Assembly: GCA_024137785.1 (NCBI GenBank)
Contig: JAHRHZ010000066.1
Span: 3,758,321-3,822,320, forward strand
Source of the DNA: Ginglymostoma cirratum
Lineage: Eukaryota
DNA length: 64,000 bases
Direction: 5' to 3'
Shown here: positions 1-64,000 of the stretch, one piece after another
Numbering within the stretch: position 1 is the first letter of the stretch
Layout of the letters: each line of letters starts with the position of its first letter
Made by a program: the position numbers and the translations under genes
Notes under the pieces: generated by a model
The model's input: only the letters and a program-made list of their open reading frames with translations
Told to the model about the DNA's origin: nothing
Database searches by the model: none

Positions 1-1133
1 TTCTGCTGCAGGTACAATAAAAATTGAAGTACCAAATTTCAAATTGAAGAACCACAGACTGAGGAGTATAAAAGGGTCATAAAACCTGTGGATCAAAGCT
101 TGCCCAGTTTTACGTCTGCTCAAACAAGAATTATGTTACCACCTCAAAACACAGGCAGGAATGTTTAGAAATCATGGGACCAAAACCATTCTCAGCAGAG
201 AATGTACTATAAACAGTGAACCACAGATGAAATTAGTTTCTCTGGAAAGTTTCCAGCAACTCTTGGCTTCTCAATTGCTGCTCTCCCCAAAATCACTTCC
301 ACTACTGCACACACATTTCCCAACATTCCACACTATTCCCACATGATCCCAATGCATTACAAAGCCAGAACCCCTTTCAAAAGGGCTTCTCTCAATTATC
401 GAATGCAACATTAAAGCGCATCCACTTCCTTGTAAAGCATCTCCTCCTGTGAGTGTCATGAGGGTAACTATGTAAAAGCCTTATATCTAAAAGTGTGTTT
501 GTCACATCTAAACAACATACATTATGTAAGATTGTTTGAATCCAATACAAAATACCCATCCAACCTTCTCCTGAATGAAATTTACAAACCATTTACAAGT
601 TAAAATCTCTAATTGACCTACATAATTTACAACACAGAAAAATGTCCTAGATCCCCACTGGGAGAATGAGAGCAATGGCCTTAAAAGAAAATCATGCAAG
701 AAGCTGAACCTCACAGTATGCTTGAGATCTCAGAGTGAATAATGGGAAATCTGCTAGTCTGTGTCACTTGCCCCAACAACAATGTAGATTTGGTGACATA
801 CATTATCCAAGAACCAATTAAGAAAAAAAATCTATTTCTGTCGTTAGCATGCTATCTCAAAACACATTTTGTGAAACACTTTCCAAATCAGCTGCAATCT
901 TTCCTTACTGATTACTGGTTAAAGGCTACATACAGTTTGTAACGAAAGAAAATCATGTGAAAACTGAATAAATTAGTGACTGACCACACTTCTCCAGTCC
1001 ACATGACCAACACCTGTGTGCAATGAACCATGCTGCAAACACCTCCCAAGGTTATAAATACAATCTACTCCTAATTTGCCATTTCCAATTCATCACCTTA
1101 CTTCACATGTTCTGAAACTGAATAGTGAGGAAT

Positions 1134-1306
1134 AACAAATGCTGGAGATCAGAGGGCCACACAGCATCCATGGAGAGAGAACAAGCCAACGTTGAGTCTA
1201 GATGACTCTTCAGAACCAGCTCTGATGAACAGTTATCTAGACTCAATGTTAGCTTGCTCCCTCTCCACGGATGGTGTCTGACCCACTGTGAATGCTAGCA
1301 TTTGTT
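1134..1306 (+). mobile_element. Palindromic Penelope-derived element with degenerate hammerhead core (family C)
   Basis: About 80-bp inverted arms around ACCAGC. CTGATGA at 1222-1228, stem II (G)AGT(C)ATCTAGACTC and stem I AGCT/AGCT are present; the GAAAC is damaged. Confidence 0.7.
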
Positions 1307-1560
1307 TGGGGGAGGGGTGTAGTCGCAGGGGGAGCCCACAGAACATGAACATAGCATTCCTTCAGAACCATTACCTTGCACAACATGACGCTTCAATTCT
1401 TTTCTTGAGCATCCCAAAAAATTTTAACATCCACACTGGATGTTGTGCCTTCAGTGGTTTGGCTCAATCTTCTCAAAATCCCCTCCTGAACCCTTCTACT
1501 TTCCTACTGCCATTAAGACTTTTTCAAAACTTACCTCTTGATCAAAGTTTTAGTCATCTT

Positions 1561-1940
1561 CACTCAGAGTCATCGAGATGTACAGCATTGAAACACACCC
1601 GTCGGTCCAACTCGTCCGCACTAATCAGATATCTTGAAGAAGTCTTGTCCCATTTGCCGGCATTTGGCCCATTTCCTCCTGAACCCTTCCTATTCATATA
1701 CCCATCCAGACGCCTTTTAAATGTTGCAATTGTATCAGCCTCCACCACTTTCTCTGGCAGCTCATTCCATACACGCACCACCCTCTGTGTGAAAAAGTTG
1801 CCCCTCAGGTCCCTTTTAAATCTTTCCCCTGTCGCCTTAAAATTATGCCCTCTAGTTTTGGACTCCCCCACCTTTGGAGAAAGACCTTGTTTATTTACCT
1901 ATTTATGTCCCTCATGATTATATAAACCCCTATGGTCACC
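1561..1940 (-). mobile_element. CR1/HER1-type LINE 3' fragment
   Basis: ORF 1560..1871 contains ESKTRGHNFKATGERFKRDLRGNFFTQRVVRVWNELPEKVVEA, the CR1 ORF2 C-terminus, followed by the 3' UTR. Confidence 0.9.
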
Positions 1941-4594
1941 CCTCACTCAGTGGCAACATGCAGTTTTACAATGTGTTTATTGTTGCAGCATGGCAGAGAT
2001 TCCAGACCACGCAGGCCTGTGTCTTTTTTACATGACATCACAACATGTGATTTTACTGCTGTAATGGTACTTGCTTTGCCTTCAGTCACTCTTTCTGTAT
2101 TGTGTGTTGTATAGTAACATTGGTAAGCACACAGCCCAAACTGCATGTGTAAATTTGTGATACTGTAGCCATGTAAATGGTGTTGCAAATGAACTTCAAA
2201 ATATCTGATTCAACAGAACCCAACAAAATCTGTGTTATAAATACCTAGGATGGTATGTATAGAAAAATACAAGTGGCCACATATTGTAATGGGGAACTAT
2301 GAATAGGGATGATAGAGGCTCCCACTTTCTTTCTATCACATGGATAACAAAGAAACTCTCCCACACACCCCGCCTGCCAACGACATGTTGGAAGAACCCA
2401 TGTGTTTATCCATCTTAGGAACTCATCTTCCTGAGCGTATACATCCTGGGGGTAGGAACTCAAAATGACTCAGAGACACGATGCTATCCCAAACCATGAC
2501 AGATCATCTCTTTATGAGGCTTGGTGCCAAATCACTGAGGCACATCATTAAGTTTTATTACAGTAAAGGCTATACTAATAAACACAAGTTGTTGCTTCAT
2601 TTCTTTTTTTAAATATTCACTTAGACACTCTCCTCTTCATTTTGTTGGTTTTCGCATTCTGACTGGTGTTTCTTCTCTGTTTGGCTTTATCCAGCTCAGT
2701 CTCCAGACCCCTCTCCTTTTCAAATGAACAGAATCATTGAAACAAACGTGAAACACTTTACTCCAGATCAAACTTGCTCTTGAGCAGAATGTGTTCTCCA
2801 GAGAAGCAACTTGTACCTTGCGCAGATGAAACAGATATTTACATTTAATCTTCATTCAGTTCAGACAGAATTACACAGGTGTATCGCTGATGACTGGCAA
2901 GTGCTGTTTTTGAAATACAATGCCTGTAGGTCATCATAGCATAATGACCAAAGTGGTCTAATTGCCTTCAACATGATGTGTTTTGTCATTTAGCTTCCAT
3001 ATTCAAACAGTTATTTGTTGCTCGCTGACAGAAATGCTGACATCCCCCAGTGATGGGACATGTAATAAGCAGCCTGCCACAAATTAAGTCACTGCATGGT
3101 GACCTCTGTCTTCACTGAACTACTCTGCCAGGTTTGGTGTCGACACAAAAAACTGAGTTGCTTAATTGGACAGTCTCCACATGGGCACAAGTGGTGGTGA
3201 AAACAGCTGGAATCTCTCCCCAACCCAAACGCCTACCAACACTACCATATCCCAATGTGCTGTCTCACGCAGCAAACAGTTTGCAAAGGGGTTTTTCCAT
3301 GTTTAGTTTTAATTTTGTCCTGTACGAGGCCAACCATATTTTCCGATGCCAGAATCTTTTTGAAACTCTCCAAATCAAATCTGATGTTGAATCGAGACAA
3401 TTTCGCTCCATCAGCTACATAGTCCAAAGTGGTGTCTATCAGAGAAGGCGCTAAACCGAGGATTCTCAGGTGGTCGGAAAGGATCCTGTGGCACTATTCT
3501 GAAGCACAGGAGAGTTACCTGTGGTACCCTGTACAATATTTAACCCTCAAAGAACATCACAAAAGCAGATTAACTGGTCATTATCATACTCCATTTGTGG
3601 AAACTTGCTGTACATTAGGGAACCATCATATATTCCTAAATTAGACAAGTGACTACACTCCAGCCAATAAATGTGCTTTAGGACATCCCAAGGTCATGAA
3701 AGGCTCTATATAAATGCAAGTCTTTGCTCTTTTTCCTGAAAGCTCCCTACCTCTCACAGAAAGCTTCTATTCTCTCTACCATCTCCATGTTGTACAATAC
3801 TGCAGCGACTTTTGTGTTACACAGTACTTACACAGAACAGGAACAAACCATTTGGTTTAACAGGTCTACGTAAGCATTTACACTTCACCTAAGTCTCTTC
3901 CACCCTACACTTCAGCTAACCCTTTAAACATATCGCTGTGCTCCTTTCTCCCATATGTGGCTAATTTCAAACAGCTATGCAGAATTAATTGCTTTAATGC
4001 AAAAGAAACAAATAAAACCCAGTAAACTGTAAACAGCCAACATCTATGATCACTGCATATTTCAAACTGACAAACTGCGAGGTATCCGTAAACACAGGAC
4101 ATCAACACAATGGTAAAAATGGTCATGTGGTGAAAATACCATTAAAAAACACTAGATGATTATCACGAGAATCAAACAATATGTCATTAAGTAAATGATG
4201 CTGTGTAATAAGAAGAACAGTTTTCACTTTTTAATTCAGAAAATATTGCAAGTTAAAAAAAAACTTGTAAATGTTGCTGGCTCCTCCATGTAATAATTAA
4301 TAATGGAAGGAGGAACATACAAGATGGGTGCCTGTTCGTTGGAGTCATAGTTCCCTATACTGAGCTTGTACATAGCAATACCTCATGGATGGGTTTTGTT
4401 ATTTCTCAGTTGGGTGGTTCATAATGTAGGACTATTCTTTCTCAAGAACAAACAGCTAAAGAAATGCCTCATGGAACTCTGGTATGAGCAGTAGCAGTGG
4501 CAAGTCTTTGAAGACTAGGTGCCAGTTTATGTTAATGTGTCTACAGTCTTCTTTCCGAGTGAGAAGGCTGTGGATTCTAAATCCTACCTCAATC

Positions 4595-6068
4595 CTACAA
4601 AACTCAGAGTGGGTGACTTTACCTCTAAGCCTTTGGAATCACAACAATTTGGTCTGATGTCCATGTTCGTATTGTTGAAGCAAGTGACTAGATCTTCAGA
4701 ATTTTTCCTTTGTAGATGTACATCGATATCTGTGCTTACTTCCAGGCTCTAAACCACTGTCCTTAGGAAGATATGAAAAGCAACAGTAAAATACATTAAA
4801 GGTGCTATATAAATATAATAAAACATCCTGAGTTCCTTCAGAGCAGCATTATAAAACAAACTGTTATACCAAGTCACATGACAGATCATCGGTTAGATAG
4901 GCCAAAGAGGTCGGTCTAAAAAAAATGTCTTTACTGGGGAAAGCATAGTAGAGAGATTTTACATGGTGGATATTTCAGAACAAGACAGCTGTGAAGACAC
5001 AGCTACTGATGGTGATACAATTAAAATTGAAAACGCTCGTAGGCCATATTTAGAAGAGCATAGGTTTCTCAGAGGTTTGGTCCAGCTATAGGAAATTAGA
5101 GAGGTACGAGACCATGGAGGGCTTCAGAAACAAGCATGAGAATTTAAAAAAACAAAGCTCCGCCTGATCAGGGGTCAGTATCAGTCAGCAAATACAGAGG
5201 TCATAGGAGAATGAGGCAAACTTGCACAGTAGTTCTCCATGTTCTCAATAGTTCACTGTTTTTACAACAAATGAATTACTTTTGAATTACACTGCTGCAC
5301 TGCAGGCCTCAATTGGCAACCACCTTTTTCACACAGCAAGTTCAAAAACTAGTAAATGAGGAAGGGACCGGATGGATTTTGTCTTTGTTGATGTTGGCTG
5401 AGGAAGAAACTTTGACTAGAATGTGGGGATCTTAAACCTTGGCATAACATCTCCTCCGAAAGATGGCACCTCCAATGACCAAGCACTGTCTCAAACATCA
5501 GATTTCATCGTGCGCCGCATGATACCTCTCTTACATCATACCTCTCTAATTTCCTATAGCTGGACCAAACCTCTGAGAAACCTATGCTCTTCTAAATATG
5601 GCCTACGAGCGTTTTCAATTTTAATTGTATCACCATCAGTAGCTGTGTCTTCACAGCTGCCTTGTTCTGAAATATCCACCATGTAAAATCTCTCTACTGC
5701 GCTTTCCCCTGTAAAGACATTTTTTTTTAGACCTCCCTCTTTGGCCTATCTAACCGATGATCTGTCATGTGACTTGGTATAACAGTTTGTTTTATAATGC
5801 TGCTCTGAAGGAACTCAGGATGTTTTATTATATTTATATAGCACCTTTAATGTATTTTACTATTGCTTTTCATATCTTCCTAAGGACAGCGGTTTAGAGC
5901 CTGGAAGTAAGCACAGATATCGATGTACATCTACAAAGGAAAAGTTCTGAAGATCTAGTCACTTGCTTCAACAATGTGAACATGGACATCAGATTCCAAA
6001 GACATCCAGATTCCATTGTTGTGATTCCAAAGGCTTAGAAGTAAAGTCAACTACTCTGAGTTTTGTAG
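4595..6068. repeat. Large inverted duplication: arms 4595-5106 and 5539-6068, spacer 432 bp
   Basis: The right arm is the reverse complement of the left, with about 15 differences by eye plus one ~18-nt insertion. Confidence 0.95.
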
Positions 6069-6204
6069 CCCAGGAGGGAGAGAATCTTCACTTTGCTGGC
6101 CTATACGGTGAGGACAGAGGATGCACCACTGTTTGGCAAGACCAGACTCTGGTTCTGAAAGGCAAAACCATTAAGGTTCCCCATTTTAGATCAACATGCA
6201 ACTA

Positions 6205-6362
6205 ATAAAGGAAAGTATCATGGACACTGGAGATCTAAAATAGAGGCAAAGTGCTGGAGAAACTCAGCAGGTTTGGTGGTATTGATGGAGAAAGAAAGAA
6301 AGAGTTAACGTTTCAAGTCCAGATCTGCTTGAGTTTCTCCAGTACTTTGTTTTTATTTCAGT
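6205..6362. mobile_element. Old palindromic Penelope-derived element (family B), internally deleted
   Basis: aaagtgctggagaaactcagcag ... ctgcttgagtttctccagtactttg inverted arms; gagttaacgtttc is the antisense of GAAACGTTAACTC. Confidence 0.6.
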
Positions 6363-6569
6363 AGGCAGCTGCCACCGCTGAAGTGCATATTTCATGAGGG
6401 ACAGGGTCTACTCTCGTTAACTGCCATTGGCAGTTTCTAACTGTGGGAGAAAACCAATCAGGTCCACTAGTGACTCAGTTTGTTGCTCTAGATCCACTTG
6501 AGGATTCAGAGAAAATGCTCTGCCTAGAAACTGGTTGGAATGTGGAATTCAAGAAACAAAGGAATAAAA

Positions 6570-7355
6570 GATTATTTTGACAGGGTTAGATAAAGAAAGA
6601 TGGAAGAGGGCTACATGGAACACAAACACCAACATGGTCACGTTGGACTGAATGGCCTGTTTCTGGCTGCACATTTCACTTAAACATCGAGCTTTCCGCA
6701 CGAATAAAATAATCAAGGAGGCTAATAGAGTGCTCGTCTTCATATCTAAAGAGCTGGAATATGGGGATGCAGACGCTATGCTGCAGTTATACCAAACCCT
6801 AGTGACACGCCACTTAGAATATTGTGAGCAGACCTGGGCACCACACCTGAAGGGGGATGTTTTGGCCCTGGAGGGAGTTCAACACAGGTTTAGGAGGACG
6901 ACACCTGGACTTCAAGGGTTTAGTTATGAGGCAAAATTAGACAAATTAGGCCATTTTTTTAATCAGAATTTAGAAGGTTAAGGGGTGATCCAATCGAGTT
7001 CTTCGGGATATTAACAGAGAAAGACAGGATAGATAAAGATAAACTGTTTCCACTGGTTGAAGATTCTAGAACCAGGTGACAGATTCTAAGATATAGGGCC
7101 AGGCCATTCAGGAGAGATGTTAGAAAGCAGTTGTTCATGCAAAAAGTGTAGGTGGTTTGGGACTCTCTCCCTCAAAACAGGGGTCAATGCTAATCCATTT
7201 GTTAAATTTAAATCTAAGATGGGCGAAACTTTTTTTACTAAGCAAGGGATCAAAGGACATGGGTCTAAGGCAGGCATTTGGAGTTGGGCTACAGATCAAC
7301 CATGATCTGAACGAGTGGCGGAGCAGGCTCGAGGGGCTGAATGGCCTGGTCCTAT
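6570..7355 (+). mobile_element. CR1 LINE 3' portion (end of RT plus 3' UTR), preceded by a short extra 3' fragment
   Basis: ORF 6652..6981 contains KEANRVLVFISKELEY...LYQTLVTRHLEYCEQTWAPHLKGDVLALEGVQHRF; the tail gggctgaatggcct is present. Confidence 0.9.
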
Positions 7356-7853
7356 GTTACCAAGAACAGCCTATTGAGCAAAATTGCAGTAGAGAATTAC
7401 AAATACAGAATGAGACCAAGCAAGTGAGAGAACATAAAGCAAATAAATACTAGAATCAGTCATCACACTTGTAGATCAGTACGTCGCATTTAGAAGTGAG
7501 GCTGTTAGGTTAAACCGTTGCAGACAATAATATATTCCAGGGCTTAAAGTGGCAAGTGTAGGAAGTGTTTATTCAACAAAGACACAAATGGTTATAAACT
7601 GCAGTTCTCAGCACTACTATACTATACATATACATCTACACACATATAGAGAGGGGAATATGAATGTATATTCACTGCACTGGGAGTCGATTTTCGTACA
7701 ATTTAGGAGTACTTGAACATTATCATAATACAAACATTTCACTTAAACCCGCATAGACTTTACCAATTTACCGCGGCGTAATCTTGACTGATGCACATTC
7801 AAGTGCACCTGTAGTGCTCATTATAAATGAAGCGTCCCCTGCAGCCTTAAAGG

Positions 7854-7887
7854 ACCCCTGTCGTCAAGGTAACAGACTCTTGCCAGG
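7854..7887 (+). repeat. 34-bp exact direct repeat, copy 1 (copy 2 at 9217-9250)
   Basis: acccctgtcgtcaaggtaacagactcttgccagg is identical at both positions. Confidence 0.95.
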
Positions 7888-8139
7888 TAGAGAAATATGA
7901 TGATATGACAAAGCTGATCACACTATACTGCCTATTCATTTTGTTCACCACATTAAAAAAAAGGACTTCTTTAATAAAAAGTTTACAGCACAGCAGATTG
8001 ATAATGTTTAAACTGACCTTCCAAGGTTTCAGCAGGGCCTTGTAAGACAACATTGTTTCACGTTAGTGTGCAATGACTGTTATATCACAAGTTGAATCAG
8101 AAAATGTGTGTTTTTCTTCGCACTGTCTAGAATGAAAAC

Positions 8140-8480
8140 TAGAAAAAGCAGAATAATTCTCAAATGGTGGGAGACTGGTATTCATAGGGATCTGAGTGTC
8201 ACATGAATCACAGAGAATTAACACATAGGGAAAGTAAGCGATTAGGAAATTAAGTGGCACGTTCGTACTTGTTAGAAAGAATTGGACTAGAAGAGTGAAA
8301 TTAAGACCTTGGTGAGACCACACCGGAAGTATCTACACTGTTTTGATCTCTTACACAAGGATTTATTTACTTGTGTGGGAGGCAGCATGATGAAGGGTTA
8401 CTGGGCTGCTTCCTGGGATTAGGAAACAGTCCATTGTGGATAAATAGAGTGGACCAGGCATTTATTCCCTAGAATCTAGA
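8140..8480 (+). mobile_element. Old CR1 fragment
   Basis: gggatctgagtgtc...atgaatcacag and ttggtgagaccacac are degenerate CR1 ORF2 motifs. Confidence 0.6.
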
Positions 8481-9216
8481 ACTGACTGAAGGAGCCGCTT
8501 AACTGGCCAATGAATGCCAACCTTGCCATCCTGCCCATGATAGAGGATTAAGGTCGGTCAGACAGAGTCCAGGCATATACTTTTCTCGTGAGTTTCATTC
8601 CTACTAGCACATCATTAAATTCCAACAGCGCTGTTCACCCCATGTATGTTTACACTCCATTATCACCTAATTATCCCTCAATTAACATATAACCATCCTC
8701 CTTCCCTAGTCCCATTTGGTCTCAGGCAGCCCTGCCAGACAAAACGAGACAGTGACAACCCACACCTCATGGACTAATGTTTTCTAAAAATACATCCAGT
8801 CCTCATCAGCTGTGCTTACAAGAACAAGGATACATTAAAAACAGAGTATTAACCACAAGCCCACTTCTCCTGACATCATAGAAAAGGATAAATCGAAAGG
8901 CAACTATAAATTATGTCGTCCTTTGGGGCTACCTATAACAGTCAGATGTTTAAGTTGCACAATTCTGAAAGTTTACACAGAACAAATTACACAGCAGCCT
9001 GCAGCATTTCACAGTTTTCTGGATGTTGAGTCAGCATAATAGGTCACAACAAGCTGTACATTGAGTATAATAATATTGGCCGAGTAAGTAATCCTCAGGT
9101 AGAGTGTTAGAACAGGATGTCACTGCACAAGCAGGGCAGACCAAACTGAATCTCAGCAGAAAGTACTACTTTTGATCTTTGAAGTCCCTGCACATGCTGC
9201 AAAGTGTGAAAGTCTA

Positions 9217-9250
9217 ACCCCTGTCGTCAAGGTAACAGACTCTTGCCAGG
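9217..9250 (+). repeat. 34-bp exact direct repeat, copy 2
   Basis: Identical to 7854-7887. Confidence 0.95.
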
Positions 9251-10799
9251 AATGTATCGGTTGCAAAGGCCTACAAAGTAGAGATTAAATTAGTAACAGT
9301 GACGAATGCAGATAACTTCTGAAAATTCTGCTTCTTTGAAGGCAGACTGGCTCATTTTTTGTTGGGTCGCTACCTACATTAAATTGGATGAAAAGAACCA
9401 AGTAAAACTTTTATGCAAGTATTATAGCCAGCCTTACACCTTAATCTTTCATTACAATAACAACATGATTACATTCTTGTAATGAGGCTGGGTATGTTCA
9501 ATATCACTCTGCAATGTTGACTTGATAACGGTGCTTGTTTACCTTCAGGAGATTACTGAAAAACTACTGGATGAATATTTTACAAACATGCACCCACATC
9601 CCTTAACTATCATTTTTTACTTGGAATGTCCTTGGAAAAGCAGAAGCATTGTTCAAGATCCACTGTACAGTTACAACCTACAGACAACCACTACCTATTG
9701 TGTCGAATTCAACGTTTTGCAGCTTAACAGTCAACAATGTCTGACTGCTCAGATATTTACATTTCAAATGCCCTAACGTGCAGATAAAAATGCTTGAAGA
9801 GTACAATTCTTCCGTATATGTCTCACAGTTAAAAAAAAATTTTATCAATCTAGATTTGCATAGGTTCATGCCTAGCATTAAAATCAGCAGATGTTGGAAT
9901 GCCAAAAGATTAGGCAGGCTGATTCTTCCCACCCCCACCTGACCTCATCAGTGTCAGCCCCAGACGCAGAACATGACCTTGGATGACCTTAGTAGAGTGC
10001 TGCCCTTCTCATGGCTCTCGGGCTATTTTACATTCTCAATGCACACAAAAGGGAGCTGAAGAAAAGCTCAAAGCGAAAAATGACAAATGCCACAGAGGTT
10101 ATATTGTTGATTGCTGCCAGGACAGAGAGAAAACGTAAAGCATATGCACATCTAGAAATCTTTGAACTCCATAAATAGGGAAGATAAATTTGTGGGCATT
10201 CCTCCACAGATAATAAAGTTTACACTACCATTGAGTGCACACAGTGGCTTAAAGGATTAGCCTTGTAACACTTAGCTAAATGATTAGAAAAAGTGATAAC
10301 GCGTGCTCGCCTTAATTAAGGCACTGGTCAGACAATAGCACAACACTATTTCCTTGATGCATACTGATGTCAAACTCAGTATTGGTGGACATCCAGAATC
10401 ACAGGAGTTAATGTACCTCTGATTATCCAGCCTGGGTTCTTAGCATCATCCAAATGTGAGTTTAATTAGAATTAGAATTAGATTTTCTTGTCATGTGTGC
10501 TCAAGTACAGGAATACTGGCGTGCAATGCAAATTGTACAAAGTTGCCATTTTCTGTCACCAATGCCTCGCTAAAGCAAAAGAATTTAAAGAAAAGGGGAA
10601 GAAAAAAGAAAATGCTAAAGCAAAAAGAAAGAAACAAAGAAAAAAAAAGCAGATGGAAGCCAACAAGCTCGGGAGCTCAAACGCAGTGCTGCTACTCCAC
10701 CGATGTCTTAGTATATAATTGGAATGTGTTTGGTGGAAATTAAACAACAATATCAATTGTCAATGGTTTCATAGTTGCGCAGTCCCACAGTGGGAAAGG

Positions 10800-11990
10800 C
10801 TGAACTACCTTGGCCTCAATAATTCTTGTGAATGCATCTAAAATCAGACTCTAAAGGTTTTCAGTAAATTTCTTGGGCCAAAATTTCCTTCATTCTTTAG
10901 GTATAAATGGAAGCCCCATGCATTATTGTCATAACACTACCATTGGGAATTAAAGGAATTGTGATGAGCACTGACAAGAAGTCTGACTACGTAAAATACT
11001 TTCTTTGACACAACACTGAGGGAAGCAGCATGTAAGAATTTTTGTCGCGTCATGTCTCATTGCCAAAGCCCCGCAGCTACTTAGAGGATCTCCGAGTGTC
11101 TGCACAGCAGCAGGAAAACCTGTAGGGAATGTTCCTTACAGCCAGCATGCATACTTTTAAGGGGCATGTTCACAATGCCGACATCGTATAAGAGCATATG
11201 ACCTAATGGTATAAAAACCTCAGTCTCCATCTAACTTAGACCACTTGTAGCATGACATACCTAGGGGAAGCATGCTGCAGTTTATAAATCACAGCGTTCA
11301 GCCTTAGCCCAGAAACATACATGCCTGTGACTATAATACATGTACATATCAGGAGCTACAAGAAAACACTACCAAATTCTTCACCCGCATATTGTTCTTA
11401 AGTTGTGGGTGCTAACACAAGTATCATTTCATAAGGTTCAAGTACCCTGGAGGTTAAAAAGCATATCAAGGCATCTCTTGGAGCTTGCAAAAGGGGCACA
11501 AAGATCTGGGTTAACAGCAGTGGCCATTTGTAAAGAAGTGAATCCAAGATACCATGTATCGCGTCAATCTTATGTCTCTCACTGAACTCATGATCATGAA
11601 TTATAAAGTACTCACAAAAACATGAATGGTATGAATCAAGAAATCTTTCAAGAGCTTTAGGGAGATGATGTATCTGTTTGTATTTAAAGTCCACAGATAT
11701 AACCATTTCCACAATAAAAGGCAGTGGCATTAATCCCAAAGCTAACAATCAGAAGGGCACCAACAATAATTTAATCAACTCATACAGAATAAAACCCAAT
11801 ATCCAGATACATTGCATTTACACATATCAAAAGTTGAAGAACTATAAAGAGACACAATTGCCTATATCTATAAAACTCATCAAGGAATGGAATAGTACCT
11901 GATGACTCTACCCTACACTTAAAAGGGAACTGAATCAAGTCCAAAGAACTATAGTTTAACAATCGTGGCAGTACAGACAAAATATATCAA
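10800..11990 (+). mobile_element. Heavily degraded non-LTR retrotransposon (CR1/L2-clade) remnant
   Basis: Ends in ...SIKLIKEWNS, resembling the F.P.TI.EWN.L C-terminal motif of CR1/L2-clade ORF2. Many stops. Confidence 0.4.
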
Positions 11991-12039
11991 AGATGTAACA
12001 GAAAGCCAAAAACAGGATGAAGAAGTCACTATGGTTTTT

Positions 12040-12990
12040 GAGGTTACATTTCCCCATTCTTATCGATTTCTTCGAAGAAATTACCAAGAGATTTTACAAG
12101 GGTTATACTACGGGTGCAATATCTTTGAATTTTCATGAGAACTTCAAATAAGATACCACTGTAGACTCATAATTAATGTCATGTGGAGTCAGGGGATAAG
12201 TAACAAAAATGGACATCATGCCGGCTACTAAATGGTAAAAAATCAGTAAGAGATCCACAGGTATCTGAACCACAATCGTTCACAGAAAAGATCTGGACTC
12301 AAGAATTAGATATTGAATTCCAAAGTTTGTAGATGACACCAATTTGGGAAAGACAGATGTGGTATAATTGAGGAAGAACATGACAAAATATAACGCAGCA
12401 ATAAAATTGTAGAATAGATTTCCAAGGAGCAAACATACACAAATCACTAAACATAGCAACTGAAAGCCATTAAAAAAGCAAACCAAACAGTGGATTTCTT
12501 TTCTAGAGAAAGCAACTACAAAAGCAGGAAAGTTATGCTAAGTTTGTACAAGCATTAATCTGACCACAATCGAGTATTATGTTGAGTTCAGGACTCCATT
12601 CTATAACCTGGACGTAAAAACACTGGAGAAGGTGCACAGAATACTCCCAATGATGAAAGCTAAGTGGATATACTTATCGAAAAAGGGCGAACAGGTTGAG
12701 ACTTTCCTGCAGAAAAATGCTATGGGGTGCCTCATACAGGTCTATAAGACCGTGGGAGGGTTTAGCACATTAGGCATTACCACATGTGAAAAAGTCCAAA
12801 CCAAAGATCAGAAATACAAGATAATTACTAATACAGCAAATCAGGGATTCAGGAGAAACTTCTTTACCCAAAGAATGATAAGAATGTGGCCATATTAACA
12901 TATATAGATGCATTTCAGGGGGTGCCATCTAAGGATGAGGGAGAAAGGAATAGAATGATACGCTAACAGGATTAGAGCAGGGCCAGACAG
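12040..12990 (+). mobile_element. Old CR1 LINE RT fragment
   Basis: gatttcttcgaagaaattacc (DFFEEIT), tccaaagtttgtagatgacacc (KFVDDT, the RT catalytic motif) and FRRNFFTQRMIRMW. Confidence 0.8.
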
Positions 12991-13849
12991 GCATAAATAC
13001 GTACTTACAAGCTGATCTATCCTTGAATCTTCAGTATCTCTCCACCATCATCCAGTTTGGTGGGATTGTACTTGCCCAGTCCCATTCTTACATATCTAAT
13101 CAAAGCTAGACAATCACCACCTATTGTTTTCTTCCCATTCCTGCACAGTTACTTTTAGCATTCTGTGCTTGACTCCCCTCCTAATTCTTACATAATGTTG
13201 CCTAAACTCTTCTGCTGCTGAAATCCTCATGCATACTCTAGTTGCTCACATACTTCACAGTCCTAAAGTAAGACTCTCTCATTCTACTGTCTGAAATTGA
13301 TGTTATCCAAAACTCTACTGACTGCGTTCTAACTCATAGTGAGCTCCATTCAATGAGCACCCCTGAACTCGCATGTGCTACATACATTGGCTCCTCAATT
13401 AAGCAGCACTTCAAAATTTAAATGCAAGTTGTTGTTGATTGGCCTGTTTCATTGGAACAGATTCTACATAACCCCATTAACTTGAATTAAAATGGTAAAC
13501 CGAATAGAATTTACTGGTGATAAAAATCTAGATAGGATTTATCGATTCTCAATTCCTGGATTCCAGAAAGCATTAACCCGTTTTCGAATTGTAGTGCAGA
13601 TGTGTTGCTCATTCCAGAAAGTACAGAAAACTGAAAAACAATCACACAGTGCAGGTCTTGCGAACACATTGCTCCCCTTGTAACCCACATTTCAGCAGGT
13701 GTCCTCGAGTCTCCTTCCCTAAAATTTACATGGCCGGAGGATAATGGGCATAGCACAAAGACATCAATGCTGAAAAGGTTAAACATTAACAAACAGTATA
13801 TTAATTCCCCTTCAGCCACTGTAACACCCAACGGTATTATGATCAAAAA

Positions 13850-14170
13850 GAAAATATTGCAGACACTGGGTGCCTGAAATAAAAACAGAAAATACTAGCA
13901 AATACTCCACTGGACCAGCAGTATCCGTGGAACTTTGCACCATTCACACCCATTGTCATTTAATATCTCCTCCCCCTCGACTTTATCACAGTCATTTCCT
14001 TTGTTCTAAATTCTACCTGTCTTCCCTTTTGTTTTGAAACCCTCGTTTAAAAAACTACTGAAAAGCTGTTACAGTACATTTTCCAGTTCTGCCAAAAGGT
14101 TACAGTCTTGAAATATTAACCCCGACTTCCCCTTTACACAGAGCTGCTGAGTATTTCCAGCATTTCTTGA
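13850..14170. mobile_element. Old Penelope-derived element (family B) with inverted ends
   Basis: ctgaaataaaaacagaaaatactagcaaatactc at the left; cagttctgccaaaaggttacagtcttgaaatattaac...ctgctgagtatttccagcattt at the right. Confidence 0.5.
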
Positions 14171-15990
14171 ACAACCACAGCTGTTACAGCAGGACATGAA
14201 ATATATCCCAACGGGAAATGCGAGATGAACATAGGATAGGACGTAAAACAAGATTTGGTGACTGATGAAAAAACATAAGCAATGCAACACAGGAAAATCA
14301 ATGATGCCATCAATAATCTGCTGGTGGCTCGTGTCTTCTGGAAGCCACTGTGGAATGGGCATGGATTTGCACATCCTGAGGTGTGAGTACAGGTTTTCTC
14401 AATGTGCCTTTCCAAAACCCCATTAAAAACGGGCACAATAATTGTGTGAATTTCAAAACTGATTCCACTCAAGAACAAGGCAAATAATTTTCAAATTGTC
14501 ATGTCAGTCTAAATAAATATTGCTTCAACAATATTTATAATGATAGCTTTTTAAAATAAAACTGCAGCCTTGGTGGGAAAATAAAAGGAGGTGAGATAAG
14601 AGACTGAACTGTCGATCCCAATCATATATCCCTTTTCCGTTACAGCTAATCCTGGGAGAACTGATTTCCCAGAAATTCCTGCTGACAAGTATAATTATAC
14701 GAGCAAAGGCACTCCAGGCCAGTTCTTATCAAAAACAAAATACACAGGGGGTTACAGAATTTATCTGTGATAAATTTTTAGTGATGACATAATTATTAGT
14801 CTTGTCAACACCACTCGCATCAATACCGATTCACAGCTTTCACTTCTGTGTAAGACTGTTCAAAAATAGATAACATCCGGCTGAATCAGTGACCATCAAA
14901 CTCACAAGCACTCAGGAAAGATTCTTCAGGGCCACAGCTCAAACCCTTGGCTGAGATCAAGAGTCCTTTAGTGTCGGCGTGAATACCAGGCTTCAGATAG
15001 CCCTGAGATCATGGGGTGAGCTTCAAGACCACCACCACAACCTAATCACTGCTCCCTGCAGAAATCAGGGAGGGAAGGTCATTAAAATGGTGCAATCAGC
15101 TTAGCTCCTTTTCTGTGTCCTGTCCCAATCTGGCATAGCCGGAGGTATCACTGGGACCTGCCTTACCATTTTAACATGAGGTCTGCGCAGGTGAACATGA
15201 CAAAACTTGGGGTGAACAATAACCAGAAAGGGCTCTGTAAGGCGAGTTTGTTTTAAAGGGTCTCTCGAGCACACCTTCCATGCCTGTAGGAGGAGCAATG
15301 TTCCTCCAGGTCCCACAAGATCCGTTGGGACTCTTGTTCCCTGCCAGGGAAATCCACTCCCTGAGCACTTATGTGGCTCCCTCGAGTGTTTCCCACAGCT
15401 GTCTGAACTGTTGTCTACGAACACAATTTACTTTTTGCCAAAACAGTTGTACATTTACAAGATCCCATCTACTGACCATGAGCAAGTACATACGCCAAGT
15501 TGCTCCTTTGTCGATGACTGAGCTCATTAATTGTCTCCTGGACATGCTGATGCTCAGGCTTTTTTTTAAAATCAATAGGATGCATTTTAATTAGCCACCC
15601 AGTCTTCTGTACATGTGATCAAACAAGGATTATCAATTTGTCCTTTCTAAAGGACAGCTAGCTCAGAACACACCACAAAGCTTCACAGCCAATCACTTGT
15701 TTTTGAAGTGTAGTTGGAACATAAGGAAACATGACAGCCAGTTTTGGACACAACAAAGTTGTGCAAACAGTACTGAGATAAATAACCAATTGTACAGATT
15801 TAATGGAAAGTTGGGGAATGCTAGTAATACTCAGCAGGTCAGGCAGCATCCACGAAAGATCAGCCTGAAAGATTAACTCTGTTTCCTCTCCATATTTACT
15901 GAATTGTGCAGACCATAATCACGGACTTCAAGGACGTCTGTTGGAACATGGATATTGACCAGGAAACCTCAGACGGCATTAGAAAAGGAT

Positions 15991-16224
15991 ATACCTAGGT
16001 GTCAAGCATGGGGCTGGATGAACACAGCAGGTCAAGCAGCATCATAGGACCAGGAAAACTTGACATTTCGGGCCTAGATTTCTGATGAAGGGTCTCTGCC
16101 CGAAACGTCAAGTTTTCCTGCTCCTATGATGCTGCTTGACCTGCTGTGTTCATCCAGCCCCATGCTTGTTATCTCGGATTCTCCAGCATCTGCAGTACCT
16201 TTTATCTCTGATACCTAGGTGTCA
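15991..16224 (+). mobile_element. Young Penelope-derived palindromic element with intact minimal hammerhead core (family A) and 14-bp TSD
   Basis: TSD atacctaggtgtca at 15991-16004 and 16211-16224. 76-bp inverted arms at 16003-16078 and 16093-16168 with 4 mismatches. Core CTGATGA-a-GGG..CCC-GAAACGTC at 16082-16109. Confidence 0.9.
16077..16114 (+). ncRNA. Minimal type I hammerhead ribozyme motif (predicted cleavage after C16109)
   Basis: gauuu CUGAUGA a ggg-ucucug-ccc GAAA CG UC^ aaguu. Stem I is gauuu/aaguu, stem II is ggg/ccc, and helix III is reduced to the palindrome ACGU, as in PLE-associated dimeric hammerheads. Confidence 0.75.
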
Positions 16225-17559
16225 TATGGGCAGAAATTGTCAGCTGAGGCAATACTAAAGGCTCTAGGCTGTTGGGAGTGCCACCTTTCAAGTAAGTTAT
16301 TAAACTGAAACCCTATCTATTCCGTCAAAGATCCCATGGACAAGTTTCAAAGGATTACCCCAGTGTCCTGGTCAAAATGAATCCCTCAAAGGATATGATA
16401 ATAATCACTGTTGTTTGTTCACACTTGCTACTGCATTGGCAGCTGCATTCCCTACATTACAATAGCAAGTGACTATGTTTGTAAGATACTTCATTAGCTG
16501 TAAAGTGCTTTGGAGATCCAGTGAATGTGAAAACTGCTGTATAAAGAAGGCACTGTTGACTGTTTTCTGGGAGCAACACACGACATACTTTTGGCAAAGA
16601 AACTTCAATTCAAGATGCCCAAATCTGATCCAAGTGAAACTCGAGTGCAAAATGTGAACCAGTAGCTCAAGACCGATGTCAAGGAAAATGCTGAATACAG
16701 TATATTTTCCTTACCTGAGTACAAAAAATTAAATGCAATGAATCGTCATTCATGCGTATCAGACACATTTGTTTAAGAACCTGCAATTGGCAAAGCCTAA
16801 TGTAACTTAAACTAATGACAAAAACGCATTAAAATGAAACAGAAAGCAATGGTGCTAGTCACAATGAGAGCTAAAACATCAGGAAAATTAATGTTTCCTG
16901 CTCCACCTGAATCGGAATCTAATTTGAAGGGTGCCTCAGAACAAATACAATTGCAGGAAAGCCATCTATCAGTCTTTCTGACTTGAGATCAGGGTGCAGG
17001 AGCAGTTTATGTGCAAGGGGGAGTTTGATCTTTATTTTTTAAAATCAATCCCTCTTCCCAAAGTGGTTTAGGTGCTTCGTAGCTACATAATTCCTGGATT
17101 ATGCATCTCTATGTGAAAATGTACGCAAAATTCAAGGGCCATGGTTGTGAAGACATATTGCACTTGGATTTCTAGGTCAGGGATTTGGACCCTTGTTTTG
17201 CATAGGGCTGGGGTTGCCAGGGATACAAATGTCCCTAAGCTAAAAAGAACGTATTTATCAGATGATCACCTGACACAGGCTGACAACCACTTTGCCTGCA
17301 GGTATTATTCCTCCTTTCATGACTTGAAGGCACTGTCACATGTTGTAGCATGGATAGTTGCACACCTCATTTAAATGCCCAGGCTTCACACATTAATTTT
17401 TGATGTCAAACAATGAGCACACTATTTAACCAGGGAAGCTTCACAAATAATTAGCAAAAACAGTTAAACACAGCTAAATAGGAGGTAGTATGTTTTGGTA
17501 GAAAGAGTAGGCAGATCACTCGCCACTCAGAAAAGATTCATGTCTAGTTGCTGGGGTAG

Positions 17560-18230
17560 TTAAACACAGGGTACTTTTACAATCGTCTCTAAAAGTCATG
17601 CTAAATGTCAGCAAGGTTTACCCAGCTTTATTTCTAGAGAGGTTGAATTGAAAAGTATGGAAGTTATGTTAGACCTATGTCAAAGCTTGATTAGATCTGG
17701 TCACAATATTAGATATAAAAAAAAATTGAAGAGCATGTTATAAGAAATACGAAGATGTTAATCAGACATGCACACGTATCCATATCAGGAAAGCACGGAC
17801 AGGATGCGGCCTTTTTTATCTCAAAAGACAAAAAAAAATTAAGAGGTAACCTAATATAGGTATGTAAAATCACGAAAAAGATTTGACAAAAGTTGATGCA
17901 AAGACAATGTTTCCTCTTGTTGGTAACAGCCAAACTAGTGACCATTAAGATAATACAATCACCAAGAAATCTAGCTGATAATTCAGAACAATTTTTTTTT
18001 ATTCAACGAGTGTTGACAAGGCAGAATCCGTTACCACAGGGAATGGTTGAAGAGAATAGGATGGATGCAGTGAGAAGGGAGGTAGACAAGCATTTGAGGA
18101 AGAAAGGAAACCAAGGATTGCAATGTTAGATTTAGGTGAGGAATCATGCAAGGATGCTCACATGGAGCATAAATACTGGTTGGGCCAAATGCTCTGGTCC
18201 TGCAGTGTATGTGCTGTGTAATTCTATGCA
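17560..18230 (+). mobile_element. Old CR1 LINE 3' fragment
   Basis: gaggtaacctaatataggtatgtaaaat, FFIQRVL..NPLPQGMVE and a CR1-like tail gggccaaatg...ctatg. Confidence 0.75.
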
Positions 18231-19235
18231 ACCAAATCGGAGCCTGTTCCCACATGACCACATCCATCCCAACACATCATAGTCAGTTGCAGGAAATCGA
18301 TTTTGTTGTTTTTTTCCATACGTTAATGGAAAGTTTGCACCACACCAATACTCCCAGAGTAGTGAGCTCATGAGCTAGTAAAACCTGAAATTGGAGCTGG
18401 TCTTTATGAGACATCTGGAATGTATGTAGCCATTAAGCCATTGGAATGTATGTGCTTTTGATGTGGAAAGACATTCTCTCCCCAAAACCACGCTACTGGT
18501 ATAGCAGAGAGGCACAAAGCAGCGAGTAAGAAGAAGGAATTTCAGCCATTTGTCCTAGGCTCTTATCAGTCCTTAGTCTTAAATATATTTTGTTAATTCC
18601 TGGGACCAAAATACATGGCTTGAAATTACTTCATTTGTTGTTCTTTGGCATCTACATAGACAACCCAAGCCTATGATTTGGCCTTGACACCGAGATAATG
18701 TTGATTGTCACAAGCACAATCAAATAAAACACTGACAGAAAATGAAATAGCTAACTCCAGCTGGCCAGCAATGAGAAGAATACAGTCCCACACAAATGTT
18801 GGATTCAGTCCTTGAAGAAACTACCATCTTGAAAGAAAATTAATGCAGAATATACAGTTTTCATATTTCAACATTGCAGCTACAACTAACATTGCAACTA
18901 CAATTAACATTGCTTGAAATGGTCAATCAGAATAAACTGGTGCAAGGGACTTGGACCATTTTAAACTTGCCATGAGGCACAAAAGTGAATAGTTTAATAA
19001 TGATGGATAGTTTCTAAAATCAGCAGTTATTTTTGACGTTGGCAGTCACACAACGCATCGTATGCATATTCAATGCTGCCAATCTTCTAAAGTGTCTTCC
19101 CTCATATCACTTCCCATTATTTCCAATTACTTAATCTTTGCTATACATTGCTAGACTGCACATTCCATTTCAAGAGTGCTATTCTAACTAAAAATGCAAT
19201 TTTTTTTCCCCAACATTTTCTGCGTCATTTATTTA

Positions 19236-19531
19236 GGGCGTCACGGTGACGCTGTGGTTAGCACTGCTGCCTTACAGTGTCAGGGACCCAGGTTCGATTC
19301 CCATGGGAGACTGTGGTATTTGTACATTCTCTACATGTCTGCACGGATTTCTTCCAGGCACTCCGGTTTCCTCCCGCAGTCCAAAGATGTGCAGTTCAGG
19401 TGGATTGGCCATGGGAATTGCAGGGTTACAGATACAGGGTAGGGGGAGTGGATCTGGGTGGGATGTTCTTCAGAGGGTTTGTGTGGACTTGATGGGCTGA
19501 ATGGCCTGCTTCCACATTGTAGGAATTCTAT
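19236..19531 (+). mobile_element. tRNA-derived SINE (HE1-like)
   Basis: tRNA-like head with gtggttagcactg and B box ggttcgattcc; body ctccggtttcctcccgcagtccaaagatgtgc; CR1-like tail gggctgaatggcctgcttccacattgtaggaattctat. Confidence 0.9.
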
Positions 19532-20849
19532 CAAGACGACGCAGCCATTGATGCAAAATGGAAACAAAGGCAACCCATCACAGCAGATTTCATAATCATG
19601 ATCGAAGCTATCTGGCTTTGCTTTATTTGAAGGCAGTGCTATTGAAAAAATAGCTCACTAAACAGGATTTGGCCCTGTTCTTTGGGATTCTTCTCCACTC
19701 ATCCCCAGATAACCTTAAATATTAATTTCCTAATGGGTAACAAGAAGTGTACCAAGGCTCAGTGATGGTAGGTTGCAGAGCACTGGCCAGCTACATATCG
19801 AGGGGTTCCTCAGCCATGACTTTTCCATACAGTGCCTCTAGCTCTCTAAATCTGGGGAGGGGAAGAACTCTGGGAGGAAAGTGTCCATTCTTATTTGGGA
19901 AACAAAAAGGGTCAATTGGTATATTGTCAACATCAATGTGTTTGGGACTATGCACCACTCCCACTTTCTTTCTTTTGCAACTGCCCATGCAACTACACTT
20001 TTAAAAATGCTAAGAGATGGCAGTGTGCGTACGAAACACTTTCAATCAAGTGGCAGATGAAACTTTCAGTTGGTGGAACATGGAGGGTCTATATCATGGC
20101 TGCAAGTATTCTGCCCAACTATGTTGCCATTAGCATAACACTTCAGAGCAGAGAGGTGGCATAGGCCTTTCTCAAAACTAAATTACATTTGTAATTATTG
20201 TACTTCACATTGGTCTCCCTTTATTCACATATCCATTATTTACTGAATCTAGCTTCACCAGAAAGCTAAAATAAGCTGGCACACCACATGATTAGCACAC
20301 TTTGATGGGTTAGGGACACTGTGAGGGAAACAATAACGGGTGCTTTTGTATTCACTGTTCATTGAATACCAAACCAGCACACTGGGTCCTTCCCACTTCA
20401 TCCTCCACGCCTTTGCCCGCCCAATCTAAAATTCCTTCCATACTGACTCAGTCTTACCACTTTAGAGACTCCATGCAAGAATCCATTCTCAGACATGCAA
20501 TGGCACAGATCCAAAAGGTGCAGAACATCTTTAAATGATCTGAAGCAAGTGGCATGAGGACCCCAAGTGCCTAGTTCACTACCTCGAAGGCAGGATACAA
20601 TTTTAAAAAGTTTTACGTCAGTAAATATTCATGGCATTCAAATACATTTCAAGTAAAAACCCATCCCAGCCTGCTATAATACTTGATGTTCCACTAGCAC
20701 ACAACTGAATTTATCTTTCTCAATCCTTTGAGAATTGGAAATTACTAATTACCCCTCAATCAAGTCTCCCCATTCATAAGGTTTCCTGTTCAAGAGTTCC
20801 ATAAAATCCCATGCCATAATTATGTTGAATTCTTATTGGTGAAGTTCTT

Positions 20850-21397
20850 TAAGTACATTGGTTAGGCCACTTTTGGAATACTGCATTCAATTCCAGTCTC
20901 CCTGCTTTAGGAAAAATGTTGTTAAACTTGAAAAGGGTGCAGAAAAGATTCACAAGGGTGTTGTCGGGCTGGAAGGTTTGAGCTATAGGGAGAGGCTGAA
21001 TTGGCTGGGGCTATTCTCCCTGGAGCATTGGAGGCTGAGGGATGACCTTAAACACATTTATAAAATCAAGAGGGGCATGGATAGGGCGAATAGCCAAGGT
21101 CTTTTCCCCAGAGGAGGGGAGTCCAAAATTAAAGGGCATAGGTTGAAAGTGAGGGGGGTAAGATTTAAAAGGGACCTGAGGTGCAGTTTTTTAATGCTAC
21201 AGGTATGGAATGAGCTGCCAGAGGAAGTGGTGAAGGTCGGTACAATTACAAGATTTAAGAGGCATCTGGATGGCTACATGAATAGGAAGGGTTTAGAGGG
21301 ACATGGGCCAAATGCTGGGAAGTGAGACTAGATTAGTTTAGGATATCTGGTCAGCATGGATGAGTTGGACCGAAGTGTGTGTTTCTGTGCTGTACAA
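20850..21397 (+). mobile_element. CR1/HER1-type LINE 3' portion
   Basis: ORF 20858..21325 contains LVRPLLEYCIQF.SP...LSYRERLNWLGLFSLEHWRLRDDL...VWNELPEEVV. Confidence 0.92.
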
Positions 21398-21510
21398 ATA
21401 GAATCACAGAATCATAGAATCCCTACAGTGTGGAAACAAGCCCACACTGAACCGTCCACCTAAAACCCACCTAATCTACACATCCCTGAACACTATGGGC
21501 CATTTAGCAT
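21398..21510 (-). mobile_element. Truncated HE1-like SINE inserted into the CR1 tail
   Basis: atagaatccctacagtgtggaaac and catccctgaacactatgggc are the reverse complement of SINE 44812-45110. The CR1 terminal repeat (actctacgac) resumes after it. Confidence 0.75.
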
Positions 21511-23374
21511 ACTCTACGACAGCAACAGGTTTCTATATGCACCACACATACAGTTGACCAAAATGCGAGCCCACTATGACCCGTGCATTACGAATCACCC
21601 ACTACAATCTACACCCCACATTGCAAATCCCCAGCATGAACTCACCAATACGTCATCACCACCTTGATAGCAAACACCAGAGTACACAGAACACAAATAA
21701 ACATTTCTCTGCCAAGGCAATCCCACACAGATTAAAGCAATGATGTCACCTCAGTTTCTAAGTCAAAACATAAGCCTATAAAATCAATGTGTGGCATAAA
21801 CAAAAACACAACAGCAGCCTTTGATGGCTTCTGATAAAAGAGTAAACCAGCAATCAGACAGTCCCACATAACTCATTTACCATTCCGATTTGTGTCCAGC
21901 AACTGCCACGACTTGGCAGCTCGCTTCTCACTAAATCACTGGTTCCAGACACATATCCATCATATAATGCGTGTTTGGTCTGTTCAATCCATCATTTGAA
22001 CTGATAGGTTGTCCAATTCCAGAAAAAAAAAATCTGTTCACCCACTTTCTTATAAATATTGAATCCCCATTTCTTTAATTCGCCGAAGATGAGATTTTTC
22101 CATTGAAATGGGTCATGTGTGTCCCACCTCATTCACTAGTGAATATTCATCCTGCCCAACCACACTGATACAGCTAGCAGCTTACTTCACATCAGCCTTC
22201 AACAGTCATTTCTGAAGGGGGAAAAGGAAATATTTCACGATCACTGAGCTGAATTCACTAGACATTCCAGCTCCTTTATTTGAGCTGCACTGCCTACACC
22301 TTTCTTGAACGAATGGTCATAAATTATTCCAAAGCGTTGCAATACCTGGAGAGAGTAAGGGGATAAAGATATGTATTAGGAAAAGTAATCTTTTAGAAAG
22401 CAACACAATTGCATCAGGTTGTTCTTTCTAATCACAATTGAACAAGTTTTTGTTTTAAACTGGCCAGTTATTTCCAGAATTTATTTCTATTTGACTTGAG
22501 CAGGATGTATATCCGGGTTGAAGAACTGCTTGCTAACTTAGCTAGAGTCACTGGAAGTAAACGAGTACAGGCCAGTGGGACATGATGCGTGACCAAATCC
22601 AATCTTTGCTGGCCATCACTTCAATCTTTTTCAAAATGACGATTCCACATGGTCAAACAGAGGTCAAACCTCTAGCCACTCTTGCCAAGAGAACACCACA
22701 AATTGTTTTTAAACTGCAATCTGTATTTTATGCCATATGGAAAAAAATTGGCTCCTGGCATCAGCTCAATAATAATTTGCAGCAGTATCTTGTAAATGGA
22801 GTTATCATCTGGATTCCACAGAACTTTTTTTTTGCAAAGCCCTCAAGAACTTGAAACACCACAGTAAATGATTTGTAATATTCTAGTGTTTCAAGTCACA
22901 GTTGTGAAATTTACATAGTCCCACTTAATGGAACTTTTCAAATTATGACAAAGTCAACAATACTAGTGAATACAAACAGGAAGATTACACTCTGTTAAAG
23001 CTAGGCATTGCTACACATAAAAGACATGAAGGGTTGCGATCTCAATGAAGCATAAAGAAATATCCCAGATGTCTTTCTCACACCAGTATAAGAAGAATAA
23101 TGGTCAACTGACAGACTTCAGTTTTGACTGTCAGCTGCACGTCAGTGCAGGCCAGATAGGCCCCAGTGTCAGGGAAGCACTTAGCTTGTCAGGTAGGATA
23201 CAGTTACATCAGAGACAGCCACTGCAATGGCTTGCTCTCAGCTAACACTGCAAATCCCAACAATACTAGAAGTTGCTAGGACCCCAGATGCTCCACTGGA
23301 TACTTTGAAAAGATAGATTCACAACGGGCTTAAGTTATTTCGTTTTCTTTTGCGATATTTTATTGTTTATTAAA

Positions 23375-23705
23375 GGGGATGACCGGGAGGTATTGTCACT
23401 GGACTGTTAAACTAGAGACCCAGTGACATTCTGGGGACCTGGGTTCGAATCTCGCCACAGTAGATGTTGGAATTTGAATTCAATAAAATTCTGGAATTAA
23501 GAATCTAATGATGACCGTGAAACCATTGCTGATTATCGGAAAACCCATCAGGGAAAGAAATCCGTCATCCTCACCTGGTCTGGCCTACATGTGACTCTAA
23601 ACCCATAGCAATGTGAATGACTCTTAAATGTCCACTGGACAATGAGGGATGAGCAATAAATGCTGGCCTAGCCAGTGATGCCCTCATCCTATGAATAAAT
23701 TAAAA
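23375..23705 (+). mobile_element. tRNA-derived SINE of a second family
   Basis: B box gggttcgaatc. The 3' tail aataaatgctggcctagccagtgatgccc resembles the LINE tail at 25925-25975. Confidence 0.75.
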
Positions 23706-25804
23706 ATTGTTCTTTATTTCTTCTCTACTGATGATGCTATTTCCTTCACCTACAGGTTTACCAGCAGCAGCCACTCTCCAGTGCTCATAAGTCAAATGTA
23801 AGCCAACAGTGGGAAGAGATCAGAACGAGAAGCAATTCTGTACTCAGTCAGCATTTGTGGTGTGACGTTCCAGTTGGGGTCATTGTGTGCTGTTCAAGAA
23901 TGGGAACCTGGCTCAATTTTACTTTCTCTGGTTCTGGCTCAACTGCTGGACCAAGACCCTCACTCCACCCCCAAACTGCTTCCCTGTGTGAAACCGGCTA
24001 ATTCAAGAAGGGATCAAACCTGGAACTTTGCTGCCTGTTTAACTCCAAAGTGAGCACTTGGAGCTATACTCACACTGCGAAGTCAAGTGATGAGAGACCA
24101 TCGACATAAGACTACCAGCTCAGCAAGTGCTCAGCTCACTGCCTTGGTTGAAAATGAGCGTTTGAATTAAAGTGTCGGTAAGTGGAGTGCAGCACATGCC
24201 AATTAGGTGAGCAGGTGTTATAGTAACCAGCTGGAAACTTCCTTCACTCAGAGACAAGGCTGAGAGAGAAGCAAAACACTGGCAATTTAAAACATGCGGC
24301 TGATTAAAATTAAAATGATGAGCAGATTAATCGTCAGGGAAAGTTGAACAGTACGGTGAAAATTATGGGGTTTCTTATGAGTTGTTGAGTCACAACAAAT
24401 CACTTATCCTATTTATGATACATACATGAGTATTGGACCAGGATAATGCGTAGCATTAAGGTAAATACACACATGCTAACACAGTGTACTGTATATCTAA
24501 AATGTCTGATCCTATCCAGTTAACAATCACATAAATAGATATACATTGTGTTCTTACATATCTACGTCTGTTATACATGATCACAATGTATTAATTATCA
24601 TTACTAAAGAGATTATAGAATCTTGACAATTGTTCTGGCTAGAATTATGTATCGGTATGTGGCAAATGGCTCCTTTTGTTGAACATGTGGGACTGCAGCT
24701 GATTAGCAATAAAATCACTATCCATTCACTAATGGCCTCAATCAATGTTTCAATGTGTGTTATGCTGTACTGGCAAAAAGAGAATCTTGATGATTAAGGT
24801 ACAGGCTACAATCACTCTCCTCCACATCAGAGAGTTCCTTGGAACATTTTTTTTTACAAGTGAACTGAGATTTCTCTTTCTCTCTCCCCATCCTTTCTAT
24901 CTGCTGGAACCACTCCAGCTTTGATATAATGTCACAATCTTGTAAAATGAAATCTCTTTTCTGCTATGTGATGTGAAGCCACATGGAAACACTTGGCAGA
25001 ACATAATGCTGGCAGTCAGCAGAGATAAGATACTGTAAAGAATGCTGGCAGTGAGATATGAAATGCAGGAGTAAAACAAACTGGAAAACTCCAGAGAAAC
25101 AAAGGTGCGACACATTATTTAAAGATACACTTTTTACAAATCACAAAACATCTGGTGAGCACAGAGGCAGTACATGCTGCAATATTAACAAAATAATAAT
25201 ATCAAATGCCACAAATCAGCCAAGGATGACAATCCCTGTAGGTCCCCAATATGAGTCATTTCCAGCAGGAAGACACTGAGTTGAGAATGGGTCTTCCAGA
25301 AATGGGGGTACATGGGTCATGGCGGAAGGGGGAGGTGGTCAGTGGTTTGGGGGGGTGGGGGGGGGGAAGAGAAGTGTGTGTGCAAAGAGAGAGAGAAAGT
25401 CTGTATTAACAGTTCACTTCAGTCATTTCTGGCAGAGTGTTACAAAAGTCAATGTTGATGGGACAGCACATTTTGTATACACTCATCTTGTCTCAAGAAA
25501 TCATAACAGTCAGATGAAAAGCAGAACTTCAACATCACCTAAATAAACTAGATAGGGAAATGTAGAAATTTGAACATCTGATGATTCAAGACTAAACCCA
25601 CTTTTGAATTACAAGAATCCACAGAAACAATGAAACTAGTGTTTGTTTTCCAACACTAATCAGAACTATGATTACATTTCAAACCTGTATTCAGAGTCTA
25701 AATCAGCTGTTGAGTTTGATTTAATATTTAAAATACAAAAACAGGCTAAGCAAATTAGCACAGTGAATCTTTTCAGAAAGAAGAGTATAACCCACAAAGT
25801 GTCC

Positions 25805-25980
25805 ACAGCCTGGTCAAAATCCTAGAACTCCCTACCTAACAGTACCATGGGTGTCATTACACCACAAGAATGCAGAGGTTCAAGAAGACACCTCACTACC
25901 ACCTTCTCAAGTGCAAATCAGGTTGGACAACAAATGCTGGCCTAGTCATCTACGGCCATTGTCCATGACCAATGTTTAAA
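25805..25980 (+). mobile_element. LINE 3' end (same family as 63800-64000)
   Basis: ggtcaaaatcctagaactccctacctaacag...ggttcaagaagacacctcactaccaccttctcaag. Confidence 0.65.
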
Positions 25981-25994
25981 ACAATTACAAAAAG

Positions 25995-26445
25995 TCATAG
26001 TTATAAAGCATGAAAAAGACCCTTCGGTCCAATTCATCTGTACCAACCAGACATCCTAATCCTAACCCAAAACATCAACTTTCCTGCTCTTCTGATGCTG
26101 CCTGGCCTGCTGTGTTCCTCCAGCTCCACACTGTGTTGTCTCTGACTCCGGCATCTGCAGTTCTTGCTATCTCTAAATTGATCTACTCTGATTTATCAGC
26201 TTTTGGCCCATACCTCCCTAATCCCCTTCCTATTCACATACCTATCCAAATGCCTTTTAAATGCTGTCATTGTACCAGCCTCCACCACATCCTCTGGCAG
26301 CTCGTTCCATACATGCAGCACCCTCTGCACGAAGAGGTCGTACCTCATGTCCCTTTTAAATCTTTCCCCTCTCACCTTAAACTTGTGCCTTTTGGATTTC
26401 CCTAAAAGACCTTGGTTATTCACCCCATCCATTCCCTTCATGATT
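25995..26445 (-). mobile_element. CR1 LINE 3' fragment interrupted by a Penelope-derived insertion at about 26060-26175
   Basis: ORF 26196..26441 contains KSKRHKFKVRGERFKRD...QRVLHVWNELPEDVVEAG; the tail resumes at 26055-25995. Confidence 0.88.
26060..26175 (+). mobile_element. 5'-truncated family A Penelope-derived element
   Basis: cccaaaacatcaactttcctgctcttctgatgctgcctggcctgctgtgttcctccagc...gcatctgcagttctt is homologous to 16099-16206. Confidence 0.8.
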
Positions 26446-29400
26446 TATGTACTGGAGACATTCAACCAGCACAGACTTTTCATAAATGTGGAAATTAAGT
26501 CCAAGACTGACAGTATGCGAAGGCTGCACAACAACACTTTGTCACTTCCATTACAGAGTATAAAATTCATCATCAAGGCATATTGTTTAAATGCATACAA
26601 CTGAATCAAGCATCAAATTGCCTCCTGTTATTTGTGTTGTCAGTGCTCGCCACATTAACTATCGTCAGGGTGTTACTTGATTTTTCTTGGCAGTATGATA
26701 AACCTAATATCTGTATATTAACCGCAAAATAAAATTATTCTCCCTCTCTACTGGGCAACAAGCAATAGCCTAGACTTTGATTCAAAGCGAGAATTGATGT
26801 TGATTATCTTGGATTGGGAAGAGTAAAACAAATTAAATTAGCCAAGACTCAGAATCATGACCACTAACCAGTCAGTTCAACAACAGAATGCATATGTAGG
26901 AGTAAAAAGAGATTCAGCCGATCCTTCATATACAAACATTTAAAAAGCAGACAGGGAAAGGTCCCATATTTAATTTTAAGAAGCATTTCAATTCACAGAA
27001 GCAGTGTGTTAAGCATAAATCAGAATTTTTTTCCCTTTGAAATAAAAAGATCAGTAATATTTACCTGTGATAAACATTCAGGATGGGACATCGCAACATA
27101 AATGTGTCGGCACACTCCTGTACAAATTAATTAGCTTATTCTAGAAAAAAAAGTCAACATAAAGTCTGGACATCCTAAAGCCACTGAGGTACTTTTCAAG
27201 TGTGGTCACCATTGGAATTCATTTCAAATTGAATCTACCTTTATATAAGCATCTTAAACATAAAAATAAATCTTTCACCATCATGACGTATAATACTTTG
27301 TGACTGTGAGGTATGATGAAATTTGTTTCTCTTTCGGATAGTGACCCACTGTGCTAATCCAGCAATTTTTGACTCCTTACTCCGGGTGTAATACAAACCA
27401 ACATCTGTTGTTACCAGAGACTGTGACTAATCCCTGATCAACACATCAACCTGAGCTGCTCAGCTATTGTTTAAGGATTTGTAAACAATGAGATGACCAT
27501 ATATTTGAGGCATGTGAAACATTCAGATTTAGTAATTCCTTCAGGTAAGATATAATATTAAGGCAAAAAAAAAGCATAGATTGAGAGCAGCAGTTCTAAA
27601 ATTCCATCTCTGCTGAAAAAGATAGAGATGTTGATATACACAGTTCGAATTAAAGATCATCTTGCACAGATTAAGATAATGTTGACCTGAAGTCTGTCAT
27701 TATTTCAATTTTTCTGAGCTATTAACCAAAGACACTTAGGGTGTCACCTTTCCTTGATCTATCTGCATCAAAGTACATAACAATATTTGGAATATTTACT
27801 TACTAACTGGCTGGGATTGCTGCTTAGCGGGAAAGTCGGCCGGATGCAAAGGCATCTTTCTTTGTGCAACACTACTCGGCTGCAAGAAAGACTAAAATAA
27901 ACCACGGAATCCTTTCATTAAGATCTGAGTTCAAGTCATCTGACCTTTCTTCTGCTTTGAATGTAACCAATTCATTTCTGCTATCTATTACACTGATTGA
28001 AATGGAAAATGTAGTCTTTTTTAAAATAAGTGCACATTTTCAAGGGTGCTTTTGCATTGAAAACCGTAAACAGCAAGCAATAGTGTCAGAAGAGATTCTG
28101 CAATCCTTCACCACAAAAGCTTCATATTTGAACGATTAGGAACATGCAGCAAATACAATTATGGATCTAATCCTAACCTTGAGTTTGTGTCTGGAGAATG
28201 CATCTTCAGTAGTATACAGTTAATGTCCGTCATTGGCAATTATGGTGTCGGGGACATTTGGAGTTCGAGAAATTATTAATTTCACACAAGCAGTGTATTA
28301 TGCCTCCAAAGCACCATTATTGTTATTCATACAGTAGGGAAAACAATAACATTTCAATATGGTTTTTCCTACAATTTATTGGTATCAATAGACTAATTAT
28401 GCCTAAGATAACTCAGGGTCCAGGGCATTTCCCATAGCAATGTGTGATGTAACAATTATTTTTAGAAAGGTGACATCTTGTGATTTCCAGGATTTTAAGA
28501 CTTAAAAATATTCACAACTTTAGATGTAACACAGATGGACCACATTTGTCTTGGTCTAAAAAAGTCTTGGCTCTTCACTGTCAGTGGTAGAATCTTTGTT
28601 AAATGGAGAATGTCCTCAGCATCACTCTTTACGATCTAAACCCTGCAGTAGCACCAGCTTTGTCCATTGTATTGCTACCAGTGCCAAAAGCAAAAAATTA
28701 CAATGCGATTCAACATGTCATACATTTGTAACAAAATGTTTTTTTGTGATGCTGATCTCACATTGTTACCACCATCATCTGCAACCACAGTCACACGGTC
28801 AATAATATGAAAGAAATCCCACTTGTGTAGTGTCTCACTATGTCCATCAGGATGTCCCATTTTATGAATTATGCTTCCAAAGTGCACACACTATTGTTAA
28901 CTGGGCAAATGCAGCAGTCAATGTGCATCAACTCAAACAATTGTTTGGTGTTGGCCACGGTTGGGATGTTTGTGAGAACTCCTAGAGAACTCTCTGCCTT
29001 GCATTGAGCCTTCACCTTGGTCTTCGCATCACCACTGAAAATTCACATCTCCTGCTCTTCTGTAGAGTCTTCAAATTTTGAGTACAGTACCATACCTTGC
29101 AATTGGAATACTGGGCTATTGTTGTGTGCTCTTTCCTGTAACAGCACTTTTCTGTTGCAATTTGAAGACGTAATTCTTCACATTTACATGCTCCATCATG
29201 GTTTCTTCAGTGCCATCTGCTTCTACTGTGTTCAGATATTCTCATCTGTTGAAGTCATGAATTTGTGTGAATCTTTGTTTCAGTTGGAACTCAGGGCAGC
29301 ATCAAGCTCTCCATACACTAGATCTTTCGAAAGGCTCCCCTCAGCCTAGTCCTCATCATTAGCAAGCATTTGTCCATCGGAGTAGCGCTTTGTAAGTTCT

Positions 29401-32400
29401 AAGTCCACTGTTCTTGAGTTCTTCAGTCACAAAGACAGAGCTCGGAACTGCATTTGACATCTAATGCTGACAATATAACGCTGGAATGCTGGTATATATA
29501 ATGTGCTCAAGTTCTGGAGGCTTGAATTTACTGCCTCTGGGACTCAAGAAACGACTAAATGAACCAAATTGATACTTGCCTCACTCATATGTTTTACAGC
29601 ACTCAATGCTTTCTCTGGAAACAGCTCAAATTTACAAGTGTATCGTCTGACATTTCATGGTTCATGTTATCCACACAGATTAGACTTCTATCATTCTGCT
29701 TGAATTAAATCCCAATGAACAATTATTTCACAGTTTTGCAAACCTATTTGTTACAACATGGACAAAGTCCCTGCTTTTTAAAACACACTCCTTTGAGGGA
29801 TTAACCAATCCTGTAGAAAACTGATCAGCAAACAATTAATTAAATTTACTTCTGTGTATATTAACAAAGCTAATTTCTAGCTGACAAGTCTACAATTAAG
29901 TCTGCAACATGTAGCACATATATATACTGCCATTAGCTTTCTTGATGTTAAAAGAAAAATCAGCACTCAAAGAATTTTTCCATCTTTTTAAATTGATTTG
30001 AAGTTGTGCAGAGTTCTGCCAAGTAGGCAAAATAGGCTAGGCCATTCATTAACATGCCTATCTACAACCACCATCAAAATGAACACAGTTCCTTCTGACA
30101 GGAGGAGTTTAAGAATGGAATAATAACATGGCGCCAAAATTTCAGCCGATTATGTTCTGTTGAAGCCTAGACCAACATTGCAGTCAGTCATTTTCAAACA
30201 GTCTTTTCTCAAATACTATGGTGAAACCTTTGAGCAATCAACTCCATTGTGTCTTAAGGTATACGACATTTGAAGGGAGAAACTATTTACTCAATGAATG
30301 CAGATCTCATCAACCAAATGCAGGAATTAAGTGAGTTTTAGCCCAAATGTCTTTTTTTCATAGCGCAGGTAAAAAAATGTGGACCCGTGAACAAGAATAA
30401 AATGCACTTTAAATGACTCTCATAAAAAGCACAACACCACATAAACTTCTTAATTGCGATGATATGAGGAAACCATTATGAGGCCCAACAAGTGACATTA
30501 AAAAAAATTGTTGAAGTCACTTCCTGAATCCAAATAACTGATCCTGATAAATATAACTGGGAGTAGAGTATACCACTGTAAATCAACAAGGGCTGAGAAG
30601 ATACTGCAAAATGTAACTGTGAAGCTGAAACATTATGAGAAGTTATTTGGACAGCAGTTTACCTCACATTGATTTGTGTATTTTTTTTACACAGTACGGC
30701 AAGGTGTTTCTTAAGCGGATTCCAGAGCTGGTAACAAAACTGATTAATCAACAGTCAAAAAGGAAAATAGCATTTCCTAAACTGAATGACTATGAACGGT
30801 TTGATATGGGTATTTGCATACATTGAATATACCATGCTGTCAGTCAAAGTTTCTTCACATTCCCTATTAACCATTGTTAATAGAGCTGTTAACATCTTCT
30901 TCACAGAGATTTATGTAGACTGCAAAAATCATGAGAATTCACAATCACTCCTCAAACCCATCACAGGTCATAGTGCTCAGCAAAAAAAAAATTACTTCGT
31001 TTAGCTGAGGCAAATAAAGTACAACACAAATAATTGAATTTATATCAACGTCTTGACTATGTTCAGTACATTATTGACTGGCCAGCAAAACTGCTCATAA
31101 CAATGTGCTACACAAAATTACTGGATTTGTTCTCAGCAGTTGATCAATGCCTCAATTATGAAGCCTCATACTTTTTGTTGCATTTTCAGCCAAACAAGTA
31201 AATTCTCAATTTTTCATGCATTGGTGAAGTAAGCAGTGTGGCATGATTAGCATACTATCGTGTGACCACCAACCATAAATCATGTTAAAGTGGAGCAATC
31301 AATTATTGCCAAAATAACACCATTCCTGAAATACAGAAATTAATCCATTTTGTTTTATCTCTCTCAGGTGAGGTCCTTTTATCGTGCACTCGATCATTGC
31401 TGATCATCTTTCAGGGAGGTAATTTTTAGATGTGACAGCATGCAGTAGTTCTGTTTGCTTCTCTACACTTATCCAAAACTATAACGTTTGGTCAAAAAAA
31501 AACCATTTTCCCCTTTATTTTGGCCAAAATGAATTCCCAACAAGGAAACTTTCTATTTGCTGATCAATACAAAAATTCTCTGATAAGCAAAAACTCAGCC
31601 TATAATTATCTGTACATGGTTTCTGACAGAAAAATTAATCAAACGTGACAGATTTGGATCAAAAGTTTACCACCAAGAATTGCAAGGCGAATTTTCTCGG
31701 CATGCGCCTCTCTGCTGCTTAAGAGCAAAATATGAATGAATTTCTTTCACTAATACAACATTGTTGAGTGCTAACAACTTCAGAACTGGCACAGCTGGCA
31801 TTTTTTTTTAAAACAATACACAACACTTAGAAATGAAACAGGATGCAATGCTCGAAATGGACAAGGAAACCATCCACAGCCACTTTTACAGGTTTGTTGG
31901 TGTCTAATTAGCAAGACTCTAAAAGTTTGGATATTTTGCAAACATAATATCCAGGAAAGATGTACTGAGTGCATTTAATTTTATTACCACTTTAGGAGAA
32001 AATATTTAGATATTTCCACACAGTTAAAAACTAAGTTTCTAACCACTTAGCATCATAAAATTAAATATTCTGATATAGTACATGAAACCATAATTGTGCA
32101 CCTTATCAATACTACACCACCATGCATTAATGAAGAAACTGTTATTGAGATGTACCTGCTCATGTAGAGTGCAGTTTTTAACCAGTTCATAAGGAGCATC
32201 TCTGCTGAACTATGCAATTTATTTCACTGATTACTTCCCTTCATACGTGAAGTACACTATACTTTTACATTGCTAGATCTCGAAAGTGTTAAAATAAAAC
32301 ATTTTATTTCAATAATTTAAGTGGTACATTATAAGGCCGAGTTACCATTTCTCAGTTTTACTTCAAAGGTATGGGGCCCAACCACACCAAACATGGATTA

Positions 32401-34903
32401 AAAAGTCACCTACTTTTACAAAAGATGGTTGTCCATCCACTCATATAAAAGTATAATGGATTCTGCGATTTCAGTAATTGTTACTCAGCTTCTGGACAGT
32501 TGGACTCCCTGAGCTACACATACATAACTGTGCTATGGAAACTAACAGACCTCATTGTCAATTGATTTAATTAATTATATTCCCACCTTTTATTTTCTAA
32601 TATAGATCAATACTGATCAACTTAATTTAATGTGGCTCTGAAGGATTTAGCAGGGTTTCACTGTAGGTGTGATATGTCAACAACAATTCTGCCAGTGAAA
32701 ATCAGAAAACTACAACAGCAAAATCAGTCCAGCCCAGTAGCTGTGATATTTCAAGACTCAATATAACCTCAAGTTCACAACAGTGGGAAGGGGAAGCGCA
32801 GAATTTGCTTTATAGGGGGCAACATCAAAATCTATGGAATATCTTTGGTATTGAAGGCTAGACATTGTCCAAGAATGTCAACGTCAAACACGTGGAATTC
32901 ACTACCAATCTGAAAAGGGAAGGCACCATCTAGAGTAGCACATCCTGTATGTTTCAACAATACTGTTGAAGTAACTTTCCAGGCAATACCATGTATCAAA
33001 TAGAACAGTAATCTATTGTTGCACTTCCCTCTCCTTAAGAGGACTCTAAAACAATCAACATCACAGTAACTGAAGCAGTTCATTACAAAATAATTTTCCA
33101 AGATTGTATCAGCTCACCATTTACGTCAGTTAAACAGAAGAAACACAGTAGATTCATTTTGCACTTCAAAAAGGACACACATGAATATGATCAATAGCCC
33201 AAATTTATAAATTCAAGACATTTTCCTAATCCAATTTTTTAAAATCGTTAATCTGACATTTAAAATAAAATCTAACTCTTAAGATGTTGCTCCGAGCAAA
33301 TAACTATTTCTTCCTATAGATGTCACTGAGAAGATCTGATAGTTAAAAAGACACTCTTCATTGTCAACTGTAGAAATACTCATTTCTGACAGTGTAAATA
33401 CAATGCATGAGAAACAGCAAACATGCAAACCTATTGCTTGCAATAACATTCCAATATGCAGGGTCTGCGATTACAACAGTACCGGTTGATAGGCATTCAA
33501 CTTATCATAAGCTTATAAATAAAAGCTGGTAGAAAACTAGCAGAAAAGCTCCACAGGGAAAATCTCATCTCCAGCACAATTAAATTCATATTCCAGTGAA
33601 AGGAAAAATTAAAACAATATTCCTCCTTAATAACAAAATAATTATTAATATTTCCATTTTAGGAGCTGACTTTAAAAAGAACTTCCAAATAAATAATGTA
33701 AAACAAAATCAATACTGGTACTTTTAGACACTTTAAGTTAAGTAATAATTTAAGGCATAATTCATTCACTATAGCAGTTTAAGATAAACAAACATGGACT
33801 GAGGCTATTTACTATTGTTTCTCAATAGGTGGAGGGGAAGCCAGCTGCTCTTATCTCTGTAGAGCTGGTCCTTTGAAACGGGGCTCATCCCAATCAGTTC
33901 AATGGTCTACTATCGAGTTCGAACTATTGTTAAAGGTGTCCGTTATTTAACACTGACATGAAAACCTTTGTGCAAATCTTATGACTACTTTGTTGACATT
34001 AAGAGGCAGAAATGGTTTTGTGCAACCAAACAATATTTCATTGTCAAGAGGTGAGCCAGAACATGTAAACACCAAAGCTTAACTTGATTAGGGAGAACAT
34101 TCACTAACATATTCAGGAATTCTGCCAACACTCCTGATTTTTCCATGCATGCAAAAATAGGATCACATTTACACTGTAACTTTTCAAAGCATGCTGAACT
34201 TTATGTGGCATTTCCAGAACACTTCTCAATAAATAGTTTTACCATTTCAAGTAATTACCATTCAATGCAAACTTCTTTTACTCCAATCCAAACCAATCCA
34301 ATCCAATCCTTGGACTCTTCTTGTCTCTTTGTATATCGTCCAAAGTACCAGTTAAATTGACTTCCAAATCATTCAAACACAATAGCTGGTGGCTTTTAAA
34401 TGTTCCCAGTCACAACTCATTTTGGCCAAATTCAGTTTCCATATTTACAGACTTCTTAACTCTCCATAGGGAAGTGCCAAATATAATCAAATTCATTAAA
34501 AGAAATCACAATGCTCAGGCCTAATGTTTCAGCAATGCATGAGTTACACAAGGTGCACAAATCTCAACTGGCTCAAATTAATGCTCTCCTTTCACAAAAC
34601 ATTGACAGATTTCAGACTTCCAACAAAATTCCCATTTGGTTTCAACTTTTAATGGCTGAGGTGAAGGGTGAAAGAAAAATATCAAAGAACTACACAGTCA
34701 ACAATAAAAGTCGGAGCTATGATCTGTGTAAATGAGTTCAACTCTAAGCTATGATAACAGAATAGTTTAATCAAACAACATGAAGTGCAGTTTAATCAGA
34801 TACTCTAGACTGGGATATTGCAGTGCAATCTTAAAGCTGAATCACGTTTGAAGCTAGAAGTCTGAAGGAGGCAAGAATTTGCATTATCCAACCGGTTCCT
34901 TAC

Positions 34904-35173
34904 CTCGAGAGCTTCCAAGGTGACAAAACTGGCTATTCCAAATCCATCAATGAGATCTTCCTCTCCTGAAGTGGAGTCTTTCCTCCGACGTCGCGGGGGT
35001 CTGGGACGGGATGAGGCGGGATTTTTGTGACTGCCCTCTCGCTCAGACCCTGATGAGGACAGAGCGCTGTTCGCCCTCGAAGTGCCTCCTCCTCCCTTTG
35101 CTTTCCTGTCTCGGTTTCTCTGAGCTCGAGATCGCCTACTCCGGCGAAGCCCACTACACCGAGGGCGATCCAT
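34904..35173 (-). CDS. AUTS2: First coding exon (90 aa) of an AUTS2-family gene (AUTS2/FBRS/FBRSL1); the family is secure, the exact paralogue is not
   Basis: Translation is [23 protein letters not shown]...SSSGSERE...[37 protein letters not shown]. This matches the conserved AUTS2-family N-terminus ([27 protein letters not shown].EALE). The ATG at 35173 is in a strong Kozak context (gcaATGG). The exon ends GAG|GTAAGG with the GT at 34903-34902, the phase-0 position after EALE where AUTS2 exon 1 ends. Confidence 0.9.
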
Positions 35174-35835
35174 TGCACACACAAGACTTCCCCACGCACA
35201 CACACACAAAAAAGGTGACTGGTTGTGTATGTATATATTTGTTTAAACTCAATAAAATTAACAATAGCAATTCCACAAAGCCCAGGCAAAGCACACTTTG
35301 CAGGAGGCGATGGCTGGATACACGTCGTCTGTGTATTAATCACCGAGGAAAAAAAAATCCGCAAGAGAAGAATCCTTTTATAACTTAGATGGAGAAATTA
35401 TCCCAGTATTCCCATAATGATTCCAAGCGAGCCGACGATCCAGGCGGAAATTGACTAGATTCCAAGTAAAATTGACAGGAAAATCCCCAGGTGAAATTGA
35501 CCAGGTCTCCACAGTGCAGACTGACGTTGATTCTATAATAACACACTTTTAGAATTTTTTTCCCCCAGAAGAGATACGAGTGTTTTTTTAAAAATATTTC
35601 CCCCAATAGTTTCAGCAGCAGTAATCGCCCGGAATCCACAATAACCACGACCACAATTTGGTCCTTCCTAAAAATTAAAAATAAAATCACACACTTGCAA
35701 AATGCTCTTTCCTTCCACTTGTAGCGAGAGGATAATAACTCGAAATTCTGGCTGATTTTAATGTCCCTTCCATTATCTCCGCATTTGAACCAGTTACTAA
35801 AAAGGTGCTGAGCGACAAAACGATGTTTGATCCAC

Positions 35836-36025
35836 ACCTTCCCTCTCCACACTCACTATCTCTCATCCTCTCTCTCAATCTCTCTCTCCCGCACACACGC
35901 ACACCCTGTCTCTTTCCCTCTCTCTCTCTCTTTCTTTCTGTGTCTGTCTGCCTGTCTGTGCTCCCCCTCCTCTCTCCACACCACCACCCCTTTCTCCCTC
36001 CCTCTCTCTCTCTGACTTCTTTGTC
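35836..36025. repeat. Pyrimidine/purine (CT)n-rich low-complexity tract
   Basis: tctctctc/ccctctcc runs with short CA interruptions. Confidence 0.85.
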
Positions 36026-36157
36026 TGAAATAAAATTCACGCACCGCACATCCCACCACAGTAGATTCCAGCTCTAGCCATCAGACTGAAGACTTTCGGA
36101 CCTGACGGGGATTTTTTTTTTGTTCTCCTTCAGATTGGCGACCAAATGCAAAAAGAA

Positions 36158-36235
36158 AGAGGGGGGGGAAGGGGTTGGTGCTGGGGGGGGGGGGGAGAAG
36201 GGGGGGGGGGGCCCAAACCGAGGAGGAGGGGGGGA
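36158..36235 (+). other. Poly-G cluster, potential G-quadruplex
   Basis: At least five G-runs of 4-13 nt with short loops. Confidence 0.7.
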
Positions 36236-37556
36236 AAAGACAAGGGAGGAAGAGGTGGAGAAGAATGGAGAGAGAGAGAGAGAAAGAAAAAAATCCTTTG
36301 GAAGGAATGGAGCTTTCCCCAGTCTGTAGAACACCAGATCCACAGCCCCTTTAGCGGAGGGATAACAACTTACGCCAGTTCCGCTCATGTCTACCTCCTC
36401 ACCAGGAAATAGTCCAAGCAGTTTTCCTCGGGTTTAATCCCAGACTTTGAAAGGAATGCACTTGCCTGGGCTTCACAGCCCGGTCGGGGCGAGCCGCTCT
36501 CACCAGCCCCGAGCCGAGAGGGTAGAGAGCTGGGGGGTCAGCCGCAATGTTTACCAACAACCGGCGTCTTTAATGACACCATTCTTCATCACGTTTGCAC
36601 TCTGCATCTCTGCTCGTGTTTCTCAAGTTCTGCTGAAGTGAGACAACAAACATGTTAAGGGGGAGAGAGAGAGAAAACACGCGCACACAGTGGCATCTGT
36701 CTCCTACAGGATTCGGCAGGACCGAGTGCCCCCCTCTCTGCATGCCGTGCGTGGCTAATTAGCGCTGTTTTATTCACATCAGACTTATTATTGGAGAGAA
36801 ATAGACGAGGCTGCAAAGGCGAAGTTGGAGCGGGGCACTCTCTGTCCTGGCTGTCAGTCTGCACCGGCGGCTGGGTCGACCCCCCCGAGGTTTGCGCTGG
36901 GGGAGAACGACAGGACTTTACTGCCTATCCCTCGGACCGGATCTCCTGCGGCAGCCTTCTCAGGGATCCCGGTCAACTTCACTGCCTCCCGAGGCGAAGT
37001 TTCCGAAGCGATCGATAGTCGGTGACCAAGGTTATCCCACTGGAAAGAGTCGAACACAATCCATCCTAACTTCACCCACCAAGCGCCTCTAGCAACAAAA
37101 CCTCCCTCAAAAAAAATAACATGGACAAACCCCAAACTTAGCCAGCGTTTGATTTTCAGTGGAGCTGGATTCAGCATTGAGAGCAGAACACGATATAAAT
37201 CATGAACGGCGTCATGGATATGTTTAACAAAATAGGGCAGGCTGCCTGGATTTCCCTTCATTTGAAATTAACAAATGTTTATTTCTCCCCTCTGATATCC
37301 GCAGCCTCCAACCACATTCTAATCAAGCTCATCACTTTGGCTCCCCATGAAACAAAAAAAATTGAAAATTGTGGTTGAGGGCTTCAACTTTCCCGATCTT
37401 GTTTTAGTTGTGACATTGACTGACTTTGTTGTGGAGTTTCTTGTATCAGAATGGATAATATTTGCAATAAAATGCATTTTTTTTCTCCAAGCTATTGATT
37501 TCTCGGGTTATAGTGATCGAATTAAACGAGACATAACTAATTGTCACCCCCCCCCG

Positions 37557-37575
37557 CACACACACACACACACAC
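37557..37575. repeat. Short (CA)n microsatellite
   Basis: cacacacacacacacacac. Confidence 0.8.
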
Positions 37576-38589
37576 CAATCCGTCGACTCTTTAAACTTAG
37601 TGCCACCCTATGTATAAACAATCAAGTTATACCTGCACCAGGTGCCTCCGTAATTAATGATGAGAAAGTTTTGGTGGAAATAAGAGAGATAGAGTCCAGC
37701 ATTCAAAGGGTAAACTGTCGCCGATATGATATGACCAATATATGATCTGCCCGCAACTTCTATCCTCCAGCGATAGGACTGGCAAGTTCCAGCATTAGCT
37801 ACATCTCACACCGAGTACCAATTTCATTTAACCACCTTGAACTTAAATTCTACCCTTTTAGACTTCAATTCGGCAACTTAAAAGAGTCTCGGGTTAAAAG
37901 GTGTAGCAGCAGTTGAGAATGTTTTAACTTTTGCTTTTACTTCAAAAACGTTTTGGGTGGAAATGGTCCCATGTGATCTAACTGGTTCAAAACCCACGCA
38001 GAAAACACACATCAGGTTATTTAGGACCACTTCACAAATACAACGGACCTTTGGGAGGATCTCATCATACAATATCCCAACTTGGGCCCACTTCCTCTTT
38101 TAGATGCTAGCTGTGCAAATTATTGTTAAATCCAGCAGCTTGATCAGATTTCCAGAATGCTTGATTATTTATGATTTCAGAAGAAAGATGGATAGTTTAA
38201 AGAATCAGCACTTCTGTAGGAATTTCGAACAGATTTGACTCTGGCAAAAAGTCACCATGTTGGAAGTTGGGTAAATTTAATGCATCTGATGCAATGCCAA
38301 TGATACATTGTTTACACATCACAGTTTGGACAAAAAAAATCAACTTGAGGGTGTTAACTTTGAGATATGGAACTTATTTCTAATTTGGGCAACCAGGACG
38401 ACACAACCACGCACATACGGGTGGCTCCTTGGTTATATTCCCACTTGTTCTCCCACAGTGTTCTTCAGACTCAAAAGGTCATGACTAAAGAAATGATTTG
38501 TATTTGTACGGTGCTTTCACAGTGTCTTAAAGCACTTTACAGCTAAATAGCTGCTTGTGAATTGAGTTTTGCAGAAAATAAGAGCCGAT

Positions 38590-39712
38590 GGTGCTGGGAT
38601 ATTATAAAGAGCATGGTTTCCGGACTGGCTAACAAAGAAGATAGATAGATAGATAGAAAGATAGAAGACAGAAACTTGGGATACATGGGGCATTCCAGGA
38701 CATAACTAATGGAGTGCCAAAGTGATCAGCCCTGGGGTCGCCATTATTTACAAGATATATTAATGATTCCGATGAGGGATAGGAATGTACTATTTCCAAG
38801 TTTGTGGATGACATTACATTGGAGAGTAGATAAGTGATGTCAATGGCACAGAGATTACAGGGGAATTATAGACTGGTTAAGTTAGTCGGCAAAAAAACTT
38901 GGCAGAAGGAACATAATGTGTGAAAATGTGAGGTTATGCACTTTGGCATCTAGAATGGAAGAGGTAGTTATTATCTAAATGGAGAAAGACAGCAGAAAAA
39001 GCTGCAGCACATAGGGATTTAGGGGACTTTGTGAATAAATCAGCAAAAGCCAGCATCCAAATTCAGAAGGCAAATTGAATGTCGGCCCTTATTTCGAAGG
39101 AAATGAAGAATACAAATAGAGTCGTCTTGTTAAAACTATGCAAGGCACGAATTAGATCACACCTATAATATTATGAACAGTTTTGGTCCCCTTATTTAAG
39201 GAAAGATACACTGGCATTGGAGGCAGCCCAGAGAGAGTTCATTAAATTGATCTTGGGTATGGACAGATTTTCTTGTAAGCGTAAATTGGACTTGTATTCA
39301 TTGGAGTTTAAAGAATGAGAAGACCTTGTTGAAACATATAAGATTCCCAAGGGGCTTTACAAGGTAGGTGTTGAGATTCTTTTTCCCATCGTTGCACAGT
39401 CTAGGACGAGAGGGCATAATCTCATGTTAAGGGGTCACCAATTTAAAACAGAGATGAGGAAGAATTTCTTCTCTCAGAGGGTAGTGAACTTTGGAATTCT
39501 TTACCACAGAGAAGGCTGCATAAGTTGGGTCATTATGTATACTCAAGACTGACATAGACAGATTTTTAATCAGTAAGGGAATGAAGGACTTTGGGAATAA
39601 AGCATGGTAGTGGATTTGAGGGCTATTAGATCAGCCATGATGTTATTGAATGGCAAAGCAGATGTGATGGGCTGAATGGCCTAATTCTGCTCTTACATAT
39701 TCCAGTCTTATA
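38590..39712 (+). mobile_element. CR1 LINE RT/3' fragment containing a short (GATA)n
   Basis: ggagtgccaaagtgatcagccctgggg (GVPQGS-like), tccaagtttgtggatgac (KFVDD) and gaggaagaatttcttctctcagagggtagtg, plus a CR1 tail. GATA repeats at 38640-38665. Confidence 0.88.
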
Positions 39713-40779
39713 AAATGTGATGGCCAATTTGTGTAAAGCAAGATCCCATAAACATTTCTTCTATTTCTACTATCTCTCCCATAAACAACAATTCGTTCAT
39801 GACAAATTCATTTAAATCATGATAAAGAAAAGCAATGCAGTTTGAAGCATAAACACTGGCTTTGAAATTTGACAGAATTCCCCTGAATTATTTTGAACAG
39901 CATCGTGGAATGTTCTGCATCCACTAAAAAGGGCAAATGGAGACTTGGCTCAATCAAAAGACAGCACCTCCAACTATGCAGCACTTCCTCAATACAGCAG
40001 TGAAGTGCCAAGACTCAGGATTAGGACTTGAGCCCACAACCCTCTGACTCACAGGCAAAATAGCTAGCAACTGAGCCCAAGCAGAGCCAACCACTGCATT
40101 AGAGACAGTCTTTTGCCTTTCCCATATGAATTACCCAATCACTCTCGAGTGATATTAATCCGTTGAGTGCAATGGAGCAAAATATTCATTACTTCTGTAT
40201 TCATTAGTGAATTGGATGGGACTACCCAGTCTCATCTCTAACGGAATCCTTTGTGTCAACAAAGAGATTTGACTGGATGTGAATACATTTCCCAAGTTGA
40301 AAGTCCAATATGTTCAAGTTGAAAGAATTCCCAATCAAATGATACAGCTTTTTCAAAAGCTGTAGTTGTTGTCCCAACAGCAAACCATTAATCGCATCAT
40401 ATATCAGGTTCAAATTTTATGAGCCACAGTGCAAATGACCTTGTAACAAATGAATAACTTATAAAGTCTTGAAGAGGTTATTTCATCAGGATTACCGCTT
40501 TAGCAAAATACACTGAGAGAAATTTTGTGCAGATACATGGCAGCTATATTCAAATGAAGCATCTAAAAATTTCTTGAATTGTTAATAGTCTATATTAAAA
40601 GCTGCTAAGTACAATTGCCCATTAGAGCCCCTAGAAAAGCCAAATGATGGTGTTTATTCTTGTGACACTTTTGTTCTTAAAAAAAAAGGCTAAGAAATCA
40701 TTAAGGAAGTAAAGATTTCCCCATCGAAATGGGGAATTGTTTTATCATCAACTCACACTTAGTCTTGTTAACTTTTCAT

Positions 40780-41160
40780 TCCTTGTGCTTACTGACCTGT
40801 TTAACAATGTGTCAATTTTAAAATTTATGATACTTATTTTAAAATCCTTCCATATTCTTTTCCCTCATGATCTATGTGATCTTGTCTAGCCCAAACCTCT
40901 CTGCAATTTCTGTGCTTCGGACAACTTCAGGACTCATGAGTATCCACAATTAGCAGCAATATATTTAGCTGTCTAGGCACAAATCCCTGAAATTCTCTTG
41001 CTAAACGTCTGAGTTTGCACTCTTCCCTCCTATGATCAAGTTTGCAATTACCTATCCTTATACCTCCTTAGATGGTCAATGTCTTTTTCAATAAAGATGG
41101 TCCTGTGAAATGTCTTAAGATATTGTACTACTCTGAAGGTAAATGAAAATAAATCAAGAT
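40780..41160 (+). mobile_element. L2-like LINE 3' remnant
   Basis: Degenerate ...tttagctgtctaggcacaaatccctgaaattctcttgctaaac...tgatcaagttt...cctgtgaaatgtcttaaga tail, homologous to 1350-1560 and antisense to 45340-45700. Confidence 0.45.
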
Positions 41161-41414
41161 GTTGTTAAATAATGTTATTAGACCCTATGTCACTTCATTT
41201 CACATTATACTTCTGTATTTATTCTCGGACCTGAATTTTGATAACTAACTGGAATTGAAAACCTGTCTATGGAACTCTTTTCCCTCACAATGCATGGAAG
41301 CAGAGTCTAATTATTTTTAAGATGCTGTTACATAGATTGTTGAGAAGCAAGTGACAGGTTGTGAGGAGGTAGGAATGTGGAATAATCAGCTCAGCCATGC
41401 TCTTCTATCCTTAT

Positions 41415-42800
41415 GTAATAGGAGCAGAAATAATCCATTTGGCCCCTCAAAACTGCTCTGCCATTCAATAAAATCATGGGTGATATGTTTGTGTTTCAAA
41501 TTCCACGTTCCCATCTATCCCCAGTAACCACAGATTCCCCTGCCTAGTAAGTATCTATCTACAACAACAAACTAGTTGGAAAAGCTCAGCAGGTCTGGCA
41601 GCATCTGTGAAGGAAAAAACAGAGTTAATGTTTTGGGTCTGATGACCTTTCCTCTGAGGAAGGGTCACCGGACCAGAAACATTAATTCTGTTTATTCCTT
41701 AGCGGATGCTGCCAGTCCTGCTGAGCTTTTCCAGCAAGTTTGTTTTTGTTTCTGATTTACAGCATCCGCAGTTCTTTCAGCTTTTATTTAGAATCCATCT
41801 ACCTTTGTCTAAAAAGATTCAGTCATTCTGCCTCTACTGCCTTCTGAGGCAAAGAGTTCTGAATTCAGAAAGAAAACATTTCCCATTTCTGTTCGTAAAA
41901 AGGCGATCCCTAACTTTAAAACAGTGCCTCCCAGCTTTGGACTGACTCGCAAGAGGAAACATCTATTTTATATCTCTCTAATCAAAACCACTCAGGATTT
42001 TATACATTTGAATCAAGTCACTCCTCACTCTTCCAGTGGAAACAAGCCCAGCCTGTGCAACCCTTCCTCATAAGACAACCTGCTCATTCCAGGTATCTAT
42101 CCAGTAAACCTCCTCTGAACCATTTCTGATGCATTTACATCCTTTCTTAAGTAAGGAGGCCAATACTGCACACTGTATTCAAGATGTGGTCTCACCAATA
42201 TCCTGTATGAATGAAACATAACATTCTGACCTTTATGGTCAACTCCTTTTCTAATAAATAATAGCATCTTATTAACCTTCCTAACTGCATGTCATACCTG
42301 CATACTGATGTTTTGCGACTCATGTACCAGACCACTTAAATTCCTCTGCACTTCAGAATTCTGCCACTCATCTTTTGCGAAGTTATATGCTTTTATCTTA
42401 CATCTGATGCTTTCCCTAACTTCCTTAGTTAACCAGAGATGGTGGGTCCTCCTTTTAGAATTTTTCTTTATAGTTGGGAATATAGCTATTCTGAGTACTC
42501 TAAAATATCGCCTGAAATGCCTGCCACTGTGTCGCTATCTATCTCCTTGCTGGAGTGCCAGTTCACTTCAGCTAACTCAGCTTCCTTGCCCACATAGTTG
42601 TCCTTACTTAGGTTTGAAAGACAGTCTTAGACCCAATCTTGGCCTTTTTGTGAACTGGATGTAAATATTCCATCATTTTGTTATTACTGCTACCTAGATG
42701 TGTCTTAAGTCTGGGTCATTAATTAGTCTTGTCCCATTGCACAATTCCAAGGCTAATATAATCTGCTGTCTGGTTGGCTCCAAAACATATTACTCTAAAG
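41415..42800 (-). mobile_element. CR1 LINE fragment (tail-to-tail with a + strand CR1 tail at 41260-41410), interrupted at 41563-41789
   Basis: taggagcagaaataatccatttggcccctc is the antisense tail; tcaagatgtggtctcaccaa is antisense LVRPHLE. Confidence 0.8.
41550..41802 (+). mobile_element. Palindromic family B Penelope-derived element with hammerhead core and degenerate 13-bp TSD
   Basis: TSD agtatctatctac / agaatccatctac. Inverted arms flank CTGAGGA-a-GGGTC-accg-GACCa-GAAACATTA (41654-41684). Confidence 0.85.
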
Positions 42801-43149
42801 GAACTCTCAAAAGCACTGTATGAACTCCTCATCTGATTGAATAGCAAAGCAAACTCAAGGAGCCGAGTGGCCTGCTCCTTGTTTGTATGTTTGAAATCAA
42901 TTTTGCAGAATCCAGTTGCTTTTAAAAATATTACCTGGGATGGGAGCATTTTTATTTTCCAAAGTGATTGCAAGAAGAACCAATGTCACTCACCAAGTTC
43001 ACCTGGAGAGTTGATATCATTTATTAATTTCACTAATGGAGGAAATTACACAGTAAATTCATATGGAGCCACAATTCCACTCATTAATTTTGATGCAGAA
43101 GCAAATGTATTGAATTTTTAATCGTGCAATGTATGTTCATAACCAAGTA

Positions 43150-44722
43150 AATGACTCAGCAAATTCACACAAACAATCATACTAAATTTACACAGTCACA
43201 GTCAACCTCAGCAATTCCACAAATGCAGTCTAACACCTAAAGCAGGTTCAGGAATAGAGGCACAGATGCTCAGCAAATTCACACATCATCTCACTCTCCA
43301 AGCATATATCAGGAGGCAGTTACCATCAGCAATTTTCAAAAACGGAGACAAACTTACTCAGCAAATTTACCTGAACAGACAACCATACTTGGCAAGTTTG
43401 CAGAGGCAATTTACTAAAGAAAATTCAGAAACAGAGGTAACAGCACTCAAGCTGTTCAGACACAGACTCAATCAAATCTGGGAAAAGCTGCAAACACATA
43501 GCAGCTACAGAGACAACAGTGAGTTAACCCTTCTGATGTGAACCTTTTGCCAAAATTGTGCTCTGATCATTTAACAATGGAGACTATTTTAACCCAACCT
43601 TGCCTGGGAGGAAAATGGTATCAACTATCCAATTAACACTTACCTGATTTTATGTTGCAATTATGTCATATAAAAAATTGACATTTATATTGCACCTTGC
43701 CTGATCTAGAATCTCAGAATGGGCACAGCACAAAAGGAAGCCATTTGGCCCATCATGTCAGTGCTCTCTGAAAAAGCAGCCCAGCTAGTCTTGCTCCTCA
43801 TCAAGACATAGCATTTCATCTGGTTATGTACCTTGTGACTGTTGTAGTAAATCAAAAATGTGGATGCCAAATTGAGCACTGAAGGCTTCCACAAAGTGTG
43901 TTATGAAAGGACGAGATGATCTGTTTTGTGGTGGTGTGAACAGAGGAATAATTGTTCACTAGGAATGTGAAGTTGGGCCAAGTGTTGAACAAAAAGTGAC
44001 AGTTCAGATCTCAGTAGTTTCCCGTCAGGAGAAAATTAACTTTTAACTTTTGCTCTGTCTGACCCATGTTTTTGCAGCATTTTCCATTTGTGCTTCAAAT
44101 TTCTAGCATCTGCACATGTTGCTTTTTGTTCACAGTCAGTGCCAGCAAGTTCACAAGCAGAGGCAGTGATACTCAGCAAATTCGCATAAAAAGACAAAAC
44201 CACAACAGCAGATTCACACACAGATAGACAATCATAGAAAACAAGTTCACGTGGAGAGGCAATCAGATGCAGCAAGTTCACAGAGGACATCACACTCTGC
44301 AAGATTACACACAAATACACCCAGCAAGTTCACACACACATGTAGGTAGTGATTCCCAGCAAGTTCAAACACACTCATCAATATGAGATGGAGAGGCAAT
44401 CACACTCAGCAGGTTCAGCTGGAGAAGTAATGGTATTCAATAATGTCACCAAGAAGCAATTGCAGGAATTTCAGATGGAAGAGCAATCAGACTCATCAAG
44501 TTCATACTCAGAGCTATTACTCTTGGCAATATCTCATACAGCGGCAATCACACTCAGTAACTCACTGGATTTTATACAAGATGCAGTGGCTTAAACAATG
44601 ACCACAACTGGCAAGTTCAAAGGCAGGCACAGAGCTCAGCCAGTGGTAATCCTACTCGTCAAATATACACATATAAGACATACTCAGGAAATTTACACAC
44701 TGAGATAATCATGTTCAGCAAG

Positions 44723-44730
<8 letters not shown>
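43150..44730 (+). repeat. Degenerate ~31-bp tandem array (consensus approx. CAGCAAGTTCACAyrGAGAGGCAATCACACT) in two blocks, 43150-43500 and 44140-44730
   Basis: The core recurs at 44143, 44174, 44206, 44239, 44270, 44297, 44322, 44357, 44407 and onward, and at 43157, 43271, 43327, 43359. Confidence 0.75.

Positions 44731-44773
<43 letters not shown>
44725..44773. repeat. (CA)n microsatellite, about 24 units
   Basis: Perfect CA run grown from the ...ttcacac end of an array unit. Confidence 0.95.
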
Positions 44774-44775
<2 letters not shown>

Positions 44776-44811
44776 GCAGTCAAATGCCACCACTGAACAG
44801 ATTTATAGAAG

Positions 44812-45110
44812 GGGTTGGCTCGGTGGCTCAGTGGTTAGCATTGCTGCCTCACATCACCAGGGACCCAGTTTTGATTCCACCCTTGGGCAACTGCCTGTGT
44901 AGAGTTTGCACATTCTCCCCTTGTCTGCATGGGTTTCCTCCAGGTGTTCCCATTTGCTCCCACAGTCCAAAGGTTAGGCAGATTGGACATGCTAAATTGC
45001 CCATAGTGTTCAGGGATGTGTAGATTTGGTGGGTTATAGGGGAATGGTTCTGGGACAGTGTGGACTTGTTGGGCCAAAGGGCCCGTTTCCACACTGTAGG
45101 GATTCTATGA
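44812..45110 (+). mobile_element. tRNA-derived SINE (HE1-like)
   Basis: ggtggctcagtggttagcattgctgcctcac head, tttgcacattctcccc body, and CR1-like tail gggccaaagggcccgtttccacactgtagggattctatga. Confidence 0.9.
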
Positions 45111-45339
45111 TGAAGAGACAATGATTTTAAAGATTAAAATGGGCAAAGTCTTACACAAATAAAATAAGACTCAGTGAGTTCACATAGATCAGCAATCATG
45201 TTCCTCAAGTTCATGTCATGATAACCTTATGGAATGAAATACCCTGAAATGTTCTATTTTTGACTGTGATCTAATCTGGAAATGTCTCCTTTCATTAGTT
45301 CATGGTAGTTAGGTGTTAAACAGCCTTTTATTCAACGTA

Positions 45340-46200
45340 AGCTTATATTTACATTGCTGCATTTGTAAAAACTCCAAAATGTTTCATGGAAACGTTGCCA
45401 AAAATAATTGATACCAAGCCACATTAGGGAATTGTAGGAGAAGGGTGGATTTTCAGAAGCATCCTAAAGGAGGAAAGAAGGCTTGATGGGTTTCAAGGCA
45501 AGGTGTTTAAGGCACTTAGATCCAGGCATCTCGAGACACAGCAAAACAGTGAAACCATTAAGATTGGGTTGAGAAACAAGGTCAGAAAAGATATGGGGCT
45601 GGAAGAAGTTATAGAGATAGAAAGAGAAGAGATTATTGAAGGATTTAAAACAAGGATGATAAATTTAAAACTAAGGCATATCTGGATTTAGAGCCAATAT
45701 AGAGCAGTGAGTACAGATGTGATGGGTGAGAGGGGTTCAATGTGATTTTGGAATCGGGCAGCAGAAGTTTGGATTTGCTCAAGTTTATGTAGGGAAGAGA
45801 ATTGAAGGAGACAAATCTAGAGCGAACAAAGGCTTGAATGAAAGCTTCATTTAACACATAACCTGATGCTCGGGGCAAAGTCTGAAGATGTTATTGAGAT
45901 TGATATCAGTGATTTTGGTCAATGAACAGATGTATGATTGGCAGCTCAGCTTGGGGTTAAATATGACAATAAGTCAATACATTGTTTGGGGTTCAGCCTT
46001 AATCTGTTGTTGGGGAGAAGAATGAAGTTGGTGACTAAGGAATGGAGTTTCTGGCTGGAATGAACACTATATCTTTGGTTTTCCAAATATTTATTTGGAG
46101 GAAATAGACGCTCATCAAATAATGGGTGATAATGAAGAAACAGTGATGGGGTCAAGACAGTTGACAGTGAAATAGCGCTGATGACTTCAGTGTACATGTG
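45340..46200 (-). mobile_element. L2-like LINE remnant (related pieces at 4790-5220 and 47620-48000)
   Basis: Shared motifs tgataccaagccaca...gg(a)atttgaaaacaagrat.aa(a)ttt among the three loci; tcagtgtacatgtg is antisense to an RT HMY.DD-like motif. Confidence 0.5.
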
Positions 46201-46299
46201 AAACCAGCTATGTTACAGCTGAGATGTTAAACTGAAGCCATCTCTGTCCTCTTTACTGCGCGTAAAAGAATACCCGCACTATTTAGAAACACTACAGAA

Positions 46300-46645
46300 A
46301 AAGTAGGCCTGCTCCATCATTCATGCTGATCCTCAACCTCAATGCACTACCCCCACATCCCTTGATGTTATAAATATCTAGAAATCTATCAATCTCTAGT
46401 TTAAACATGCTCAATGATTGGGAATCTACAATCCTCTAGGGTAGAGAATTCCAAAGATTCACTAATCTCCGAGTGAAAACCATTCATCTTAGGCCTGAAT
46501 GATATGCCACTTAGTCTGAGATTATGTTCCCTGGTGCCAGATCGCTTAGCCAGGAGAAGCACTCTTTCTGCATCTGTCTGTCTAGCTCCTTAAGAATTTT
46601 GTGTGTTTCAATAGAATGACCTCTCATTCTTCCAAACGCCAGTGA
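46300..46645 (-). mobile_element. Old CR1 3' fragment
   Basis: ctctagggtagagaattccaaagattcact is the antisense of VNLWNSLP. Confidence 0.7.
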
Positions 46646-49110
46646 ATGTAAGCCCAATCTCTTGGAAATGGAGGAAAGGTAAGGAATTTCCCTCTATATC
46701 TTGCTTAGCATTTATTCTTCAACTAGTACCTAAAACACATCATCCTGTCAGTTAATAAATTGCTGTTTGTGCAGTCTTGTTGCGTGCAATTTGGCTGCCA
46801 TATTTCCAACATTACAACAATGACCACACTTCATTACTATATTGGCTGCAAAGGTCATTGAGATCTCTTGCGGTAATAAAACAGAACTATAAAAATGCAA
46901 GCCCTCCCTTTTTTTTCTGTCCACTGTCCATCAGAGACCTTCACGAACTGTCTGGAATCTCTGAAGATTATGAGTTTAAAACATTTAGCTCCATAAATGG
47001 TGAGGAAAAATAAATTGATCCACTATATTCCAAAATACTGCAATTCTTGTTTATCATAGGAGTGAAGTAAAGATTATTTATGATCAAGCGAGGAGCTAGC
47101 CAAGTTGACCTACTGTAAAAAATTATGCTGTGTTACCTCTACAATTCATTCGTTCACAATTAAAGTCTAAGATGAAATCCAGTATCCTCACACCTACTGA
47201 AAACAAGGAGGATCCCAAAGTCAGGTAATTTGATTGCCTGAAATGGACTCACTTTCTAAGCTGGACATTGGGAATTTTTGCCCATTATCACTTTTTGGGG
47301 CATAGAAAATAAGTGCCAACCTCACAACAAGAATCCTAAAGCACAGGCATTCAAACTTCCCCTGTTTGAGAGAAGGAATGAAAAGAAACTCAAATATACC
47401 ACATGGTAATCACTCACAGCAAGTTTACACACTGTACAATCACATTTGTTAACTCACTGGATTTACCACCAGGGAGTGTTTTCGAAGCTCGCTAAACTTG
47501 CCGAGACGCTGCTATTGTTAGAGGATGCTGCAACTTTTCAGGTATTCGTAATGATTAAAATATTATATCCTTCTCAAAATAACAGTTCCATCCAATGAAG
47601 TACCCTCCTCTAATAATGACAACGTGTATGTATATAGGCCTTTAGTGTAATAAAATCTCCCAAGACATATCATAGGAACATAACCAAGTTTGACGCAGAA
47701 CCACAAAGAATATTAGGACAAGTGACTAAAAGTGTGATTGGCAAGATACATTCCAAGAAACATCTTGAAAAAGAAGTGGAGAGATTTCAGGAGGATATGA
47801 AAAAGCCAAGGGCTCAGGCAGCTGAAGGCACAGCCGTCAACATTGGAGTGATTAGAATTAGGAATATGCAAGAATTGGAGGAGTACAGAGATCTTGGATG
47901 GTGAACAACCTGGAAAAGATTATATATTTAGGAAAGGATGAGGCTATGGAGGAATTTGAAAACAAGAATGTGAATTTTAACATGCGCTGTGCTTAGCCAG
48001 GATCTTGATCTTGATCCCTTTACCTTTTCCTTCTGGTTATACTTGGACTTCCTCAGGTTAACAGCATGATTACACAAACCATCTTACTTCCATGATGAAG
48101 ATTTAAATCTGTATAAAAGGAACATGTTTGTCTAATTATCTGATGTTTGTTGGCAAACCTTTGTGAGGTTCGTGGGCAAATCTCAACCAACCCTAATGGG
48201 ATTATAACTTGAACAAGTTGCACTTCATAGATAAGTTGATATCTAGGCATTATTTCCGGTAGGATCTTCTTTGGGCACATTTGCTGTTATGAATCCTTCT
48301 AATACTCACCTACAGGATTTATATATATAAAGTGGTGAAGGATTAACAACTAATAAGTCATCAGCAGAACAGGAACGTACTTGAGAAACAAGACATATAT
48401 TAACAAATAATGGTAAAACAGCAGATTATGTTAGCTTAAGACTGGTTAATTACATGAACAAAAAATGAAAAATATTGCAATCCCCTGTGAGGTAGTAACT
48501 GAGTTGATGCTACATGGCAATAGACTGTAGAACAGAACAACGAATAATGTGCGGCAGGATCAACCAAGAATTGACTTGAACTGTTTAGTTGCTGACAGAC
48601 ACAGTTATTTATATGTCAAATGGACAAGCAATTCCAAACCTTCTGAGTTAACCATTTGAGGCAAATTGGCTTATACAACACTCCACAATGATATTATAAT
48701 TCAGCCATGCTTTGATAAAACTTAGCCTTCCTTCTCAAGAAAGAATACTACAAATTTACACCATATATTCCCAAACTTATTTGAAATTTTATTTTTTTCT
48801 GATTGTATTTGAATTATGCAAGCTGGTCTCTGAGACACTGGGGGGGTTGATCTTAGTTTTTGCTGCTTTTGTGTCAATTGTATCACGTTCTCACAGCGAG
48901 GCCTGATGAGTTTTCTTACCGAATCTTACCAAGCTTGCTTCATTAACTTACATCAGATTCTATCCCCATCTTACCATGTGCTGCTCCTGGGAGAACTTGC
49001 CACTGATCAGATATCCCAAAATTGACTGGTATCTCCCGTGTAGCACCATCCTTAAAAGCCCATTGTGTACCCAGACAAGCACTGTCACCTGGAGTTGCTC
49101 TTCATGGTTC

Positions 49111-49345
49111 ATGACAATTGCCCTGGACGTGGGGAAATTGACTCCCCATTTTGGGGTTAGGTACCTGGAGGCCCTTCTGGGCAGACTGGTACACAGGCAG
49201 AATTTCCACTTCTGCAGGACCAGCAGTGTAGGCCATGATACTACACCTTAGCCTGAAGTTGCCTCCCAGGTCATTTCGGTCTCAGCTATTTAGAGGAATG
49301 CACAGTAATGTGGGAAGAAGGTCAATTACCTCCTCCATTTCACCC
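49111..49345 (+). pseudogene. Decayed Myb/SANT-like (NAIF1/MSANTD-type) DNA-binding ORF of a PIF/Harbinger transposon
   Basis: KLTPHFGVRYLEALLGRLVHRQ is followed, after a frameshift, by EVASQVISVSAI*RNAQ*CGKKVNYLLH. This matches the trihelix pattern PRF....LE.L....  W.EVA..V.A.S...R...QC.KK.NDL. Confidence 0.6.
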
Positions 49346-50365
49346 ACCTAAGTGCCACCATCTTCTCTCAAATACCTCACATTTTCTTTATTTCTGCTAC
49401 TGTAGCTATCTCCCAAGATCTATCACGCTCACTATTGCCTGCAACGTCTTCCAACATTCATTGCCATCCACACTAACCCTGACACCACTAATCCTGCGTG
49501 CCCTCTGGCCTGACTACTCAAACACTTGAGACATCTCCTGACATGCACCAAAAATAACAGCTGTCTCACCCATTTTCATCTTCCTTAATACCTACCTATC
49601 CCATTCCAAGACAAAAACGACCCATGACAGTGGAGAAGGTTCTGGATTGGTGATAGGTTGTCCAGCATTTGGCTCTTGACCCCTTACAAGTATTTCTGCT
49701 GTAATGCGTGCTTTGTAACATGAATTGGCTGCAATGTGATTGATGAATTGTGCACGCTGTTTGGATAACGCAAACTTTCTGCTGCATAGGTATATGATTT
49801 TTGTCTAGCGATTTCCCGATAACAAGAAATTCTATAGCGTGAGGTCTCACAAGAATGCAACCATCACACTATAGGAGAACTACCTGTACGTGAATAGCAT
49901 CCTAACTCTGATGACCCCAAACTGACTGACTGTGTGCAAACCTCTAGACTGTACTGGAGTTTAGCCTTGATTTACTGTGTCAGGAGACCCTGAGTTAAGT
50001 CTACCTCCTTCAACTTGACTGACAACCATGACATGCTTCCTGGATTTGTGTCTGTGCGTACTGGAAAGGCCATTGCAGCAGTGCTGTGAGCCTGGTGTCT
50101 CAGCCTGAGGGAGTTATAGGGCAAAAAGACAAGGCAAGACAATGCAAGGCAGGGATGCTGTGAGCATCTAGCTAGCGTTACAAAACGAAGACCGACAGCC
50201 GATGCAAATCAACCTTTCTACCTCTGTGTTTGCAACACAGTGAAATTAAACTGTTGAAGACCACCAATAATTATTCCAATGGTTCCTAACCAGACTTTTG
50301 AATCAGCAATCCCAGACTTTATGAATAAAACCTTGGAGAGCAGGTTCATAGTTCCTCCAAAGTAG

Positions 50366-50512
50366 AGGTTAGCCATTTCTGATGAAGGGTTTAGGCCCGA
50401 AACGTCAAGTTTTCCTGCTCCTATGATGCTGCTTGACCTGCTGTGTTCATCCAGCCCCATGCTTGTTATCTCGGATTCTCCAGCATCTGCAGTACCTTTT
50501 ATCCCAGGTTAG
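50366..50512 (+). mobile_element. Young family A Penelope-derived monomer with intact hammerhead core and 7-bp TSD
   Basis: TSD aggttag at 50366-50372 and 50506-50512. Core CTGATGA at 50379-50385 and GAAACGTC at 50399-50406. About 105 nt downstream are identical to the copy at 16098-16206. Confidence 0.9.
50375..50411 (+). ncRNA. Minimal type I hammerhead ribozyme motif (predicted cleavage after C50406)
   Basis: auuu CUGAUGA a gggu-uuag-gccc GAAA CG UC^ aagu; all core nucleotides are present. Confidence 0.75.
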
Positions 50513-53189
50513 TGAAGAAGGCTTTTTGTATGCTTGTCTTTATTGGTCAGTGCATTGAGTATAGGAGTTGGGAGGTTATGTTTGGTTGTACAGGAGATTG
50601 GTAATATCACTTTTGGAATATTGCATTCAATTCTAGTCTCCCTGCTATAGGGAGGATGTTGTGAAACTTGAAAGGGTTCAGAAAAGATTTACATCTTTTG
50701 TTGCTAGGGTTGGAGAGTTTGAGTTATATGGAGAGGCTGAATAGGCTCGGACTATTTTCCCTGGAGCGTCAGAGGCTGAGGAGTGACCTTATAGAGGTTT
50801 ACAACTTCATGAGGGTATGGATAAGGTCTTTTCACTCGGGTGGGTGAGTCCAAAACTAGATGGCATAGGTTTAAGGTGAGAGGAAAAAGATTTAGAAGGT
50901 GATGTGTGTATGGAATGAGCTGCCAGAGGAAGTGGTGGAAGCTGGTGCGATTACAACATATACAAGGCATTTGAATGGGTATATGAATAGGAAGGGTTTA
51001 GAGGGATATGGGCCAAACGCTGGCAAACGGGACTAAATTAATATAGGATATCTGGTCGGCATGAACAAGTTGGGCTGAAGGGTCTGTTTCCATACTATAC
51101 AGTTTTATGACTATGACTCTAATTAATTCCAGACACCGGTTTTGAACCTCAAACAGAAGGCAAAACCATTTACTAAATAACACAATAACTTTAGCAAAGG
51201 AACAATTAAGAAAAATGGAAAACTGAGGTCTATGCTTTAAACCCAAAACGTTTCATTTCAGCACCCAATCACATGAAAGGCAATTAGACAAACAACACAG
51301 TTAAAGGATAAATAAAAGAAAACAACGTAACTTGCCAGATAAATATATATTTATAAATATACATAAATATGGATTCCTTTATTCCTTTTCTGAAACATTG
51401 ATCAGGATCACCTTCTCAATTTACTCAGGCAAAGGCAGCAATAATTCTAATGAGGCTTTCTATTTTTTGGGCTTCCAGAGCTGAAGTAGCATATTAGGCA
51501 GGGAGCTGTCAAATCCTCATGCTGTCACAGTAGTAACCCAGAACCACCTCTCAGAAAACATAGTTCAAAAAATAGCTTCAGTCCTAACAGACTGATTGAC
51601 TCTTCCCCAGGTCTCCATTACCATTCAATACCTGGCATCTACTTTAATATAGGATCTCTTCTAGACTTTCCAGAACCAATTCCCAGGTACTGGCCTCATT
51701 AGTAGCCAACTTCAGCTGTCTGCTAAAAACACAATGCTCTTCCCGGAATTGCTGGGTCTGTTGGAACCTTTTAAGTGAAGAATTAGTTTACAGTTTTCCT
51801 CTAGGCCTGGCCTAAGCAACAAACAAACTTGCTTGGTCTGTTCTTTTCCTGTTACCATGAGCTGTCCCAAAGTTCAGAAGTCAGTTCCAGCTCAAAATTC
51901 GAAATTTATAAAAGAATAAAACTTTAAAAAATTTGAAATCAGTGAGGGCTATAACACTTGGTTTAGAGTAAGTGGATGCTTTGAACAACTGGAGGTGGAA
52001 CCTGGTCCAATCCATGAGTTGGATGCATGACCCACAAAGTGGTGTGTCCTTCCAGTAACACTACAGTGATAGGTGCAGCAGTGACGTGTAGAAGTGATTC
52101 AGAGATATGCCATGAGGGTTCTTAAAGGCTGGTGCATAATAAATGTCAATTGGATGCTGATGTCTGTGGATGTGGGGTGCATGCGGTCAGTGTCCTTGGA
52201 GTGTGCCCTGAGATGTTGGTGCCTAGTGTCCAACAATGAGCTCCTATGGAGCAAGTGGTGAGTAAAATTCACCAGGGACACCTTCTGACTTCCATTTTGA
52301 GTATTCTTAATGTCTAGTTTGTTTGGCATATTCGGGAAATTAGGAATCTGAATATTAATGATACTTTTAACAAGCCCTTTAATAATTCCCCTTATTTGGC
52401 ATCTCCCTGCTGCCTAGTGATATACTTGCCTCTCAACTTGGTGGATGCTTAAGAGATGCAGTGAGTTGCTTCCAATTTTGAGATAATCCTCTCTACACTT
52501 CTCATATGATTATGCCACAAATCTCATCATAGCTGAAGCTGCTCAGGCCCCTATAAGATTCCACCCAATATCTATTTAGTTGGTAGAGGAAGGTGCCATA
52601 TTGTTGACAGAAAGTGATGTCATAACAGAGAAAGGAAAAACAAAGGTGCATGGGCAAGAGGTTGACTGAAAGCAACAGAATACAAGTGGAACCAATGCTG
52701 AAAGCGAAAAAACACAAAGATTCTGGATGACTTGATTGATAATACTCACCATAATTATAAGCTATGTAAATTGGAGTTATATGAATACATTGGGGCAACT
52801 AATTATACAAGAAAAGTGCCACCTTCAACATATTCGGCAAATGGTAAAGTGAAATTGTCACTCTTAAGTGGGTCAGCTGATTGACTGAGTGATCTTCTTT
52901 TGGGAACAGCAACAAAACCAGAATACTTCTTTAAAAGAAATCAGATAATACATTAGCCAAGTAAGATTTCTAATCAATGTCTTTATTTTGGCTTAGGAAG
53001 AAAGGATCTCTAACATGGTCTGTCATAGAACACTTATGCTTTAACAGAAACTGAAAATGCAGAGAGTAACACAAAAATGTCAATGTACATGTAGATGCTG
53101 CTTTTGATGCTGATGATGTGTTTAGCTTATCAACAAACAAACAGGTGTAGATGCAATTGATGTGCTTGTAGCAATTTTCCACGAATTCT

Positions 53190-54350
53190 TAGATTCTAGA
53201 AAACTGTCACATCATTAGAAAATTGCCAACATTATACCCTGATTCAAAAAGGTATAGGGAGACAAAAAGAAAACAGGAACTATAGACCAGGTAGCTTAAC
53301 TTCTGCCATTGAGAAAATGTTAGCGTCCATAGTGAAGGATGCAATGGGGAACATTTAGGAATAAAATTACAATCAAGCAGAGTCAACATAGTTTCATGAA
53401 AGGGAGGCCTATTAAGAGTTTTGTGAGGAGGTAATAAGCAGGATAAATAAAGGAGAATCAGCAGATGTAATATTTTTGGATTCCCAAAAAGCGTTTGATA
53501 AGGTACTACATGTAAGGCTATTTCATAAGGTAAGATGTTGAGGTAATATACTGGCATGGATCGAGGGTTGACTAACTGGTAGAAGTCTAAGAGTTGGGAC
53601 AAAAGGAATATTCACAGAAGGGCTAGGAGGAACTGCCGATGCTGGAGTCTGAGATGACAAGGTGCGGAGCTGGATGAACACAGCAGGCCAGGCAGCATCA
53701 GAGGAGAAGGGAAGTTGACGTTTTGAGTCTGGACCCTACTTCAGAAAATAAAGATTTCTGAAGAAGTGTCCAGACCTGAAATGTCAGCTTTCCTGCTCCT
53801 CTGATGCTACCTGGCCTGCTGTATTCACAGAAGGGCAATTTGTCACTAATGGGTGCCACAGGGATCAGTGCTGGGCTGTAATTATTTGCAACATACTTTA
53901 ATGATTTGGATGACAGAATTGAATGTACCATTGCCAAATTAATAGATGACACAAAAATAGGTGGGAAAGCAAGTCATGAGGACGACACGCAGAGAGATAT
54001 TTTGCATGAGTAGGTGAAATTTTGGCAGATGGAATGGGAAAATATGAGGTTATGCACTTTGACAGGAAGAATAGAAAAGCTGAATATTATTTAAAAGGGG
54101 AAAGACTTCAAAAGGCTGCAATACAGTGGGATTTTGGAGCTCTCGTACACGAACTACAAAAAGCTACATTCTAAATTCAGCAGATAATAAGGAAGACAAA
54201 CAGATGTTTGGGTTTCATTTCAATGAAATGGAATATAAAAATAAGGAGGTCTTGCTAAAATTAAACAAACCTGTAATCATTCCAAACCAAGAGTACTATG
54301 AATGGTTTTAGTTCCCCTCTCTAATGAAAAATCTAAAGACAGTCCAGATC
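53190..54350 (+). mobile_element. CR1 LINE RT region interrupted at 53624-53821
   Basis: aactatagaccaggtagcttaac (NYRP.SL), ttggattcccaaaaagcgtttgataaggta (DFQKAFDKV), gtgccacagggatcagtgctggg (VPQGSVLG) and gatgacacaaaa (DDTK). Confidence 0.9.
53609..53836 (-). mobile_element. Palindromic family A Penelope-derived element with perfect 15-bp TSD
   Basis: TSD tattcacagaagggc at 53609-53623 and 53822-53836. Two inverted, mutated hammerhead cores lie around 53715-53785. Confidence 0.9.
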
Positions 54351-54379
54351 ACACTGAAGCATGTCTCAACCCTCCTCAC

Positions 54380-54630
54380 AGTTCATCTTGCATCCAGATT
54401 TATGGCATCTGCAAAACTGAAGTTGTTACATTTAGTTCCCTCACTTAAATCATTAACATTCGAATCGTGAATTGGTAGGATCCAAGCATTGATCCCTACG
54501 GCAGTCCACAAGCCACTAGCTTCTCCTTGAAGAAAGACATGATTATTCCTACTCATTGTTTCCAGTCTACCAACCAGCTCTCCATCCATGTCAGTAAACT
54601 TACTGCAATCCCACAGGATCATTTTGTGGC
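54380..54630 (-). mobile_element. CR1-like RT fragment
   Basis: ORF 54383..54622 contains NVNDLSEGTKCNNFSFADA (the ND L...C....FADD motif). Confidence 0.65.
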
Positions 54631-55760
54631 ATGTATTTCATCTTTAATTACTAACTCATTTGCACTCATGAGATAAGTATTTCAGTTATTTCATCATGGA
54701 AAATTTGTTTGAAATTATTATTAAGAAACTTTATTTGAAACTTTCGACACTCTGTTTTCCAGAAGTACGACGGGTAGCCAAGGTTGTATGTTAATGAAGT
54801 TCAGACAGAACATCACATTCTTTCACTCTTTACCACTTTGCTTAAAAGTGTCCTCTTCAACTGTCAATCACTAAGCAGTGTCTAAATAGTGGCTATTCTT
54901 TGTGCAGTAACCTTGACAGTGAATAAGAAATTATCATTCATCTGTGAGGACGGGAAAGCATTGCATAATCCTAGTCGTACCATATTTCCACACAGAAATG
55001 CATTCCAGCAGATGTCACCCAATTAAGATAAACAGCGTGATTCCGGACTCTCTTTCTAGATCAGGATCCTGAAGTTGATTGCCACACCCCTACTATCTGA
55101 GATCACTTACTTGAGCACGAGCCAATCTGGTTAAAAATGCTCAATTGCACATTGGCTTCAGCAACTGAGCTGGTTGGAGGAAGGGCCTATATCTTCGATC
55201 TGTTATGTTCTTCAGATGATGCAAAACTGGAAGAAATAATTCTAAGTCAGTAATAAACACAGCTGTATTAAAAAACAGCATTAACGTAGAATTCAGAGTT
55301 GCTTAAATATTTCAGTGTTCTGTAGGACTGCATGTAGATCATGTTGGGATGAAGGTCATCTTGTTCAGACTATATTTATATACATGTCACTCACACACTT
55401 AATGGTCAGTGTTCTTTTGCCACAGTGTCAGCAGGCTGCTATAGAACAGCATCTAAATATTCAGATCAAATGCATGTTCAGCATGGCACCATATTGTACT
55501 TGATTTCTCAGTGACTATACAACTGAAAGACTGCCACTGTTGGAAGGCATAAATACTCATCTTCCTTGCATATATTCCATCATTTGGATTACTATGAGTT
55601 TCTATCATGGAACATTGTTTTTTGAAAGGTGCTTAAGGGATGAGGATGCAGCTATCAACCAACTCATGTGCAAAGTGCAGTGAGAAAACAGGATGCTGTT
55701 ATAGAAGCAGCATGACCTCCCTAGTGGCACTGATCAGCCAACAGCTTCCATGCTGGCACC

Positions 55761-55958
55761 TCTCAGCAGGTGGGATAAAGGCAAAATACTACGGATGCTA
55801 GAAATGTGAAACAAACTCAGAGAACTTTGGAGAAACTCAACAGGTGTGGTGAGAGAAACAGAACCATATTGAAGAAGAGTCATACTGCATTCAAAATGTT
55901 AATTCTGTTTCTCTCTCGACCGATGCTGCCAGACCTGGTGAGTTTTCTCAGTAGGTGG
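55761..55958. mobile_element. Old palindromic family B Penelope-derived element with 13-bp TSD (1 mismatch)
   Basis: TSD tctcagcaggtgg / tctcagtaggtgg. Degenerate core ttgaagaagagtcatactgcattcaaaatgtta. Confidence 0.7.
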
Positions 55959-57649
55959 AACTTGTGTTACAAGCGCCCTTGATCTCAGAAAATGCTTACT
56001 GCTGGCTAGGCAATGCAAGTCTCTCACCTGCTCTTCAGTCAGCAAATGAGACCCTGACATCTCCATTAAATCCAGTCCCAAGTATGTAAAAGATGCAGAA
56101 TGCAATTTATTGCTACAGCAGGACCAATTGGAATTCATCTTTTGTCTAATAAAGGTACATTCACCGTGCTTTGACTTAGGTTAAATGCACAAAGTACTGA
56201 ACTGTTAGGCTATAAAATAAACCTTTAAACAGTTTCTTGTAAACTAAAGACCACAAGATACATAACGTAATGGGTTGTTTCTCTAATTGCATTTACCCAC
56301 CATCCAGTAGAACATAAAATTAAGCAATTAAGGTCCTTGCATGAGAAAGATTAGGGGAAATAAGAAAAATAATTTTAAAGTATGCAAGTATGGAAGCTGT
56401 GTTAAGACAGAATTACATTTATTTGTCATGTTCCTCATATTGAAATAGTTTGCTGCTATTCTTATTTAAATTCTTCTATCTGTGCTGATTTGAGCTGGAA
56501 GCACACCCCAAGTGAAAAAAAACATCAATTATTGTGAATGTTAGATGGCTATTTTAACATGACAAGTATCACAATCAAGCCTAATCCTGTTTAGAATTAA
56601 GGTAGATACACAGTCACCTTCTAACATACTACAATTGGCAGCAATCAGAAATAGGAACTCTCCCTTAATTTTCTTCTTCAGGGAAATTGCAGTGATGTTC
56701 AAGCTATTGGGAATCCTCTTCCCACATCAAAAAATTGCCAGAATTCAGCTATCTCCAACTTTAAAAAATGTTGTTTCAAATAATCTAGTTAATGGTTCGT
56801 AGGTTTTAGTGTGCTGGGCTGATTGGATAATGACCATGATTAGTGTTGTGTATAATTTTTCAGTTTTATGAATTAACGTTCAACAGCGAAAGATGGGGTA
56901 AATGCAACTGCAGCATGTGGAAGTCCAGCATGCTTTTAAAAGGTTGGAATTATGTTGCTTTAAGAGGTTTACAACTAGAAGGGTAGGATCAGAAACAGCA
57001 GGTGCACTTGCTGAGCTGACGTCTTACACTGCTCATAGTAATGACAGTCCAGAGAGATTGTTTGCTTTGGGAGTTAACGCTAATCAGCCAACCAATTAGC
57101 ACTCTGCTCTCATACAATATAAATGTTGTTTTCCCTTTACACTGATATTTCTTGTGAATAGCTCTGATGAGTACAAGACAAAACACTTCAACAAATTGTC
57201 TTTTTCTGCAATACTCAGTCAAAGTTAAATTAATTAAAATCATTCAGTGAACTTTAAAGGACTGTGAAGCAAATTTACTTCATTTGATCAAAGAAGAAAT
57301 TGTAAATGAGGGATACTTAACCTAAATGCCGGATTATGGATTGCTCAGAGCAGGCAACATCATCATGAAATGGGTGGAGTTAAAGATGATTCACTGGTTT
57401 CAATTTATCTGTGCCTTAGTTGGGATAGGAGATAGTTAGAGTTTGGTGCTGAAAAGCTGGATATGTGTGCTGTTAATGTACATGTAATGGAACAGAATGA
57501 AACAGTACATGCGCAGGAAGTGGCAGCAAACACAATGGTAAAGGTAGTATCAGACAGCTACAAATGGCCTTAAGAGATTGAAGTAGAAACATTTTGAGCA
57601 GAGATGGCAGCTAATTCAATCAAATTTTGATATCAATATTGTGGTCATT

Positions 57650-58450
57650 ATCTAATCAGACCCATCACCATGGCTGAAGAAGCAGAAACCACAGCAAAGA
57701 GAGATGGCATTATGTGGCATAGTTAGAATAACATCAATTGCATGGGAATGCTGTAAGTTACATTGCAATACAGAGAGTGAAGGAGAGTTTGAAATGTTTC
57801 TGCAGTTCACAATCAACACTCCCCAATTATGAGCCAGCATGCATGTTTGGTTTTCAATATCTTTAAGAGCACTGATGAGGTGGAACCCACTGGTTCCAAT
57901 AAAACAACTCATCCAGAGACAAAATGTTGTCAACCAATGGCTCAAGAGCCAACCTGTCAAAGAGTTCATTGTGCTTCATAGACTCACAATGCAACCCAAA
58001 ATGAATAAGGGATGTGTCAAGATTACCTACAACGGCACAAATAAATTTCAAGTACCTGAGAAGCAATGAAGGAGAGCAAGCCAAAAAAATCCCATGAATT
58101 TCATTGGGAACAAAAGAGTGATTGAGACTGTGCAGCCATGCACCAGTGTTGTGTTTAAGGGCAGTCAGACCAAGAGTCCAGCAAGTCGGTTGAGAACACA
58201 TACTGTGAGTGCCTATAGCATTTCGCAGTTGTTGGTAACTTTCTAGTGTATGAAATCCCACCAGTTATTCTACTTTTCCTTCAGGAAGATATGTATTGTA
58301 ATGGATACACTGGGCGCAAGTTGGGTGCCAGGTGTGCAGCCAGGGCTCAGTCAGGGGGTGTGGTGGCTAGAAATCTTAATAGAGTTTGAAGATCTCATAG
58401 CTCATTGTGAAATCTGTTGTTATACAGAATTGTCAGGCCTGGTAAAACTC
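57650..58450. mobile_element. Possible highly decayed Harbinger transposon (transposase C-terminus on -, Myb-like remnant on +)
   Basis: Minus-strand peptide WGVL...LQCN...MPHNAI echoes the HARBI1-type IGVLK...LQY....MLHN.AI. The plus strand at 58060-58400 weakly resembles the Myb-like ORF. Confidence 0.3.
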
Positions 58451-59198
58451 CCGTCAACACTGAAGGCAGATCAAAAGGAAAAGTTCAGCAAAGTTTGCAA
58501 GCAGAAACAATGAACAAGAATAAACAGTACAATGGATCCATTCAGGATCCTTAAACTGATTTTGATCATACAGTGGAGGAATCTGGTACAAGTTGATTCA
58601 GCACAATTGTGAATGCCAGTGACACAGAGAGAGCTGAATGAGTAGCAATCTTCCAGTAACACAACTAACAATGTGAGAAAATCTTGTTCACCAGACAAAA
58701 AAAAATCACAGAGGGTGACTGAAGATGTCCAACCTTTATCAAGAAACTGAGGGAGATGAGCTGCATATGGCTCTGTGAGTGTTAGACGAACACCAAAAGA
58801 TTCAGGACATGATCAAGAAGAAGTCATTATCTTGTTTAAGCATCCAGGATACTGCAGAAAGAGATTATAGGTGGAATCTTACCAGGTCCTGAACGACAAG
58901 GGTTATGGCAAGAAATGTGAAAGAAATGCGTGAGAAACGGAATGAAGTCTTTCTTGATCTCAACAACAAATTGAATTTTCCATCTATGTTCTGGAAGTCA
59001 ACGTGAGACTCTTGCTAGTGAATGATGAGTGGCCAATTGAAGGTGATCATTGCTCATTATTACCCTCATTATTTACTTCGCCTCTTCTCCTTGATAGGAA
59101 CTATGTCTTATTGAACCACTCGCTGGATAGAAGCTACACTCTGAAAAGTCAGAGTCGTTACTTGGTAACCCCAGCTCCTCTGAATTTCCCATCTTGGA

Positions 59199-59364
59199 CA
59201 CCCACTACTAATGAGTTCTGAGGAAGGGTCACTGGACCTGAAAAGTTAACTCTGTTTTTCCTTCACGGATGCTGTCAGACCTGCTGAGCTTTTCCAGCAA
59301 CTTTGTTTTTGTTCCTGTTTTACAGCATCCGTAGTTCTTTTGTTTTTTTCACCCAGTACTAATG
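59199..59364 (+). mobile_element. Family B Penelope-derived monomer with hammerhead core and 15-bp TSD (1 mismatch)
   Basis: TSD cacccactactaatg / cacccagtactaatg. Core gagtt CTGAGGA a gggtc-actg-gacct GAAAaGTT aactc, with perfect stem I gagtt/aactc. Confidence 0.88.
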
Positions 59365-59479
59365 CCTCAGGGAACACTCTATCGAAAGTAGCTACAAGCC
59401 CTGCATATCCAAGGACCTAGGCATCCAACATGATAGCCTCTCCACACTACCATGGCACATCTTTGATCTACTTATAACT

Positions 59480-59715
59480 CTGGAGTCAGATGCAGCCCAA
59501 ATGAGGGAATGATGACAGATTTCCTTTGTTAAAGCGTTTTCATGAACCAGATGGTTTTTACAACACTCAACAATAAAGTTTTTTTTTGATCACCATTAAA
59601 CAATCTTCGATAATTCCAGATTTTTATTTTAAATTTCACCATCTGCCATGGTGGGATTCGAACTTATTTCCTCAAAACATTAGACCGAGATTTATGGACT
59701 GGTCTGTCTAATGAC
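59480..59715 (-). mobile_element. tRNA-derived SINE (old)
   Basis: gggattcgaac is an antisense B box; catctgccatggtgggattcgaac is homologous to the SINE at 23375. Confidence 0.6.
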
Positions 59716-60386
59716 TTTATCACTACACCAATATCTCCCCAGATTTATTTTGGATCTCCAGCATCCACAGTGCTTTTTGCTTTTATTATGGGAGAGACTT
59801 CTTCTTCCTTGAGCTTGTAAACACTTGTAAATCAAGGTGTGGCATGTGAAAAGCAGCACAGCCTTTCAATGGTGGAAGGTGTGCCACATCTTTCACTTTG
59901 GAGAATCTTCACGTATCCTGGGGTGCTTCTTGGAAGTTTGTGACTTTCTGCTGGCGGAGTTGGTGTCTGGCTGGTCTTGCGGATTGTTTGACACTGGAAG
60001 GTCCTGCCAGGGGTGAGAATTTCTTTCTCGCTCACCGCATGATTCATTGAGTCGCTGACACATCTTATTTGCATTCATATAGAGATGAAAGACATGTCAT
60101 AACTTAGCCTGATCATTGGCAGATGTGATACCATCTCATTCACTCACTGCCATGCTTGAAATTCAAAATGGAAAATCTTGGCAGAGGTGTGATTTGGTAG
60201 ATGATTGTGGATTTGCTGCCCTTGCTCCCATTGTTTAGTGGAGGCTACAGATTGGTGAGATTATAAAGCAAAGATCAATTATCACACGATTACTGCATTA
60301 CCCTTGAGGTGACATCCATGTCATAAAGTACGTGACAAATCCTGTGGCTGAGTAATGTGCTGACACAGCGGAACCACATCACAACA

Positions 60387-60532
60387 CTGCAGTTTAATTC
60401 AAAGTTTTGGCAAAGATCTGTAGCTTGGGTTTTGGGTGAGGTTGTTGACTTGCTCGCTGAGCTGGCTTATTTTCGTTCAGAGGTTTCGTCACCATGCTAA
60501 GTGACATCATCAGCGAGGCCTCCTGCAGTTTA
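60387..60532 (-). mobile_element. Family D Penelope-derived element with hammerhead core and perfect 10-bp TSD
   Basis: TSD ctgcagttta at 60387-60396 and 60523-60532. Minus strand reads CTGATGA t GTCAC-ttagcatg-GTGAC GAAAC cTC tgaa (60513-60476). Confidence 0.85.
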
Positions 60533-61669
60533 CTATCAACAGGATGAAATAAACTTTTTTGATATTAACTCCCAAGTTTAGTACTTACATTTAATGCAAG
60601 TGAACGAATTACAAGCTGGCTTTAAGGCATAGTTCAGACCTCAGATGTTTATAATGTGTGTAAAGATTCAAGTAAAAGTCTACAAAAGTTCCTAATATCC
60701 TGCTACGATTTTTCTTCCAAGGAATTGCATGGACTTTTTACATTTAAAAATGGAATCATTACTTCACTGCTGTTTTGTGCCATCAAACATCACATGAAAT
60801 GTGTGACTACTCTGTAAGATCTACATTTTATTTAACATGTAACAGAACTTTCACTGAGTTGATCCCTTTTAAGATATTAAGTTATCTTTGATGATACTCA
60901 TTAAAACACAGCAATTATCTTAATCATAGTATAATTCTGGATCTCTGCTGGATATCCAGCAAATACAAGTTTGATAAGCTACAATTTCCCAAATCTGTGT
61001 CACAGCCAAACCACCTTCCTCACTGCCACCTATTATCTGTGCAATTGACATCAGTATTCATGTATTCGAGTTAGCTGGCTGCACATATCCAATTACGACA
61101 AATGACTCTTGCTTGCATAGGTCGTTTACTAAAACTAAACTATGCAGATAAGAGTTTAATGCACATTAAGTCTCAAAGTACTTAACTATCTTTCATTTCA
61201 AATGCATTCAGATCGCCAGCTCTGAAGAGCCAACAGTCACACAGCAGCCAGAGATCTTCTCATTCGCAATTCTTCTCATTTCATGACCAAATTTCCTCCA
61301 TCAAAACACCAAAAATGGCAGATTAAAATCATCATTCCTTTCTTTGGTGTTTGTGGAACTGTGCTGTGTTCACATGCCTTTTGTCTGGAGCATGCTTTGG
61401 TCTGCTTATTGCAGCTTTTGTGTGGTACTGATATGCTCCGAATCATTGTTCAAGGACGGCAAATAATAATTAGTGACTGCAGACAAGTTTGGTGGCGTAA
61501 GTTCTTCTTTTAGAAGTGCATAAGTCCTTTTAAAACAGTTCTGTGCACAACAGCAGAATATGCTAGGAGTGCTGCCAATATTTAATGCTCAAAGCTAATC
61601 ATCAGGTGGTGGCTATGTACATGCTTTGCAATTCAGCGGGTGATAATCACAAATATTATATTTAATGGG

Positions 61670-61860
61670 CTAAACTGTGAATGTTGGGAATCTGAAATAA
61701 AAACAGATAAATGCTAGAAACACGTAACAGGTCCCGAAACATTTGAAGAGAGGAAAAAGATATGATTAATGTTCAGAGTAGAAATCCAAGCTGAAAAGGC
61801 AACGTATATTTTCTCTTTGTGATTGCTGCCTGCATATTTCTGGCATTTTGTTCTTTTAAT
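61670..61860. mobile_element. Very old palindromic Penelope-derived remnant (another partial copy at 62350-62435)
   Basis: aatctgaaataaaaacagataaatgctagaaa ... atatttctggcattttgttc inverted ends. Confidence 0.5.
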
Positions 61861-63799
61861 TTAGGCTTTTCTGAAGAGTGCAAACATGTTCAATACAGTT
61901 AGGTGAGAAATTCAGAATTTTTATCAAGATCATCTTTTTTCTTGCAGGCAAGTAAGATTCAGCAACATTGTCCTCAAACTGGAAATCTGGAGCAGGAACA
62001 GAAACGTTTAATTTCACAAGTTCTTCAATGTAGGGTCATGTCACCTATTCCACACCAATACACACATTGAAGTCAGATTTTCAAATTCACAATGGGGTTC
62101 TTGAAAGACCATCACTTATTCAAAACCTAACATTTCTTTGTGGCACTCTCCCCGCCAAGATTTGCTGGAGGCTGTGAGCCTTATCAAAATTTCTGAGAAG
62201 CCAAATATTCCTCCAGCTGACAGGACAGGAAATTGGATCCAGAGCCTTGACTTTAAATTGACCATCAGTAGGGGACCCACAAAAATATTTAACGTGGCTG
62301 ACCTCTATAAATCTGGTCCTTTGTGTTGGTGAGCTATCCACACCTTCGCGCTAAAAGCAGAAACTGCTGGAGAAGCTCATCGGGTCAGGCAATAATAAAA
62401 TTAATGTTTCCAATTCCAATGACTCTTCTTCAGAAATAAAGAGGGCAGGACATATTCTGTTGACAAATCGGGAGGAGGAGTAAGTGGATCAGATGGAAAG
62501 GATGTTGAGAGGAAATGAAAAATCCAGTGCTAATGGTTGTAGAGGTGCTAATGATAAGTGTGAATAATTGAAAATAGTTTGGCAGGCCATGCTCATTCAA
62601 GTCCTTTGTAGTTGGCCAGATATTGCAAATACAGGGGAGTGACAAATCTTACATTTAATACAGAGGAGTTCAGTTGCATAGGTGTGACATTTTATGGTTC
62701 AAAACAAGATCATAAAATAGTTAAGAATGATGAAGTGACTTGGTCTATCTCAATTCAACCATCCAAAAAGCTGCAAATGTACCCCTGCCCCATTGCATTT
62801 AAACCTTCAATTGTTTTCTAAAATATATGGGAGTTTATACTTCCACTACTCCATCAGTTATGGAAGATATCGCTATGAACCACCGACCAGCAAAGTTATA
62901 TGAATTTTCATCAGGGTTGCTGCAAAGTTTATGTTCTCTCTCCTTTAGGTTCTTGTTAAGAATAACTACTGCTTTCAAATTCACGTGTCAGGGCTAGCAG
63001 CAGTTACACTCAAGGCTGAAATTTGCAGTGGGCACCATGGCAGTGGCCCCTTTAATCACAGGAGAGGTTTCAAGTCAGATTCCTGACAGCAAGTGGAACT
63101 ACCCCAATTAATCTGGAAGGTGGAAAAGACCGACGCGGGACTCCTGTCCACTCTTGGCAGGATGCTGATTAGGTCCATTAATAAGCAAGTAACACTCATT
63201 ATTCTTGATGCCAGCACAATTGATACCAGCCCTTGCAAGATCACCCAGTTTGTAGCAACCACTTGGGATGGGCCTGGGTTTGTTTGTCAGGCATTTGGTG
63301 CTTGATTAGGGACCTGGCATTGAAAAACGAGTTTCCACTTAAGCCACTTCTTTGTCTTTCTCTCTCACAACACTGAAGTACTTAACCTGCAAGCTTTACC
63401 CTGTGACTCTAGCTTCGACCTTACTTCCCTTTGGGGACCCAAAATGTCCCTGGACTTCTAGTGCATTCAGTGCCCCAATAACCACTGTTCCCCTGGCACT
63501 GGTGATCAAGAGCAACTACTGGCCCTGGACAGAGCGACAGCATGTGGGACTTTTGCTCCCAGGGATCTTAATGGCTAGGAGATCAAACCTGCTCACTTTA
63601 TTGTGTGAAGGACACTTGATTTTGTTGGGCAGCCCTGAGAAAATTGATAGGACTTTCTTGATAGTTCTCTGGTGAGTGGGTGTGATACCTGTGGGCCCCA
63701 AAATAATCCAGCTCATAGATTTTACGGGAATCCCAGAAATACTGAAGCTGAAAACTATTAACACCCAGAAAATATTTACATGAGAGTGCTGACACCATA

Positions 63800-64000
63800 G
63801 ACTTGAAAAGAAAAGCCTAGGATGGATGCACAAAGGCAGCAGACACATGGGAACCCCATCACCTGCAGGAACCTCTCCAAGGCACTCACCATCCTGACTT
63901 GGAAATATATTACCATTCCTTCACTGTGACTGGGTCAAAATCCTGAAATCCCTCCCTGAGGGCATTGTAGGTCAGCCTGCAGCACATGGAACACAGGAAT
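63800..64000 (+). mobile_element. LINE 3' region running off the window end
   Basis: caccatcctgacttggaaatatat...ctgggtcaaaatcctgaaatccctccctga (WNSLP-like), the same family as 25805-25980. Confidence 0.7.

Follow-up and report, generated by a model that had tools for sequence, protein, structure and literature searches.

Short hammerhead-bearing insertions in Ginglymostoma cirratum are ends of Penelope-like elements, probably formed by internal initiation and 5′ run-off

Are the short, hammerhead-bearing insertions scattered over a 64,000-nucleotide stretch of the Ginglymostoma cirratum genome (GCA_024137785.1, contig JAHRHZ010000066.1, positions 3,758,321 to 3,822,320; hereafter the window) a retroelement population of their own, or are they pieces of something larger? 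Minimal type I hammerheads are known from the pLTRs of metazoan Penelope-like elements (PLEs) (Cervera and De la Pena 2014, PMC4209133), and a preliminary description of the window proposed a non-autonomous, retrozyme-type element and a large, probably unannotated ribozyme reservoir.

Profile HMMs built from genomic copies detected 20 arms in the window (E ≤ 0.01), which make up 14 insertions, and none in the reversed window; BLAST added a fifteenth candidate, a tail remnant (Table 1). The insertions fall into four families with covarying hammerhead stems. Earlier figures of about 13 insertions, roughly one copy per 5 kb and seven copies with 7–15 bp direct repeats were close to ours: the density is about one per 4.8 kb, comparable in the sampled parts of the 4.36-Gb genome, and a credible 7–15 bp direct repeat (TSD) is present at 8 of the 15 candidates. 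Head-to-head inverted pairs make up six of the 14 insertions, a feature absent from the preliminary description. Our unbiased sample combines the window, an adjoining 200 kb and five distant places (511.5 kb, 130 arms); 15 of the 20 chosen 50-kb places consist of N in the assembly and were left out. In a wider set, a TSD score of at least 9 was reached by 47 of 94 elements and by 0 of 159 permuted flank pairs. As had been claimed, the copies are non-coding, tblastn of the window (E ≤ 10) yielding no match to a PLE ORF. An Rfam scan of the window returned no hammerhead family; its top hit, mir-505 (34.7 bits against a gathering threshold of 60), is the hairpin at 1129–1306. A clean empty-site allele was looked for at 50379, and none was found.

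Table 1. PLE-derived insertions, remnants and intact hammerheads in the window (positions are those of the window).
Feature	Position	Strand	Details
Family C head-to-head insertion	1129..1306		Arms 1129-1212 (-) and 1216-1306 (+); core at 1222; neither arm retains G12; no TSD found
Decayed B-like head-to-head remnant	6212..6361		Ribozyme core deleted; profile HMM
Decayed B-like arm	14084..14164	+	A6 and G8 lost; 13-bp TSD, 1 mismatch, 14062-14074 / 14177-14189
Decayed B-like remnant without core	15819..15884	-	BLAST, profile HMM
Family A head-to-head insertion	15991..16223		Perfect 13-bp TSD 15991-16003 / 16211-16223; inverted, tail-less arm ~16004-16077; direct, tailed arm 16078-16210
Strictly intact minimal type I hammerhead	16078..16113	+	Cut predicted after 16109; the inverted arm is predicted to sequester the motif
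Older A-type arm with tail	26066..26174	+	Core missing; BLAST, profile HMM
Family B head-to-head insertion	41561..41780		Left arm tail-less, right arm tailed; core at 41654 broken; weak 10-bp TSD, 1 mismatch
Young family A solo stub, initiator to tail end	50373..50505	+	7-bp TSD 50366-50372 / 50506-50512; 100% identity over 133 nt with a long copy elsewhere
Strictly intact minimal type I hammerhead	50375..50410	+	Predicted cut after 50406
Older A-type head-to-head insertion	53609..53836		Perfect 15-bp TSD 53609-53623 / 53822-53836; both cores damaged
Old B-like head-to-head insertion	55761..55958		13-bp TSD, 1 mismatch; core dead (C3, G12 lost)
Family B solo stub from initiator A	59214..59349	+	15-bp TSD, 1 mismatch, 59199-59213 / 59350-59364; core letters retained, helix III palindrome lost
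Tail-only remnant (weak)	59744..59787	+	BLAST E 2.8e-5
Family D (Penelope/Poseidon-like) solo stub	60397..60523	-	Core at 60513; 10-bp TSD 60387-60396 / 60523-60532; palindrome lost
Decayed B-like tail remnant (weak)	61673..61756	-	Profile HMM E 0.002
Old B-like arm	62355..62437	-	Core at 62433; stem II broken

The motifs are indeed minimal type I hammerheads of the PLE type, residing in pLTR-derived insertions with TSDs. The stems first given for them hold for family A (16082, 50379), for 59218, for family D (60513) and for the common form of family C, but not for 41654, where the 5′ strand of stem I is lost and 10.1-11.1 is a G.A mismatch, or for 1222, where G12 is lost and the reading is cagtt/gactc. 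In the window, only 16082 and 50379 have a strict core and pass a strict minimal-hammerhead test; 59218 and 60513, both without the helix III palindrome, pass a relaxed one. Among the 130 sampled arms, 88 have a parsable core region and 19 the strict core (CUGANGA / GAAA / UH, G10.1-C11.1, bulged base after A9). A descriptor restricted to the core letters matched 285 sites in 1.25 Mb of partly selected loci, 224 of them with a fully paired stem II, and seven sites in the reversed sequence, none with a fully paired stem II. Covariation between families, a check proposed at the outset, was found in both stems: all ten stem II types with at least three copies are fully paired (40/40 pairs versus 29.7 after shuffling, p = 0.002) and stem I has 45 of 56 pairs (36.3 after shuffling, p = 0.002), the stem types being related to each other and the p values only a guide. 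Intact copies have the helix III palindrome ACGU, 15.2/16.2 are palindromic in 162 of the 285 core-only sites, and losses of the palindrome are mostly CpG decay. Decay of the core likewise centers on CpGs, with CpG positions lost in 21–25 of 81 arms and other core positions in 3–10; G12, lost in 21 arms, decays like any CpG.

These numbers bear on the idea that the copies form a functional ribozyme reservoir under selection that cuts or regulates host transcripts. Scaling up from 19 strictly intact arms in 511.5 kb gives about 1.6e5 for the genome, so that, roughly, intact motifs could number some 1e5 genome-wide; poly(A) RNA is rich in the sequence (34,567 of 12.9 million reads); and seven insertions lie 3′ of an AUTS2/FBRSL1-like first exon (minus strand), probably in an intron of that gene. 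Per copy, however, the term overstates the case, given the small intact fraction and the CpG-like loss of G12, which is shared by the adjacent CpG bases. Moreover, neither the monomer minimum-energy fold nor the cofold minimum is the hammerhead or its dimer, long hairpins formed by inverted arms are predicted to hide the motif, and the reads of one poly(A) run, not a sensitive test of cleavage, do not pile up their ends at the cut site and hardly cover the unique flanks of 50379. Minimal hammerheads are described as weak even as dimers (PMC4209133), and that of PAc, the Poseidon element of Anolis carolinensis, as dependent on its protein (Frangieh et al. 2024, PMC11167929). We therefore regard a selected reservoir as highly unlikely, and the unannotated reservoir is not new in kind, since element type and ribozyme have been known since 2014.

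The insertions are the pLTR-plus-tail ends of autonomous PLEs, mostly broken or decayed. A link to RT and GIY-YIG reading frames, which the preliminary description had suggested looking for, exists elsewhere in the genome: family A pLTR sequence is present in 10 of 10 fetched GIY-YIG loci and lies behind open RT plus GIY-YIG frames of 650 and 714 amino acids, in which GIY-YIG scores above the cut-off and RVT_1 below it (E ~ 2e-5). For the other families, homology to the GIY-YIG region occurs upstream on the same strand at 14/60 (B), 7/30 (C) and 2/30 (D) loci, ending mostly 220–270 nt before the core; the link is weak for family D (E ~ 1e-4, plus a readable GIY-YIG motif). Apparent GIY-YIG "open frames" of 1,800–3,600 amino acids proved to be runs of N, and the fetched loci held no full-length pLTR-ORF-pLTR partial tandem, the two longest ORFs being 5′-inverted or truncated. 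The order RT then GIY-YIG and the CX4CxxC linker before GIY-YIG in family A are as in EN+ PLEs (PMC8557442, PMC3846280). Judged by this linker, which conforms to the Neptune pattern CX2-5CxxC and is absent from the one readable family D copy, family A would belong to the Neptune clade and family D to Penelope/Poseidon; families B and C are probably Neptune as well.

How did the ends become separated from their elements? Within 6 nt before the core begin 41 of 117 usable arms (of 130), compared with 15 in the 74 nt further upstream (family A alone: 21 versus 4 of 59 arms), to be read with the proviso that scores for old B-like subfamilies come from the B model, under which alignments can stop artificially at the core. 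Starts at -9 to +1 account for 45 of 94 arms and starts at the cleavage site for two, which speaks against cleavage-defined ends. Long copies have a TATA-like hexamer 29–31 nt before the initiator A in families A (6/6) and B (5/7) and 29–32 nt before it in family C (11/16); short copies begin downstream of this box and thus lack a promoter. The few 5′ ends of family D (8 copies) spread from -30 to +1, its own TATA box predicting about -18. The 3′ ends cluster near +97 and +126, and beyond the tail end shared element sequence follows in 0 of 41 cases.

We consider it likely that the stubs are promoterless, mostly decayed hammerhead-plus-tail ends of several PLE families that arose by an internal start of reverse transcription and subsequent 5′ run-off. 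The element's reverse transcriptase would start about 100 or 130 nt from the RNA 5′ end and run off that end, creating the fixed stub start at an initiator-like A; this boundary would correspond to the transcription start, and the template would be an uncleaved, capped RNA, with a slight preference for the active element's own mRNA over RNA of promoter-bearing truncated copies read in trans. In the stubs the ribozyme would be a passenger, its function lying with the parent element. Since one deep poly(A) run contains no RNA start pile-up (equal depth in both directions, no begin or end peak), the start site is deduced from DNA only; X22 contributed 15 reads to the RNA start mapping, which has no peak. 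Alternatively, ordinary 5′-truncated PLE copies might have clustered ends through stalling of the reverse transcriptase at the folded hammerhead or stem I. The boundary does fall on the 5′ strand of stem I, 5′ truncation with inverted pieces is common among PLE insertions (PMC8557442), and the RNA has no start peak, but stalling is expected at the 3′ side of a structure, whereas the ends lie after the whole motif has been copied. The TATA-initiator spacing in families A, B and C also argues against stalling, as do a G excess and re-copied first bases, which point to a physical template end, and we judge this explanation unlikely.

A G directly precedes the start in 2611 copies of family B (2954 with A/T) and 4973 of family A (6123 with A/T), where a ratio of 0.34 is expected, corresponding to a 2.4–2.6-fold enrichment, and about 4% of the G-preceded copies repeat the element's first bases (197/4973 in A, 98/2611 in B). 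Element letters supply part of the excess, inverted arms accounting for 6/30 cases in A and 8/30 in B. Because TSD-bearing junctions mostly contain filler or microhomology rather than a single G, with a clean extra G at a TSD-defined junction read by eye at two loci only, copying of the cap is suggestive only. TG stands before the start in 16 of 30 copies in each family, which may reflect CpG decay or re-copied element letters and was given no weight.

Inverted pairs follow a pattern: 95 are head-to-head and three tail-to-tail, exactly one tail is present in 82 of 95 (47% expected, p = 2e-15), and the 95 junctions are all distinct. Under run-off, both target strands would prime synthesis, each start site giving one cDNA, and the two cDNAs, joined at their 3′ ends, would form a head-to-head pair. 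The distinct junctions argue against a separate element, a self-propagating retrozyme- or SINE-like family copied in trans from short masters, possibly via ribozyme-made circles. Such a family would accord with the clean TSDs, with the ability of PLE proteins to move pLTR-flanked sequence in trans (PMC3846280), with eight pairs of similar near-symmetric junctions among the B palindromes and with the prevalence of short copies (about 72% of the family B copies that match exactly, an estimate weighted from 30 loci per class over 17,997 matches). However, tandem arrays are lacking (one same-strand pair within 1 kb among 130 arms; none reported by Tandem Repeats Finder), head-to-tail repeats with a hammerhead per unit were not found, the TATA-like box is missing from short copies, and ends at the cleavage site are rare. 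In family B, short copies are as close to the medoid as long ones (0.90 versus 0.88, p = 0.41), and a clearly closer neighbour was seen for only 16% of 74 short copies; neither an own promoter nor an own short-copy lineage, as in a SINE-like family, was found. The absence of tandem arrays, the distinct junctions and the missing promoter argue that the insertions are not retrozymes, and an independent family is in our opinion improbable.

The hammerheads in PMC4209133 likewise have a short helix I, a bulged base after A9, G10.1-C11.1, palindromic 15.2/16.2 and no loop 3, and form several covarying families per genome; most are dispersed, stand alone and are associated with truncated PLEs, and some form pairs on opposite strands. 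Copies are far more numerous here: a single 19-mer of family B has those 17,997 exact matches, as against 4,000 and 9,000 termed "remarkable" there, and the fixed initiator start and the one-tail rule are features of the present copies not met in the available text of that paper. EN+ PLEs share 5′ truncation, an inverted 5′ copy, an optional ~30-nt one-sided tail, TSDs, and TATA plus initiator in the pLTR (PMC8557442, PMC3846280), whereas initiator-to-tail stubs predominate here; inversions and tails are there explained preferentially by self-priming or EN resolution, while our data fit two primed cDNAs. PAc (PMC11167929) has two internal RT start sites bounding the tail, which our two 3′ clusters fit, both target strands are cut and extended, a dimer is predicted, and uncleaved RNA is the main template. 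That system is in vitro and, as far as its available text goes, does not cover the RNA 5′ end, run-off stubs or 5′-junction repeats; PAc belongs to the Poseidon clade, whereas Neptune-like copies form the majority here. Animal non-LTR retrozymes (PMC7229834, bioRxiv 10.64898/2026.07.22.740005) are also non-coding, pLTR-related and PLE-dependent with a type I hammerhead, but are tandem repeats with a hammerhead per unit and circular RNA, whereas the present copies are single or head-to-head. In L1 twin priming (PMC2912911), too, inversions result when both target strands serve as primers, and the additional 5′ G of full-length copies is attributed to the cap; the second L1 primer anneals at varied internal places, whereas here each arm of a pair starts from a fixed 3′ site and the two diverge head-to-head.

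A bolder reading, which we offer tentatively and hold to be more doubtful than probable, sees in about a million insertion products the work of a dimeric RT-endonuclease that primes both target strands at two fixed internal RNA sites and copies uncleaved, capped leader RNA as far as its 5′ end, with a cap-derived G and occasional re-copying of the first ~7 template bases, the latter resembling repeat addition by telomerase, to whose RT group that of PLEs is sister. A literature search of open-access main texts returned no initiator-bounded PLE stubs; such copies may be present in the supplements of PMC4209133 and PMC11167929. PLE integration, the RNA start, inverted ends, one-sided tails and the role of the hammerhead are stated open questions in PMC11167929 and PMC8557442. 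With their fixed start and mirror-image pairs, the stubs are likely a record of how a PLE copies itself; their value is that of a mechanistic record, whose measured boundaries give sharp predictions for the published PAc in vitro system. They could, in addition, be relevant to introns, as densely spaced sources of long hairpins, and to annotation, which might overlook this class of repeats.

Profile HMMs for the four hammerhead families A to D, trained on copies from the genome with those of the window excluded, located 20 arms (single copies of the pLTR/ribozyme and tail unit) that constitute 14 insertions in the window (G000:C66:3758321-3822320), and none in the reversed window; BLAST added a weak tail remnant at 59744. 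In six of the insertions two inverted arms meet head to head, with the ribozyme start at the centre. Credible TSDs of 7-15 bp were present in 8 of 15 window candidates, and in a larger set 47 of 94 elements reached a TSD score of at least 9, which none of 159 permuted flank pairs attained. The ribozyme stems covary between families and no PLE ORF was found within the window. This agrees well with the preliminary description, which had listed about 13 short insertions with family-specific covarying stems, seven of them with TSDs of this length and none encoding protein. Among 12 parsed window arms, the strict core is kept only at 16082 and 50379; those at 59218 and 60513 retain the core letters and have lost the helix III palindrome, and the remaining eight cores are broken. 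Rfam contained no family matching the window hammerheads. The other features of the window are collected below together with junction repeats from loci fetched elsewhere in the same genome (L-handles).

Features of the window and of fetched loci
Feature	Position	Strand	Properties
AUTS2/FBRSL1-like first coding exon	34904-35173	minus	high atlas score, low recognition; GT donor visible
Long inverted repeat	4595-6068		arms ~510 nt, 94-97% complementarity, 426-nt spacer
Degenerate repeat region	42981-45213		unit length 31-52 nt, ~10 copies, 60-70% identity
Four related LINE-like 3' fragments	1564-1895, 20852-21396, 26173-26399, 50592-51116		~80% identity
First ~7 bases of the element copied a second time in tandem, 5' junction	L330, L336, L350, L355, L358, L262, each ~position 1500		

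Positions 1-34900 are probably the first intron of the AUTS2/FBRSL1-like gene. The long inverted repeat, with no long ORF and no match in the listed part of the fetched-loci search, is possibly a recent local inverted duplication. A CA microsatellite and a frequent dispersed repeat break up the degenerate region, and the LINE-like fragments are presumably of CR1/L2 type.

The abundance of the insertions in the 4.36-Gb genome (289 contigs) was estimated from 511.5 kb of usable sequence, comprising the window, 200 kb of neighbouring sequence and five distant 50-kb places (15 of the 20 requested read as N). This sample holds 130 arms in 106 insertions, or one per 4.8 kb, very close to the one per 5 kb proposed earlier; the five distant places alone gave 60 in 247.9 kb, and the reversed sample gave no arm hits. 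Rough extrapolation yields ~0.9 million insertions per genome. Exact matches in the genome number 17,997 for one family B 19-mer; for a family A pattern they number 11,096 even when its templated C class is not counted. The large ribozyme reservoir suggested in the preliminary description could hold in absolute terms, with very roughly 1.6e5 strictly intact motifs per genome, but just 19 of the 130 sampled arms are strictly intact.

Family A pLTR sequence was present in all ten GIY-YIG loci fetched out of 96 matches (22,577 candidates), two of which, L025 and L026, contain open frames of 650 and 714 aa with RT and GIY-YIG that end ~260 nt upstream of the hammerhead, so that the link to a PLE ORF sought from the outset was indeed seen. 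Both frames have the CX4CxxC linker given for Neptune and Nematis PLEs (PMC8557442), whereas the single readable family D frame is without it, like Penelope/Poseidon. Same-strand GIY-YIG-region homology lies upstream of the core in 14/60 B, 7/30 C and 2/30 D loci, a few of these matches being farther away and possibly belonging to other copies. No full-length PLE copy was found among the loci fetched. Because of the GIY-YIG/RT linkage, and because the stub at 50373 is 100% identical to a long copy over 133 nt, the window insertions are, judged by sequence, 3' ends of autonomous PLE families. The long PLE copies at L025:2121-5662 and L026:2970-5941 are likewise head-to-head pairs, in which the inverted left end extends to the tail and the right end halts before it. 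The insertions had also been described as retrozymes, a class that by definition consists of tandem units (PMC7229834; bioRxiv 10.64898/2026.07.22.740005); no such units were seen and this assignment was dropped.

The 5' ends of the 117 usable arms (of 130) are bimodal: 41 fall no more than 6 nt ahead of the core, 15 within the 74 nt preceding that stretch and 24 at the model edge (21, 4 and 19 of 59 in family A), the remainder starting within motif or tail. Starts fell at -9 to +1 in 45 of 94 arms versus at the cleavage site in two. Short copies make up ~72% of exact-match family B, a share weighted from the first 30 loci per class, and are not more diverged than long ones (similarity 0.90 vs 0.88, n = 74 and 11). 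With the initiator-like A recognised by the initiator consensus, a TATA-like hexamer starts 29-31 nt upstream of it in 6/6 A and 5/7 B long copies, and at a distance of 29-32 nt in 11/16 C copies; in family D the hexamer lies 48 nt before the core in 16/22 copies. TATA and initiator have been noted in a rotifer pLTR (PMC3846280). Two clusters of 3' ends, near +97 and +126, correspond to the tail. Of 95 closely spaced head-to-head pairs, drawn from the sample and from selected loci, 82 have exactly one tail, compared to 47% expected, with two tails in six and none in seven; tail-to-tail pairs numbered three. An initiator-started arm occurs in 78 of the 95, and all their junctions are distinct (eight similar pairs). 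At L105:~1273-1500 and L108:~1275-1500, an A or B arm is joined head to head to an arm of family C, which suggests a single event with two different template RNAs, or nested insertion.

The base before the start is G in 2611 family B copies versus A/T in 2954, and G in 4973 versus A/T in 6123 for family A; from composition a ratio of 0.34 would be expected. Copying of the cap, described as a source of extra G for L1 and SVA (PMC2912911), is a suggestive reading only, because inverted arms account for 8/30 B and 6/30 A G cases and most TSD-defined junctions hold filler or microhomology. In exact genome-wide counts, 197 of the 4973 A and 98 of the 2611 B G-class copies carry a tandem repeat of the element's first bases (~8 and ~3 expected from composition), and all six loci inspected are short copies. 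The finished cDNA may re-align on the template end such that the first bases are copied again, reminiscent of telomerase repeat addition; alternatively, the repeats could stem from slippage during junction repair.

For PAc, biochemistry has revealed a tail bounded by two internal RT start sites, cutting and extension of both target strands, and uncleaved RNA as the main template (PMC11167929). We infer that PLE RNA begins at the pLTR initiator and that the hammerhead would therefore be its first ~36 nt. Priming 100-130 nt downstream would run off at the 5' end and leave a promoterless stub, and priming of both strands, once per site, would create a one-tailed head-to-head pair inside one TSD. 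Active mRNA or RNA of promoter-bearing truncated copies may serve as template. Hammerhead ribozymes, their PLE link and dispersed single copies (PMC4209133) as well as PLE inversions, tails, TSDs and promoter motifs (PMC8557442, PMC3846280) have already been reported; the openly accessible literature that was searched gave no description, for PLEs, of stubs bounded by the initiator, of a single tail per inverted pair or of repeats at the 5' junction.

In one poly(A) run, 34,567 of 12.9 million reads aligned to the end of a family A element; the two directions were equally represented, read begins and read ends formed no peak, and strand-switch joints occurred at the initiator. The unique flanks of 50379 are almost without coverage. 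RNA reads of run X21 over L025:5150-5700 show frequent A>G (14 places) and T>C (19 places) differences, which could reflect hairpin editing or mere copy variation. The motif decays once inserted, CpG core positions, that of the catalytic G12 included, being missing from 21-25 of 81 arms versus 3-10 for non-CpG positions. This decay speaks against a selected host ribozyme network, as do a monomer fold predicted to be non-hammerhead and inverted arms predicted to bury the motif in long hairpins; the motif does occur in transcripts, probably as a passenger. The hammerhead insertion population itself is a real feature, consisting of further members of an already known element type.
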